Below are positions 1 through 64,000 of a stretch of 64,000 nt of DNA, one piece after another. The stretch spans positions 124,001-188,000 of the forward strand of contig CBFFRQ010000029.1 of assembly GCA_965644315.1 (NCBI GenBank), given 5' to 3'. This DNA comes from Caecitellus pseudoparvulus (Eukaryota; Protista; Bigyra: Bicosoecida). The notes beneath the pieces are model-generated. The model made no database searches. It was not told where the DNA came from and saw nothing but the letters and a program-made list of their open reading frames with translations. The position numbers and the translations under genes were made by a program. Numbering within the stretch: the first letter of the stretch is position 1; the number at the start of each line of letters is the position of its first letter.

Positions 1-917
1 ACCACACACACAGGTGGCGGGGTGCGTGGCTCGTGCTGGTGTCTGGCTGAGGTGCCTGTCACTTTCGCTGGGCCGCGTGGCATGCAGTGTACGTCCGGGG
101 AGCTGACATGCGAGACCTTTCATATGTCATTCGATCAGTGACCTTCTCGTTGCACCCTTCTTTCGTGGACCCAGTCAGGGGTGAGCCCGGGCACTGCAGC
201 AAGTCGCACTGTGCCCTCCTCAGTACCCGCATCCAACTTCCTCAGACATCACCTCCCCACCGTTTGAAATTGCGGAGTTCGGCTGGGGTGAATTTGAAGT
301 TGGCGTCAAGCTGTTCTTCCATGACGACTCCATCAAACCCGTCTCGTTCAAGCACATGCTCAAACTTTACGCCCCTGCCGGCGTGGAGCTGCCGAAGGGC
401 ACGGTGAGTGTGACCCAGCCCACCCTGCCATAGCGATGAGCAGTCCCTGCAAACCATGCACACACTCGCCCCCCCTCCCTGTCCAGCCTGTCGTCAGTGA
501 AGTGTTCGATGAAGTGGTCTTCAATGTCCCGAGCGCCCTGTCTGAGGAGGCCCTGACTCGCCTGCTAGCTGGCCCGACCAAGATCCTGCCTCGAGAGGGT
601 GATGATGCGTACTTTGCCGAACACAGCCCAGATGCTGACCTGGCCCAGCTGGCTGGAGCGCATGCATTTGTGCGCTCTGAAACAGAACGTGAGTTATGGC
701 CAGGGCCGCTGCCTGCGCACGAGACCGTCATGGCTGTCCTCGCTCATACTTCGAAGGTCTCCGGGAGCGCCTGGCTCGGGCTGAGGCCGACTCTGCGCAG
801 CTTGCCAAGGATGTGGTGGCACTGGGAGGGAACCCACTGGATGAAGCAAGACACCACGTGGATGCTGAGGCTGTGTCTGCGGCTGTGGCAGCAGCACATG
901 CAGGTTTGGTGGGGTGA
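1..917 (+). CDS. YEATS-domain protein (Yaf9/GAS41/YEATS4-like), 5'-partial, 4 visible introns
   Basis: The spliced frame reads HTHRWRVYVRG...SVTFSLHPSF..P.R..TSPPFEIAEFGWGEFEVGVKLFFHD...HMLKLY...PVVSEVFDEVVF, followed by a short coiled coil. GT-AG introns at 22-87, 181-245, 404-486 and 689-756 restore one frame ending at TGA 915-917. Confidence 0.9.
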
Positions 918-1230
918 AGGAGCCAGTATCCAGCCGCTCGTCCGGCACTCAAGGGCACCTGGCTGAGGCCGTCACTTGGCCCTTCGTGCCAATTCATTTT
1001 CACTGCGTCTCCACTTCGTCGATCACATCCATTGAGGCTTCTCTAAGTTTGCTTTCCGACGCGCCGCTACCCCCCGGGGCCACGGCTTGCGTTTCACCGT
1101 CAGCAGCGAAAACGCCCCGGTGCCCTGCGCCACCCTCTGCCCCTTCCACAGCCACCGACAAGGTGCCATTTGGGCCCTTATTTTTCCGGCCCGAAACAAC
1201 GTTCCAGGCAGCCCACACTGCTAGCTTACA

Positions 1231-4200
1231 ATGGTGAGTGTCGCACGGGGCTCCCGGGACTGGCTGGGCGGCTCTTGTACAACCCGCCAATCCTGGAGCG
1301 CTCCGCACACGCAACACCGAAACGACGACGCCCCCAACCGTGCAGGGAGTGCCCAAATTCTACCGCTGGCTCTCAGAGCGCTTCCCCCTCATCAACCAGA
1401 ACATTGAGGACGACTCCCTGTTGCTGGAGTTCGACAACTTGTACATGGACCTGAATGGTGTCATCCACAATGCCAGCCATGGCAATGAAGGCATCACTCG
1501 GCGAAAAGCTGACGACACCATCGCGCGGGCGTGTTGCGCGACCATCGACGGGATCGTCAAGAAGATGCGGCCAACTCAGCTCATCTACATGGCCGTGGAC
1601 GGCTGTGCCCCTCGCGCGAAGCAGAACCAGCAACGCAGCCGCCGCACCCGATCAGCAAAAGATGCACGCGAGGCTCGTCGGGAGGCAGAAGCTGCTGGCG
1701 AGACACATGAAGATGAGGATGTCTTTGACTCCAACTGCATTACACCGGGCACGCCCTTCATGGACATGATCAACAAGGCCATGAAGCAGTTCGTCATCAA
1801 GCAGCTCAAGGAAGACCCCGCCTGGCAGGGCCGCAAGGTGATTTTCTCTGGCTCCAACGTGCCGGGAGAAGGCGAGCACAAGATCGTAGAGTTTATTCGA
1901 GGCTTGCAGTCGCAGGGCGCAGCGGCGAACCCAAACCTCCGACACTGCATGGTGGGCCTGGACGCTGACCTGATCATGCTGTCCCTGGCCATGCACCAGC
2001 CGCACTTTTCCCTGCTGCGTGAACACATCGACTTCACCTCCTTCCGTACAAACAAGAACGGAACCAAGACCAAGACCCGTCAGACCAGCGACGTCCAGTG
2101 GCAGCTCTTGCATATCGGGCTCCTGCGGGAGTACCTTGAGATTGACATGAAGCCAGACCCCGCGGCACTTGCCGGCGCCTCATTCACATACGATGGCGAA
2201 CGCGTCATCGACGACTTTGTCTTGCTCACTGTCTTGTGCGGCAATGACTTTGTGCCCCACCTGCCCTCCTTGGATATTGGCGAGGGGGCCATGGACGTGC
2301 TCATGCAGGTGTACAAGGAGCAGCTGCCTGCCATGGGCGGCTACCTCGTCGACAAGGGCACCATCAACTTCGACCGCCTGCAAGTGATGCTGGACATCGT
2401 CTCTGCGATGGAGCCTGAAGTCTTCAAGCAGCGAGCCAAGGATGCTGAGCGGTTTGCCGAGCGCCAGGCGCGCGACGGTGCCCGGGACGCCAAGTTCCGC
2501 AAACAGTGGTCCCTGACAGCACACGAGCCTGAGGACCTCGCCGAGCTGGCGGAATTGGCAGTGTCGCTCGACCCCGGGGACGGCACTGGGTCAGAGGCCT
2601 CCTCGGCTGTGGCATCAGCCTCCAGCACTGGCGGAGGTGCCGCCGGCGGCGATGCAGACTCGGACGGTGGCAGCTGGCACGGAGCTGTTGAGGAAGACAC
2701 TGGCGTTGACCCCGCTGTGCGTGCGCTCATGCCCCTCACGCCAGGGGTGTCTGCTTCCATTGCCGCCAAGGCGGCCGCGCTGGCTGCTTCGACACCTGAA
2801 TCGGACATCAAGACGCGCTACTACTACAGCAAGATGGGCATCGGGCCTGGCATTCCTGGCTCCGAGGCGGTGAAAGCCAGCATGGTCAAGGCTTTCGCTG
2901 AGGCGCTGCAGTGGGTCATGCTGTACTACTACCAGGGCGTGCCTTCATGGGGTTGGTTTTACCCGTTCCACTACGCCCCCATGACCTCAGACCTCGTGGG
3001 GCTGTCGGCGCTGGAGATCAATTTTGAGCTTGGCCAGCCGTTCAGGCCTTTCTTGCAGCTCCTCGCGACTCTCCCAGCTGACTCTGCGCAGTTCTTGCCC
3101 CGCCCTTTTCAGTGGCTGATGACCTCCCCGGACTCCCCCATCGCCGACTTCTACCCTGATGTGGACGACGTGCGACTGGACGCGAACGGGAAACGCAGCC
3201 CCTGGGAGGCTGTTACTCTCGTGCCCTTCATTGATGAGGCACGCTTGCTCGAGGCCGTAGAAGCGCACGCCCCCGACTCGTCCTTGTCAGCGTCCGAGCA
3301 GGCACGAAACCGCTCTGGTGACGTGCTCCTGCTCCAGTTCGACCCCTCCGTCAGCACAACTGCTGTCTCCGAGTCAACTGCCTTCCCTGACATCCCTCGA
3401 TGCAACGTGTCTATCCAGGAGCCGTATGTCCAGCCGGCTCTCCCGCCTGGCGTGCGCTTCAACCCGCTGCCCCCGGCTGGGTGCATCATTCCTGCCCCAG
3501 GCTATCCCACCTTGCACGCGCTGCCTTTGTCGGCGGCCTTCAAGAAGGTGAAGCTGAATATCTTCGGCTTCGGCAGTCGCAAGCACAGTACTATCCTGAC
3601 TCCGCACGGTGCTGCCGAGCCTGGCACGGCAGGGACTCACGTGCCTGTGTTTTCAACCGCCTACGCCCCTGGCACAAGTGTACAGGCCACTTCTTCGCTC
3701 ATGCCACCAGTGCCCGAGGAGGGATTCCCTCGTGATCTTTACATTGACCTGCAGCACATGGAGCTGCGGGAGGCTGCAGACGCGCTCTTGGGTCGGTGTG
3801 TGTACGTCGAGTACCCCCACTTGCGAGCTGCGCAAGTGGTGGCCGTGTCCAGCAAGGATGCCGAGGCCACATGGTACCCCTCTGGCTCCCCGCACGTTGT
3901 TGCTGCCGCACGGCACGGGGAGTCAAAGGAGGCGGCTGGAGGCACTCAGGTGATCTCTGCCTACTCCAGCCAGCAGTCCGTAAAGTGGATGCAGGATGTG
4001 CAGCAGATGTTGCAGGTGCTTGAAGCTGGAGGGCGAGGCCTGGCGCAGTGCGGTCTCTGCTTGGAGCCCCCGAAACTCGTCCTGCGCGTGCGCAAACTCG
4101 TCGGCATGTGCCGTGAGCCAAGGACAGGCGCACTCCACCGCGTGTTTGCACGGCCAGTCACTGGCAGACCGCCAGGCGACGCAGCCCTCATCGCAGGTTC

Positions 4201-6505
4201 GTCCCTGGGGGAGGTCCTGGTACCCGGCACTTGCGTGTTGCGGGACCACCCCCACCCAGACGCCCGCTGGGTGGAGCATGGCCCCTTGACGCTTGAGGAC
4301 CGTTTTCCTGTGGGGCGGGAGGTGGTCGTCGTGCGGGGCCCACATCGCGGTGTGCTGGGAAAGGTGGAGGGCCATGATGGCGACAAGCTCGTCATTCAAG
4401 CCCCCCCCAAGCACTCTGAAGCGCAGTTTGGCCGTGCCATCGCGCAGCAAGTCCAGGACCAGTACTTCAGCGCTGGGCAGATCGCTAAACTGCTGAAGAT
4501 CTCCCCTGCTGTGCTGGCCAAGGTCACTGGCAGCGTCATGGTGAAGCCTGGCATGTACGACCTGGGCTTGAACTTCAAGATTTGGGGTGGCTCCCAGTAC
4601 TTGCCTGGGTACGTCATGTCTGTCGGCAAGTCTGCGAAGGCTCAGGCTGCGTGGGCGTCGGGGGCAGCTCAGTCTGTGTCGGTGGCGCGCGGGAGGCCCA
4701 AGGACACGTCGGGGCCGTGGGTCTTCACAGAGCGCGCGGTGGCTGCCGTCGCTGCGTATCAGAAGAAGTTCCCCGCTATCTTTGAGTACATGGCAGCGCG
4801 CCCGAATGCCCCCTCGTACACCCCGAAGCAGATCGGTGGCATCCGCATGGTGGAAGCGGCGGTGAAATGGCTGCACCAGCTGGACTCCTACCCCAAGGCC
4901 CTTGTTGACCTGTCCACAATTGTCCTTTCCCCCATCGCCGTTGCAAGCATTGAGAAAGCGGCAGACACCCTCAATGCTGTGAGCCAGCGAAATGAGCAGA
5001 GCAAGCCAGAGGAGTTCGCCCCGCGGACAATTGGCACTGTGTACCCCAGCGACGTGTACGCTCGTGAGGAGAAGGGATTCGCTGTTGCCGGTGTCGGTGG
5101 TGGAGAGGGGGTGGCAGGGGCTGGCGCTGACGCCCGCCCTGGCAGCTCAGGCACGCCCCCAACTCTGGGAGACCGCGTGATGAACTTGGCCTTCCCTCAC
5201 GCGCCGATGGGCCTGCGGGGTGTCGTCATCGCCACACATGCCAGCAGTGGCTACGTGGAGGTGGTCTTCGACGAGGCCTTCCTCGGAGGAACCTCCCTCT
5301 CTGGCATCTGTTCACCTGGCCGGGGAGCACTGGTGCAGTGGAACGAGCTGCTCTGCCTGGACGCTCCAGCCTCGGCTACTGCCTCGTCTGCGCCGACGGC
5401 CGGTGCCGCCCGTGGCTGGGAAACTGCTGCCCCGCTCATCGACCAGCGGCGAGCTGCAGCCAAGGCGGCTGCGGAAGCTGGGCCAGTTCCACTTCCTGCA
5501 GGGAAGAAGGGCCGTAAAAGCAAGGGTAAAGTGCACGGCTCCCACCTCCCAGTGCAGGCAGCGCCAGAGCCGGCTGCTGTGCAGCCTGGGCCTGCGGCTG
5601 CCAAAGCCAAAAAGGGCAAGAAAGCCAAGCAGAAGAAAGCGGCTCCGGCAGGCAAGGAAGCCGGCCAAAGCACAGCTTCAGGCAAGGTGGGCACCGGAAG
5701 CGATCGGCCAGCGGGCAAGCAGCCCCCCCCAGCAGCTGTGAAGCCCGCACCCGTTGCAAGCAGCAAGGAGCTTGTGGCAAGGCTCACGGGCAGCCACGCG
5801 GGTCAGAGTAGCTCGCCGCCTGCAGCTGCCGCGCAAGCAGAAGGCGCAGTATCGCGCAGTGACATAGCAAAGGTCTGTGCCATGGTTGCAGCCATCTTGT
5901 CCCCGAGTGGCCTGGCACAGCCCGTGAACGCGCAGGTCAAGCGACTTGTGGAGCACGGTGCGGGCTGGGTGCCACTTGCCGGCCTCCTGAGGCACCCAAT
6001 GGTTGCGTCGCTGAAGGTGGCGGGTGCTGTGAAGCACGTGCACGTTTTTGCAGCGGCGCTGAAGGTGTTGGTCAAGGACAAGCTCGAAGTGCACCCGAAG
6101 ATGACTGCTGTTCGCCCGAGGCGTGCCGCCGCCCAGCCGCCGGTCGTTCCAGATCTAGGCGGCACGGAGCTGCCACCAGCTGCCCAGGGCCAGCCAGCGG
6201 CACCAGGTGCCAGCGCATTGAGCGGGCTCTTGGCATCTGCAGGCTCGCGTTCGCGCCGGGGAGGTGCTGAAAAGCGGGGCATGCACCAAACGCTGCACCA
6301 GGCGCTGCGCACAGTTGGGGGAGTCGAAGCAGATGGCGCGGTGGACCAGTATGCAGAGGGGCCGCCTGAGCCCAGCGGACCACGCCGTGATCGCCCTGCT
6401 AAGGGTTTCACTCGACAGCGCAAGGCTGCCGCTGCCGTGCCCGCTGCACGCCAGCGGCTCAAGCCCAGCGCTCTGCTCGCCGCCGCACGAGCACCCGCAC
6501 CGTGA
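1231..6505 (+). CDS. XRN1: 5'-3' exoribonuclease 1 (XRN1-type)
   Basis: An ATG-only first coding exon (1231-1233) and intron 1234-1345 give MGVPKFYRW. Motifs seen: [87 protein letters not shown]. The XRN1-specific C-terminal domains follow ([13 protein letters not shown]...GLRGVVI..VEVVFD). Confidence 0.95.
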
Positions 6506-6666
6506 GGCGCCCGAATGCACTCGCACTCCACGAGCAATACTTTGTGTCCTGTAAAACCTCCACTCAAGAACTCACCAGCCCTTGGCTGGACTTCCTTCTG
6601 AGGTGCCGACAGCAGTATCATTCGTTTGCGGGGCGTGCAAGACACGTGCGGAAGTTGCTGTTTGTC

Positions 6667-7540
6667 ATGGCGGGCGCTGATGACGGCTCCAAGCGCAGCA
6701 TCAAGGTTGTGGTAGTGGGGGACGGAGCAGTGGGTAAAACAAGTCTCCTTTACAGCTACACGCGGGATTCGTTCCCCCTTGACCATGTCCCGACCGTTTT
6801 CGACACTTACACTGCCGACGTAACCATAGACTCAGGCAAAGGGCCCCAGGTGATTGAGCTGAACCTTTGGGACACTGGTGCGTGGTCGTGGGGACGAGGC
6901 AGGGCCCTTCTGCTCGCCGGATCATGTCACTGCCGAGCGTTGCCTGCCGGTCGTGGCCCGCGCTGGGAGAGCTGATGCATGCAAACAACACCACCCCCAC
7001 CACGCCACACTGCCCACTACTCTTACTGCACAGCGGGCCAAGAAGAGCTCGACCACGCGCGCAAGTTCTCTTACCCGGATACAGATGCATTCCTCGTCTG
7101 TTTCTCTGTGGACAAGTGCGTAGCCAGCCGGTCCTTGAGCTGGGGCAGAGGGTCACCTGCGCACTGGCCTTCACACTCTCGCACTGCCTCACCACCACAG
7201 CCGCGCAAGCTTCGAGCATGTGAAGAGCAAGTGGTTCCCCGAAATCACCACGCAAGCCAACTCTGCAGTGTATGTGCTGGTGGGCACCAAGCTAGACTTG
7301 CGTGACGGCGTGCCCGAAGACATGAAGGTTGCGACAGTTCCTCCCCCCGCCTCGTCTGGCACTGACTTCGTCACCACGGAGGAGGGCCAGGCCCTCGCAG
7401 CACAAGTAGGCGCAGCGGTGTACATGGAGTGCAGTGCCCTCACTCAGCAAGCCCTGAAAGACGTCTTTGACACAACTATCAAGAATGTTCTCTCTCCCAA
7501 GACGGCTGGGGGTGCTGGTGGCTGCTGCACCGTGCAGTAA
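6667..7540 (+). CDS. Rho-family small GTPase, Rac-like
   Basis: [47 protein letters not shown] and a C-terminal CCTVQ prenylation motif. Introns at 6878-7033 and 7116-7200. Confidence 0.95.
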
Positions 7541-7551
7541 GCCATGTCTCC

Positions 7552-7559
7552 TGAATTCA
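7552..7559. terminator. Palindromic TGAATTCA: candidate shared 3'-end signal (AATTCA on both strands) of the Rac and DOCK genes
   Basis: Perfect 8-bp palindrome in the 78-nt gap between convergent stops. It matches the AAT[G/T]CA motif found after most stop codons in the window. Function is inferred. Confidence 0.55.
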
Positions 7560-7618
7560 ATGTCAACATGCTTGCTTGAAGCCTGTCGAGTACATACCGC
7601 ACTTGTCTACTGCACAGC

Positions 7619-10600
7619 TCACCGCCTGGAGGCGGCGGCTTGGGCCCCGATGACTTGGGACTCCTGGCTCATTTGCCTTGCCTGAGTGCCCTCGAAGCGC
7701 GCCTCCTCTAACGGAACGCCGAGGCCCTCTAGGCGATCACACAGCCCAGCCAGCTTCTCGCACAGGTAATCATGCAGGGGCAGCATGCTGGCGCTGCACT
7801 TCGTTGCGTGCAAGACGAGGCCTTTCCCGCACACGGTCAGCTGCTCCGAGAGCGCGTGTCGCAGCGCGGCAAGCGCAGGCGCGTCTGCATCTGATCGGGC
7901 ATCTTCACCCACCAGTTCGTGCATGTCACTTGACTGTTTGCGCTCTGGGGCACCTTCTGAGTCGCTGTCACCGGCGACGGTGTGGATGCTGTGCGTGCTG
8001 ACCACGCTGGAGCGCCAGTTGCCAATGATGCGACCATACCGTACCTTGAGTTCCTCTAGGATTTCCGGGTACGTCTCTACATAGCTGCCAGTGAGCAGGG
8101 TCTCATAGTTGGCAATGCCCCCTTGCACAGCCGCATCCAGCACTCCCTTCAACTGGCCTGTGAGGAAGTTTACGTCGGTGCCGGCAGGGGCGGCTGCCGC
8201 ACGTTGAATGGCGAAGCGCATGTCCGCCGTCTTCTCTCGCAGCACGAGAATAGCGCTGTCAAACGGAGTCATGAGCACAGTGTGGGCATGTGTCACTTGG
8301 CTGCGGCGATGCAGGTTGGGAAAGGCAGAGCTTGTCACCAGCCACGTGTACCGCACCCAGATGTCCAGCGACTCATTGCCAGTTTTGCGTACTTTGACAG
8401 GCCGCTTGCTCAAGAATACGCGCACTCGTGAGTACTCCCGCCCCTGCAGCAGAGGTCGTGGCACGTCGTCGTACTTTGACGCCTGGGCCCTGGCAGCACT
8501 CTGCACCGCTGCAAGCACTGGTCCCCACAGGGACTCCCACCGCTGGCCACCATCGGCGTCGACGGGTCGGCTGCTGCCCTGCGCATCCTGCCGCGTGGGC
8601 ACAAAAGACATGCTGGGAACGGTGACGCTAGGAAGCAGAGCGGGCGGCAAGAGCTTGAAGCCCGGGGGGAGCGCACCTTCTGAGCCATGCTCCTCCAGAC
8701 CACTCTGTACTAGTTGCAGCACACCCTCACCCATGTCCAAGCTGTCCAACCTGCTCAAACTGACCGCGCTGTGCCTTGTACCGGAGCTGACATCAGAAAC
8801 CGTTCGCTCAGCGGCTGCAGCTGCGGGCATTTGGCTGGAGCCTTCTCGAACAGAGGACAGCCCACCCCCAGAGCTAGCACCGCGAGTGGAGCGCACCATG
8901 GATGAGCGTTTGGTTGGTAGCGTTGAGGGGCTAAGCACTGATGCCCGTCGAGTAGCGCTCACAGGCTTCGCAGCACTGGGCAGAGTGGTGGGCATGCGAG
9001 TATCGCTCGCCCCGGCACAGAGCACTGAGGCGACTGCGCTGTCCAGGTCAATGTCTTGAACCAAGGCTGCTGAAGTCAACGCATGAAGCGAAAAAGCGCC
9101 AGTCTTCAGCGATGGAAGAGAGCGCAGCACGGCCAGGGTGCGGGGGTGCGCAAAGGCCTCTGCAGGAGGAGGTGGGGCAAGAAGTTGTCGGGGCGTCTGG
9201 ATGAAGGCTGGCTGGTGCGGAATCTGCGGCGGCAAAGTGTACGACTTCCATGCAACGTGAGAGGGTGGCACCATGGCCCCCGACACTCCAATCTTGCGCG
9301 CCGTCTTGCACAGAGACGCAAAGGAGGCGAATGCATGGTCAGCCTCCCCTGTCGGCCCAACACTCGCCAGCAGCCCACTTGCCCGGAGTTCAGAGGGCGG
9401 CCCGTCATGCCACTCAGGGGAGGGTTCAAGCGGGGGAACACCATAGGCAGCCAGGTGCTCCTCCACATACAAAACCGCGCCCTCAACAGCCTCTTGCTCA
9501 TGCAGGGGGGCTGGGTCCACCGCCATGACCGCAATCCTCAAGTCCCGGTGCCAAGGAAGCTCACTCACATCCAGGGCCTGCTGCGTTGTTGTTTGAACTG
9601 CAGAGATGTCATCTGCGACTCGTGCTGGTGCGCCGTCCAGGTGGCTTGCCTGCCGCAGCGGCTCAAAAGGCACCTTGATGAGGCTGGGGGCTCCAGGCGG
9701 GAGCTGCTCAGGATCCAACGCACCAGCTGCTTGGAGACTGTCTTCCGTCGCAGACATAACGGTGGCCCACTTCAGCCGAAGCTGGCGCTCAAACACTGAT
9801 ACAGCGACCGTGGAGTGTGCCCTGTACACGAATGTGCGCCCTCTCAGTGAGGGGGGGAAAGCAGCCCCTACGTACTGCACAGCATAGTGTGGGCACCGGG
9901 CACGAGCCTTGCTGCGACCAGTGGACTCCTTAGCGAGTTTTGTCACGATTGCTGACGATCTTGACAGTACGTCGGCCAAGCTGTTGTATGCCTGTCTGGT
10001 GCCGACAGCAAAATACCGGCAAGAAAGCAGGCGGGCCAGAACCAGCGCTTCCTCCCAGTCTTGGCTCCCATCAGCCAGCGCTTCAAAAGCATCGTGCAGA
10101 ATGTTGGTCACGCTGTTTCCAGCTTCCGATGTTGGTGGTGGCATGCCGCCCTCCCGTGCTGCCACCAGGTCAAGGAACAGGAGCTGGGTGAAGGCCGCCT
10201 CAGCGTGGTTCCCAACTTCTGCGTGCAGCTTGGAGAGATACTTGACATACGTCACGAACAGGTCCGTGCGGTGAGTATTGCGCAAGTACTGAATGAGCGT
10301 CAGCGCCGCCTCAGTGCGCTCCTCTTCGAAGAGGGCGGGCGGGGAGCGGGGGTATCGGTTCACAGCGCGCAGCATCCTGAAAAGTGTGCGGCACTCTGCC
10401 AAGAACTGGGCCACTTCGGGGCGCGCTAGCAATCGAAGGTGCTGGGGGTCCATGCCATGCTGATACTGGGACCCAGACGCAGAAAACAGCTGCAGGAGCA
10501 TGTTCCCTGCTTGGCCCTGCCCTTTGTCTGAGTGAATGAGGCCCACGCCAAGCACAGGGAAGGTGCCCCCCCCCACACATGCTGAGGGTGGCAGCAACAG

Positions 10601-13600
10601 CGCCCCTCCCCGTGCCACGATGGCGTCAACGGCATCAATCGTCCATCGCTCACTGATGGGGAGGGTGGTGCTGGTATCAGCTTGGGTAGACAAAGCCACC
10701 GCAAATGAGCGCCGCTGCATGCGGCGTGGGCTGCTCTTGCCAGAGGATGCTACAACCTTGACTTCAGCCCGAATGATGTCAAAAAAGACGCTCCTGGCCC
10801 ATGACGCCATAGGTTTGTGACAGGCGTGCGCCAGTTCAAGGGCTGTTGGCACAAGGAGGGGCGCCGCCGCAAGTCGCAGGCGGTGCGGCAGGTAAGAGCC
10901 ATTCCCATCTGGGCTTTGGGCGAGCACCCGTGGGCTGGCAGTGGACGGAAGGAATGCCTCCGGTGCAGGTACACATGCATCGCCCCACAGCGTCGAAAAC
11001 GAGCCCATCACGGCTTCGCGAAAGTCTGGCATGCCCATGCTGGCGAGGGTTTTGACCACGGCACGTCGCCTCACGAGCGGAAGGTTTTCGACAGTTGCCA
11101 GCGGTGAAGTCAACAATGCAATGTGCGTGCGCAACAGAGGGCGTAACAGGAAACCAGCAGCCACGTCCAGCAAGAAACATGCCGCAGGTCCCTGCTTGCC
11201 AACATGACTGTGCAGGTACAGTGAAGCGCTGGCAATGGACGCCCAGTGCAAGCCTCGCAAACAAGCCACATGAGTCGTGCATGCTGCATGCACCCATGAG
11301 GCCGGATGAGGCGGGCGGGCCAGCAGCACCTCAATTGCTCCGGCAAGCCTGCGCAGCACAGCAAGCCGCCCGGCTTCGAGCAGTCCAGCTGTCATGAAGG
11401 GGTCCAGAGGACATGAACCCTCTATGGCTGCCTGCCCTTCCTCCTCTTTGCCAAGACCGGGGCCTCTCTGGCCAGTTGCGCGCTCAGCTGCACATGCACC
11501 CTGTCCTACGAGGCCTGATGCGTGCTGGCTTACCGCACGGCACAGAGCAGGGAAGCTGCCTGAAGGCATGAGCAGGAGGAGGGAAGCCAAGGTGTCTGCT
11601 AGCCACTGGTACAGCGTGGTCTTGCAAGGCTGCACACCAAGCGCTTCTCCTGCCCCTGGAAGCACACGTTTCACGGGCTCGTCAGGTGGGGAAGGTGCAC
11701 CCTCTGCGACACTCTCAGTTTCGGACTTATCCTCTGCGTGAGACGCCTCACTCATGGTGGAAAGAACGCCCATGCTGCGAGTTGTGAAGGTGGACCAAGA
11801 CCTGCGGCTGCCCGGCACATCCTCTGGGTCCTGGGGTATCGCTTCGCTGAACGACACAGTTGCCCCTTTGGATGGTGCTGGCCCTGGTTCCGCGGCAACT
11901 TGCCCGTCACCTCGTGCAGCTTGGAGCGGGGGTTCACTCCCCTCAGAAACCGCCGGAAGCAGCTTTGCAAGTGCACCCGCGGCAAGGAGCGGCTCATCTC
12001 CCAGCTCCTTTCCGGCCCCCACAACGTTCACAAGCCCGCCAGCAAGCAGGCTCAGCTGCGCAACGTGGCCGATGCAGGCCTGGAGCAAGACAAAGCAATG
12101 CAGCAGCGGAGTCTCAACTTTCTCATGCTCTGCACTCGGAGTGCGCTGGGCAGGGTCACCCCCAAGAAAGGCAAAGCGAGCCCTTGCAGCTCTCGGGACA
12201 CGCACAGTGTCTACGTCTTCAAGTGTGGGGGGTCGGCTTGGAAGCACAAGAGCACCTGCAACCACCTTGCCAATCACAGCCGCGGACCCTTGCGGCCCAA
12301 CTGGACATGCTGCCAAGTTAACATACTGCGCTGGGGCAGCAGGAGCCAGCAGGCGTGCATGAGGCGGAGACTGCAGGCTGCCAGGGGAGTTGTGGTGTGG
12401 TGCACTGGCATCAGAAGGCGGCAAGCCACCGCCCCCCTCACCTCCCACAGCCCCAACCTCAACGATTGCACGGCTCAACTCGGGAAGCGATGTGAAGACG
12501 GCCCATGCCGCGGCTGCCAGCGGCCCAGCGGAAGGGCCGCGGGCTGGAAGAAGTGGAGGTGTGGGGGCTGGTGACTCAGCTGGGGCAGATGCCACAGCCG
12601 CAGCATGGAGCTGTGCAACCATGCGGTGCAAAATGGCTGCAGCTAGAGTTCGCTCTGCTTCGTTAGAGTTCAAATGCACCTTAGAAGTGTGCGCGGCGGC
12701 GTTCCACAGCGCTGTGCCGGCCTCCATCCCCTCACAGCCACACCTAGCCGGTCGCGGAGCAAGCTCAGGAATGCAGAGCACTTGCTGGATGCAGCTGAGC
12801 TTGGCAATGGCCAATGCAGTGGAGGCTGGTACCCAGCCACGGTACTTATACGCCAGCGGCACACTGCGCCATCGGATTGATGCACCTGCGAGGCGTTGCT
12901 TCGAAGCCGTCCCTCCACCGAGCGTCTCCAGAGGTGGGTGTGCCGAGCCCGCCAAGCCGGACAACGCAGGCACCAGGGCTCGAGGCTGAATGGCTCGCAG
13001 CAGCTTCGCACACCAGGCCTGCAACGTGCTGCAGGAAGTGACACCCAGCATGACTGTGCACAGGGGGGCGACTGCTCGCAGCGCTGCAGTTTGCAGCACT
13101 GCATGCCATGCAAGGGTCTGCACGCTCGGTGCCTTGTCACCCAGCGGCGCGACGACAGGCAGCCTGCACACACGAAGCAATGCTTGTCGTATGGCCAGCA
13201 TAGCGGCAGAGGCTGAGGCAGCTCCGCCACCAGCTGCCAGTTGAGTGTGCACGAGCAGGCGTGCGACATCTGGCAGGCAGGCCAATACGAGGACAAAAAT
13301 GGACCGACACGCAGAATCCACCTGCTGGCCCTCCAACATGGCCTCTAGCAACGCTTGCGTCCATCGCGACAGAGGCTCGGCCAGCCGCGCTGGAAACGCC
13401 CCCCTGCCCATGCAATGTCTCAATGCAAGCCTAGCAACTTGCCGTACACTCGGGGTTGCGTAAATGTGCGCCCCCGCCAAATGCATGGGAACTCGTGTTG
13501 GCGAAGGGTCCTTGCTTTCGCCAGAAGCCGAGGCACTTCCGCCAGACGTGGACCGGGCGCGTTTTCCTCGCCGGCCATCTCCAGGGAGAACGCCGCTTCG

Positions 13601-16600
13601 GAGACTAGACGCGAGTGATCCCAGAGACGGCGGTGCCTTGCATGCGACATGGGCAGCCTGGCCTTGCATGTCCTCAGTCGCAACAGCGACGTTCGGGGGC
13701 GGCTCGGACAAGCCTTGGAGGGCGCTCAGATGCGTGAGAAGCAAGGAAATGGCAGCTTTTTTCAGAGGATGCTGCAAAACACCCCCGCCTTCCACAGAAA
13801 GCGGGCCGTCGCTGGCTGAATCCATCGTGGCTGTGCTGTCTGAATCGCTGCTGGCTGAAGGGTCAGCCGCAGCCCCTGCGTGTGACTGACTCGCCTCCGC
13901 GGTGCTGCCCAGCCACACCACTAGGTCGCTGAGGTGCCTGAACATGGGCTCCAGCACTGACAGCAAAGTGGGTGCTGGCAAATCGTGCAGCGCCCACAGC
14001 GCTGCCTCGAGGTGTGGACCATCTGTGTGGGTTGACCAATCATACAGAACATGCAGTGCGGCGTTGGCTGGGCGTCGTGGTGAGTCGGAGGTCACCTCCA
14101 CAACCACGTGCTCAGCCTCCTTGACCAGCAGCAAGCTTCGATCCCTGACTGTTGCTCGGCTCCTTCGAGAAGATTCTACGGCAGGGGAGGCTGCTCGCCC
14201 TGGCAAGGGCTCAAACATGCTGCGAGCCAGGGGCGAGTCCTCGAAGCTGCCGATGTACCCTGCCAAGTTCCGACGAGCATGCCCGGCAACGCTCGGGCGC
14301 CTGCTGCCACGCCTGCTGCCACCTCCACCAATCATAGAGTCTGCTCCGTCGCCGTCCATGGACAGGCGCAAGGCGGACGCGCGGCGGTAGGGTGCAGCGG
14401 ATTTCGCGACACTCCGCTGTGCGGTGGACATGTACTGCACAGCATCAAACACGGGGAGGGTGTACGAGCCAGCCCTCATGCCGACGCGAGTCCTTGGGTG
14501 GACGAGGGGGAAGAAAGAGAAACCCACCGGGAAGGACCTGCCTTCATTGGCAGAGACGTGGTAGTAAGCCAAGCGGATGTGTAGGGAGTCTAGCAGCTCC
14601 ACAGTGGGCACGACGAGAGTTACAGCTTCGTCCCACTCGGGGTCATTGACGTGGTAATACACAGCCGAGCGGTACTCGGGAGCCAGTTTGCGGCCTTCAG
14701 CAACGACGTGTTCGTGAGGCAAGTCCGGACGGATGCGGGACCCTGCTGCTGATCGAGGGCGCGGGCCTGCTTCAGGGGCCTCACCCTGGGATGACCCAGG
14801 GCTGGCATTCGAAACGCCAACTGGTCGAGTGGCGGACATGGAGCGGCGCCTGGTGGGTTTTGCAGCGTTGTTTTCGTGCACTGCGACAGAAACGACGCCC
14901 GACCCGTCCGTGAAGTGAGCTGTGGCTGGGAATGCGCCACCGTCTGCGTCTGTGGCCGTCCCCGTGAACGCGCGAGCGACACCCTGGCCCAGGTCACGTG
15001 GCATGGCAGAACTTCCCCAGCCGACACCCCTGACCAAACAAGGAAATACGGAGCCATCACGCTTCACCGCGTGAACTCTGACTTGCAAATTCAACCCTGC
15101 CTTCTTCTTGCCTTGGCCGAAGTGACCGCGCACCAAGCGGACGCGAATGTACGACACATGCGCTCCTACACCTTGTCCGTCCGAAACAGTGGCACCTCCC
15201 ATGCCTCGCAGCAAGCTGTCCAACGAGGAGTCGCGCTCCTCACCAGCAGCGGGGGTGTGATGGAAGGAAACGGAGCCTCTCCTAGTGCGAGTGGGCGCTT
15301 GGTATCCAGCGCAGGCTTTCAACGCAAGCAATTGCTCAGACTCAATGCTGCTGTAGCGCAGAAGCCGCAGTGCGTCCTTCATCGAAGCAGCCATTCCACG
15401 CACGCACTCCCAACGCCCTTGAACTTGCGCCGCAAGTCGTTGCACATAGGATGCAGGCTGAGTCGTAGTGAGGAGCACCTGGGATGCCATGTCTGTGCCA
15501 CACAGCCGGTGGAGGACCAAGGCATGCGCTTGGAGAGTCTCAGGATGCTGCGAAAGCAGCCTACTCGACAGGCCGCTTAGCTGAGCCGTGTGCTGTAGCT
15601 GGGGGAGGGCAGCGAGGAGTTTTTCCAGTGCGGGTGAAGGCGCATCTGCTGGTGCTGGAGTGGGTGGCTCCAGGCCCCCTCCAGCGCTGCTGTGCAGCGA
15701 CCGCAGTGTCTCCAGGACGTGGTGAGCAGTGGCGCTGGCGGAGTCCTCTTGAAGGAGCGCACATGCCACACTCCACAGCCACCCCCCCACCCCAGTCCAG
15801 TCGAACATTGGTTCATCGTCCCCCACATCTGCAGGCACGATGACGTCTGTGTGCGGACGCATCAAATCACCCCCCGGATGCACCGGCAGCATGTGGGGTA
15901 GTGGCTGGGAGTCGCTGCCACCAAGGGCTGCAACCTGGTCGTGCACACCCTCATGCCCTTCGGCCAGGGCTTGCCCAGCTGCGAGGGAAGCGGCCAGACT
16001 CCTCCGCGGAGCTTTCTTCCTCGTCTGGTGGGGTGACACAGTTTGGGCTTTGAGGGCCACTTGGGGTGCTAAGGGGCTCGCTGCAAGCAGCTGCCAATGC
16101 GCGTGCTGCCGCATGCTGCCCGACAGGGGGCCACAGTGGCCACCCCATTGGGGCTGGAGCCATGGCATGAGGGCCCCCACGAGACTTGCTGGTGGTGCAT
16201 AGCTTGCAGAATTACCCGCAAGAAGCTGTTCTGTTGCATGCTGGACACTGAAGGTGGCCGCTGTACCTTCAGCGGGAAGAAGGCGGGGAGCCGGGACAAG
16301 GGGAAGGGGCGCCTTGGCGCTTGCTGATCCAGCAAGCAAGGTTTCGGGCTGAACATCGCACCATGGCAAGTCAAGAACGGCCATATCCAATGCATGGACT
16401 GCTTCCTCTTCAGTCTCTGGTGCTGCCGCGTGCCTGACAGTGGAGTGAACGCGAGACACGCGCTCGTAGCGCGCCTGGGCACCTTCCCCCCCCCACCCTG
16501 CCCCTGCTGCGTGGTTTTGAACAATGTCCTCAATGCTCTGCAGGTTCTTCGCGATGCTTCCACTGCGGGGTGCCTCCTGCTGCTCCCTGTGCAAGCCAGA

Positions 16601-18433
16601 AGCAACGCGGGGGCGGGCTTTGGGTCCTGCAGTGACCACGGTCCCTGACCTCCCGCCCCTTGCTAGGGCCCCCGAGCACAAGCTTGCCAGGTGATTCACA
16701 TGTTCATAAGCGCTGACTACGTGCTGCGCCATCAAGCGGTGAGCAAGAGTGGAGAAGGCCAGGTCATCACCGCCTTTGGCGGTATACCAGCGCAATTCAA
16801 TGGGGCTATGCGCAGACACCGGCAGGCCTGCATGGCAGCCCTCATCACCGGCAGCACTGGCAGCGTGGTCATCTTCGCTGTCGCTTTCTGCCCCTGCGCC
16901 TACTTCAGCAGGAGCGAAGACACCTGTGACACCCTGCCGCTGAAGGCGTGAGCTGGCGCCAAGGCTCACGGGCGGCACAAGGCTGGGCGGCAAGAAAACC
17001 ACAGCCGCTCCCAACGGGCGCCTGTACACCGTGTTCAGCACAGTGTGGCCCTCGGGGGTTGGTACAACATCGTCCCACGTGGAAGCGGTGGTGGGATCCT
17101 CCATGTGCCCGAGGTGCGCAGACGAGCCCTCCCTTGACAAACCGCCGCCCAGGCTGCCCTCTCCACCTGGTTCGGCATCGGAAGAGGCTCGACTGCGACC
17201 ACTTGGCCCAGCTGCTCGCCTTGCTGTGTCGTGTGCGCTGGACATGATGGTGCGTACCAGCCCCGTGCGCCCCCTAAGCTTGCCCAGACGGAAGCTTCTG
17301 AAGCAGGCAAAGGCACGGCCAGCGTGAATGAATGAAGCTGGGACGCCAGTGAAAGTCAGGACAACTTGGCGAATTGCGTGGTCTGTAGCCTGCGCATTGT
17401 CTGGGGTGGAGGAGGTGGCGGCGGCGCCCCAGACGCGGGAAGAGAGACCGCTGAACCCTCCCTGCTCTGGTGCTTGTTGCGCCGCGGGGGCAACTGTGTG
17501 CGAGTGCTCCGGCAAGCACACACTGCCCGTCTTGTCCAGGGAGAGTAGCCACTCGGTGGAAACAGGCCGGCCCGTGACAACATCGTGGAGCGCGACAAAC
17601 ACCTCCACTGGCTCGTCGCCTTGGGCTGCCAGCTGCAGAGGCAATCGCAGGGTGATGCAGACTTCTTCACGGAGCAGCGCTGACTGTTGGCGAGCTCTAC
17701 TGGTTGAAGCTGCCGCCCATGCACTCCCAGCAAGTGCGCTGAAAAGATGACGTGGCGCTGGAGTGAATGGTGTGGGTTTTGCAGGCAAGGAGGGCGCAGG
17801 GAGCACTGCCGGTGCGAGGGCTTGTGCATGGAAGCCCCCAAATGAACTGCCAATGGAGTCTGTCAGGATGCCGCACGTGGCATGGGCGGCTGGCAAGTGC
17901 TGCGCGGTGTCGAGCGCCAGGCACAGCTGCTGCAGGGAGGGCGCTTGGCTGGGCACCAGCGGCACAGCGCGGAGCAACCTGCGCTCCTCAATGCGGCACG
18001 CCGCCGCTACGACACTGGGGGATGGAGCAAAGGGAGACGTCAGGACCGTCCCAAGTGAATGGGGGTGCAGGACGCCAGGCTCTGTCTGTGCAGCAGCAGC
18101 AAGCAGGGCGTGTGCAGCTCTCTGCAGCGTGCCGGTGGGCATGATCCAAGTTCCTGGCTCCACTGCCGCGCTCCGAACCATTGTGGCATTGGAATTGCCG
18201 AGGGCCTTGTGTATGTCACATGCAAGGTGCTGAAGGCACTGCATCCGGCGCCACCTTCGTCGCTGGTGCGCGGACTGCAAGAGCTGCCTCAAGTCCACAA
18301 GCAAGCTCAACGCGACTGAAACGCCAAGGGTTGCAGTGTCGTCCCCGGAGCTGCTAGCGACCTGGCACCCTGAAGATGCTAGCCGTGCTGCTTGGAGAAG
18401 GCAGGCATCGAGGTGATCAGGCCTGGTGTTCAT
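7619..18433 (-). CDS. DOCK-family (DOCK-A/B-like) Rho guanine nucleotide exchange factor, 3604 aa
   Basis: DOCK N-terminal motifs (VFVALHD..G.PVSTEW, RRPLGAAV). DHR-1 C2 domain (LVRGHF...EYRSAVYYHVNDPEWDEAV...HIRLAYYHVS...FSFFPL, about 14500-15150). DHR-2 (IQYLRNTHRTDLFVTYVKYLSKLH..VGNHAEAAFT; FPNLHRRS; LKGVLDAAVQGGIANYE with the nucleotide-sensor Val). Confidence 0.9.
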   Translation of the reverse strand: MNTRPDHLDACLLQAARLASSGCQVASSSGDDTATLGVSVALSLLVDLRQLLQSAHQRRRWRRMQCLQHLACDIHKALGNSNATMVRSAAVEPGTWIMPTGTLQRAAHALLAAAAQTEPGVLHPHSLGTVLTSPFAPSPSVVAAACRIEERRLLRAVPLVPSQAPSLQQLCLALDTAQHLPAAHATCGILTDSIGSSFGGFHAQALAPAVLPAPSLPAKPTPFTPAPRHLFSALAGSAWAAASTSRARQQSALLREEVCITLRLPLQLAAQGDEPVEVFVALHDVVTGRPVSTEWLLSLDKTGSVCLPEHSHTVAPAAQQAPEQGGFSGLSSRVWGAAATSSTPDNAQATDHAIRQVVLTFTGVPASFIHAGRAFACFRSFRLGKLRGRTGLVRTIMSSAHDTARRAAGPSGRSRASSDAEPGGEGSLGGGLSREGSSAHLGHMEDPTTASTWDDVVPTPEGHTVLNTVYRRPLGAAVVFLPPSLVPPVSLGASSRLQRQGVTGVFAPAEVGAGAESDSEDDHAASAAGDEGCHAGLPVSAHSPIELRWYTAKGGDDLAFSTLAHRLMAQHVVSAYEHVNHLASLCSGALARGGRSGTVVTAGPKARPRVASGLHREQQEAPRSGSIAKNLQSIEDIVQNHAAGAGWGGEGAQARYERVSRVHSTVRHAAAPETEEEAVHALDMAVLDLPWCDVQPETLLAGSASAKAPLPLVPAPRLLPAEGTAATFSVQHATEQLLAGNSASYAPPASLVGALMPWLQPQWGGHCGPLSGSMRQHAHWQLLAASPLAPQVALKAQTVSPHQTRKKAPRRSLAASLAAGQALAEGHEGVHDQVAALGGSDSQPLPHMLPVHPGGDLMRPHTDVIVPADVGDDEPMFDWTGVGGWLWSVACALLQEDSASATAHHVLETLRSLHSSAGGGLEPPTPAPADAPSPALEKLLAALPQLQHTAQLSGLSSRLLSQHPETLQAHALVLHRLCGTDMASQVLLTTTQPASYVQRLAAQVQGRWECVRGMAASMKDALRLLRYSSIESEQLLALKACAGYQAPTRTRRGSVSFHHTPAAGEERDSSLDSLLRGMGGATVSDGQGVGAHVSYIRVRLVRGHFGQGKKKAGLNLQVRVHAVKRDGSVFPCLVRGVGWGSSAMPRDLGQGVARAFTGTATDADGGAFPATAHFTDGSGVVSVAVHENNAAKPTRRRSMSATRPVGVSNASPGSSQGEAPEAGPRPRSAAGSRIRPDLPHEHVVAEGRKLAPEYRSAVYYHVNDPEWDEAVTLVVPTVELLDSLHIRLAYYHVSANEGRSFPVGFSFFPLVHPRTRVGMRAGSYTLPVFDAVQYMSTAQRSVAKSAAPYRRASALRLSMDGDGADSMIGGGGSRRGSRRPSVAGHARRNLAGYIGSFEDSPLARSMFEPLPGRAASPAVESSRRSRATVRDRSLLLVKEAEHVVVEVTSDSPRRPANAALHVLYDWSTHTDGPHLEAALWALHDLPAPTLLSVLEPMFRHLSDLVVWLGSTAEASQSHAGAAADPSASSDSDSTATMDSASDGPLSVEGGGVLQHPLKKAAISLLLTHLSALQGLSEPPPNVAVATEDMQGQAAHVACKAPPSLGSLASSLRSGVLPGDGRRGKRARSTSGGSASASGESKDPSPTRVPMHLAGAHIYATPSVRQVARLALRHCMGRGAFPARLAEPLSRWTQALLEAMLEGQQVDSACRSIFVLVLACLPDVARLLVHTQLAAGGGAASASAAMLAIRQALLRVCRLPVVAPLGDKAPSVQTLAWHAVLQTAALRAVAPLCTVMLGVTSCSTLQAWCAKLLRAIQPRALVPALSGLAGSAHPPLETLGGGTASKQRLAGASIRWRSVPLAYKYRGWVPASTALAIAKLSCIQQVLCIPELAPRPARCGCEGMEAGTALWNAAAHTSKVHLNSNEAERTLAAAILHRMVAQLHAAAVASAPAESPAPTPPLLPARGPSAGPLAAAAWAVFTSLPELSRAIVEVGAVGGEGGGGLPPSDASAPHHNSPGSLQSPPHARLLAPAAPAQYVNLAACPVGPQGSAAVIGKVVAGALVLPSRPPTLEDVDTVRVPRAARARFAFLGGDPAQRTPSAEHEKVETPLLHCFVLLQACIGHVAQLSLLAGGLVNVVGAGKELGDEPLLAAGALAKLLPAVSEGSEPPLQAARGDGQVAAEPGPAPSKGATVSFSEAIPQDPEDVPGSRRSWSTFTTRSMGVLSTMSEASHAEDKSETESVAEGAPSPPDEPVKRVLPGAGEALGVQPCKTTLYQWLADTLASLLLLMPSGSFPALCRAVSQHASGLVGQGACAAERATGQRGPGLGKEEEGQAAIEGSCPLDPFMTAGLLEAGRLAVLRRLAGAIEVLLARPPHPASWVHAACTTHVACLRGLHWASIASASLYLHSHVGKQGPAACFLLDVAAGFLLRPLLRTHIALLTSPLATVENLPLVRRRAVVKTLASMGMPDFREAVMGSFSTLWGDACVPAPEAFLPSTASPRVLAQSPDGNGSYLPHRLRLAAAPLLVPTALELAHACHKPMASWARSVFFDIIRAEVKVVASSGKSSPRRMQRRSFAVALSTQADTSTTLPISERWTIDAVDAIVARGGALLLPPSACVGGGTFPVLGVGLIHSDKGQGQAGNMLLQLFSASGSQYQHGMDPQHLRLLARPEVAQFLAECRTLFRMLRAVNRYPRSPPALFEEERTEAALTLIQYLRNTHRTDLFVTYVKYLSKLHAEVGNHAEAAFTQLLFLDLVAAREGGMPPPTSEAGNSVTNILHDAFEALADGSQDWEEALVLARLLSCRYFAVGTRQAYNSLADVLSRSSAIVTKLAKESTGRSKARARCPHYAVQYVGAAFPPSLRGRTFVYRAHSTVAVSVFERQLRLKWATVMSATEDSLQAAGALDPEQLPPGAPSLIKVPFEPLRQASHLDGAPARVADDISAVQTTTQQALDVSELPWHRDLRIAVMAVDPAPLHEQEAVEGAVLYVEEHLAAYGVPPLEPSPEWHDGPPSELRASGLLASVGPTGEADHAFASFASLCKTARKIGVSGAMVPPSHVAWKSYTLPPQIPHQPAFIQTPRQLLAPPPPAEAFAHPRTLAVLRSLPSLKTGAFSLHALTSAALVQDIDLDSAVASVLCAGASDTRMPTTLPSAAKPVSATRRASVLSPSTLPTKRSSMVRSTRGASSGGGLSSVREGSSQMPAAAAAERTVSDVSSGTRHSAVSLSRLDSLDMGEGVLQLVQSGLEEHGSEGALPPGFKLLPPALLPSVTVPSMSFVPTRQDAQGSSRPVDADGGQRWESLWGPVLAAVQSAARAQASKYDDVPRPLLQGREYSRVRVFLSKRPVKVRKTGNESLDIWVRYTWLVTSSAFPNLHRRSQVTHAHTVLMTPFDSAILVLREKTADMRFAIQRAAAAPAGTDVNFLTGQLKGVLDAAVQGGIANYETLLTGSYVETYPEILEELKVRYGRIIGNWRSSVVSTHSIHTVAGDSDSEGAPERKQSSDMHELVGEDARSDADAPALAALRHALSEQLTVCGKGLVLHATKCSASMLPLHDYLCEKLAGLCDRLEGLGVPLEEARFEGTQARQMSQESQVIGAQAAASRR

Positions 18434-18642
18434 TTCGACTTGCTGGGGTGCCTGGCGGGCAGGCGCCAGGCAACCTTCGCTAACGCGCTGGCTGAGGAGA
18501 CGCGCAGGTCACTGGACTACCGGGGCAAGGTGCCGTTTGGGGCAGGTGTGGTGAGGCGACGTGAGTGCACGCTGCACAGGATTTGGGACCGCGGGTGCAT
18601 TTGTAGGTTCGGTCACCTGACCTGGTTGGCACAGGAACTGCT

Positions 18643-21600
18643 TCAAGCTTGGGAAGCCGCTGATGGTGTTGGCGCGTCATTCCCGAGGTACCGAGTGGAG
18701 GCATCCGCCCATTGAGCGAGGACAGCTGCATCGACGGGCTTGGTCAGCACCCGGCAGACACCCTTGCGTTTAAACTCGGCCACGTCCGCCAACAGCGCGT
18801 TGCCGGTGACTCCCAGCATGAGGCGGGAGTAGCCCAGCTGCCGGATGGCGGCGGCAGCCTCGTAGCCATCCATAATGGGCATCTCCTTGTCCATGAGGAT
18901 GAGGGAGTAGTATGCTGGGCCCTTGGCTGCGACGGCATCCACCGCCACCTTGCCATTCTCGGCCGTGTCGATGACTTCGGCCTTGGTGCGTCGCTTCAGG
19001 AGGCGCTTGAACAGCGAACGGGTGGTTTTAGCATCGTCCACGACGAGAATACGGAGGGGAATGGTCACATTGGCGTCTGGCAAGGCGGGCGGCAGCGTTG
19101 CATCATCAGTCACGGAGGCAGCCCCCGCAGCAGCTGGCCCAGCGCCTGGTCCAGAGGGGGTCGGGTCCGGCTCTTCTGGGACGTCAGGCATGGAGGCCAC
19201 GCCGTCAGGCGTGGCCACGCCATCCTCCGCCGCCTTGGGGGGGGATGCTTGCCCAGCGGAGCTCTCCTCGGCAGCCGCCTTGCCGACTCCACCCAACTGC
19301 TGCAGCAGAGTCTCCGTGCCATCGTCGTGTGAGGGTTGAGAGCCTCCCGTGTCTTGTCTAGCAGGGTTGGACCCTGAGCCAAGTGAGCGAGAGGACTGAC
19401 TGTGCCCAGCAGAGGGCAAGTCCTCCCCCTCTGCGGTGGAGTTCGACGTCGCAGACGAAACGACGCTGCTGGTCTCCGGCTCCGAAGTCGTGCTGGGCCC
19501 GGCCCACTGAGCAATCTCGGCGTCCATGGTGGAAGGCGTGCCCACCAGGGCGTCGTCAGGTCGGCCCATGTGCACGGGCAGGGACACCTGCATGACCACC
19601 CTCGTCCCGTGTCCGTGGCCATCCGAGAAGACATGCAGTGAGCCGCCGTGCCGTTGCACGACAGCCCTTGCAATGATGAGAGACAGCCCACTGCCTCCTT
19701 GGTTCTGCTCCCCTTCGTGGGGCACCAGGGTGGCAAAAGGATTCCACATCTGGGTCTGCAGTTCAGGGGAAATACCACGCCCGGAATCCTCCACGATTGT
19801 GGTCCACAGGGCGTACTGCTTGCCCGCGCTGGAGGTGGAGCCAAACACAGAGCTCAGCGTCACGTCAGACAAGCCAACGCCCTCAGACAGCTTGGCCCAC
19901 ACCTCCTCTGCCTGGGCACACACGACTTCCTTCTTGCAGCAGGTGCCCTTCTTCAAGTTCAGGGTCAGGTCTCGCACAGCGTCCACGCCCTTGCACAGCC
20001 GCTCCCGCTGCTGCCCACGGGTCTCCAGGGTGACGTGGGAGCCCACCCAAATCTTGTCGCCTTTGCCCGAGAACTTGAGGGCGTTGGCCACGATGGTGTG
20101 GATGGCGTTCCGCAGGCGGACGATGTCTGCACTCACCCACACGGCGGCTGTGGGGTGCCCAGACTTGTCCTGCACCGAAGGCAGAGCCGACGCGAAGCCA
20201 GTAGCCACCATGGCCGGGTCAACGGTGAGCGGCCGCCACATGAGGTGCTGCCCCTTGCGAGAACTGAGCGGAGCGAACTGCTCTGACACACGCTTGAGCA
20301 TGTCGTGCAGTTCAAATGCGAGGACGTTCTGCTGGAAGCCCGTGTCTGTCAGTACCAAGGCGCCAAAATCGCGGACCTGGTGCATGACCCGCTGCAGGCG
20401 GCGCACGCCAGAGAAGGACGCCCGCAGGGACTCCTCGGAGCTGCTGAGCAGGGCCAGGATGGACTCCCGCCCCATGGGCTCGTCGGGCGCTGGGCCACCT
20501 TTTGGGGAGGCAGCTGTTGGACTGCTGCTGCCTGTGACGCAGCTGCCTGAAGCGTCGGCGCAGGTGTAGTCCTTCACGATGGTGTGCACTTCCTGTACAG
20601 CGTCTTGCGCAAGGGACATGGCGATAGAGATGTCGTTGAGGGGGGAGCGCTGCTCGTGCATGAGCCAGCGGAAGAAGCGCATCTGCAGCTGGTTGCGGGT
20701 TGTCTGAGAGGCAACTTGCCCTTCCAGCTGGTTCACGCCGAGGTCCCCCACAAAGAGCACCATGGGCAGGACGAAGGAGGTGAGGGCGTGGCGCCCGGAG
20801 GACAGCAGGTACGCCGTCGCGTGGATGCCTTCGGCAGTTTCTGGAGTGATGTCCTGGACGTTCAAGAAGAGCATGGTGGCGGGGATGTGCAGAGCCACGC
20901 CCGCCACGAACAGCACCGTGGCCATGCGCACGACGGGGTGGTGGGACGCCAGCCTGTTTGTGAAGAACAGCATGCTGGCCAGGGCGAGAGGCTCCACGAA
21001 GACCCCCAGGAACTCCACAGGCATGATGGTGGAGATCCACGCAGAGCCCATAGTGAGCAGCATGGCCTGGGAGACGCCAAGGAGTGCCGTGGCGCCGAAC
21101 ACGGCCATGGCGAACCGCTGGGACAAGTCAGACGAGGCGTTGAAGTGCTTCAGGCGCACAAGGCCCAGCGCCAGCACCAACAACGGCAGGGTGACGGGCT
21201 TGGTGAAGTTGTCGGCGGTGTCGGCGCCCACAGCCCCGAACAGGGAGTGCACGTTAAAGACTGGCACAAAGGGGACTGCGAAGACCAGGATCAGCAGCTC
21301 GTGCGCCACTGTGATGGCGGTGCTCAGCATGAGCAGCTGAAGAGTGTGCATGAGCCTCAGTTTGGTAGTGGTGCTTTGCAGGGTCTGTGTAGTGTGGCGG
21401 GTCGCGGCAGTGCTTGGAGGTGCCCAGGTGCATCCTGGAGGATTGCAGGCAGGCTGGCAGGCGGCTGTGCGGGCAGACTGCGGAATCGCTGCACGCACGA
21501 GAATGTGGGTGGCAGCCAGGGCCCCGAAGAGGAAGAACATCACGCCGAAAGACACCACAGTCCAGCCAACCATTCGGCTGGCTGTCAGCTGCATGGGATG

Positions 21601-21949
21601 CCCGGAGCTCTGCGGAGCAGCGCGGGGTAAGGGAGTATGACGTGGGCTGTGCAAGCGAAACGCAGGTGTGCGCTGGGCTTACCTCCAGCTCATCGCACGA
21701 GAGCGACGGCCATACCCAGCGGCTCCAGGCCATGGCCAGCGCTGCAAAAAGCAGCGACTTGACGACGATGCTGTCCACCATGCAGGCCATGAAGGTGACG
21801 CCGGAGAAGTGGCTGCCTCCTTGGAGCGGAGGAGACCTCAGTGCTCCCGGGCCGACCGTAACACCGTCGTTGGCTGCGCCGGACTTGCGCAGCAAACGCA
21901 TGCCATCCCCGAGAGTGATGTCCGCCATGAACTCCAGCAGAGTGGCCAT
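18643..21949 (-). CDS. Multi-pass membrane hybrid sensor histidine kinase (TM sensor, HisKA, HATPase, receiver)
   Basis: H-box LMHEQRSPLNDI, N-box IVANALKFS, G1 VEDSGRGI, F-box WNPF, G2 GGSGLSL. Receiver ILVVDD...LILMDKEMPIMDG...VTGNA...LTKP. About 8 hydrophobic N-terminal segments. ATG at 21949, intron 21610-21682 and a probable in-frame intron 21385-21498. Confidence 0.9.
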
Positions 21950-23237
21950 CGTGCCCTTGCTGCCCGGCTTCGGAGCGGCGGGCGGAAAACGCTGCCAAGT
22001 TCCGCACGGGCGCTTCCGCCGACGAGGTACCAGGGAACAAGAGCAGAGGCCAGGGGACGAAGTAAGACGGGTCAGGCTTGAATATTCTGTATGCTTGTTG
22101 AAGTAGGGGGTGTCTTGCCGTTGCTGTCTGGCGGGGTTTGACGACTGCGGCTGACTGTCGGCGCAAGTGCTCGAACGAGCGTATCGCGGCGGCCCGCTAG
22201 TTCTCGGCGAGCCGTGGCAGCATGGGCCGCAGCCACACGGACAACTTCGTGGAAGGTAGGGGGGCACTTCCCTTGAGGCATTGGATCGATTGTGACCTGC
22301 CCTGGTGCCCTGGCGCTTTGCTGCGCCAACCGAGGAGTGTCCACGTGTTACGCCGGAGACGAGCGGGTGTTGTGTGCCGCAGGCGGAAGATGTTGAAGCG
22401 GCCAACTCCGCCCACCGAGACGGCGTTCTGGGGGCTGCGGAGTCCAAAAGAATCACGGCAGTGTGATCCCTTGTTTCATGACAAGATTCCCCGACGTGCA
22501 GCAGCTTGTAAGAAGGCTCCTGGCGGGAGTCAGGCACTTCGAGGTGCGGCCCCTGTGTCGGCAAAATGTGCGGGTGCCGATGTCGGGTCTGCTCCGCGGG
22601 GCTTGCAGGTCTGCTGCAGGCTTCTCTCCTCATGCTGGAAATGAGGTGTGGTGATCGAGGCAAGCACAGGCTGTCCTCCTTGCCGTGTCTCGAAGCTCGG
22701 CTGCGAACCGGTCCCTGTCACAGGTGGCAGAGGACAGCGTTTCACGAGAGTTTCAAGCGCGAACTACCCTCCGACGTCGTACTTCAAAGAATCAAAGCCT
22801 GGGTGCCCACGAGTTGAAGGCGGACAAAGAAAGCAAATCAAACAGGGCAAAAATGAGTATGTGTGATTTGCACTTTACAATGAACAGAACAGCGTGCAGC
22901 TGAGCCCATCTGCTTGGAGACAAGCGTGTCGACACGGCGTTGGCTCTTGTCCGAACAAGGAGGCCAATGGCGGAGCGTCGGCAAATAAAAGGCACCAGCA
23001 AGTGGAACACACACGTTGTTTTGTCGCTCCTCCCTATCAATGGTCTCTCGACTCGTCCCTGGCCCCAACCTGCCTCTGGCTAGTGACGTGCGCCACAACC
23101 ACTGACCTGTCCCTTGCGCAAGCCGGGCCCGCCTTTTGAATTGTCGGTACACGGAGTTTGCAGCGGCACACAGAGGGAACCGTGTTATCAGGCTTCTTGG
23201 GCCTGCTTGGTCTGGTTCAGACCCTGCAGTGCGCGCC

Positions 23238-26200
23238 ATGGCAGCCACCGGACGGCTGCAGGTTGTGCAGGCGCACACCGGGCAAAGGATCCTCACGCTC
23301 AACGATGACGCTGAGAGGTAAGGAGCTGCCCACTGCCCTGCCCATGTCTGCCTATGCTGCCTTGGCATGTGAAGGCTCTCCCATAATGGCTGGAAGCTCC
23401 GAAGCGCTTGATTTCTGCGCGCGATCCAGCACTGCGCACGTCGCGTTGCAGGGGCATATTCCGCAGCTTCCAACCACGTGCCACGACGCTCCACTCCTTG
23501 CCATCGCTCCTCGCAGGGTGGAAGACCTGTTGCAAGCAGTGGCAGGGCTGAGTGACCCGCAGCTTTCTGGCTGCATTTTACTGCACGGGGGTTCTGGAGA
23601 AGCACTCTCCAGCCTTCCACATGGTGATGCGCTTCCCACAGACGGCTGCGTGTATGCCTTCTTGGCCACCGAGATGCAGCAGGGTCCAGAAGACGTGCAG
23701 CCCCCCGGGCAGCCCGTCATTTCTGCTCCAGTCCCTGAGCAGTGGTCCGTGGGGGGCACCCAGCAGTACCCATTGCCCTCATTGGGAGCTGCTTTGCAGG
23801 CGGCCAGAGACACAGCTCACGGCCCAGCTGCAGGGGAGGTCATGCCAGCTGCAGTGAGCTCAGTGGCCACGGCCGTCGCCACGCTGCAGCTGGCTCAGCG
23901 CACCGTGGCCCACGCGTATGCCACGCTGCATGCGGCAGACCACATCGCCATGGCATCGAACGCTGCCGGCAGCAATTTGCAGAGCCTGTTCCAGGGCGCG
24001 GCTGGGGAGGTGGCTGGCATCACCAAGGCTGTGCAGGCCTTGCAGCCTAACGAAGAGCGCCTGCGCAGCCGCTTCCACATCTACCTGGACCGCCTCACGA
24101 AGCTCTCCTTGCATGAAGCCCTGGCTGACCTGAACGGCGTGGACGCGAGCAGCAGCACCCTGGCTTCAGTCCTGGACGTGCCCGGCATCCAGGAGGAGGC
24201 AGCTGACACGTGGGCGACGGGGGACGCCGTGCGGACGGCCACTGCCAAGCTCGCCGCGGACGAGCAGTTGGCGGCAACTGCCGTGCAGGGGGTGCTGGAC
24301 TTGCCCCTCGTCTTGCCCACCACCAGCGAAGCCGCCAAGGCGCACGTGACTGCGCTGCAGCCCCTGGAGCGGGACCTGCACTCCCAGGCGGCGGAAATGG
24401 AGGAGAAGTGGGAGGCGGTTGTCGCGCCTGCCATCGCTGCGCTGGGTGGGACGTCCCTGGATGCAGTCAGCCCTGCCCTGGAGGCCGTCGAACGCCTGCG
24501 CCTGACGACGGACATGGACATCATCCCAGCGTCCCGGGCACTGCTGAGTAGCGCAGCGGACTTGCTCAAGGCAGCTGTGCAGTGCAAGCACGCCATCCGC
24601 AAGCAGCAGGCAGTCATCCTGGCGGCGGTGGGCCAGCGCTCTGTGCAGGTGTCCCAGCTCATGGCCACGTGCCGGGCAGTTGACGCACAGGTGGCAGAGT
24701 GGCGGCGAGGCCTGCGCAATGTTGCCTCTGTGCGAGCCCTGCCCACAGCCTACAAGGCAGCCGTGCACGAGGTGGCCCGCCGGCGCGCCCACGGTCGCTT
24801 GCTGAAGGCTCGGGTTGAGAGCATGGTGTCCGTGCTCAAGGCATCCAGTCTGCGCGAGGCAGGGCGCCGGCGGCGGTTTGAGACCCGGCACGGCAGCGCC
24901 TTGCCCTTGGGCCTCTTTCCCGGCATGGACGCAGAGGCGCCGGAGGTGCGCCTGTCCGTGGAGGTGTTCGACCAAGCGCTGCCAGCCATTGACAACGTGC
25001 CCGCTTCCCTGGCCACGTCTGGCGCAGTGAGCGCCACGCAGGTGTCGCCGTGGCTGGCCGGGGCACCGGCTCCCTCTGCAGCCAGTTCAGGGGGTGCGCC
25101 ACCGCCGCTGTCCCTGGGGACCAGCTCTATGTCCACCCTGTCCTTGGGTGAGCTGGAGGGCTCCAGCTCCAGGGCTGCACAGCGCACCGCCTCAGGCGGC
25201 AGCAGCGGGGAGGCAGACGCCAGTGCCCGCGAGCACGGCACAGAGCACGTCATGCACAGCCTTGCCCGCTCGATGGTTGCCAGCTCCTCGGGAGATGTGG
25301 CGGTGGCGGGTGACGGCCGCGCGGTGGGCAGGGTCGGCCGCACCATCTCCGAGCCTCAAAGTGGCAAGCTCCCGGGCACGGGCGAGAGCTCCACATTAGA
25401 GGCAAACACCTCCCTCATGCTGCGCCTGAGAGAGGTGGAGGCTGAGAACGCGGCGCTGCGCGCGCGGCTGGCCTCCCGAGAAGCCGTCAGCGCGTCAGCT
25501 GGCCTGGCTGACTTGGCTGGTGGTGACACGCCCACCGTGGGTGACTCCCCCGGCCATGCGCCGCGCAAGGGCTCCTTCCTCTCCTCTGAGCAAAGCAGTG
25601 AAGACGGCACGTACCTGTCCATGGTGCAGGGGTCCATGCAGACTGCGCTGGCGCAGTCCAACGCGGCGGGGGTGCTGGAGGCCTTCCGGCAGAGCGTGGA
25701 GGCGACGCTGTCTGAGGCAGATGTGGAGGACGTGGCCAAGGTGCGCCAGCAACTGCTGGACCAGCTGGCAGTGCCGTGCGAGACGATGGGGGGGGGGCAG
25801 CCGCAGTGGCCCCCTGCGGGGGAAGTTGTCCTGCGCACAACCTCCCAACTCACCCGCCTCGTGTCGTACGCGGTGCGGGCATGCCGGAACCTAGACGGGC
25901 TGCTGAGCAGCAGCGTTGCATTTTCAGGCTTCATGCCTGGGCGCAACGCGTTGTTCTTGCGTGTGCCCTGGCCGCTGAAGCAGCTGCAGGACGGCGGCGC
26001 TCACGGCTTGCTGCAGTGGCACTACGTCGCGTTCAACATCGGAGCTCCCCACCACTACGCCAACTCGAGCAGTTTGCCCGAGTCTGTGAAAAGTGACCTG
26101 CCTGACTACGTCGTGCTGGCTATTTCAGAGGTGCAGGCCTTCACCGCATCGGCCGCGTTCAACCCTCACGGGGTGTCTGTTGGCTCGCAGTTTTTCAGCG

Positions 26201-26370
26201 TTCACGGTGCAGTGGTGGCGACAGGGGTGCCGCTTCGAGAGGGCAGCACTGGGGGGGGCTCAACTGGCTCCCCCGACACCCCCACGCCTGGGCGCTTGAC
26301 GCAGTGGGGTGAAGGCCCCTCCGGCTCCCCCCGTGCGCATCCGCCGCCGGGGGAGCACTCTAAGCATTGA
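23238..26370 (+). CDS. ATG11: Autophagy scaffold ATG11/RB1CC1(FIP200)-like
   Basis: Ubiquitin-like start (LQVVQAHTGQ...RVEDLLQAV, after intron 23318-23516). ATG17-like region LPTAYKAAVHEVARRR...E..RR..F...LP..LFPGM...FDQALPAID. C-terminal Claw (VAFSGFMPGRNALFL...YVAFNIGAPHHY...NPHGV..G..FF.V). Confidence 0.85.
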
Positions 26371-26375
26371 ATTCA
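26368..26375. terminator. Palindromic TGAATTCA including the ATG11 stop codon: candidate shared 3'-end signal of ATG11 and GAS8
   Basis: TGA 26368-26370 is the ATG11 stop. The 8-mer reads AATTCA on both strands, and the GAS8 stop lies 15 nt from the minus-strand copy. Function is inferred. Confidence 0.55.
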
Positions 26376-26388
26376 TTTCATGTCATGG

Positions 26389-28154
26389 CTACTGCGGCCC
26401 CCCGCCGCCTCCACCGCCCGCAGCGGCTGCAGCCACCTTCCCCTCTGGCCACCCCCCCCTGCCCCCAGTGGAAGCCAGAGGGGCGGCTGAGAACGTCGCC
26501 GCGGCAGCTTTGGAGAATGCTCGGCTGCCGCCCCTGCTGCCAGGCGCTGAGGGGGCTGCCGCCGATGAAGAGGGCGTCCTGGCGGGGGGCGGCACGGCAC
26601 TGACCGTGACGGCTCCGGGCTCTGCCGCCTGCACCGCAGCCAGGCGCATGGGCTCGAAACCAAGCTCCTCCTGCGGCACGCCGTACTTGGCCATCTTGGC
26701 GCCATACGCGTCTATGACGCGGTTGTGCGCCGCGACGATGCGCTGCAGCTCCGCCTTGAGTTCGGCAATGAGGGCGTCCTTGGACGCCACGACATCCTCC
26801 AGGCGGGACTCCACAGCGCCCAGCACCGTCGGGTCCAGCTGGGCCGCCGCCAAGACCTCCCCCAGCGCAGCGCCCTTCTTCTCCACCTCCTCTGCTGCCG
26901 CCTCCAGCTTCTTCTCCAGGAGCAGGTTCCTGAAGCCCGCCTTCTGCTGCACGTCGTAGAGGGCTGACGTGAAGCGGCTGTACAGGTCGTCCCGCTCCTT
27001 CTGGATGCGAGCCAGGCGCTGTTCGATGACTTCCGCCTCCCACTGCAGTGTGGCCATGGCGTCCTCCTGGATCAGAACCCGTGCCTTGAGCTTGTTCAGG
27101 AGCTCCATCTCCTTCAGGTATGTGGCTTTTTCCGCCTTGAGGCGCCCACTCTCTTCCAAGGCCCGGGCCAGCGGCGCGCTCATGCGCTTGTTCTCCTGAG
27201 CAATGGCGATGATGCGCTTCTCATCGGCCGCCTCCCGTGTCGCGAGGGTGTTCACTTCGTCCTTCAGGGACCGGATGAGGTCCAGGTTGGCGTGCGTGAT
27301 CTCGCTGAAGTACGCCTTGATGTCCTGGAAGGCCTTGTCGTGCGCTTCGATGAGCGCCGCGATGTGCTTGCTCTTGCGTGCCTCGATGCGCCGCACGTCG
27401 TCCATGCGCTGCTCCGTCAGCTCCTTGCGCGTGCGCTCCAAGGAGTCCTCGTACTGCGAGCACAGGTCCCGGGACTCCCGCTCGAACTCCAGGCGCAGCA
27501 TGGTGATGTCCCGGTCGTGCTGGCGCTTGAGCTCCTTCAAGTACTCCTCGTGGCGCACGGCTGCCTCCTTGCGCACGCGCTCCAGGGCGCGCTTGTCCTT
27601 CTGCAGCTCCAGCTCCTCGTCGCGCTGCTCGTCCTCCTTCAGCTTGAGGGCTACCTGAGCCTCTGTCCGCTTCCCTGTGCTCTCATTCTGGTGCTCGTAC
27701 AGCAAGTGCTTCACACGTTGCTTGTAGATCTGCGCATGCCAGGGCGGGCGCTGTGTCCCTCCCCGCTGTGACGAGGGCCGCTTGCCAGGCAGGCAAGCTC
27801 ACCTTCACCTCCACGCCGTGCTTCTCCTCCAAGTCCTGGATCTCACGGTCCAAGTTCCGTAGACGAGCACGTTCCTCCTCCAACTGCTTCTTCGCTACCA
27901 CCCAGAAGTGGTTCACTTTATCCTGCAACCGCGGAAACAGCCCAAAGTGAGCGCCCGTGTCCATGCGGAAATCGCGCAACGGCACCTCCTACCTTCTGCT
28001 GCTGGTACAGGTTGAAGAGGTGCTCCTCTGCGCGCACTTGAGCTTCTGCTTTCGCACACTCCGTCGCCAGTGCGAGTTGCTTCTCCAACTGTGCGGCTGC
28101 TTCGGCCTCTGCCTTCCTGGCAGCGGCCTTGGCGGCAGCCTTGGACGCCGCCAT
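26389..28154 (-). CDS. GAS8: Dynein regulatory complex subunit 4 (GAS8/DRC4/trypanin)
   Basis: DKVNHFW...LRNLDREI.DLEEKH.VEVKIYKQRVKHLLYEHQN, HDKAFQDIKAYF.EIT..NL.LI.SLK, ERDDLY..F...YDVQQKAGFRNLLLEKKL, YGVP.EELGF.P. Introns at 27923-27992 and 27730-27802. Confidence 0.95.
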
Positions 28155-29110
28155 CGTGCACCCAAAAACCGCACCCCAAAGAAATGTCGCGGCGGCCTCC
28201 CTGGTCACTCACAAGCAGTGATGCAGCCACTGCCACATGAAGGGACAGGACCATGGGCCATTTCTAGCGCCCTGCGCGTCGCATACGGGCTGGCCAGGAG
28301 TTCATTATGGCTTCTGCCGTGAACTGCTGGGCTTGGCATTGAAGTGGTGCAGCGAGGCGACGCACGAAGTGCGAGGCCCGCCAGCGAACGAGCACCCGTG
28401 AAAAACTGCACCAGCTGGGGACCAACTGTGGCCCATGCTTGCTTGCCAGCGCAGCAGGCCGCCTGGACGTCAGAAACACGTGAGGGTGTCACCAACGCAG
28501 GGGGAAGCCACCACCTCACTGGGCACTGAAGCCCTCCTGGAGGGACAACTTGCGGTGTGTGCACAGTGAACTTCCGCTTCTCGCGCGCTGGAAGCGGGGC
28601 TGCTGCCCTGCAGGTTCAAACAGCTGCGCTGTGGCAGCGCCTTGACGTGCGAAGTCGATGAGAAAGCTGGAGTGAGACGTAGAAGGTGAGGCACACTACA
28701 CGGGCTCGTGATGACTTCTATAGCACATGCTGAGGTCCTTTCCGTCCCCTGTGTGCAGTGATCCCTTGCGCCCTGAGTGGGCGGGCTCCATCATGGACAT
28801 GTGGCTGGGTGCGGAATTCGCCTCACATCATGCCTGCCAAGCGAGCACGCCAGAAGCGCCATGCAAAGCACAGAAAGCGCAGTGCTACGGCATGCCTGCA
28901 GTAGTGCAAGCCCTTACCGTGGCGGTGCGGCAGTTTGTGCCAGTGGTGCCGTGATGCCAGGCAAGGGCAGCACATGGACAGCAAGTCAAGGTCTGCGCAA
29001 TTCGACGCCTTCTGCACTTCCAACTGCACCGACCACCCGTACGCCCTGCCCTGTGACCGCCACGCCACCCTGTGCGCGCCTCGTTGTGCTGTCCCTGACT
29101 CCATCCCACC

Positions 29111-30406
29111 ATGTCTTCCTACGCAACCGAGCTGATCGAGACGGCGGTACGTGAAGCTGAGGCGAAGTCCCCCTGCCACCAGGCAGCACACCGCGCCACC
29201 CGCCGCCATCTCAGGCTGCCATCTCCGTGCCAGGCAAGGGGATCCTCGCCTCGGATGAGTCCACTGGCACCATTGGCAAGCGCTTCAAGCCCATCGGCGT
29301 CGCCAACGAGGAGGAGAACCGCCGAGTGTACCGTCAGCTGCTGTACACAACCGAAGGTGCGGCACACGGGCCAATCAGCCAGCCACCACGCCTAGGCCTG
29401 TGAAGGCGCCCCCGTCACACGACACGCTGGCACCTTGCAGGACTGGGCCAGTTCATCTCTGGCGCCATCATGTTCGAGGAGACGCTGTTCCAGAAGGCTG
29501 ATGATGGCACGCCCTTCCCTGCGTTGCTCAAGAAGCAAGGCATCATCACCGGCATCAAGGTGGACAAGGTGCGTCCACTGGCCCTCCTGCGCTGCCCTGC
29601 CCTGGCCTGCTGCCACACCTGTCCCCCCACACGCGCCCTTGCAGGGTGTGAAGCCCCTGCCTGGCACCGACGGCGAGACGGTCACCCAGGGCATCGACGA
29701 CCTGGACAAGCGCTGCGCGCAGTACTACGAGGCGGGCGCGCGCTTCGCCAAGTGGCGCGGCGTGATCAAGATCTCCCCCTCTGGCTGCCCCTCCGAGCTG
29801 GCCATTTCCGAGAACGTGAACCGCCTGGCGCGCTACGCAGCCATCTCCCAGGCCCACGGACTGGTGCCCATCGTGGAGCCAGAGGTGCTCATGGACGGAC
29901 CCCACACCCTGGAGCAGGCTGCCGAGGTGACGGAGCGCGTGCTGGCTGCCCAGTACAAGGCGCTGTCCGACCACCACGTCATGCTGGAGGGCACCCTGCT
30001 GAAGCCCAACATGGTGCGCCCTGGCACGGAGTCCGGCGCCGCCTTCGACCCCGCCGCCATCGCCCGCGCAACGGTGCGTGTGCTGCAGCACACCGTGCCT
30101 GTGGCGGTGCCAGGCATCACCTTCCTCTCCGGTGGTATGTCTGAGGAGGAGGCCACCCTTGCCCTCAACGCCATGAACGTGCTGGAGGCCAAGAAGCCCT
30201 GGAGCCTCACCTTCTCCTACGGCCGTGCCCTGCAGCAGTCAGTGCTGGCAGCGTGGGGGGGCAAGGCAGATGCCGTGCCTGCCGCCCAGGCCACCCTCCT
30301 GGCCCGCGCCGAGGCCAACTCGCAGGCCAACCTGGGCAAGTACGCAGGTGGCGCGGGCGGTGCAGCCGCGTCCGAGTCTCTGCACGTCGCCAACTACTCC
30401 TACTAA
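29111..30406 (+). CDS. FBA: Fructose-bisphosphate aldolase, class I (no targeting peptide seen)
   Basis: [55 protein letters not shown] (Schiff-base Lys), [13 protein letters not shown] and a C-terminal Tyr. Introns at 29147-29214, 29357-29440 and 29569-29644. Confidence 0.97.
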
Positions 30407-30493
30407 GCGCGACAGCCGATGCTGAATGCATGCACGTTGCGAAGAGGCGGGGGGCACAGTCGTGGGTGGCTGGACATGCATTCTTCTGCCCTG

Positions 30494-30751
30494 CTAAGTG
30501 CCATCGTCCTCTGCCTCCTCCACTGCCACGAGCTCCTGGGCGCCCATGTCGCTGAAGACGCTAGTGGTGAAGGTGGGCAGGGAGGGGGGCAGCACTGGCA
30601 CGGAGTATGTGCTTGCCGCTGCAGCCAGGGTGGAAAAGCCCTGCCTCTGCTTGTGTCGGGGGTTGGAGGAGCACACCACCATGACCTTGCGGCCGCGCTT
30701 CACCACCTTGCACTTCTCGCACATCTTCTTCAAGCTGCTGCGGACCTTCAT
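30494..30751 (-). CDS. rpl36: Organellar (probably mitochondrial) ribosomal protein bL36 with C-terminal extension
   Basis: [38 protein letters not shown] is a complete Zn-ribbon bL36. It is followed by 47 extra residues. Confidence 0.92.
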
Positions 30752-31221
30752 GGCGTCCACCGGAGTCGGCCTACGCCGCTCTGTGCTCTGGGCTTGCTGC
30801 TGCCGCCGTGGGCTGGCGGCTCTATTTCCGCACTCCTGCACCAGACCCGGAATACGTCGCCGAAGGGGCCTGACTCAGCCCTTCAGCCATGCAAGGCGAT
30901 ATCTACCTGGACCTTGTGTGTGTGTGCGTGTGGTTTCCCCTTCAGATGTGCTGAGAGTGGCGCGCTACACACGCAGCTATTCAGCACCCAGAAGGGGGGA
31001 TGCGATGCCGCTTGCCCCCCCCCACGATGGAGCAGGGACAATCCACGCCAACCCGCACAGCTCCAACCCCTCACAGCTTGCCAGCGTCCTTTGTGACCGT
31101 TGCATTCACGCCTGTTGTGCTGCACCACTTCTCTGCCCCATGTGAGCCGCCTCGGGCACCTGCACCGCCATCTCCTCACACTTCGAACGGCCAACCTGCC
31201 CACACCCTCTGCACAGCCATC

Positions 31222-32076
31222 ATGTCCTCCGCCAACTTCGGCCGCAAGCTTAGCCCCAACTTGGGCAAGGTCTGGAATGATGTCTCCGTGCGTGAGCCGC
31301 GCACGCCGCCCTGGCTCAAGCGCAGGATTTCCGCAGTGCAGTGCCTTTCCACTTGACATGCTCCCCCCGCACCCACCAGGCCTACCCCGTCATCGCCTGC
31401 ATCGTTGGTGCTCTGTACTGGTCCACTTACGTCGGTGGCAAGTACCTGGTGACGTCTCCCGATGTCTTGTACGTGCTGCTCCCCGCTGCAGTTCAGCTGC
31501 TGTGCCGGCGTTTCCTCCGCATTTCGGATGCCGCCTTGTCGTGGCTTTTTGCCACGGTACCGCGCGGGAAGGCGGCATCTGGCCGCCCAGTCTCTTGCAC
31601 AAAGTGCTATTGGCTCCAGCCCTGGGTTTCAGCGCCTGTCGCGCCGGGCGCCGACCTGCACGAGGCTTGCTCTGCAGTCTGTGCCTGGCGCTGCCGCGCT
31701 GGCCGCCTGGTGTGACGGCGTGCCCTCCCAGCGCGCCCTCCCACGTCACAGCGCCACGGGCCGCGTGCATGATTTGCGTTTGATGTCCCCTTGCCCTTTT
31801 CCGCAGCTGGAGCCGCGACCAGCGCTCCAACGCCATCGTGCGCGAGGACACACAGGAGGCAGAGAACTGGTGCGTGGCATGTGTCACTCCCTGCCCACAT
31901 CCATGCTTTGCGTGGGGCGTGAGCATCTGCTGATGCCACCCTCCTGAGCACTCTCCTCGCGCGCCTTGCTTGCCTGGCACAGGGGCAAGCGCCACAAGTC
32001 TTGGTCCATCGAGAAGGACCAGCTGAAGGACCTGCGCGTCGGCTACGCCCCTGCCCGTGCCGAGCCCCGTGCCTGA
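31222..32076 (+). CDS. NDUFA4/COXFA4/B12D-family small mitochondrial membrane protein (4 exons, not recovered as one ORF by the track)
   Basis: Exons 31222-31287, 31380-31468, 31807-31869 and 31983-32076 give MSSANFGRKLSPNLGKVWNDVSAYPVIACIVGALYWSTYVGGKYLVTSPDVFWSRDQRSNAIVREDTQEAENWGKRHKSWSIEKDQLKDLRVGYAPARAEPRA. This has the YP-hydrophobic helix-PDV.W signature, and codons are strongly G/C-ending. Confidence 0.8.
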
Positions 32077-32623
32077 GGGGTCTGCACGGTGTGTGTTTCC
32101 GTGGCCCTGACACTTGGACACCTTGCTCTGGCCCAATAGCTGCACGAGAATGCACTCCTCCAAAGCTCCACGCTCTCTGCGTCCGATCGAGCTGGCCCTC
32201 CTGGTGTCATGGCCTGCAGCCGCTGTCTGCGTGGCTCGCAAACAGCGGCGTGGTGCATGATGTGAGCACGATGTGCCACATCCCAGCAGCAGCTCACCAA
32301 GCCAAAGCGGGGGGCGCTAGCCGCCACAGCACCCCGGATGGGACTCAGAGGCCCCATGTGAAGCAATTAGTCCGCTTTGCATCACTAGGTTTTGCGCCGT
32401 CGCCCACACTGCCCTCGCGCTGGGCAGCTCACGCACTCGTGCTTGCCTGCCCTCTCTCTCGCACATGCAGGTGGGGTTGCGAGCCGAGCCGCAGCGAAAG
32501 ACATGCAGAAATCCTGCCCAGTGCGACAGAGGCCGTGTCTTCACAACATGCGGCCGGCACTGGCGCACCCTCGTGTGTGCAGGGCCGCGCTCGCTTCCTG
32601 GCGCAGACGCCCAAACCGTGCAT

Positions 32624-33855
32624 TCACCTGCCGAAGTACTCTGCCGGGTCGAAATCCCCACTTGGGTGTCGGGCCTGAGAATTGGCTTGGGCAGGAGGGT
32701 GGCGGTGCCTTCCTCCCGCGGCGTGGTGCCGGTGGAACTCCCGGTCTTCCAGACGCCGCCGCAGCGCGAATTCATCCTCTGGGCTCCAGGCATCGCGCCC
32801 CGACCCGTCGTGATGCCGCCGAGGGTGGTCTGCGCCAGGTTCACCCTCGTCCACACCATGCATGTCCAGAGATGGGACGCCCAGAGCTGGAATCGGCTGC
32901 AGAGCCCAGGGCGAGTCGTCCTCCAGTGCAGCTCTGCCAGGCCCGAGGTGACTGGAGCCCTGGATCCCCCCCTGCTCCTCTTCAAAGCGCGCATGGTGGT
33001 CGTCGTGGTCATCCTGTGCCCTCCAGGGTTTCATGTCTTGCTCTGGCGTCCAGGAGCCGTCGTGCTGCTCTTGCTCGGCACCTGTCGAGGCTTGCACCTG
33101 GCCGCCGTCACCGCCAGCCCCCAGCGCAACCTGAGGCTGCCCCATCGCAAGAGGCGAGGCTGGAGGCGGCGACCGACCACCACGCAGTGCCAAGAGCAAG
33201 GGGGGAGCTGCTATGACCATGCCCTCAGCATGCCCCTCCGGCACCAGCTGCCCTGACGACGACAGCAGAGCGCTGCCGTGCTGTGCCTTGAAAGCAGCGA
33301 TCTCCGCAGCTGCCGAAAGGAATGGCGAGTCCTCATACTGCTTGCCGTACTCCTCGCGCAGTGTGGACCCGATGTCCTGCAGTGTGGGTATTGGCGGGGC
33401 GTGCACCACAGCATGGAGGCCATGCGCCAAGGCACCTCACCGCTGAAGATGCCAGCAGGCTGCCCAAGCACAAGTCCCCCGTTTTCAGAGTCATGTAATC
33501 CCACGTCAGTGAAAAGGCGAGGGAAGCCGGCAGGAGTCTGTACTGGGATGTGGCTGGGAGCCGGCGCCCAACGATGCCAAGAACTGCGCAAAGGACCACC
33601 CGCACGGCGTGAGCAAGACGAGCCACGTCGAAAGGCAGCAGGCTACACACCTCCGTACGTCACAAGAGCCATCGCCCCAGCCCCCCCCAGTTTATACCCA
33701 AACAAGTTGCGCTGGCACATGGTGTACGCTTGCTTCACGTCCACGTCAAGCCTGCGCAGAGCAACGAGCACGTGCCAACGTTTCGCTCGCGTTTCCCCCA
33801 GCCATGTTACGCACTCAGGCAGTGCTGAAGCCAGGGCTTTCCCGGCAGCCTCCAT
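32624..33855 (-). CDS. Hypothetical membrane protein with possible OCIA-like N-terminal domain and long disordered tail
   Basis: Introns 33752-33814, 33584-33650 and 33377-33440 join one frame: MEAAGKALASALPELDVDVKQAYTMCQRNLFGYKLGGAGAMALVTYGVLGIVGRRLPATSQYRLLPASLAFSLTWDYMTLKTGDLCLGSLLASSADIGSTLREEY...FDPAEYFGR. The gene model is well supported; the family call is weak. Confidence 0.6.
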
Positions 33856-34518
33856 CGCCGCATAGTGAAGGTTTGTATTAAGTGGTTTTGCGATTTCCTC
33901 GCCCTTCTGGGCGCCCTCCATGCCTGGAGCGACGCTGAAGCGGGTTCGTTTGCTGACCTGGCTCTCTGCCTGAGAAGCCACGCACGTCCGGCACGTGAGG
34001 CGAAGTTTGCGCTGCTGGAGAGCCAGCACGTCATCAAGAGTGAGCCAATTTGTGCAAAACACTTAGAAGAGTTTGAAGCGTGCTTGCTTTTGTCATCCAT
34101 TGGCACAGTGACGCTCAACTCAAAACAGTTTCAAACAGCGAGTCCTCCTTGCAGAGAGACAGCAGACCAAAGGATCCGAACATTGACTTTGTAGTTACAA
34201 GCATGCCTGGCGTAGACGTGAAGGAAATAGTCTCCTGAGTTCCAACCAAAGCTCTTGGCGGACTAGGTAGAGTGAAGGGCGTAGTTTCAACCCTTTCATC
34301 AAGAATGTAGAGCTCGTGCGTGCAAATTGCGCTCAGCAAGTGTGCAGGGGCGATTGGTCCAAGTATCGGGCACCTCTCGGACAACACGAGCAAGCTAACT
34401 TGTGAATATGTTGACAAGTTTTACATGAGCAACGATAGAGCGCCTGGAGTGCATTGGGGCCGCACGACAGCCGCTCGCGCGGAGGCAAGGGTGGGGGGGG
34501 CAGTCATTGCTAGGAAAT

Positions 34519-36001
34519 TTACATGAAGTCATCGTCATCCTCCACCTCGTAGCCACCCTCGATGAGCTCTGCGAGCTCCATGAAGTCCACCTTCCACCGC
34601 AGCAGGCCGCCAATGCCACCGAAGCCCTGCACGAATTGGGACCCCTCCTGGGACTTGTCTGAGACGAACTCCAGCTTGGTGCCGAAAGACTTGAAGTTCT
34701 GGGCCAGCCACTCCACCAGCGGCATCTTGTCTGCGACGTCCAGGTCCACACCAGTCTCAGGGTCCTGGAACAGCGCCCGCTCCTTCTCCTGATCCGGGCG
34801 GAAGTACTTCACGGTGATCTCCCCCGTGGCAGGGTTGCGCAGCTCGTACCGCTGGTCCTCCAAGTCTTCGTAGACGATGAGCGTCTCCACCGCAGACATG
34901 TCCAGCGCGTGCATGATGTCGCGCACGCCGAAGCAGTAGCAGCCCGTGTCACGGGCGATCTCATCGAAGAACTGCCCGACCAGCTTCTTCTCGGCGACAA
35001 ACTTGACGTTGGCAAGGGCCTCTGCCGACAGCTCGATGGCCTGGTTGAAGCCGTTCTCCCCACCGTACGACACGTCTACAACCTTGACGACAATGCCGGC
35101 CAGGCGGGGGTCGAAGAGATCTGACGTCTGCAGCTGGTTCTTGAACTCGGCGCTGCCGGCCAGGACGAGACCAGCCACATTGGGCTGGTCAGCAGAGATG
35201 AACGCGTTCACTGCGCTCTCAGCAACCTTGCGCACGTAGTTGTGACGCTTCTCCAGACGCAGACGCGCGAAACGCAGCGCTGACTGCCCACCGCGTCCGT
35301 GCTTCTTGGGCAGCTCCACGGAGAACTTGTGCACGACCTCGCGGTGGTTGCCGCACAGGGTGCCGAACAAGCAGCCGTTACCATCCATAACGATGAAGCC
35401 GAACTTCTTGTCGTCTTGCAGGAGGTCACCCAGGGGCTCCGTGTGGAAGCGACTGTCGCACAGGTACATGGAGGTGTTGATGGGCTTGAAAGGCTCGAAG
35501 TCGATGCTGAGCTTCTTCTCCTTGCCGTCCTCCGTCATGACTTCGCCGCAGTACACCACCAAGCCGTTGGGGGGGCACTTGCTGTACTGCTTCAGCCGGT
35601 GCTGAGCCGAGGTGATGGCAGACAGCACAGATTGCCTGCGTGGAGGCGGGCGGGGCGCAGCGTGCCTGGCCAGCTTGCGCCAGGCCGGCAGCAGAACAAA
35701 CCACGCACCTGGTGACGCGGGACTTGATGTTAGATGCCGTGCCATACTCATCCGTGAGCATTTTCGTGGTTTGTGAGATCTTCGTTGGGAGGCGGGAGCC
35801 TCAGTCAGCCGCTGCATGGCATTGGAGCGCGGCGTGGCAGGCGTGCGGAATGAGCAGGGGACTCACCTGCGTTCCTGGGGACAAGATCAATGAGATCATG
35901 CTGGTGCCGCTGCCCCGAGCCTTCTGCAGGCTGGCAATCAGCTTCTGGACCTTGAACCGCTCGATGGCGGCATCTTGGTCGTCGCCGCTGGCTGCTGCCA
36001 T
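34519..36001 (-). CDS. ERF1: Eukaryotic peptide chain release factor 1
   Basis: [63 protein letters not shown]. Introns at 35780-35866 and 35636-35708. Confidence 0.98.
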
Positions 36002-36252
36002 GGTTGAGGTGGGTGGTGGGCGTGCGGGGAGAGGCGTGCGCCGCAGCGTTGGAGGGTGCCGGGGGGTCGGCTAGGACTCGGCACTTGGAGGGCAGGAGCA
36101 AACTGTACTCCTGTGAACGTGTTTTGCATGCAGGCTGGCGAATGTGTGCAGCCCCTGCCCGCGCTGACCCCCCCTCCGCTCCCGCCTCGACTGCCAGGGA
36201 GGTCGTGTTGTTGCCTTGCGGATTTTGAGGCACGATTGAGGTGCTTGGCACG

Positions 36253-36949
36253 ATGTCGTCCACGACTGCTTCCGATGACGACAAGAAGCTGCAGCAGGTT
36301 GAAATCGAGAATCAGCCGGCTGTGCAGCGCTTCATCGGCGATGTGATGGCCGCTGTGAGTGTCAGGTGCAGGCAGCGCGGCAGCCAGCTGTCAAGCACGC
36401 ACCACTGGCTTGCCCCGCAGCGGCTGTGTGAGAAAGGCGCAGACATCAACATGAACGTCAGCAATTTGAAGCTGGCCTTGATGGCAGTTGCCTGTGCTGC
36501 GGCTGTGTTGACGCACTTCAACGGCATGGACTTCCCCGACAACCGCTGGGTCATCGGCGCTGCCATCGCTGCGTACGTGATCATCTCTGCCGTGCTGCAG
36601 CTTGTCTCGTGGCTGTGGGAGGAGGACACCATTTGCCGGACGCTCCCAGGCAAGGTAGGTGCTGTGCAGCTGCGCTTGCTCCGGCGCCTGCTGCTTATCC
36701 CCCCCCCATGGCGTTCTCCTGCAGACGGAAGGGTGGGGCGACATGCCAGCGTTGCATTTCACCATGAACATGGAAAGGGGCAGCACGGCCTTCAGCCTCC
36801 ACGTTCGGAATGAGAACGAGCAGGAGTTGGCAGAGCTGAAGGCTGACATGACCCAGTACTTCACCTCCAAAGGGCACTTTGCTCGCTCCGTCTTCCTGGC
36901 CGACTTTGACGATCTCGTCTCGCGAGGGCTCAGCAAGGCAAGGGACTGA
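36253..36949 (+). CDS. SPCS2: Signal peptidase complex subunit 2 (SPC25/SPCS2-like)
   Basis: Two TM helices flanking FPDNRWV (SNLKLALMAVACAAAVLTHF..MDFPDNRWVIGAAIAAYVIISAVLQ..W..EEDTI) and a C-terminal QYFTSKGHF. Introns at 36355-36420 and 36655-36724. Confidence 0.8.
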
Positions 36950-36959
36950 CTCCCACCCA

Positions 36960-38065
36960 TCACTTCCCCTGCCTCGCCCTGGAGCTTGCACGGGTGCGCT
37001 TCGTTCCTCGCCGACGTGGCACAGGCGGGCTGGGCGCTTCGGAAGGAGAGGCCGACCCCTCGTCACTGCTGTCGCCTCCGGACCCATCGCTGGAAGGGCT
37101 GCTGCTGGCGCCTTCCTGCACACCAGAGCCCACTACGTGGCCTGCGGCAGTGGCTTGCAGAAGGTCGAGCATTCCTTCGTCCGGCTTGACCGCTGTCCAC
37201 AGCTCGCCAATGCTCCGTGGGCCGAGTCGGAGCTTTCTGCGTGACGTGTCTTCGAACTGTGCAGCATGGTGGATGGGGGCGGAGGCAACGTGTGTCGTAC
37301 ACGGAGGGGCCAGCGACACAGTGCCTGCTGCAACACGCACGTGAATCCAACCAGCTTCTTGCGCCTGTGCCAGGAATGCCAGGCATGCCTCCAGCGACGA
37401 TGCATCCTTGCTTCGCCCATGGAGCTTGGCGGCTTCAGTGCACCAATCGCAAGCCTTGGCGGTGGTCATGCTTGCGCTTTCTTTCTTCGTGCGGCGCAGG
37501 TGCAAGTACACCCGCATGAGGACCATGTGCTGCCACGCAGTCCAGGCATGCCCATGCGCAGCCAGTCCGTCGGTGCGGGTGTTGGCCAAGAGAGCCACGC
37601 GGTCACCCTCCCAATCAATCACCTTGATACCGAAGCCGACAGGTGCCAGCTTGTCACCCAAGTGAGTAATGATATTGTTCAGTTCAGATGGGGCCGGGCC
37701 AGCCGCCAGCTCCCCTGTCGAATCTGCGCCGGAGGTTCAGACAACGTTGCACGCCAGGCCTCCGCTTGTTCGGGGGGGGGGGCAGCCACCCACCGATGAA
37801 CCTCCCCTTCTCATACAAGGCTTTGTAGACTGCGTGGACCTCATCCATGGGGCACACCTTTCGACTCTGATGTTCAAGCAAAGGGCGGGCCCCGTGTGGG
37901 AGCGGGGCGAAACGCAGGTCAAACGCAGGCACGCACGGCGATGAATTGGAACACGAAGTGATGTCCGGGAGTCAGCTTTCCACTTGGAATGACTCCACCC
38001 AGAGTTGCGCGGGTTTTGTCTTCCTGGTCACGCTTCGTTGCCTCCTTGCGCGCCCGCCTCGGCAT
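36960..38065 (-). CDS. SMC5/6 complex subunit NSE1-like (tandem winged helix, no RING visible)
   Basis: Spliced frame HHFVFQFIASRKVC...LNNIITHLGDKLAPVGFGIK...LLANTRTDGLAAHG..W...AGWI...LRLGPRSIGEL matches the Nse1 WH-A/WH-B pattern. Introns at 37867-37936, 37724-37793 and 37257-37340. Confidence 0.65.
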
Positions 38066-38461
38066 CTTTGCCGCGGAGGAGCGCAGGCGCCTTTGAACGG
38101 TGGCTTCAGTCTGCGCCGGCGCAGGGCCGGCTGTCGGAGCGTGGTGCAAGGGGCCGATACCAACGAACCAGCTGATGCACGTGGCATGGCAAATTAAACG
38201 AAGTCACTGCCGTGCATTCCTCAATTTGTGCACGTGCAGCGTTTGACGCAGCTGCTGTCCTCATTTGTGCACAGCCAGATTCTCCAACGCCAGCAGCCTG
38301 AGTCTCGTTCGGTACAGCTCGCGGCCAGAGGGCAGGAAACGCCAAGTCCAGTCCCTACTTTCTGCAAGTGCCCGAGCCACTGCAGACTGGGTGGGCAGAG
38401 TGTCCTCCTGTGACCTGGGCGCTGTGTCCTTGCAGTTGTCGCCGTGCGGGATTTGACAACC

Positions 38462-40405
38462 ATGGCATGGGCCGACATGTCCAGCCCGCGCCAGCTCGTG
38501 TCCAAGCATGCAGTGCTGCATGGGCGCTACAAAGTGATTTCAACAGTTGGAAAAGGGGGCTTTGGTACGGTTTTTCGTGCCGTGAGTCACGTAGGCGGCT
38601 GCTGGTGTGCGCCTGCCATCCGTGCTCAAGCTCTGTGGCACGCTCGTCTCGCACAGGAGGACCTGCAAGCTGGCGCCCACGTGGCAGTGAAACAATTTGC
38701 GCTGCCTGACTTCAACCATGGGCTACAAGGTGGCACAGTCCAGGAACTGCGAGCTCTGGCTTGTGTCCAGCACCCGAACGTCGTCTCACTCCGCGATACC
38801 TTCAGCCATGCCGGTTGCTTGTACGCTGTGATGGAGCTCGGGTCGCTGACCCTATCGGAGGCACTGGACATTGTGCTGGCTGTGGCAGCACAGGATCGCA
38901 AGCCGTGTGCAGCTCTGACCATTCCCGTCCTGCGCGGCATTTTTCGGCAGGTGGCAGATGGGCTGGCAGCAGTGCATGGCGCCGACATAGCCCATCGTGA
39001 CATCAAGCCAGAGAACATCGTGCTCTTCAAGGACGGCCGTGTTGCCCTGGTGGACTTTGGCATGGCGACCTTTGATGCAGGCCGCGACCAAGGGGGCTCC
39101 CTTTCCTTCTGCCTCCACCGCCCGGCGACAGACCCGTCGGTGCGCAGCGGCGCACCTGCCACGGAAGGTTACTCCGTTCACCCAGCCTGCACAGGGGCAG
39201 CAGCGGCAGTGCCAGGAGGAGTCATAGTTGGCGGCCACGACGAGCACGACGTCCTGCTGCGAGATGCTGAGCACCAAGTGTACGCGCTGCCGTTTTGGCA
39301 GCTCGGCGAGGGGGTGGAGGTGCCATCCGACACTCCACCCGCCGCCCCCTGCCACAGAGCCCACACCAAGGTGGTGAGGAAGCTCCCCCCTGCGGGGATG
39401 ACAGCACAGGGTGACGAAGCGGGCGCTGGCCTTGATACACAGGCCATTGGCTTGTCAGCGTGCTTGTTTGCAACACGGAACCCGCAAGTCACCAGCCAGT
39501 GGTATCGAGCTCCCGAGCTCATGTTCGCAGCGCCATCCCACTCGGTTGACGTGGATACCTGGTCGCTAGGGTGTGTGGGATGTGAGCTTGCGCTGGCGCG
39601 GGGAGTTCCACCTCCCGCGCCCGCCTCAGCGGCTGGCCCCATCCCCCGTGTCAAGCCAGTGCCGCTGTTCGGAGGCAAGTCTGACCTAGACTGCCTGAGC
39701 CGCATAGTGGACGTGCTAGGTGCAGTTGACACAGCGGCATGGCAGGAGGTTCGGGCCTTCTCTGGATTCTTGGGCGCTGAGCCTGAAGTGGAGGGAGGCC
39801 GCGGCCTGGCCGCCGAGTTGCCTGCAGACACACCGGCGCCGCTCACGGCTCTGCTCGCTAGCTGCTTGACATTTAAACCGTCAGGCAGACCAGAGATGCA
39901 GCACATCCAACGCAGTGGCTGGCTGACTGGGGAGGATTTGCAGAGCGATGCAGTGGCTGTGGCAGGCTTCGTCTCGTGGGCGCTGACTGTGCAGCCCCAG
40001 CTGTCCAAGCACGTCACGCTGGAGGACACGCTGCCCAGCACGCCAGCATCACATGGTAGCAGCCACACTGGGCACGGGCTATCGAGTGGCACCCACGGAG
40101 CCCTCGCCAAGAGCTTGTTTGGCGCAGGGGCCGCGGGAGACACGCCCCCCCCGCCTTCCCCGAGCCATGGCAGCGCCAGCAAGGGGCTGAGTCGCACCCT
40201 CTTCGCAGCGGCTTGCACTCCTGTGGCAGCTACAGGTCGTACCACAGCCTCCACGGCACAATCGGCTCGCAGCACGGGCATGACTGTGCGGCAGCGTGCG
40301 CTGGCAGCAGAGGGCTGCGCTCCCGTCGCGCCCATGCCGGCGCTCGGTGAGCTGGGCAGCACCCCCTCCCCAGTCGGCGGGCACAAACGTGCTCGAGGGG
40401 ACTGA
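38462..40405 (+). CDS. CDK-related Ser/Thr kinase (CDK7/CDK20/CDKF-like) with large activation-segment insertion
   Basis: GKGGFGTV, VAVK, HPNVVSL, HRDIKPEN, DFG, WYRAPELMF, DTWSLGC, PLFGGKSDLDCL. In-frame intron 38582-38656. The start could alternatively be 38477. Confidence 0.85.
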   Translation: MAWADMSSPRQLVSKHAVLHGRYKVISTVGKGGFGTVFRAVSHVGGCWCAPAIRAQALWHARLAQEDLQAGAHVAVKQFALPDFNHGLQGGTVQELRALACVQHPNVVSLRDTFSHAGCLYAVMELGSLTLSEALDIVLAVAAQDRKPCAALTIPVLRGIFRQVADGLAAVHGADIAHRDIKPENIVLFKDGRVALVDFGMATFDAGRDQGGSLSFCLHRPATDPSVRSGAPATEGYSVHPACTGAAAAVPGGVIVGGHDEHDVLLRDAEHQVYALPFWQLGEGVEVPSDTPPAAPCHRAHTKVVRKLPPAGMTAQGDEAGAGLDTQAIGLSACLFATRNPQVTSQWYRAPELMFAAPSHSVDVDTWSLGCVGCELALARGVPPPAPASAAGPIPRVKPVPLFGGKSDLDCLSRIVDVLGAVDTAAWQEVRAFSGFLGAEPEVEGGRGLAAELPADTPAPLTALLASCLTFKPSGRPEMQHIQRSGWLTGEDLQSDAVAVAGFVSWALTVQPQLSKHVTLEDTLPSTPASHGSSHTGHGLSSGTHGALAKSLFGAGAAGDTPPPPSPSHGSASKGLSRTLFAAACTPVAATGRTTASTAQSARSTGMTVRQRALAAEGCAPVAPMPALGELGSTPSPVGGHKRARGD

Positions 40406-40457
40406 TCAGCAGGCTCCGCTGCTCAGTGCGCCAAGACCCACAGGGGGACTAGGAAGG

Positions 40458-40465
40458 AATGCATT
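40458..40465. terminator. Palindromic AATGCATT: candidate shared 3'-end signal of the CDK-like and kinesin genes
   Basis: Perfect palindrome in the 67-nt gap between convergent stops, reading AATGCA on both strands. Function is inferred. Confidence 0.55.
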
Positions 40466-40472
40466 GGTGGCC

Positions 40473-43400
40473 TCACTCACTGCGTGCAGCGCGTGTGGTT
40501 CGCGTGACGCGGCGGGCTGGTGCCGCCTTGGTGCCGCGCCGTGCAGGTCCACCGGCAGACGCCGCCGATACAGGCCGGCCAGTCTTGGAGCTGTAGATGG
40601 TGGACGTTGACGGCCGGCTCGTCGTGGTGCTCTTGATGCCCACAGACTTGAAGGCTGCCCCCATCTTTGCGTACCGCGACTCGCGGGGAGCCTTCGTGCG
40701 CCGGCGACCACCCGTGACGGTGTTGCTCACACTCTTCAACGGTGGTGCCGACTCAGTGGAGGGCGCCCTTTGTGCCCTCCCGCTTCGCGTCTCTGTCGCA
40801 TCCTTGCGCAGGATACCTGCCACTTTGGGGCTCTTGCCCAGCGCACTGCGCTTTGAGTAGTGAGGAGCCACACCTGCACGCCTGGCGGCAGCCTTGCGAC
40901 CAGGCGTCGTCGCATCCGTCGCGAGGCCGGCAGAGGTCCCGAACTTTACACGGGACGCGGTGGATGGCTGCGCCGGTGTGTCCTCCTGCTTCCCTGTGCT
41001 GCTTCTGGGCTTGCCTGGCTGTGCTGGGGGCGTCACAGGTGCGTCCATGCTCTCAAAGAACTCAGCAGCTGGCGTGTACTCATCCTCATCACTGTCGGCT
41101 TCAACGACACTGGCAGCAGGGGGTCCTGCGCGTCGCAGGCTGAAGGTGTCGTTCAAGGCTGCAAACGCCCCAGCATGCCCCTCCTCCTCCCCCTCGTCTT
41201 CATCTTCGTCGCGCTCAGCTTCGCTGGCGCTGTCACAATCGGAGATGAGCTCGTCTGCCGCAGGGCCAGCTTCTGCGTCATCATCCACGGCACGCAGCTT
41301 CTCAGGGGATGGTCCGCCGTGGGCTGCGTCCGGGATGGAACTTGGGTCTGCGCGGGGGCGCTTGGAACCACCGGTCTTGGTCGCGCCTTCGCCAAGCTCC
41401 ATCGATGCCCGCACAGCCTGCTGCAGGTCCTCAATGCCCCGCAGGGTCTCCTCCGCGCCGGCTGTGCTGCACAGAGAAGCAATCTCATCATCGGGGGCGG
41501 AGGCTTCAGCAGCGGCAGCTCGTGCCTCGGCCTCTGCCAGGGCTGCCCGCAGCTCCTTCACCTGCTTGGCGAGGGCCTTAACCTCCCCTGACGCCTCGGG
41601 GACAGGCGGCGCCCTCGCGGCCTTTGCTTTGGCAATGGCGGCGTCCTTCCGCTCCAAGGCAGCTTGCAGGCTCTTGTTCTCGGCAGCCAGTGCAGCTGCC
41701 TTCTTCTCCGCCGCGGCGGTGGCAGAGGCTGCGCGCTTGGCAGTCGTGCGGGCGCCGGCCTCAGCACGCTTCGTTGCCTCCTTCTCAGCCTTGGCGAGCG
41801 CCTCCTCAGCGCGCTTTGCACGCTTGGTAGCCTCCACGCGCCCCTTGCGCTCCTCTTTCAACGCCTTGTCGGCTGCTTCAAGCTTCGCGCGCCAGGTGGC
41901 CTCCACAGAGGCCGTCGCATCCGTCGCACGCTCAGCAGCTGCGGAAGCGGCCTTGGCCTCTGCCTTGGCTTTTGCTCCTGCTGATTTGAGGCTGGAAAGC
42001 ATGCTCTGCAGGCCTGCTGCCTGCTCAGAGGCCGCCTTTGCCTCAGCCTTGGCTCGTGACAGCGCCACTCGCATGCGGGAGGTGTCAGAGGAGTCGCCGT
42101 GCTTGCGGGCTTGGCCCTGCTCAACCTTGCGCACGCGAGTGGCAAAGTTCAGGGAGCACATGGTCTCACTCTTGCTCTCCTCAACAGGGGAGACCTGCAC
42201 GATCATGAGGGCCTTGTTGTCCTGGCCGAGGCTGTCTGCGAGCAGGTACGTCAGCTTGGAGTTGCGGAAGGGCACGTGCCCGCTCTTGTGCGTCAGGGCG
42301 CCGATGACATCTCCCAGGGCAGACAGGGACTTGTTGATGTTCTGGGCCTCCTTCATGCGCTGCCCCGTGGCGCCACTCTTGGACACCCGCTCGGAACCGG
42401 CGAGGTCCACCAGCACCAAGCGGCCGTGGTGCTGTGCACCCGTCACGCGGTTGGTGCCGTGAATGTTGATGAGCAGCAGGGAGTGGGAGCGGCTGCTGTG
42501 CTCGTTGGCGTCCGTGGCACCCACAGACCGGTTGCAGGCGCCCCGCTCCATGAGGGCAGCGACATCTTCTGAGCAGTGCACCGGCTCCACAACGGCGTCG
42601 GGCATGTAGTTGCCTGAGGGACCGGTGCGAATGTCCAAGTTCTTGGAGCTGGCCCCGGGGGCCACGAGCAGGTCTCGCACCTGCTCGTTGTAAATCTCCA
42701 CCATGCTGACAGTGAGGGAGAACGAGTGGCTGTCTGTGCGTGCGACCGTTTCCTCAAACAGCTGGGCCAGGGCACGAGAGTACACGCCGCGGCCCTCCTC
42801 GCTGTCCTGCCCCTGCATGGTGTGCGTCTTGCCACTGCCAGTCTGGCCGTAGGCAAAGATGCAGCAGTGGAAGCCGTCCAGGGCAGAGTGCACCATGGGG
42901 GACACTTCGTCGTACACCTCCTGCTGGGTGGAGGTGGCCCCGAACACCCGGTCAAACTCGAAGCGTTTGCCAGCAGGGGCGACGAGCTCCCCCGAGCCCG
43001 AGGCCGAAGCTTCCGGCAAGGGCGCGTCGGCGACGAGGATGGTGGTGTCCTCTTCAGCGGCGACGAGGGGCACAAGGCCCCGCCGTGTCTCCTTGGGCAG
43101 CACTGGGCGCACACGGCAGAAGACGCGGATGTTGCCGCGCAGCTCCTGCAGCTGATTGAAGACGCGGCGGCGCTCCTTGGACTCCCGCATGAAGCGCTTG
43201 TTGGCCAGCGCTGCCTCCCGGGCGACGGAGCCCACCCCCCGCAGCAGCATGCCGCCCAAGCGATCGAAGTCTGCCTTCGCTGCCGCCATGCTCTCGCTCA
43301 AGCTGCTCTTCATGCCTGTCAGCTCCTGGCGCACGGCAGTGATCTTGGTGTGGGCGGCCGGCACCCAGCGCATGGCGTGCTTCACGGCAGCCTCACGCTC

Positions 43401-44695
43401 CCGTGTGCTGTCCTCCAGTGCACGCAGCTTCCGCGCATGCTCGCTGCGCAGGTCTGACTGCTCCTGCCCTGCCTGCTGGATGCGCTCCTCGTACCCGTCC
43501 ACAGCCTCAGACAGGCTCTTGTTCTCAGCCTGCACCTTGGCCAGGGCAGTGGCTGCTTCTGCACGTGCCTCTCGCTCGGTCGCCAGCTCAGCGGTCAGCG
43601 TCGTCTGGGCCTCCCGCAGCTCACGACCCAAGGTCGTGTACTTTGCGTGCAGCGCCTCAAGCTCGGCATCCCGTGACTTCACGACGGCTGTAAGGCGGTC
43701 CAGCTCCTGCTCCAGGCTTGACGTGGAGACGCTGGTCTCATCAGCCGACTCCTTCGCGGCTGTCAGGCGCTGCTCCAGACCGTCGGCTCGGGCAACAGCC
43801 GCCGCCTTCGCCTTCTCTGCCACCTCAATGGCATCCTGGGCGCTAGCCAGCCGCTGCTCCAGGCCCAGAATCAGCTGGCGAGCTTGTGTGAGCTTCTGGC
43901 GGAGGTCCTTGGATGCGCCACGTGTGTTGGCAGCAGGACTGAAGAGCGCTGTGGTGGACTTGTACAGCTTGTTGAACGTGGCAGCCGCAGAGGCGGTGAT
44001 GGAGCCAGCGGGGGAGGCAAAACCTGGAATGGTGCTGGGGGTGCCTTGGACAGTGTCCATATTCACAACTTGCTTTGGTGTTGAGCGTGCTGCGACAGCG
44101 GGGGTCGGATGGCGGGAGGTTGTGACAGCTGTGTCAGGAGCGCAAGCGGAGCAAGCGTTGACGCACTGTCCACGCTGACACTGGGGTCCTTTTCGCGGAG
44201 GTTCTCGTGCATCCAGCGCAGGGCTGCAGCAAGTTTGACAGTGTTCTTCTCTTGGACCACGACGGCGTTGGGGATCATGTCCCCTGGCATGCCCAGCTCC
44301 TGGCAAGCCTGGCTAAACCTGCGGAAGCCGTTGCGGAAATTGTGCACACCTGGCTCTGGTGACACGTGCCTAGCCCTGGGCACCAGGGCGGGCGACTGCG
44401 GGGTGACCACGCACTCTATAAAGTTTTGTGCACGTGGAACCTTGTTTGGCGTCCGGCTGAGGGTGCGTCCATGAGACTTGCGGATGCCGTGGAGCTGTGC
44501 CAGGTGCCGCGCGGCGCGAAGGAGGACACTGCCGTCCTCCAAGCTCTGCACGAGCTCAGGCACGCTGGCCGCGTCAGCGATGCTCTCATCAGCCATGCTG
44601 ATGGAGAATGCACGCAGGGCTCGCAAGATGTCTTGGGAAGCCCCTTCACTGGACAGCAGCCCGGTTCTTCCCGGGGTAGTTGGCGCAGCTGCCAT
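40473..44695 (-). CDS. Kinesin-14 with N-terminal calponin-homology domain and internal motor (KCH-like architecture)
   Basis: CH-like ELVQSLEDGSVLL...AQNFIEFSQACQELGMP...EKNTVKLAAALRWM is joined by introns 44319-44414 and 44090-44166 to a coiled coil. Then come the kinesin-14 neck ERRRVFNQLQELRGNIRVFCRVRP, GQTGSGKT, NEHSSRSH, LVDLAGSE and HVPFRNSKLT, a second coiled coil and a basic tail. Confidence 0.9.
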
Positions 44696-45146
44696 GGCGG
44701 CCGTTGCACAGGAGTGATGAGCTGCTAGGGCTGTGGCGCGGGGGAGACCAAGGAAGGCAGCAGGCGTGAGCCAACACTGCAGCGTCCTGGAGAGGGAAAA
44801 GGCACTAAGTGCACGTGGTCGGGCATCCAAACAACCCTGCGAGTCGAATTTTGGGTGGATGGCACTCATGGCACCAGTTGAGTGCAATGCGCACGCCGAT
44901 GCACAATTGCAGTACAAATCGTTGCAGGGGCAGGGCGCGGGATAGCTCCCTACCCAGTACACGGGCTTTGTCGGCTCATGCTCCAGGCTGCCTTGCGTAC
45001 GGCTGGCCTGTCAGTCAACGTCGCTTGCCAAGTTCAGGCGAGGTTGCAGCGACCAAGCAAGCCGGAGCCCTTCGCGCCTTGCCGTGATCGAGGAGGTTCC
45101 GCGTGAGCACGGACGTTCAGAAGGCGACAAACAGTACACGCCTGGC

Positions 45147-48100
45147 ATGGCTAGCTCTCAGTCACTGTTTGCCACCATCCCTGGCCTGGAGGGCCTCATT
45201 GCCGAGCCGACGCATGCTGCACTTCCGCCAGCCTCGCTGGCTTCAGCTGCAGCTGCCCCGACGCCACCTCGCCCGGTGGCGCCGTCGCCGCCCGGTGGAA
45301 GCCCTTTCCCACCACACCCCACGCCCTCCAGCATGGCGTCAAGGGGAGCCCTGCTGGAGGGCGAAGGCGCCCCCGGTTCAGGGCACAGGGTGGGCAGCCT
45401 GGCCGACCAGCGCGCAGCTGACGCGGCTTCGCTGTCTCCGTCAAAGCAAGCCAAGGAGGATGGCGTCGCAGTGGCCATCTCCTTGTTCTCTGAGGACGAC
45501 GAGTCGAGCCACCTCCTGCAGCGCCGCCTGGCCTTCCTCGCGCCGGGCATGCAAGTGAGTGCACCACACGGCGCCGTGTCCCTCACCTGCTCCCTGCCGA
45601 GGAGCTTCAACGCTTTGCCCTGCCCGCCCCTTCACCTGCGACCTGTTTCCTGCCCAGGTTTGGATCCCCCACCCAGAGCTTTGCTCGCTGTCGGCGCCCC
45701 TGTCCATGGAGCAGTTCATGGGCGCGGAAGCTGCTGCAAGTTTCGCTGGCCGCGGCGACGGTGCCCATGAGAAGCTCGCACGGGCACAGGCCACCATGCC
45801 ACCACGCCTGCAGCAGCTGCAGCGACTGGTGAAGGACAGTGTCACTTCTCCCTTCGATGCTGACGAGCCAGTGTTCGTGCTGGGCACTGTCACGGGGCTC
45901 ATTGCTGGCAGCGCTCTCGTGACGGTGGAAGTGGCACATGCAACGGGGCCGCCTGGCGCCAGCCGCGTGCACGTGCACGCCAGCAAGGTGTGGCCACACA
46001 ACGAGGAGGATTCGACTGGCGTCGACACTGACAACATCATTGACATCAAGTTCTTGCACGAGCCTGCCGTGCTGCACGCGCTCGGGCTGCGCTTCAGCCG
46101 CAACCTGACGTACACGTTCTCCGGCCCCCTGCTCGTGAGCCTGAACCCCTTCCAGGTCTTGCGGGATGCAGGGGGCTTGAGCTTCTACGGGCCGCGGCAG
46201 ATGGCGCGGGTCCGCATGCGGCCCAGCAGCGCGGAGATGGACATGGAGGAGGAGGTGGGGGAGGGCACCGAGCGCACGCCAGCACACGTCTTCTGCATGG
46301 CAGACGACGCCTTCCGCCGCCTGCAAAGGGACGGCGTCAGCCAGAGCATCATCTTCCTGGGCTCAGTTGGGGCAGGCAAGACAGCTGCCATGGTGCAGTG
46401 CCTGTCGTACCTGACTCACCTGGCGGCGCTGGACGCTGTCGTGTTCAACACGCCCCTACTGCAAGCCGCCGACAAAGTGCGCAGCGGCGCAGTGTTGCCG
46501 CCAGGCGCAGACGAAGTCCAGGAAAGTCCAAGGGGGCGCTCCGCCACCGTCTCCGGCGGCATGCGCGCCATCTCCGTGGCCAACCGGCAAACTGACATGT
46601 CCTCCGACGACTACGGCCTGTCCATGTCCCGGCGCAAAGCCACCGTGTCCAGCAAGGGCCGCCTGACAAACTCCCTCATGTCTTCCTCCACGGGGCGCAA
46701 GCTGCTGTCTGGGGGCGTCGGCACCATGTCCCGCAAGCGCCGCCCGTCCTCCCGCCTGTCCATGGCCTTCTACGGCACGTCCCCGGTGGCGGCCAAGCTG
46801 GTGTCCATTGCAGAGGTGCGCAGCAGCATGTCTGCAGCACCCACAGTCGGACACGCCCCGCTCAAGCGTCGGGGGGTGTCTCTGCTTTTCACCGGTGAAA
46901 CGCAGGAGTCCGGAAGTCCGACGCTGCGGCCTTCTGCGTCCCCGACCAAGCCCGGTGCGCCAGGAACAGCCAGCAAGAGCACGAACATCACCAAGAACAA
47001 CCTTGACGCGCATCTGGGCTTTGCTTCTTGGGATTCAGACGAGGGCCTTCTCGCTGCCAAGCGTGCTGAAGCCGTGGCAGCTTCCACCGCTCCAGCAGCG
47101 CCCAGCGCTGGTGTGGGCGTGGCTGGTTCGCAGCCTCGGCCTAGCTCCAGTGACTCATCCCGTGCCAAGGGCTCTGAAGGGGACGCAGCGGCGGCGTCTG
47201 GCTACAGTGCTGCCCTGCACAGCTCTCGCGTCCCCGACGAGCTGCCCATGCTGACACAGAGCCACGAGCACCGGCTGCTTGCAGTGCCTGGGGCGCTGGA
47301 CCCCATGGGCACCGCCAGCGGCCCCGGCCCCAATGCCTCTTCTCGCTATGGCAGCATCATCCGCGTCTTCTTCCGGCAAGGTGCGACTGTGGCAGATCCG
47401 GCCTCCATTGCTGACTACGAGCTTGATGCGGAGGGCAGGGTTGTGCCCGCCCCCAACTGCAGCGTGGGGCTCGTCCGAGGTGCCGTCGTGGACACCTTGC
47501 TCCTGGAGCGTGCCCGGGTGACCACACACACGTCGCTGGGCGATGTCGCAGGGGACACAGCGGCTGCGTGCAGGGCACTGGCCGCCGCGCTGTGTCGGGC
47601 CCCAGCTGCAGGGTCGGGGCAATCCCCATCAGAGTGGAGCGTCGACGAAGCGTTCCCGCTTACCCAGGGCGCCACACGCAACTTCAACGTGTTCTACAGC
47701 ATGCTGGGGGGCGTGTCCAGTGAGACGCGTGCTGCGCTGCACCTGCCCATGTCGCCGCTGCAGTCCGGCGCCTTGACGCCGCTTCCCGTGCGCATCCTCC
47801 TCCTGCAGTGCTTGTGGTGGACGTCCCTGTCCCAGGTGCACGCGGCTGTGGCCAGTTCAGGCCGTGGTCCTGCAGATGCCGCCCCGCTCTTGCACAGTGC
47901 GCTGAAAGCAGTGACCACCAGCTTCATTCAGGGCCGTGTGCTGTCTGATGCCGCGCCCAAGTTGACTCCCCTGCCCATTGGCGTGACCCGTCTGGCGCAC
48001 GATGGCGTCACACCTCTCGACACCCCTGATGCCGAAGCAGCCAAGCGACAGCGTGAGCTGCTTGCCGCATGGGCTGGGCCGCCATCGCATGCGGCCAGTG

Positions 48101-51100
48101 CTGCCTGGTCAGCCTGGTTGGCTTCTTTGGAGCGACTTGGCATGGGGCAGGCCCAGGCTGTGCAGCGGGTCTTGGCCGCCATCGTGGCCCTGTCAGAGGT
48201 GGAGTTCACGGAGGGGGCGGGGGACGACGGAGCGCGAGTCATCACCGGCCCCAGCGTGCCGGCAGGCACCCCCCACACCATCCCTGCGCCGTCTTTGGAG
48301 GAGGCAGCCGAGACGGCTGCTTCGTCAGCAGCTGCGGCCACTGCCGTGCATGTGTCCAACTCGGTGCAAGCTGGTGGTGGGGTGGTGTCTCCTGCCACCA
48401 TGGCACTGGTGCTGGCAGCCAGGGCAGGGCAGCGCTTTGACGATGCCGCCAGCCTACTGGGCTTGTCTGGGCGGCAACTTGCCGCGGCGCTGACGACCCA
48501 GGCTGTGCGCGTCACCATGGCAGCCGGGCCCCGAGGAGGGGCTGGGCGTGTGCGGGGCAGCACCACTCAGCCCACAGTGCAAGTGCTGAAGGAGCCAGCA
48601 CCCCTCTCGCTGGCGGCGGCCATCGGCCGGCGAGACACCCTCATGCAGCACTTGTATGCGCGCGTGTTTGGATGGGTGGTGCGGTCTGCCAATGCGTGCC
48701 TGCAACCACAGGGTGGCCCCGCCATGGTGGCTGCGGCCGCCACCGGGGTGCCAACCCTGGACCTGTCCCCCCTGCCGCGGACTGTCCCAGACATGTACCG
48801 CCGCAACCTGCAGTACGTTGCCCTCGTGGACATGCCGGGGTGGGAGTGCTGCAACTCTGCTGCCGGCGGAGGTGTGTTGGGAAACACCTTCCACCAGCTC
48901 TGTGTCAACTACAGCGCGGAGCTGCTGGAAGAGGCCTTCACGCGCTTCGCCATCCGGGCGGAGGAGAACGTGTACGCAGCGGAAGGCATCAGGTTCAAGC
49001 CAGTCGTGTACCCCGGCAATGCCAGCATTCTCGAGGTGCTGGACCGGCCCTCCGTCGGCATCATGCCGTTGCTGGAGGAGGCAGCCCGCTTCGCACGTGC
49101 TTCTGACGAGTCCCTCGCACGCAAGGTGGCGGCAACACACAAGCGGTCGCTGGCTGGTGTGGCGCCGCCGCCAGATGTCGTGACGAGCGCACGCCTGGAG
49201 GCAAGGGTGCTGCGGCGCCCCCCGCCCCTGCTCTTCACTGTGCGCCACACCCACGCAGACGTCACGTACAACTTGCGAGGAGCCCTGCAAGACCACCGCG
49301 GGGAGCTGGACGCGGACCTGTCCCTGGCTCTGCAGTGCTCTGATTGGGAGTGGATGGCCACTTTGATGCACGACGAGGACGCGCCTGGGCGAGAGGCCGC
49401 GCGGGTGCCGCCCTTGGAAAGCCCCGCCTTCCCCCTCACCCTCATCGGCGACGACAACACCCTGGACACGGCGAGCGGTGTGCCACCTCCTGATGTTGCC
49501 CCAGGCGGTGGGCCTGCTCGCCGAACGCGGCGCCCAAGCCTGGCTGGAGTGCAAGGCGCGGGCTCGGGCGGCAGCGCCACGCAGATGACTGTGGGGGCTC
49601 GGTTCCGTGCCGGCATCAACAACGCGCTGAACCTCGTGGCCAGCCCCAGCGTGAAGCCGTCTTTCGTGCGGTGCCTGCTGCCCAACCCCCACCATGCTGC
49701 TGGGCGCTTTGACCCGGGGCACGTCGTGCAGCAGCTGCGCGTGTCAGGTGTCGTGCCTGCGCTCACGCACCGCCACTCAGGCTACGTCTTCAACACCACC
49801 TTCACTGACTTCTACGAGCGCTTCATCATCACCATTCCATCAGGCTCCACCCTCACGCGTGTAGCGGCGGCGCTGCCTGCTGCGGAAGGGGCTGCGTTGA
49901 CCAGCTTGGCGCGGGAGCTGCCACCCTTCCTGCCACCCAGAGCAGACACGAAGAAGCTGTGTGAGCAGCTGTTGCAGGCGTTGTGGCTGGCGTACCCAGA
50001 CTCGCTGGGCAAGTACAGTCTGTCGCAGCAGGTGCAGGCAGGGTCCACAAAGCTGTTCACACGCAAAGAGGCTATTCAGGAGCTTGAGGCGCTTCGGGAG
50101 ATGGCGCTGCAGGAGATGGATGCGGCTGCCCTTGTCCTGCAGCATCACTTGTACGGGCACGCTGTGCGGGCACAATTCGCCAAGGGCAAGGCGCTGGTGG
50201 TGACGCTGCAATCCTTGCACCGTATGCGGGTGGTGCGGCGGTCTTACCGGCGGCACCGCGCCGCAGCCATCATGATCCAGCGCCGGGTCAAGTCCTGGCG
50301 CGCCCAGAAAGACTACCTCGCCCTGCGCAACGCAGTGCAGAGCCTGAAGCAGAAGTGGATCGCTGTGCACATGCACGCAAGGTGGCTGCGTGTGCGCCGC
50401 ACCCTGCGCCGCATGCATGCGCTGGCATTAGGCTTTTTCATTCGCACAGACATGGCGCGGCGGCAGAACTCCGTCCGTGTCTTGCAGGCGGCGGCCAGGT
50501 CATTCCTGCGGCGTAACCGCCTGTTCTGGGCCAAGGTGCACGGTGCCCTGCTCGTGCAGGCTGCATACCGCGGGCATGCGTGGCGCAGTCGGCACCGCCC
50601 CCTGGTGGGCTACGTCCGGCGCCGGGTAGTGGCTGTCCTGCTCAGCTTGCGCCTCGTGCGCGCCCAGGCTGCGTGGCGTGGCTGCCTTGCACGGCGCACC
50701 TTCCAGCGCCTGCGCCGTGCCGCTGTCACACTGCAGCACTGGGTGCGTGGCGCGCTGTACGAGCGGGGGTACGCCGTTGTGCGAGCTGCCGCCCCCATGA
50801 TCCAGCGGGCAGTGCGGCGGCATCTGTCCCGGCGTGGCTTCCGCCAGCGGCAGGAGGCGCACCACATTGCCGCTGCTGCCTGGCGCGTGAAGCGTGTTCG
50901 GGAGCGGGAGCTCAAGGCCCTCGCGCAGTACGGTCTGCATTGCGAGGCGGTGGACGATGCCAAGCGCAGCGTTTTGGCTGCGCGGCGGTACGCTGCCCAC
51001 CTGTCCGAGGCGACGAGGGACAAGTTTTTCACGGGCACCTCCGCTGGCCGGCAGCAGGATGGCGTGGGGCACGACTTTTACCTTGCCCGAGACTCCTTCC

Positions 51101-54100
51101 TGCTGGACGTGGACGCTGTGGGGGACGTCAGCGAGGTGTACCCCAAGGGCTGGACGCACAGCATGGCATCCCTTGACCTGTGGCTGAGAGCACACGCCGG
51201 GCACGTGGCTGGCCTCGCTGTGGGCTCTTCCCACACCGTCGTCCTGTCCTCCACGGGGCAGGTGTACACGTTTGGATGGGGCGATGAGGGGCAGCTGGGC
51301 CAGGGCTACGTTCTGGATGACGCCGTGGAAGACGCAGACGTGCCCGGCCTGACGGAGGCGGCAGAGGGCAAGGCGCCCGCGTCACCTGACTCCCCCCGCC
51401 GCAGGAAGGGCGTCTGGCGCGGGCGATACCATGAGACGACGGTGTCCCGCGCAGCCAAGATGGCGCCGCTGTTGCCGCCTGCCCCTGGCAAGTCACTGGA
51501 GGCCACTGGGTTGGCGTCACCCCACTTTAAGGATACCCTGCGCAGCTCAGCTCCCCTGGGATCAGATACTGGAGCCTTTCGGGGCCAGGACCCTCGTGCT
51601 GGCTGGGGTGCTGGCGTCCTGGCGTCAGCCCCCTCTGGGCGAGGCAGTGCTGGGCAGAGTTTGCGCCCCAGCGTCGTGGCAGGCGGCATGGGCGGCGTGG
51701 GCATGGTGACTCTCACCCCAAGAGGCGGCGCTGTCGGCAGCGACAGTGACGAGGAGTGGCACCCCGCCTCAGGGGTGGGGAAGGGATACACTGTGAGCGG
51801 CAGTCGGGACACGTCCCTCCGCCCTGCACGCGGCATCATCCCCTCGCGGCGTGCTCGGGAGGCATTGGGTTTCGGCCCCGACGCCGCATCCCTGGACTCC
51901 GTCGGCTTCGCGTATGGGGAAGAGTTCTCGTCTGGTTTCTCGGCAGGCGGCTCCGGCGCAGCAGTCGGGGGAGCGGCTGGCACTCTGGCTTCCACAGGAG
52001 GCACCCTGGAGGGGGCTGCGGGAGGGGGCGGCCTGTCCGCTCTGCGCCGGCGCACGGCAGGCGTGACAGCCTCAGGCCGCAGCCTGTCGCCCCCCCCTGC
52101 CCTGCGTTCTGCGCCAGGCTCACCCGGCGCCTCACTTCGACCCCGCCACAGCGCCAACGCCCTGTACCGAGGGGACAGCACTGCGCAGCCCTTGCCCGTG
52201 CGGGGAGGCAGCAGCCCGGATGGGGCTGCCGGTGGCGTGGACGTGGGGTACGATGCCCTGCTGCAGAGTGGGCTGCATCCGCAGAGCCCTGTCCGTCGGG
52301 CGCTCGTGGACAGCATGGCCCGCCCAGGTCTGGAGGCCACGCTGCATGGGATGGGGCACACAGACGTGGCCGCCTCCGAGCGTGCCAGGCGCCAGGCAGG
52401 GCAGGGCCAGGGCCTTGACCAGGCGTACTTTGAGCCGACTGGCACGCCGTCCACCTCCCGCACACGCCGGCAGCGGCGCAACTCTTGGTCATACTCCCCG
52501 TGGCTGGCTGAGCTGCGCGGAGGGGAGGGCGCGGAAGGGGTGCCCGGCGCGCCGCAGGCAGATGCTGTTCTGGACATGACCGGCGCGCCGCCACCTGGCG
52601 CTCAAGGGGCGAGCAGGCGTGGGCGCCAGGGCGTGTCGAAGCGCCTCCCTGGTAAGACTCTGGCAGCGCTGAACGCTCCCCGGCGCCGCATCAAGTACAG
52701 CTCAGGGCTGCACGATCCTCGCATGGTGACTGCGCTGCGCTTCGAGCCGGGCGCCGTGCGGCGCCCCCTCTTCTCCCTCAACGACGGCGTGAAGATCAAG
52801 GCCATCGCAGCTGGCGCAGAGCACACACTGTGCCTGAGCGAGGCAGGGCGCGTGTTCGCATGGGGCTGCAATGCGGTGGGGCAGTTGGGGCTTGGCGGCG
52901 ACAGCGAGGCGGCTCTGGCGCGCACACGGGGCCCAGACGCCCCCGTGACGTCTGCAGGCCCCCCAATCGACACCTGTGCAGAGCCGGCAGAGGTTGCCGG
53001 GTTGCACGGTCATGGCATCGTGTCCATTGCAGCTGGTCGGTACCACTCCTTGGCAGTCACCAAACGGGGGCAGGTGTTCACATGGGGGCGTGGCTGTGAC
53101 TGTGGGCACGGCAAGGGCTACGCTGCCGGACAGGGCAAGGCAAAGCCACAGGGCCGAACTGATGATGTCAAAGGCTCCGCGCCGCCAGCAGAGAGCCTGG
53201 AGGCCCGGCGAGCCGCGCGTGCTGCGCGCACTCGAGGTTGGGCCACGCGCCCACGCGGCACGCGCAGCAGTCGCCAGCGCGAAGCCCTCGCTCGCAAGAA
53301 GGCCTCCCGCTCGCAAACGCACGCCGTGAAGGCTGGCGTGGGCGGCTTCAGCGCGGGCTGTGCGCCAGGCGCAGCGGAGGAGGAGCAAAAGGCTGCGCCA
53401 GGAGCGCAGGCTGAAGCCAGTTCTGGCTTCGCGACCGAGGCTGCCTTGCGGGGCATCCCCCACTTCTACACCCCCACACTTGTGCGGGGCATGGCCTCGC
53501 AGGTGGTCACGTCGGCGCAGTGCGGCGTGGGCGTGACTGCCTGCCTCACAGTGCACGGCAGGGTGTACGTGTGGGGTCCCGGCTGGGGCCGCAGTGCTGC
53601 AACAGCTGTGAAAGTGGCCGTGCAGGAGGCAGGCTACGGCAGCGGCGAAGCAGAGGCGGCAGCCCGGGAGGCAGCTGAGCGCGCGGCAGCAGGGGAGGCA
53701 GTGGCTCCGCTGCAGCCAACGGCGACGCCGCTGTGTGTGTGGCCCCTTGGCGCGGGGGGTGCCGCTGACAAGAAGGGGTACGAAAGCGTGCTGCCTCGCG
53801 GCCACGGGCGTGGGGGGCGGTGGGACCAGTTCAACGCGCGAGTGCAAGGCGACGAGCCAGAGGAGGGGAGCCAGTCTGCCTCGCCGCCAGCAGTGGCTCC
53901 TGGACAGAGCTCCAACCACAAACGCTGGGCCGGCCGTGCCGTTGAGCTCGCGGTGGGTGGGCGGCACATGCTGCTGCGAACGTCCAAAGACGGCGTGTGG
54001 GCCTGGGGCGTCAACTCCGAGCACCAGTGTGGCGTGCCCGAGGCAGGTGCCGTGGTGTCTGCGCCGCGCCCCGTCACTTCTCTGTGTGGAAAAGGCGTCC

Positions 54101-57100
54101 TGCGCCTGGGGGCTGGGTGGCGCCACAGCGTGGCCATCACTGGAGACCACCGGGTATGGACGTGGGGGCACGTGTCACCCAGCTTGCTGCCGCGGCACCC
54201 ACGCTCCGCATTTGCCATTGGGGCCACCGTGTCCACGACAGGCCACGCGCACGTGCCCAAGGGGGCTGGTCGCCGTCGGGCACCAGCGCAGCTTCCCGCG
54301 CCTCCTGCGCCCGCCACCAACCGCCAGCGAGCCGCCGCTCGCCGTGCCAAGTTGGCTGCCGTGCAGTCCTCGAAGAAGGACCTCCTTGCCCGCAGTCTGC
54401 TGACATCCTTCATGGCAGGCGTACAACCAGTGGATGACGCAGCAAGGGGAGCTGCGGGGGGTCGTGGCCAGCAAGCACACCTTAGTCGGGAGGACGAGTT
54501 GGCTCGGCACATTTACGAACACATGATCGCTGGTGATGCTGCACAGGAGCACGCAGAGGCAGCAGGCGCGCAGGGGGTGGCGTCCGATGCGCCTGCCGAT
54601 GACGAGCAGGCAGAAGTGGTGGACGAAGTGGCGGATGAAGGCGGCTACGCACCTCTCGCAGTGGACCACACGCATGTCGTGGTGGCCATGCCCACTCGGG
54701 TGCCCTTCGTCACCAAGGCACGGCATGCCATCGACGTCACATGTGCTGCTGGCCCAAGTCTCAGCGTCACAGTGCTCGGCTACGAGCAGCTGCTGCTGCA
54801 GAACTCGTCCTTGGACGATGACAGTGACAGCGACCCAGAGTGGGGCGCAGCTGGCGGGCTGGACCCTGAGGACGTCGTGGATGGTGCGGTTGCAGACGGG
54901 GATCTGCTGTCTGCTGTCGCCGAGACGGAGAGTGCTGAGGCTGCTGCCGCGGCGGCGTCCACCCGGCGGGGCTCCTTTGTGGACGCCCAGCGAGCAGCCA
55001 TGGTGCGGCGAGCCCACGACGAAGCGGGAGACAGCCCGGGTAAACCTTGGCCCCTCGCATCCCCTGACTTGCGGGGGGGCGACGAGGAGGCTCGTGGCAA
55101 CGCCGCCACCGTCACGTCAGGGGGCGTGCACCCCCACGCGAACGCGACAGGAGGCGTCCTCGCCTTTGTCGGCGTGGACCGCTTCACCCGTGTCAGCACA
55201 CACGATGTGCGCAAGCCGGGCGCTGTGTGGATGACAGGGAAGGGGCAGGGAGCAGCTGCCCCGCCGGACGTGTCTGCTGCCACGGCGGCAGCGAACGCCA
55301 CTGTGGCAGAGCTGTCCACCGCACTGCTGCCCCCCGGCATGACCCTGGCGCAGGCCCAAGAGCAAGTACGCACCGACCGTGCGGCGCGCACTGCACTCTT
55401 GGCAGCCCAAGCTGAGCAGGTGGATGTCATGCGGCACTTCAAGCTGTCCCCCACGCAACGGGCACTTGGCATCCTTGAGGCTGCCCGAGTGCCGCCTGAG
55501 GAAGCCGCAGAGGGGGACACGCAGACAGAATCCCGGCTGGGCATGCCTCCTCGCATCGACCTCAGCAGGGTGCCCCCCATCAGCGACCTGGCTGTGGCGA
55601 CGGCGCTCGCCTTCATCGTGGATGCCAAGGCATACGGCGTGGCAGCCGCGGAGGCCGCCGCGCGCATCGCCGGCGCTGGCAGTCTGCACCTGGCACCTGT
55701 GCCTCCCCTGAGCATTTTGCTCTCAGCGTGGAGGCGGCAGGCGTCGGAGAGTGGTCGCAAGCTGGACGCCGCGACACGGTCTAGCCCCCATGCACTGGCG
55801 CCAGACACGGCAGCTCAACTGCTGGAGCTGGTGTGTGCGTGCCCCGCTGGCGGATGCCTGCAGGCGCAAGGTCTGGCCGTGTTCGGGCAGGTTGGGCGGG
55901 AAGCCGACACGCCCTTCTTTTACGGTGACGGCAGCAAACCTGTGACGCTTGGCCAGCGGCGCATGAGCCTGCTGCCCATTCGGGACCTGCTGACGGGCCG
56001 AGCAGTGATGGCAGCTCGGGTGAGCCGCCTGGCGCTGCGCTTGTGGACGGTCAGGCGCCTGGCCAAGGCAACTGCCAGTGCTGAGCTGGCCCTGGTCAGT
56101 GCAAAGGGGTCCCCTGGCAGTGCGGGGGGACGCCCCGCGGGCAGCCCGCCTCGGTGGGCCACAGCGCCCCTGACGCCTGCCCAATTGGTGCCAGAGCTGC
56201 CCCCTTCCTTGCTCAGTTCGCCCCCACCAGCGTCCGCATCAACACGCCAGTCTGCTGTGCCTGATCGCCGTGACTCAATCATCGCTCTGGCGGCTGGCGC
56301 CATGGCCGCGGAGGCGGGGCGGTCAAGCACCATCCAGGCCCACACCCTGCTTGGGGGAGACGTGCCTGTCTCCCGCATTGTGCAGCGCGATTGGCGCATG
56401 GCAGCGCTGTTCACACCCCACTCCCTGCTGCCCTTCACCTGCCACATCCGCATTCGGGGCCGCAGCCGCGAGGGAGCTGCCTTTGACTTGGAGCGGGAGA
56501 CTGCTGTGAAGGCCCTGGTGCTGCAGAGGGAGGCCGCCTTGGCGACACATGCGTTCCTGCTGCAGCGCCTGCTGCAAGAGCGCCGGGTGGGGGTGCTGGG
56601 CGCAGGCAAGCTTGGACCCGAGGGCAGCGACTTCAGGCGGCGCTTGCTGTCCCGGGCGCGCGCCCCGCCGCCCCAGCCCGCCCCACGCAAGAAGCCCGCA
56701 CGCGTCTCCGTGCCCATGCCTGCACCTGTGGCACCTGTGCCCGCCCCCGAGGCGGCATCTGGGGACCGAGACACGAGCACCAGCAGCCACATCAGCCTGC
56801 GCAGCTCTTCCAGCCAGTTGGAGTCGCACAGCAGTGACGAGGCCCCCACACAGGAGCAGGAGCAGGTTGCCCAGGGCAACGTTGGAGAGGCACAGGCTCC
56901 CGTGGGGCGTTCTGGCATCGCCCTTCCCACCCGGGAGCGCAGGTTCGTGGACAGTGCCATGTCTGCCGACATCTCCAGTCGCGTGCGACGCGCCATCTCC
57001 AGCACCGCCGGCGTGTCGCCGCAGCAGTCCAGCCCTGACAGCTCCAGCGCCTTGGTGCAGTCCACGGCAGACATCGTTGCACGTGCAGCAGCGAGAGCCG

Positions 57101-58077
57101 CGGCGGCGGCCGATGAGCTGTGGAATGCCCCCGCAAAGACGGGCACTTCCCCTGAGGCTCGCCTTGCGAGTTCCATGGCTGCCTCTGCAGCACACTTCGA
57201 GGCGACCAAGCCGCCTCCAGCCCCAGCTGGTGCGGCAGCCTCCTTCAGCCACACCTTTGGAAGCACATTTGCAGGCGGCGGGGGCCCCGCCCCTCCGCCG
57301 TCGCCGACAGACAGCCTGGAGCGGGACCTTGACAACACCGCCGGGCCTCTGAGCCGCGGCGACCTGGCAACGCCCGCCCAACACCAGGCGTTTGGCGACT
57401 CTCTCCTGTCTGCCGCCGGCACCCGGCGATCAGCCGACTCTCTCGGCGAGGAAGAGGAGCCAGAGCCCCCTCGCCCCATCCCTGTGCCCACCGCATCTCG
57501 CCTGCAGCCAGCCCGTCGAAACGGGCGGCGACATGGTGCTGGCAGGAAGCACCTTGCGTCCCCAGCGCCGACGAAGATCCCCCAGCACAAGCGCACAGGG
57601 GGTGGCTATGCCTTGCCAGGCACTGGCCGTGGCGCTTCGCCTGCTCCCCCCGGCAGCAGCCCACCACGTCTCACTCACCGGGGGCCCGCCACCGGCATGG
57701 GTGATGGTGTGGACGGCCCGGTGATGGGTGACGCGCCTCGACGCCCCGTCACGTCCCCAGGGGCCTCCAAGGCCGCCTCCACGCAGAGGGCCGACAGCCC
57801 TCTGTGGAACCCCGGTGGCAGCTACCTGAATGCGTACCGAACTGGGGCCCCAACGGCGGCGCTGCCGGGACAGGGCCATGGGCGCACGTCTTCCCGTGGC
57901 TCCCCCTCGCGAGACCGGGAGGTGGGGGAGTGGGGCAGCCCGCCGCCTCCGAGGACATCCCCCCCCAGGCAGCGCGCGGATGAGGACCTGCTGCGCACCT
58001 TGCACCAGTCCAGTGCCGCGACCATGCGAGCAGTGGCCCACTCTGACGCCCGGCACGGCACACCAGCTCGCCGGTGA
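45147..58077 (+). CDS. Giant unconventional myosin: divergent head, about 8-10 IQ motifs, RCC1/ATS1-like repeats, long disordered tail
   Basis: Head: LHEPAVLHAL..RF....YTFSGPLLVSLNPF, PAHVF, P-loop GSVGAGKT, SSRYG, LLERARV, RNFNVFY, LVDMPGWE, QLCVNY, FTVRH...VTY, FVRCLLPN, QQLRVSGV. IQ region about 50110-50830. RCC1 repeats AVGSSHTV..VYTFGWGDEGQLG, IAAGAEHTL..VFAWGCNAVGQLG, IAAGRYHSL..VFTWG, GAGWRHSV..VWTWG. Intron 45555-45657. Confidence 0.9.
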
Positions 58078-58375
58078 TGGGCAACCGCCCAGCCGAGCAA
58101 ATACACTGTCTCAGTAAATCCCAGCACACCACACCCTGTGCTCAGCTTGTGCAGCTCTGTGGGCTGCCATACTTTCCAGGATTTCACTCCCCGGCCTCGT
58201 CCGTCAGGGTCTGGCGCTTGTCTGGAAGGCAGAGTCGTCGCTTGCGACGAGCGCTGTGCCAAGCGCTGCTTTGCCACCGGTCCGTGCGCGGCACCCTGGC
58301 AGGCTCCGAGGCGCAAGGTGCGGAAGAGGGCATTGGAGTGGCTGACAAGGCCGCGTCAACCCCCCCTGCTCAAGC

Positions 58376-60676
58376 ATGGCAGTGCCTAACCCGCCCCACT
58401 TGGACATGTTCACCGAGCCAGGCAGTGCGCTGCTCAAGCTCTCTCCCTTCCTGAAGCACTTGTACAGCATGCTGGAGCTGCCTGACAGCGACCCGAGCAT
58501 CATGTGCTGGTTGGCGAGCGGGAATGGCTTCTTAGTGCTCGACCGCACCCGACTGTGCAGTGACGTGCGTGATTCCGTGTGTTGCGTGCCAAGGTGCAGC
58601 GCTGCCAGCCGCCCCGCTGACGCCGCGGTTGGGGCGAGCCAATGCCTCACACGTGGGCTCCCTGGGCTTCCTAGGCTGGGCGGTCTGGCTGCAGCTGTCA
58701 CCATTTCTCGCGATGTTCCCTGCGTGATGCACGGCTGAGCGCGCCAGCCTCCCTTCTGCCACCATGCGGTCGACCGTGGCAACTGCCCTTTCCCGTGCCA
58801 CCGCCCAATCGGCTGCGCGCACCGCCGACGCAGCAGCAGTCACCATGCACTGCATTCTCCGTGAGGGCCACAGGTGCTACCGAAGTATGTCAAGACGCGC
58901 AATTACAGCTCGTTTCTCCGTCAGGTGCGTGCGCCGGGCCTGTGAGCGTTTGGCTCCGCCCAGCCCACATCTCTCAGTGTCATGGCATCGCCTCCACACA
59001 AAGCAGATGTTGCTGCGCAGCCCCTCACTCGCCACGCAACCTTCCTCACAGGTGTCCTTCTATCAGTGCGTGTTGCATGGCCCTCATCCTGTGCCCGCTG
59101 CAGGCAGTGTGCAGCGACTACTGCAGCAGCGAGCCAACGCTTGCCTGGCAGCCTCTGCTCCTCACTTACACTTTGTCACGAGTGCGCTGGCCCGCACTCT
59201 CGCCGCACTTGCGCTGCACCAGGTTCCGAAAGGTGCCCAATGCCGACCTGACCGTGGATGACCTTCCAGATGAGCTCTGCAAGGCGCTTCTCAAGCGTGC
59301 AGTGGAAACTGCAGGTGCGAGGCACGCCCACCACATCACTTCCGCACGCGGCTGCTCCCTTCTGCAGCCTGCTCAAGGCGGCAGCCCAGCACGGTACACC
59401 CCCCCCCTCCCCGCCCGCAGACCAAGCAGGCACCGACACCAGCTCCCCACAAGCTGCAGTGGACAGTGGGGACGTGTTCAAGATGCGGGAGTACTTGACC
59501 CGCACAAGCCTTGTGAGGGACATTCTCAGCGCAGCTGATGTCTTTCGGCACGACGATTTCCTGCGGCGAGATCCGTCAGCACTGTTGAGGATCACGCGCA
59601 GAGTGCCCCAGAAGCGGCAATACTCGGCGACAGGCAACAGGGCCGGCGTGGGGTCAGCTCAGGGCCGCCACTCGCCTCGCTCGCCAACCAGCGCGGGGTC
59701 CGTGCCAGGCATGCACAGTGCCTTCCAAGGGCCATATGCACCCCCCCCTCCGCCTTCCTATGCAACCCCCCTGCCACACCCTGGGAGCATGCCTCCCGGT
59801 GCAGCACAAGGCTTTACGTCCTTCCGATACGTGCGCCCTCCACCGCCCGGCGCACCTGGGCCGCAATCCTCCGCTGGTACATTGTCAGCGCCCGTGCTGC
59901 TCCCCCACACCAGCAATGCCGCGTCAGGTCCGACTGGCAGCTGGCAAGAGAGTGTGACAACCCACACCGGGTATTCCTCCGCCGCCATGGCAGCGGCAGG
60001 CGCGCTGTCAGGCCTGGCGAGTGGGCACACGTCCGCGCCTCGCCCGCGGTATTGGTCCCCCACTGCCTCGGACATGCCTTCTTCAGGCACTGATAGCACG
60101 GGTTCCCCCCGGTCGGGGGCTGCCGGTGGCAAGGCTGGCGACTTTTCCCACCTCGGCGGCAGCGTGAACAGCCTTTCCCCTCGAGCCAACCTGCCAGCCT
60201 TGCAGCCCAGTGGACCGTACGCTGCTCACCCCCCGGTGCTTGGAGCGCACCAGGGGGGCCCTGTGCAGTCCGGTATGGCAGGTGCCGCCTTCTTCCCCTC
60301 CATGGACAACAGCTACTCCCCCCGCCAAGGTGGTGCCATGCTGCAGACGTCCCCCCGCATGGTGCCCCTCGGAGCCAGCGCCTCTCCTCGCCACCGCCCA
60401 GGCAGCACCTCTCCCCGTGCCTTCATGTCTGAGCCCAGCTACTCGCCCAGGCTTATCGTGGGGCAGGGCGGGGAGCGGCCAGGGTCTCCTGGGCCTCTAC
60501 CGCCAGGCACAGTGGCCTTGCTTCCGGACTACGTCAACGCAGAGTCTCCCCGAGCTCTGCATGTGGCGCCAACACGCAGTGGCAGCGAGGGGCGCTCCAC
60601 CTCCCCTCGGCCGGCCGCCGTGCATGCCGCCCACGGTTCTGAGTTCAAGGGCGCGGCACAGCCTGTGTCGCTGTGA
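58376..60676 (+). CDS. HSF-type DNA-binding transcription factor
   Basis: Exons 58376-58564, 58874-58924, 59052-59065, 59223-59314 and 59421-60676 give PFLKHLYSML...IMCWLASGNGFLV.D...VLPKYVKTRNYSSFLRQVSFYQFRKV...FRHDDFLRRDPSALLRITRR, then a Ser/Pro-rich tail. Confidence 0.88.
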
Positions 60677-60773
60677 GAGTCGGCCAGCGCCACCCCCCCC
60701 CCTGTGTGATTTTACCTCCCCTGCAGTGCCAGCGTAAGGCACTCGTCACCAGAGCGCAGCCAGCACAACAGCG

Positions 60774-60783
60774 CAATGCATTG
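60774..60783. terminator. Palindromic CAATGCATTG: candidate shared 3'-end signal of the HSF and RSPH9 genes
   Basis: Perfect 10-bp palindrome within gcgcaatgcattgtgc, in the 137-nt gap between convergent stops. Function is inferred. Confidence 0.55.
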
Positions 60784-60813
60784 TGCAGGCCCACGTGCAG
60801 TTGCGCAGCCCGG

Positions 60814-61821
60814 CTACAGCATGAATGCCAGATCCTCGTTGGGGAAGCCGTCGCCAAAGTAAGCCCCGCCGAACTCGCTCGTGCCCAGCGTGTGGCTGAA
60901 GAAGTAGCCTGGCCAGGCCAGGGAGCGCAGGGTTGCGCTGCCCGTGCCAGCGTCCACCCGCAGCACCCACGTGCCCTTGGGGCTGTCTGTCGCGATGCTG
61001 TCCAGGAAGTCTGTGCTGGCCACGAGGCCGTCCTTGGAGGCGGCGGCGGCGGCCTCCAGCCCCTCCGCGGCCCGAAAGTGGAAGTAGTTTGAGGGAGACG
61101 CCGCCTCCGTGGCGGTGAGCCCACCGAAAGTGGCGTTGCGCACGGTCGCGTGCGTCGCCGTGAGGATGTACGCGCCGCGGGGCACGACAGCGGTGTCGTG
61201 GTCAATGCAGCTAACCACGTGGGCGAGCCTGTGCAGCTCGCTGAACTTCACGGGCTTGGGCGGCTTGGCCTCAGCGCCCTCCTCCTCCTCGTCAAAATCT
61301 TCGTCCTCCTCCTCTTCTTCCTCTGTTCACACGGTGGGGGTGTCGCGAGGGTGAAGCAGGAGCACGGGCAGCTTGCCCAGCACCAGGCCAGCTCTCACCT
61401 TCGCCGTACAGGTTGGTGGGGTCGCCTTTGAACTTGCCCTTGATGGCTGCGGCTTGTGCCTTGAACTCCTCGCTCAGCTCAGGCAGTTGCTGTAGGTCGA
61501 ACGTGCCCGTGGAGCTGCACGCAGCGGCGTGGCGCAGAGTGCGAGCAGGCAGCACTTTGCGCGATCTCGCCACGATGCCGCGCCAAGTTCCGCAACTTAC
61601 CACGCGAAGAAGCGCTTGTGGGGGAAGCCCTCAATATCCACAACTGCATATGCAACCAAGTAGTCTCGCTCTGAGCCGGTGATGCGGCCCCAGAACTTGA
61701 CATCCGAGACGCCTTCTTCCAAGCGCCGCTTCGCCAGCGCCACCTCCAGGCCAGCAGCTTCCTCGACGCTGAGGGTGTTGCCGCTGAAGGCCAGATTGCC
61801 CAGGCCTGCGATGGAGGCCAT
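60814..61821 (-). CDS. RSPH9: Radial spoke head protein 9
   Basis: SG.TLSVEE.AGL...VKFWGRITGSERDYLVA, F.GDP, E..RL..VV..ID.DTAVVPRGAY, YFHFR, DFLDSIATD.PKG.W, LRSLAWPGYFF.H...G..YFGDG..N.DLAFML. Introns at 61515-61600 and 61323-61398. Confidence 0.93.
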
Positions 61822-61944
61822 GCTGCCGTGGGCGACACGTGAATTGCGCTGCACTGGCAGTTCAAGGTGGCTGGATCGCGCTGAAGCTGCCTGCAGAGTT
61901 CGACAGAGGAATGGATTTGCCAGGCCGTGGGGCGTGCCGCACCC

Positions 61945-63221
61945 TCACTCAGACTCTGCCGACGAGCTGGTGCTGTCCCCGGAGCCCGCACTGCTCCCAG
62001 ACTCACTGGCAGTGTCGTCTGATGCTTCGCTTTTGCTGTCCTCTGTCCCCTCGTGCACCTGCTCAGAAGGCGCAGTGCCTGGAGTGGCTGGTGTGGTCTC
62101 TGGCTCTCGAGTCGACGCATCCACTGCAGCGGCTGTCGCAGTGGAAGCGGGAAAGGACGTGGACACTGCCGCCTCAGCAGCTGCGGCCTCTGCTTCTGCT
62201 GCCTCTGCCTCTGCCGCCAAGGCAGCTGCTCTCTCTTCAGCAGCCTTAGCGGCCGCCCTGGCAGCAGCTGACTTGGCCGCTGAGGCAGCGGCTGCAGCCT
62301 CCGCTGCCGCCCGCCGCTGAGCAAGGCGCAGCTGGGCCGCACGCACTTGTGCCTCAACGCACAGTAGGCGCGCTTTGAGCGTCGCCGACGTGTCCAGGGA
62401 CGCCTGCAGGCTCGCTACCAAGCTCGGCAGGTGTGTGTCTAGAGCCTCCCGCACCCGGCCCTGAGAGGCCCGAACCTGACTGAGGCCCTGCACCTGCTGG
62501 TGCAAGGCAGTGCACAAGCTTGATGCAGAGTCATGCAAGGCTGTCTGGCTTGTGTGCAGGCTGTTGAGGGTGGAGTGTAGGGTGGTGCGGGTGGCGTTGA
62601 GGGGGGGGAAGTGGTGGTCGGCGATGTGCCCAGGGGGCACGCTCGCCCCGCTTATGTCTACAGGAGGAGCAGGCGCCCGCACTGCGAACACTGATGCGAC
62701 AGCTGCAGACAGGCGCTTGGAGTTGCTCTGCACGCTCTGCAGCCCTGCAGCGAGGCCACTGCGGATGCGGTGCAGCATGGCATCCCCCCCATCTTGTGGC
62801 GTCCCTTCGGCAGGGCCACTGGGGCCAGTGGGCTTGGGGGCATGATCACTCGGAGGATGGTGCTCCTTTTGCTCTCCTGACTCAGCCTGGGGAAGAGGTG
62901 GCGAGCTGGGGGCTGAGGCAGGCCAACCTGCGGAAATCGCTGCAGCGCCGCACTCACCGCACTGGGCCCGGCTGAGCTCCTGAATAGCAACGTCACTGGC
63001 CGCGTAGCAGCGCTGATCATGGACATTGCAGCCTCATGGTCCAGTTCCCGCACATCTGCACCCCCCACTGAACACAGACAGTGCTGGGTCGTCACGCCAG
63101 AGGAGGCTGCCAAGCCGCCAGGCTCCACCCGGCTGACTTCGTGCCCAGCTGCTGTCGTCTCAATGTGCAAACCGAGAGGGGAGGAAGCCAACTGCACCTC
63201 CACATCAGGAACGCCGGCCAT
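61945..63221 (-). CDS. PDZ domain fused to a dysbindin-like coiled-coil region
   Basis: Exon 1 encodes a PDZ (SPLGLHI...VSRVEPGGLAASSGV...SVGGADV..LDHEAAMSMISAATRPVTLLF). Intron 62887-62957 joins it in frame through a linker to MLHRIRSGL...LQSVQ...HLPSLVASLQ...LKARLLCVEAQV. Confidence 0.7.
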
Positions 63222-63481
63222 CTCTGCTGTCCCGGGTTGTAGATGCCGTCCGTTCAAACTGCTCAAGCTTGAATGGTAAGGTGCTGCCCGCTGGGTCCAG
63301 GTCAGCTTGCCACGCTCGAGTGCGTTTGTGTCGGAAAGCAATAAAAACCAAGCGAAGCCGCACGCCAGGGCAGTTTGTTTCAGTTCTTTTTGTTCCCGCT
63401 GACTCCTGACCTTGCGGCTCAGCGTTGCTTGTTGGCAAGGAGCAGAGCTGGTCGAGGCGTTCAATTTCCGCGCGCGGTGTC

Positions 63482-64000
63482 ATGGCTGATGCGAGTTTTG
63501 ACGATGCAAAGGAGCTTGCGAACCTCCACGTGCCCAACCCCATCGTCATGATTCCATTGGATCATCTATCCCCGCTGCAGACACGCCAGCGGCCACTAAA
63601 GGGGCTGTTTGGTTCCAGGAAGCTTCCCCCTGCCGTTGCCAGGGATGTAGTGACACTGAGCGTTGCCCGGCAATTGGCCAGCGTGTGCTTGGAGCAGTTC
63701 ATGAAGCAAACTGCGACAGAGCAGACGCAGGAAGCCATTTCGTCGTACATTTCTCTGGCGCTGCCTTTTCTGAAGACTCACGCCCGCGCCCTGCGCAGCG
63801 CTGCACCTGGTGCTACTCCAAGTGAGTGCCACCTGCATTCCAAGCTGCCTGGGACAGAAGTCACCCTGCCTGCCCCCTGCTGCCCCACAGGCTTTACTTG
63901 GACTTCAGCTGTGGCCAGACCGGTGCATGGAGTGCCTGTCCGCCGGTGGGCCGTGGAAGGCCTCTCCTTCGACATTACCATGGCCTGCGCCGCTCTGGCC
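63482..64000 (+). CDS. Possible BRO1-domain (BROX-like) protein, 3'-partial
   Basis: The frame is open from ATG 63482 to the window end, with a probable in-frame intron at 63822-63890. AISSYISL...FTWTSAV...LSFDITMACAALA resembles the BRO1 F.W...FE pattern. Confidence 0.5.
   Translation, partial: MADASFDDAKELANLHVPNPIVMIPLDHLSPLQTRQRPLKGLFGSRKLPPAVARDVVTLSVARQLASVCLEQFMKQTATEQTQEAISSYISLALPFLKTHARALRSAAPGATPSECHLHSKLPGTEVTLPAPCCPTGFTWTSAVARPVHGVPVRRWAVEGLSFDITMACAALA

Follow-up and report, generated by a model that had tools for sequence, protein, structure and literature searches.

The hexamer AAUGCA is very probably the polyadenylation signal of Caecitellus pseudoparvulus, with AAUUCA as a second form and AAUACA, AAUCCA and AAUGUA as minor ones. 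On the nascent mRNA it would set endonucleolytic cleavage and the addition of poly(A) approximately 11-14 nt past its last base. No description of AAUGCA as a polyadenylation signal was found in the literature searched. The original prediction had named AAUKCA as the cleavage and polyadenylation signal of the lineage, and this is supported by the positions of poly(A) sites and by the depletion of sense-strand copies in coding sequence. Its site coordinates in the window (the whole 64-kb stretch analysed) proved exact on both strands, including the AATACA at 58100. The sites are collected in Table 1.

Table 1. Gene-end hexamers, shared palindromes and mapped mRNA ends in the window
Feature	Position	Strand	Gene and context
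AATTCA	991..996	+	25 nt past stop of ORF 436-966
AATGCA	6514..6519	+	XRN1; 9 nt past stop (6505)
Palindrome TGAATTCA	7552..7559	both	Rac-like gene (+, stop 7540) / DOCK (-, stop 7619)
AATGCA	18596..18601	-	Histidine kinase; 42 nt past stop
Palindrome TGAATTCA	26368..26375	both	ATG11 (+) / GAS8 (-)
AATGCA	30425..30430	+	FBA; transcript contigs
AATGCA	30477..30482	-	bL36; 12 nt past stop
AATGCA	32149..32154	+	NDUFA4/B12D-like gene; RNA contigs
Last templated base	32168	+	NDUFA4/B12D-like mRNA; non-templated poly(A) follows, 14 nt past hexamer
AATGCA	32619..32624	-	Overlaps stop codon (TGAATGCA) of ORF 32624-33385
Last templated base	34438	-	eRF1 mRNA; non-templated poly(A) follows, 12 nt past hexamer
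AATGCA	34450..34455	-	eRF1; 64 nt past stop
Palindrome AATGCATT	40458..40465	both	Kinase (+, stop 40405) / kinesin (-, stop 40473)
AATACA (variant)	58100..58105	+	Myosin; 23 nt past stop
Palindrome AATGCATT	60775..60782	both	ORF 59258-60676 (+) / radial-spoke gene (-, stop 60814)
AATTCA	61840..61845	-	ORF 61945-63018; 100 nt past stop

Spliced gene models were searched exon by exon. Pfam confirmed the XRN1, histidine kinase, ATG11, GAS8, FBA, eRF1, kinase and kinesin genes as well as a Ras-family (Rac) exon and a Radial_spoke exon, and B12D/NDUFA4 was confirmed by a precomputed Pfam hit. The genes previously named 'PDZ', 'YEATS', 'OCIA' and 'HSF' gave no Pfam match, and no Rfam family matched within the window. 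The last AATTCA of Table 1 also lies about 20 nt upstream of the likely ATG (61821) of the radial-spoke gene.

Hexamers past stop codons

Enrichment was assessed in a blind hexamer test. It covered 154 kb with 43 confidently assigned ORF ends, comprising the window and 90 kb of flanking genome on the same contig (188001-278000), which had been unseen when the original prediction was made. In the 100 nt past the stops AATGCA was the top-ranking hexamer, present at 16 of the 43 ends against 0.87 expected (p=1e-16), an 18-fold enrichment with the nearest other hexamer far below. It ranked first in the window only (8/16 ends against 0.32 expected) and again in the flank by itself (8/27 against 0.54, p=4e-8). 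The related words AATGCC, AATGCG, AATGCT and CATGCA did not share the enrichment. Hexamers lay a median of about 35 nt past the stop. At tandem gene ends (n=22) the motif was found on the sense strand in nine cases and on the antisense strand in two, indicating strand specificity. Such over-representation on the sense strand just past stops is characteristic of a CPSF-type poly(A) signal hexamer.

The two principal forms together, AATKCA, number 89 in 308 kb of strand, a background rate of 2.9% per 100-nt window, in agreement with the "few percent" estimated originally; by chance, about 0.6 of 20 ends would be expected to carry one. The further claim that the motif marks almost every gene end holds in the window, where 13 of 16 ORF ends carry it, and is weaker in the flank, where only 12 of 27 have it within 120 nt of the stop. 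Among the flank ends without AATKCA, some belong to internal exons and others have AATACA, AATCCA or AATGTA instead. Some genes, exemplified by the SPC25-like ORF ending at 36813, have no obvious hexamer close by.

The gene-end hexamer differs in sequence from AAUAAA/AUUAAA proper. AATAAA has just two copies in the window (22984 and 63340), both away from gene ends, and two in the 90-kb flank, and it was never among the enriched hexamers in either stretch.

Coding-sequence depletion and mapped 3' ends

A sense-strand copy within a gene would truncate its message, and coding sequence would be purged of the hexamer for this reason. In 119 kb of coding sequence two sense-strand copies of AATGCA were observed. 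Under a synonymous-codon shuffle 13.1 were expected, but since this null flags many words containing TA or CG as well, it was replaced by a frame-aware Markov null of maximal order (pentamer). The latter gave an expectation of 11.2, and AATGCA ranked first in depletion among 3,159 hexamers, so that the depletion seen originally survives a correction of the dicodon type. Its synonymous neighbours AATGCC, AATGCG and AATGCT showed no depletion. Selection against sense-strand copies in coding sequence is a further property of CPSF-type poly(A) hexamers. The counts of no sense and 11 antisense copies in the DOCK coding sequence (7619-18433, -) and of no sense copy in that of myosin were also correct. 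The antisense excess within coding sequence, on the other hand, became weak once corrected (TGCATT, 30 observed against 21.4 expected, P=0.05).

These data bear on the question whether the pattern simply reflects base composition together with codon or dicodon usage, given a genome of 64% GC and intergenic DNA that is richer in AT. The simple shuffle, in which AATGCA is not singled out among the many flagged hexamers, would agree with such an origin. It is nevertheless largely refuted by the rank of AATGCA under the frame-aware null, by a post-stop enrichment that is replicated in the unseen flank and not shared by the similar words, and by poly(A) tails that map beside AATGCA, and we regard it as extremely unlikely.

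Three 3' ends were mapped with assembled RNA contigs, rather than raw reads, from four public runs of four studies. The contigs carry GT..AG splice joints, indicating that they are transcripts. The non-templated tail of the NDUFA4/B12D-like mRNA comprises 24 A in X1 and 10 A in X4, and that of eRF1 appears in X1 as 24 T read on the + strand; neither tail site is followed by A-rich genomic sequence. For FBA, contigs of several samples end at 30443, among them L108, which has no readable tail. Contig L011 stops short of the hexamer. The mRNA 3' ends are thus positioned relative to the motif, as had been proposed, at 14, 12 and 11-13 nt past the hexamer in the NDUFA4/B12D-like, eRF1 and FBA genes, respectively. 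A CPSF-type signal typically precedes its cleavage site by such a short and constant distance (about 10-30 nt), seen here at three genes, with explicit A-runs at two. Exact-protein look-ups for further poly(A) sites returned mostly DNA contigs of near-identical strains, and a search with the Rac exon returned no transcript-derived protein. At 0-40 nt past the hexamer, the words TGTG, GTGT and CTGT had a 2.7-fold higher frequency at 3' ends than at antisense copies in coding sequence; with a Fisher p of only 0.04, a GU-rich downstream element is weakly supported. The short distance between stop and hexamer makes for very short 3' UTRs, and in some genes the stop codon forms part of the proposed signal.

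Enrichment in 3' UTRs and strand specificity would equally be expected if the hexamer were the site of an RNA-binding protein acting in stability, export or translation, with cleavage set by another, degenerate signal, and RNA-binding proteins that recognize a UGCAU core exist in other eukaryotes. It would be surprising to find such a site in the majority of genes across all functional classes, to see it keep a constant 11-14 nt from the point of cleavage in three unrelated genes, or to have it overlap stop codons. An enrichment unmatched by any other hexamer would likewise be unexpected, and the purging from coding sequence is better explained by premature cleavage. A regulatory site of this kind is therefore considered very improbable.

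Palindromes shared by convergent genes

In four of the six convergent gene pairs with the motif on both genes, one palindrome, AATGCATT or TGAATTCA, is common to the two genes. The TGA of the palindrome between ATG11 and GAS8 is the stop codon of ATG11, and the GAS8 stop is 16 nt away. A single palindrome would carry the signal for both strands, and the two convergent mRNAs are predicted to overlap by about 30 nt.

Of 13 convergent gene pairs, four have a palindrome, and another palindrome lies at 89869. This could also point to an element acting in DNA, on which a sequence-specific and possibly dimeric DNA-binding protein would occupy AATGCATT or TGAATTCA and block RNA polymerase II as a roadblock terminator or boundary, with the nearby poly(A) sites a mere consequence. 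Gene packing is very tight, with some stops 0-2 nt apart, so termination must be efficient. Yet the majority of the sites are single, non-palindromic hexamers and the motif is strand-specific at tandem ends. Coding sequence is moreover purged on the sense strand alone, the 34 antisense copies within it being tolerated, and poly(A) is added at a fixed distance of 11-14 nt. Taken together, this makes a DNA roadblock unlikely and favours a signal read on the RNA.

Convergent yeast genes likewise have one short intergenic zone that ends the transcripts of both strands, the bidirectional termination zone (bioRxiv 10.1101/2022.11.02.514956). The yeast zones are degenerate and AT-rich, whereas the element described here is an exact 8-nt palindrome of two overlapping hexamers. 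The shared palindromes show the extent to which 3'-end signals can be compacted.

Candidate reader and comparison with known signals

Like the canonical CPSF-read signals AAUAAA/AUUAAA, the hexamer lies on the sense strand at a short fixed distance upstream of cleavage and has a family of single-base variants. A1, A2, U3 and A6 are identical, and positions 4-5 alone differ, with G or U followed by C in place of A-A; AAUAAA itself is unused. The canonical spacing is 10-30 nt, and the spacing found here is at its short end. The G and C of the hexamer, absent from AAUAAA, are in keeping with the GC-rich genome.

In the human mPSF, A1-A2 contact zinc finger 2 of CPSF30 and A4-A5 contact zinc finger 3, and the U3-A6 Hoogsteen pair sits on WDR33 (PMC12421377). 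Because the changes are confined to the positions contacted by zinc finger 3 in humans, the sequence suggests a re-specified CPSF as reader of the hexamer. The reader would be the conserved CPSF module (WDR33/CPSF30/CPSF160/Fip1), with A1-A2 still on zinc finger 2 and the U3-A6 pair still on WDR33, and the pockets of zinc finger 3 would be re-specified from A4-A5 to (G/U)4-C5. The human variants AAUGAA and AAUACA, which carry one each of the substitutions found here (G4 or C5), are rare and are bound by mPSF 30-fold or more weaker (PMC12421377). They are single changes of low frequency in human, whereas here the double variant appears as the main signal, implying a changed reader. The genome encodes CPSF73 C-terminal and Fip1 domains, and a CCCH_4 match at G000:C43:607208, in an open frame of 396 aa, is a candidate CPSF30; the CstF64-hinge and CFIm25 domains were searched for in the genome and not found.

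Tentatively, we propose that in a lineage of heterotrophic marine flagellates, possibly extending to Cafeteria, the zinc finger 3 pockets of CPSF30 have been re-specified and AAUGCA has replaced AAUAAA as the high-affinity signal. Its self-complementary core (AAUGCAUU, UGAAUUCA) would make it a two-strand signal, such that convergent genes share 8 nt and overlap their mRNAs. To our knowledge, structures of CPSF reading its hexamer are limited to the human complex and AAUAAA-like variants. A main signal that differs at exactly the two bases of CPSF30 zinc finger 3 and keeps the other four would be a natural specificity swap, and comparison of CPSF30 from this organism with that of human would reveal the residues that set base preference at positions 4-5.

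Other protists use UGUAA (Chlamydomonas), UAAA (Trichomonas) or AGURAA (Giardia). In these, too, AAUAAA is replaced by a short motif near or overlapping the stop, and 3' UTRs are very short. The sequence found here is different: it can visibly be traced to AAUAAA through two neighbouring substitutions, and it is often palindromic for two genes.

Among relatives, AATGCA occurs at most 66 nt from two of the four annotated gene ends in a Cafeteria locus (L021), which amounts to no more than a hint. The hexamer showed no sign of use in L109 (GC 42%) or L111 (GC 50%), nor was it present in the 62 nt of visible UTR of a 77% identical GAS8 transcript (L112). In L113 (GC 63%) the hexamer overlaps a stop once, as TAATGCA, and a (TA)6 tract lies between the members of a convergent pair. 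The best FBA match in JGI metagenomes was 69% identical and AT-rich, and no close relatives were found there.

The hexamer would provide a sharp rule by which to place gene ends when this genome, or metagenome bins of the organism, are annotated, and would be a necessary part of expression constructs. The nearest named relatives of the eRF1 are those of Bicosoecida sp. (72%) and Cafeteria (70%). The eRF1 also shares 99% identity with a protein deposited as Symbiodinium sp. KB8, evidently from a contaminant contig; at least one published algal assembly is contaminated with the organism.

AATKCA at gene ends and in coding sequence

The source genome comprises 30.6 Mb in 215 contigs, and the window, at 64% GC, holds long intron-poor ORFs that alternate between strands with very short intergenic spacers. 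Pfam matches were obtained for XRN1, a hybrid histidine kinase, ATG11, GAS8/DRC4, a class-I aldolase, eRF1, a protein kinase, kinesin, a Ras-family exon, SPC25 and a radial-spoke exon; a search across the window for tRNA genes and Rfam families found none. The original prediction held that AATGCA or AATTCA (AATKCA), read on the sense strand, marks gene ends as a non-canonical polyadenylation signal. All hexamer coordinates it listed were exact when the window sequence was rechecked. AATAAA, of which the prediction reported no copy near gene ends, occurs twice in the 64 kb, both times away from them, and the AATACA variant of the myosin gene lies 23 nt 3' of the stop. The roughly estimated chance rate of a few percent per 100 nt agrees with 89 copies of AATKCA on both strands of 154 kb (2.9% per 100-nt window).

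As a test set independent of the data that suggested the motif, the 90 kb directly after the window on the same contig was used. ORFs were called by codon-usage score, and hexamer presence between the stop and +100 was ranked against the genomic rate. AATGCA ranked first over the 154 kb (16 of 43 ends, 0.87 expected, p=1e-16), within the window alone (8 of 16) and within the unseen 90 kb alone (8 of 27, 0.54 expected, p=4e-8). AATTCA was enriched likewise (6/43 against 0.34 expected). The flanking bases carry little information; stop and hexamer are separated by -1 to about 140 nt (median near 35), and in several genes the stop codon forms part of the element (see table). Where AATKCA is absent, AATACA, AATCCA or AATGTA often lies about as far from the stop; these three are rare on the CDS sense strand too, although on small counts. 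In the flank, some of the called ends belong to internal exons, and a few genuine ends (for example that of the SPC25-like gene, 36813) lack any candidate hexamer close by.

The element is strand-specific. At tandem gene ends, where the next gene lies on the same strand, a sense hexamer was present in 9/22 and an antisense one in 2/22. The 119 kb of confident CDS contain 2 sense versus 30 antisense copies of AATGCA and 1 versus 6 of AATTCA; no sense copy lies in the myosin CDS, and all 11 copies in the DOCK CDS are antisense, as originally counted. A synonymous-codon shuffle gave 13.1 expected sense copies of AATGCA, but this null was dropped as too lenient for such a genome: numerous words with TA or CG likewise fall far below its expectation. 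It was replaced by a frame-aware maximal-order Markov expectation with pentamer counts fixed per codon phase. Under this null, 2 sense copies were observed against 11.2 expected (P=0.001). Among the 3,159 hexamers expected five times or more, AATGCA showed the strongest depletion, and AATGCC, AATGCG, AATGCT, CATGCA and GATGCA were at expectation. Thus, the sense-strand depletion survives a dicodon-type correction, whereas the antisense excess does not clearly do so (30 vs 21.4, P=0.05). Two of the three sense AATKCA copies in confident CDS fall in one ORF, the second 60 nt upstream of its stop; these could reflect alternative polyadenylation or a mis-called ORF.

Coordinates of sequence features (window positions unless joined, meaning the window followed by the next 90 kb, L002-L010; rows labelled with such a segment give positions within it)
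Feature	Sequence	Position	Remark
Palindrome	AATGCATT	40458, 60775	two convergent pairs
Palindrome	TGAATTCA	7552, 26368	two convergent pairs
Element including stop codon	TGAATTCA	26368	window
Element including stop codon	TGAATGCA	32619	window, minus strand
Element including stop codon	TAATGCA	end of ORF 124562-126328	joined
Hexamer, NDUFA4-like		32149-32154	A-runs directly after 32168
Hexamer, eRF1		34455-34450	minus strand; T-run before 34438
Hexamer, aldolase		30425-30430	contig ends 30443 (X1, X7), 30440 (one X4 contig)
Convergent stops, L002		1602-1603	joined 65602/65603
Convergent stops, L006		5629-5632	joined 109629/109632
Convergent stops, L005		6456-6458	joined 100456/100458
Sense AATKCA in CDS, L008		5057, 5931 (+)	joined 133057, 133931; ORF 132845-133990

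Poly(A) sites and the candidate reader

Public RNA was aligned over window positions 29400-35399 (6,000 nt) from four runs of four studies, as assembled contigs throughout. GT..AG joints at the introns of aldolase and the NDUFA4-like gene show that the contigs derive from spliced RNA. The contigs cover three gene ends of this region, the other two being without coverage. At the NDUFA4-like end, runs X1 and X4 show 24 and 10 A, which are not templated, since the genome continues CACGC. At eRF1, X1 shows 24 T before 34438, where the genome, read on the minus strand, continues TATCG. A JGI/Logan transcript contig ends at the same aldolase position as X1 and X7, although it equals the X7 contig in length (1188 nt) and is perhaps the same record. 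These tails and contig ends place cleavage 14 nt past the hexamer in the NDUFA4-like gene, 12 nt past it in eRF1 and 11-13 nt past it in aldolase, three genes unrelated to one another. A compositional artefact is excluded by the Markov null, the replication in the unseen 90 kb and the poly(A) tails. Nor would one expect a regulatory RNA-binding site to recur in the majority of genes with constant spacing to the point of cleavage. Enrichment, sense-CDS depletion and tails or contig ends 11-14 nt downstream agree with the predicted function. The motif is real and very probably serves as a poly(A) signal specific to this lineage, new in sequence and known in type. A GU-rich downstream element is weakly suggested.

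Within the same region, position 32137 in the NDUFA4-like 3' UTR is T in the window and A in all four runs, a strain difference or assembly error that leaves coding unaffected. Two runs join the aldolase exons at 29566>29643, a third at 29567>29645 with one additional A, and X1 also yields contigs that differ in sequence within 29566-29645; either strain variation or alternative acceptors account for these differences. Directly downstream of the eRF1 poly(A) site, the spacer measures about 370 nt (34052-34422) versus about 100 nt in a 99.5% identical marine-metagenome strain (L012, 11325-11426), an intergenic indel polymorphism.

AAU(G/U)CA shares positions 1, 2, 3 and 6 with AAUAAA and differs at 4 and 5 alone. 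In the human complex, A1-A2 touch zinc finger ZF2 of CPSF30, A4-A5 touch ZF3, and the U3-A6 Hoogsteen pair stacks on Phe43 and Phe153 of WDR33; AAUGAA and AAUACA bind at least 30-fold more weakly (PMC12421377). The simplest model would be an otherwise unchanged CPSF machine in which ZF3 of CPSF30 has been re-specified for positions 4-5. The genome encodes a CPSF73 C-terminal domain and a Fip1 domain; CFIm25 and the CstF64 hinge were not detected in it, which may reflect divergence or introns. Read as a poly(A) signal, the hexamer offers a neat structural prediction as well as a compact two-strand form.

Convergent and overlapping gene ends

Both genes carry the hexamer in 6 of the 13 convergent pairs in 154 kb, and in 4 of these 6 the two hexamers overlap by four bases as a palindrome, either AATGCATT or TGAATTCA. 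Given spacers of tens of nucleotides, such a register is very unlikely to arise by chance. The palindromes would be explained by a roadblock factor acting on DNA, but hexamers that occur singly, the strand specificity, purging confined to the sense strand and the fixed spacing to the tail would not. With a poly(A) signal and cleavage about 13 nt past each hexamer, convergent mRNAs are predicted to overlap by about 30 nt at the palindromes.

Three convergent ORF pairs have stops 0-2 nt apart, so that 3' UTR and hexamer must sit within the neighbour's CDS on the opposite strand; in the L002 pair, the hexamer lies 39 nt past the stop. The minus-strand hexamer 61845-61840 of an upstream tandem gene lies about 20 nt ahead of the likely radial-spoke ATG (61821). 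Cleavage is predicted almost at this ATG, and the two transcripts therefore probably overlap head to tail. A 299-aa ORF without its own hexamer stops 4 nt into the kinesin ORF on the same strand (44060-44063; ATGA-type overlap, L012 gene calls) and may belong to the kinesin gene as an upstream exon or an extension.

The hexamer in relatives

No description of the signal turned up in full-text literature searches that combined the hexamer with polyadenylation or addressed poly(A) signals of stramenopiles or Cafeteria. Marine metagenome assemblies, Logan contigs from several cultures and the assembly filed as Symbiodinium sp. KB8 all contain proteins with 99-100% identity, which points to a culture contaminant. 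The KB8 contig CAJNDU010000394.1 (NCBI, 20.6 kb; L107), with GAS8, aldolase, B12D and eRF1 at 99-100% identity, most likely derives from this flagellate as a contaminant. Among named sequences, the eRF1 proteins of Bicosoecida sp. (72%) and Cafeteria (70%) are closest. At one Cafeteria locus, AATGCA lies at most 66 nt from 2 of 4 annotated gene ends, a hint that the signal predates this species; the loci of other relatives examined gave no clear pattern. In one relative (L113; GAS8 identity 61%, GC 63%), a (TA)6 tract replaces the hexamer between convergent GAS8 and TPR genes (11222-11297) and recalls the yeast UAUAUA efficiency element.

Follow-up and report, generated by a model that had tools for sequence, protein, structure and literature searches.

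Palindromes between facing genes as putative shared polyadenylation signals in the bicosoecid Caecitellus pseudoparvulus

How do two genes that converge tail to tail end their mRNAs when the DNA between them holds one short palindrome that reads as the same hexamer on both strands? The question is raised by a stretch of 64,000 bases from Caecitellus pseudoparvulus (the window), a host that a quick one-gene tree places with Cafeteria. Gene bodies take up 57.5 of the 64 kb, as in a dense genome. Pair counts, gaps, and gene ends were taken from the gene models of this analysis, which give estimated positions for gene starts and for the boundaries of tandem and divergent gaps. We consider it fairly probable, at roughly two chances in three, that AAT[G/T]CA is the poly(A) signal of this host and that each palindrome between facing genes is that signal for both mRNAs.

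Palindromes in the convergent gaps

The palindromes lie in four of seven convergent pairs and in none of the six tandem or seven divergent gaps. In the 64,000 bases, TGAATTCA has two occurrences (7552 and 26368), and so does AATGCATT (40458 and 60775). The first-pass annotation had counted four of six tightly spaced pairs, which is correct and becomes four of seven once the 547-nt gap is included; all six sites that it listed were found in place. Between the Rac-like GTPase and DOCK genes (stop-to-stop gap, 78 nt), TGAATTCA at 7552..7559 gives AATTCA on both strands, the plus copy (7554) 14 nt past the Rac-like stop at 7540 and the minus copy (7557) 62 nt past the DOCK stop at 7619. The 18-nt ATG11/GAS8 gap has TGAATTCA at 26368..26375, with the minus copy 16 nt past the GAS8 stop at 26389; the TGA at 26368-26370 is itself the stop codon of the ATG11-like gene, a detail absent from the earlier annotation. 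In the 67-nt gap between a CDK-like kinase and a kinesin, AATGCATT at 40458..40465 serves up the hexamer on both strands, 53 nt past the kinase stop (40405) and 8 nt past the kinesin stop (40473). The longest palindrome, CAATGCATTG at 60774..60783, again carries it on both strands and lies in the 137-nt HSF/RSPH9 gap. Its plus copy is 99 nt past the HSF stop at 60676 (about 38 nt if a putative intron at 60672-60725 is removed), and its minus copy is 32 nt past the stop of the radial-spoke (RSPH9-like) gene at 60814, whose last exon matched no Pfam name.

That both hexamer variants can be completed to a palindrome had been noticed before, and the relation is exact: among AATNCA forms, self-overlap with the reverse complement is possible only for AATGCA and AATTCA. 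It spans four bases and yields AATGCATT and TGAATTCA, respectively. Each palindromic gap holds exactly one AATNCA per strand. Because neither strand of these gaps offers a second AATNCA, each 8-mer likely serves both mRNAs, a reading that is based on sequence. The earlier proposal that one 8-bp element ends two transcripts is partly supported: the sequence favors it, and RNA reaches one side of one palindrome, that of the kinesin gene.

The remaining three convergent pairs have no palindrome. The fructose-bisphosphate aldolase (FBA) and bL36 genes, 87 nt apart, instead end at two separate oriented copies of AATGCATG, as previously described, at 30425 (plus, aldolase) and 30482 (minus, bL36); each copy is one base from AATGCATT, and a gap of 18 nt is predicted between the two mRNA ends. 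In the 547-nt gap behind the B12D-family gene, a single AATGCA (plus strand; 32149..32168 including the tail site described below) follows the stop at 32074-32076 by 73 nt. Its facing neighbor, an unnamed gene on the minus strand, ends in TGAATGCAC (32618..32626), where the TGA stop overlaps AATGCA in a dual use of the same bases. The third pair, an SPC25-like gene and an unnamed gene (36960) with 10 nt between their stops, is a long-overlap pair: the AATGCA of the unnamed gene (36753..36758, minus) lies 202 nt past its stop and within the facing SPC25-like coding sequence, spliced contigs (X5, X16-X19) join the two genes, and no AATNCA follows the SPC25-like stop for 300 nt.

Tandem ends carry non-palindromic copies. 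These are AATTCA at 991..996 (plus), 25 nt past the YEATS stop, and AATGCAC, as reported earlier, at the ends of XRN1 (6514..6520, plus; 9 nt past the stop), a histidine kinase (18595..18601, minus; 42 nt), and eRF1 (34449..34455, minus; 64 nt). At a further tandem end (61840..61917, minus), the unnamed gene with its stop at 61945 is followed by AATCCA at 28 nt (61917) and AATTCA at 100 nt (61845). The myosin gene has AATACA 23 nt past its stop (58100..58105, plus), probably a minor variant of the signal. The three unnamed genes (32624, 36960, and 61945) matched no Pfam name.

The hexamer as a stranded 3'-end signal

End statistics were based on the 20 stop codons in the window. A coding-strand AAT[G/T]CA falls within 105 nt past the stop in 17 of 20 genes, where the background would supply one with a probability of 0.036 per stop; three genes lack one. 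AAT.CA is the top gapped hexamer (18/20 ends within 110 nt, versus 10 for the next), and the commonest plain hexamers after the 20 stops are AATGCA (11) and AATTCA (6). Neither AAUAAA nor AUUAAA is among the 15 commonest hexamers there, which sets these ends apart from the canonical class. Of 18 gene-end copies, 10 are non-palindromic, and the stop codon is fused with the signal at two of 20 ends.

The gene bodies (57.5 kb) have a single AAT[G/T]CA in sense but 24 in antisense (p=2e-5, with codon usage allowed for). In 12 long exons (45 kb) the sense copies number zero against an expected 6.3, a result that 300 synonymous shuffles never reproduced; this test omits short exons, among them the one with the sense exception at 37947, which the gene-body count includes. 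That exception, an AATTCA inside a coding exon (37947-37942), indicates that the hexamer is not sufficient everywhere. Similarly, in X17-X19 a T>C change at 33876 makes a sense AATGCA, yet the transcript is spliced further on.

RNA evidence comes from assembled, unstranded contigs, and the results hold among the pieces and loose ends listed. One X5 contig has 10 A residues behind 32168, 14 nt past the AATGCA of the B12D-family gene; they are non-templated, since the next genomic bases are CACGCTC. This is the sole poly(A) tail seen, and it calibrates the spacing from signal to tail at a non-palindromic copy. One X16 contig reaches about 32328, beyond that tail site. Spliced contigs of the aldolase gene (X4) and of eRF1 (X6) end at 30443 and 34448. 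Of the four ends available, the tail lies at +14 nt from the motif, a contig end at +13 nt, and the other two, also contig ends, just past it.

At the palindromes, RNA was compared for 26368 and 40458. A contig from X5 (40456-40799, depth 30) crosses the 40458 palindrome and then stops, covering the kinesin side only; the CDK-like kinase gene has no cover in X5, and neither this nor the lack of cover at the GAS8 end was counted as evidence. The ATG11 contigs listed (X16-X19) extend to 26288-26303 and fall 86-101 nt short of the predicted end. This shortfall resembles the eRF1 and aldolase contigs and therefore says nothing about 26368. No poly(A) tails were seen among the loose ends listed for X16-X19 (two samples).

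We conclude that the motif likely acts as a stranded poly(A) signal, AAUKCA in RNA. It is apparently undescribed in the role of an mRNA 3'-end signal, which we consider likely, as no description was found in the literature searched. In the proposed mechanism, AAUKCA would be the signal for cleavage and tailing at a point some 13-14 nt further downstream. Both polymerases would pass through the palindrome, and each transcript would be cleaved about 19 nt beyond the first A of the copy on its strand. The resulting mRNA pair would have an overlap of about 32 nt with AATGCATT or 36 nt with TGAATTCA, centered on the palindrome. The 19-nt spacing predicts 3' ends near 7573 (plus) and 7538 (minus) for Rac/DOCK, 26389 and 26354 for ATG11/GAS8, 40477 and 40446 for CDK/kinesin, and 60794 and 60763 for HSF/RSPH9. 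Cleavage on both strands around any one palindrome is inferred.

Chance, selection, or lock-in

All enrichment tests are post hoc and concern seven pairs. If the four palindromes were spread evenly over intergenic DNA, all would fall in convergent gaps with p=0.0006, and Fisher's test of 4/7 convergent pairs against 0/6 tandem ends gives p=0.049. Independent placement of two signals produces the palindromic register in a mean of 0.02 pairs, and none of 200,000 trials reached four. When chance is instead allowed to complete the flanks of an existing copy, for which per-copy estimates ranged from 0.03 to 0.20, p is 0.0004-0.028 at 0.03-0.10, 0.099 at 0.15, and 0.22 at 0.20. The enrichment depends on the null, and its significance is lost if flank completion is at least 0.15. 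Nor are the gaps rich in palindromes generally, since only one other 8-mer palindrome occurs in the seven.

In another reading, the signal is real and each palindrome has one user, the two extra bases being accidental and the partner ending at a looser signal. The non-palindromic flanks do lean that way (TG before 2/10, TT after 1/10), three of the 20 genes have no AAT[G/T]CA within 105 nt, and RNA covers both sides of no palindrome. However, four chance completions are required, all in convergent gaps, together with four partners devoid of a copy of their own in gaps that hold exactly one AATNCA per strand. Since 9 of 12 other genes have their own copy within 105 nt, the chance that four partner genes all lack one is about 0.25^4=0.004, and we regard a single user as unlikely. 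It is likewise rather unlikely, we think, that both genes use the palindrome because selection favors its product, whether a fixed overlap of 32-36 nt (for mutual regulation, small-RNA production, or control of polymerase collision, for example) or shorter intergenic DNA. Four of seven convergent pairs in this register, the density of the genome, and the palindrome that doubles as a stop codon would fit such selection. Against it, palindromic gaps measure 18-137 nt and the others 10, 87, and 547 nt, separate copies (FBA/bL36) and a long overlap (the SPC25 pair) coexist with sharing, the paired genes have no obvious common function (Rac/DOCK excepted), and yeast convergent pairs with common termination zones are uncorrelated in expression, according to the part of 10.1101/2022.11.02.514956 drawn on here. 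The extreme compaction that the first-pass annotation expected does not emerge, because palindromic gaps are not shorter than the 10- and 87-nt gaps. Compaction was discarded as the driver, the shortest gap (10 nt) having no palindrome; sharing saves only 4 bp over back-to-back copies.

Dimer-bound DNA sites are typically perfect palindromes of 8-10 bp, and the confinement of the palindromes to convergent gaps would suit a double-stranded site for a dimeric protein between converging polymerases (a roadblock terminator, an insulator, or a nucleosome-positioning site), loosely tied to the RNA signal. We hold this to be very improbable: as two different palindromes they would call for two proteins, although both arise by self-overlap of a single stranded hexamer, non-palindromic copies are equally distant from RNA ends, and the depletion in gene bodies is strand specific.

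If, as we favor, the palindromes are poly(A) signals for both genes, the simplest account of their enrichment would be one-way lock-in. A copy for the facing gene would arise by one or two substitutions next to a signal already present; the facing gene's old signal would turn redundant and decay, and selection would then hold all eight bases. Flanks at tandem ends would stay free because they have no second user.

Relation to known signals and significance

In yeast, UAUAUA is an upstream efficiency element, whereas the hexamer studied here takes the place of a core signal, the one tail seen lying about 14 nt beyond it. The two systems are alike in that one palindromic element is common to convergent genes: bidirectional termination zones in yeast center on palindromic UAUAUA, in the portion of 10.1101/2022.11.02.514956 cited. 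There, sense and antisense 3' ends are symmetric around the element and 3' UTRs overlap, which in Caecitellus is predicted. The yeast element is already palindromic as a hexamer and lies in zones of about 120 bp; here an asymmetric hexamer must gain two bases to work in both directions, and the predicted overlaps are 32-36 nt. No UAUAUA-like AU-rich sequence was found: the sequence differs, and three of the four palindromic gaps are 46-64% GC. Mimivirus transcripts also end at palindromes, through an RNA hairpin and viral enzymes (PMC4402537, in the part consulted). A hairpin mechanism was rejected here, as palindromes of 8-10 bases are too short for a stem and 10 of 18 copies are non-palindromic.

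Another relevant system is the Giardia signal AGURAA, which the cited part of PMC9014877 describes as depleted in open reading frames and as forming dual-use stop codons. Like AAUKCA, it is a derived hexamer in a compact protist genome, avoided in open reading frames and sometimes fused with the stop, and its spacing of 13-15 nt compares with 14 nt at the one tail seen here (PMC9014877 and PMC11529991 for Giardia, in the parts cited). The changed positions are 2 and 4 in Giardia and 4 and 5 here, and the lineages are unrelated. As AGTRAA cannot overlap its own reverse complement, facing copies of the Giardia type could lie only side by side; AATAAA is likewise unable to overlap itself, unlike AAT[G/T]CA. 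Other lineage-specific replacements of AAUAAA include UGUAA in green algae, UAA in diatoms, A-rich signals in Phytophthora, and a downstream UGUUUG in Blastocystis. None of these is AAUKCA, and bicosoecids are not among the species listed, in the parts of PMC6413133 and PMC4360255 used here.

Compared with AAUAAA, the motif keeps A1, A2, U3, and A6, so that zinc finger 2 could still make its contacts and U3 and A6 could still form their Hoogsteen pair, and G/U-C replaces A4-A5, the bases that zinc finger 3 reads (PMC12421377, as far as cited). Single changes at A4-A5 lower the affinity of human mPSF 30-62-fold, and importance is attached to a purine at position 4 (same source, same part). Such costs predict an altered reader. 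We would expect it to be the usual CPSF30/WDR33 module, recognizing a signal that retains A1-A2 and the U3-A6 pair and alters the two bases contacted by zinc finger 3 of human CPSF30.

An ortholog pair from a related species was not found in 2 of 64 metagenome parts or in viral contigs. A scan of those parts with the aldolase exon (80 loci) gave no close relative (best, 69% identity); the top five loci have AT-rich 3' ends in which AATACA occurs once and neither AATGCA nor AATTCA was found, and they are too distant to bear on the motif. Viral-contig scans with GAS8 and eRF1 gave no matches.

The evolution of poly(A) signals and their readers is called an open question in the cited part of PMC11529991, and stramenopiles are thinly sampled for such signals. 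A signal that keeps A1-A2 and U3-A6 and changes the zinc finger 3 pair makes a direct structural prediction about CPSF30. A wider proposal, to which we give slightly less than even odds, is that in one bicosoecid lineage zinc finger 3 of CPSF30 has been rewired to AAUKCA, that about half of its facing pairs end at a shared 8-mer with fixed overlaps of 32-36 nt genome-wide, and that at the extreme TGAATTCA could hold two stops and two signals in 8 bp. Sharing of a palindrome would extend the yeast precedent to the core signal, and counts of shared and separate copies, over convergent pairs and over related species, would pit neutral lock-in against selection. The motif could also aid the annotation of these abundant marine grazers and may serve as a terminator for transgenes.

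AAT[G/T]CA as a stranded 3'-end signal

AAT[G/T]CA is a stranded 3'-end signal in this window, in which ~21 genes (by the gene models) occupy 57.5 of 64 kb of eukaryotic DNA at 64.4% GC. With the B12D stop position corrected, 17 of 20 stop codons have the motif within 105 nt downstream (background chance per end, 0.036; p ~3e-22, for a distance chosen post hoc). Unbiased ranking of hexamers after stops placed AATGCA first (11/20) and AATTCA among the next (6/20), and gapped AAT.CA occurs at 18/20 ends, the runner-up at 10. The 45 copies in the window include 1 sense and 24 antisense copies within gene bodies; 11 of the 24 lie in the 10.9-kb DOCK exon, which has no sense copy. Across 12 long exons, 6.3 sense copies were expected and none was found, a count reached by 0 of 300 synonymous-codon shuffles. 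The same exons also have no sense AATACA (1.4 expected) or AATCCA (3.0 expected); as these occur after the myosin stop and the stop at 61945, they may be weaker variants. The role that the first-pass annotation assigned to the motif is thus upheld, and we put the probability that AAUKCA (K, G or U) is this organism's poly(A) signal at about 0.9.

Most of the earlier gene names are backed by Pfam (YEATS, XRN1, Ras family, DOCK, histidine kinase, ATG11/17-like, GAS, aldolase, L36, eRF1, kinase, kinesin, myosin, and radial spoke, with B12D also above the cut-off); HSF and SPC25 have only sub-cut-off matches. The histidine kinase (18643-22000) is a membrane hybrid with a receiver domain, and the myosin (45148-58077) is very large, with an open reading frame (ORF) of 4,172 codons, IQ motifs, and RCC1-like repeats.

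Palindromes between convergent genes

The palindromes are real: TGAATTCA occurs in the window only at 7552 (Rac/DOCK) and 26368 (ATG11/GAS8), and AATGCATT only at 40458 (CDK/kinesin) and 60775 (HSF/RSPH9), the coordinates quoted earlier all proving correct on recheck. Seven convergent pairs are separated by 78, 18, 87, 547, 10, 67, and 137 nt. Counted within the window, a palindrome lies in 4/7 convergent, 0/6 tandem, and 0/7 divergent gaps, in agreement with the proposed preference for tail-to-tail pairs. At 7619-18508, an intronless DOCK-family ORF of ~3,600 codons faces the Rac-like GTPase gene, a candidate exchange factor (GEF) and its substrate class with one palindromic end in common. 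A possible intron (60672-60725, GT...CAG) covers the HSF stop codon and would shift the stop to ~60737.

AATNCA variants can overlap on opposite strands in two forms only, AATGCATT and TGAATTCA, the forms observed, in which the opposed copies have four of their six bases in common; the idea that both motif variants can be completed to a palindrome therefore holds. Such self-overlap is impossible for AATAAA, TGTAA, AATGAA, and AGTRAA and possible for ATTAAA and TAAA. Each palindromic gap contains exactly one AATNCA per strand, and the palindrome copy is the first after the stop in all eight flanking genes. Two signals placed independently would yield 0.02 palindromic pairs on average. A second null, in which one gene's signal is completed into a palindrome by chance, gives p = 0.0004 to 0.028 at completion rates of 0.03 to 0.10, rising to 0.099 for a rate of 0.15 and to 0.22 for 0.20; rates estimated from the flanks span 0.03 to 0.20. 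Chance completion further requires that four partner genes have no copy of their own (~0.004, computed from 9/12). From these seven pairs, we consider it likely that the palindrome serves both mRNAs as a signal, with cleavage predicted on both strands at each site. The claim that one 8-bp element ends two transcripts is supported by geometry and the single AATNCA per strand; among the contigs listed, RNA reaches a palindrome on the kinesin side only. A 19-nt distance from signal to cleavage site would give overlaps of 36, 36, 32, and 32 nt; the predicted aldolase and bL36 mRNAs would end 18 nt apart, without overlap.

Extreme compaction, which had been put forward for this arrangement, does not account for it, because sharing saves just 4 bp and palindromic gaps are no shorter. 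We favor an origin by lock-in, whereby one or two substitutions would turn any copy into a palindrome that, once two genes depended on it, would not be easily lost. The aldolase and bL36 copies, both AATGCATG, are one base short of a palindrome.

Transcripts and exceptions to a simple rule

Among the contigs listed from four RNA sequencing runs (region 22001-41500), splicing at GT..AG introns indicates RNA from the organism itself or from strains close to it. One contig carries ten As behind 32168, 14 nt past AATGCA at 32149-32154, where the genome reads CACGCTC. The aldolase contig of run X4 ends at 30443, 13 nt past the hexamer, and the eRF1 contig of X6 at 34448, 1 base past the motif. At 40458, the only palindrome with RNA among these contigs, a kinesin contig of X5 (40456-40799, depth 30) crosses the palindrome and ends 10 nt short of the predicted end; in that run, the facing kinase gene has no cover. 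Contigs listed from a second set (X16 to X19, two samples) confirm introns, with no poly(A) tail and none reaching 26368 or 40458.

Seawater and marine metatranscriptomes are among the runs with matching RNA. A quick tree of eRF1 (41 rows, no bootstrap) groups the window's protein with two environmental proteins and next with Cafeteria, on a long branch (SH-aLRT 95). The organism is thus probably a marine stramenopile resembling bicosoecids. An eRF1 that NCBI labels Symbiodinium sp. KB8 has 99% identity to the protein encoded here; its placement near Cafeteria suggests a co-cultured contaminant in that assembly.

Some copies do not end transcripts. AATTCA at 37947-37942 is sense, within a coding exon, and read through; 33879-33874 is AATACA in the window and sense AATGCA in X17 to X19, the transcript being spliced 60 nt on. 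Both lie at most ~270 nt from the RNA 5' end, just before a 5' splice site. Promoter-proximal poly(A) signals are suppressed in animals, and similar suppression would fit these copies. An X16 contig (31982-32328), with several T/A differences, extends ~160 nt beyond the B12D tail site at 32168, by read-through or to a distal site.

The SPC25-like gene (+) has no AATNCA within 300 nt after its stop, the nearest variant being AATCCA at 37344. Within 36253-38069, it and the facing − strand gene, the latter presumably NSE1-like by eye and without a Pfam match, end 10 nt apart and are joined by spliced contigs in five runs, including X16 to X19. The signal of the − strand gene lies 202 nt inside the SPC25-like coding sequence, which fits a 3' overlap of at least 200 nt. 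Divergent promoter regions contain or border on three − strand copies (23137-23142, 31101-31106, and 38213-38218) that follow no annotated stop, the last lying 3 nt after a 101-codon − strand ORF (38221-38526); antisense transcripts or a small gene may terminate at these copies.

Recognition and relation to known systems

AAUKCA would be recognized by CPSF30/WDR33. In the human mPSF, as described in the cited passages, zinc finger 2 contacts A1-A2, zinc finger 3 contacts A4-A5, and the U3-A6 pair lies under WDR33 (PMC12421377). Since AAUKCA differs from that site only at the pair contacted by zinc finger 3, this finger is predicted to differ here. The palindromic UAUAUA element of yeast works two-way, with symmetric 3' ends according to the part of the study drawn on (10.1101/2022.11.02.514956); the window palindromes would act likewise, outside that sequence family. 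The signal is fused with TGA at 2/20 ends (26368 and 32624), resembling the stop codon fusion described for some Giardia signals (PMC9014877). Derived hexamers are reported, in the passages cited, from Giardia (PMC9014877, PMC11529991) and algae (PMC6413133, PMC4360255). The literature searched, mainly open texts without supplementary motif tables or most subscription journals, yielded no bicosoecid poly(A) signal and no organism whose main signal is AAUGCA/AAUUCA. The AAUKCA signal is the best-supported new element of this genome region.
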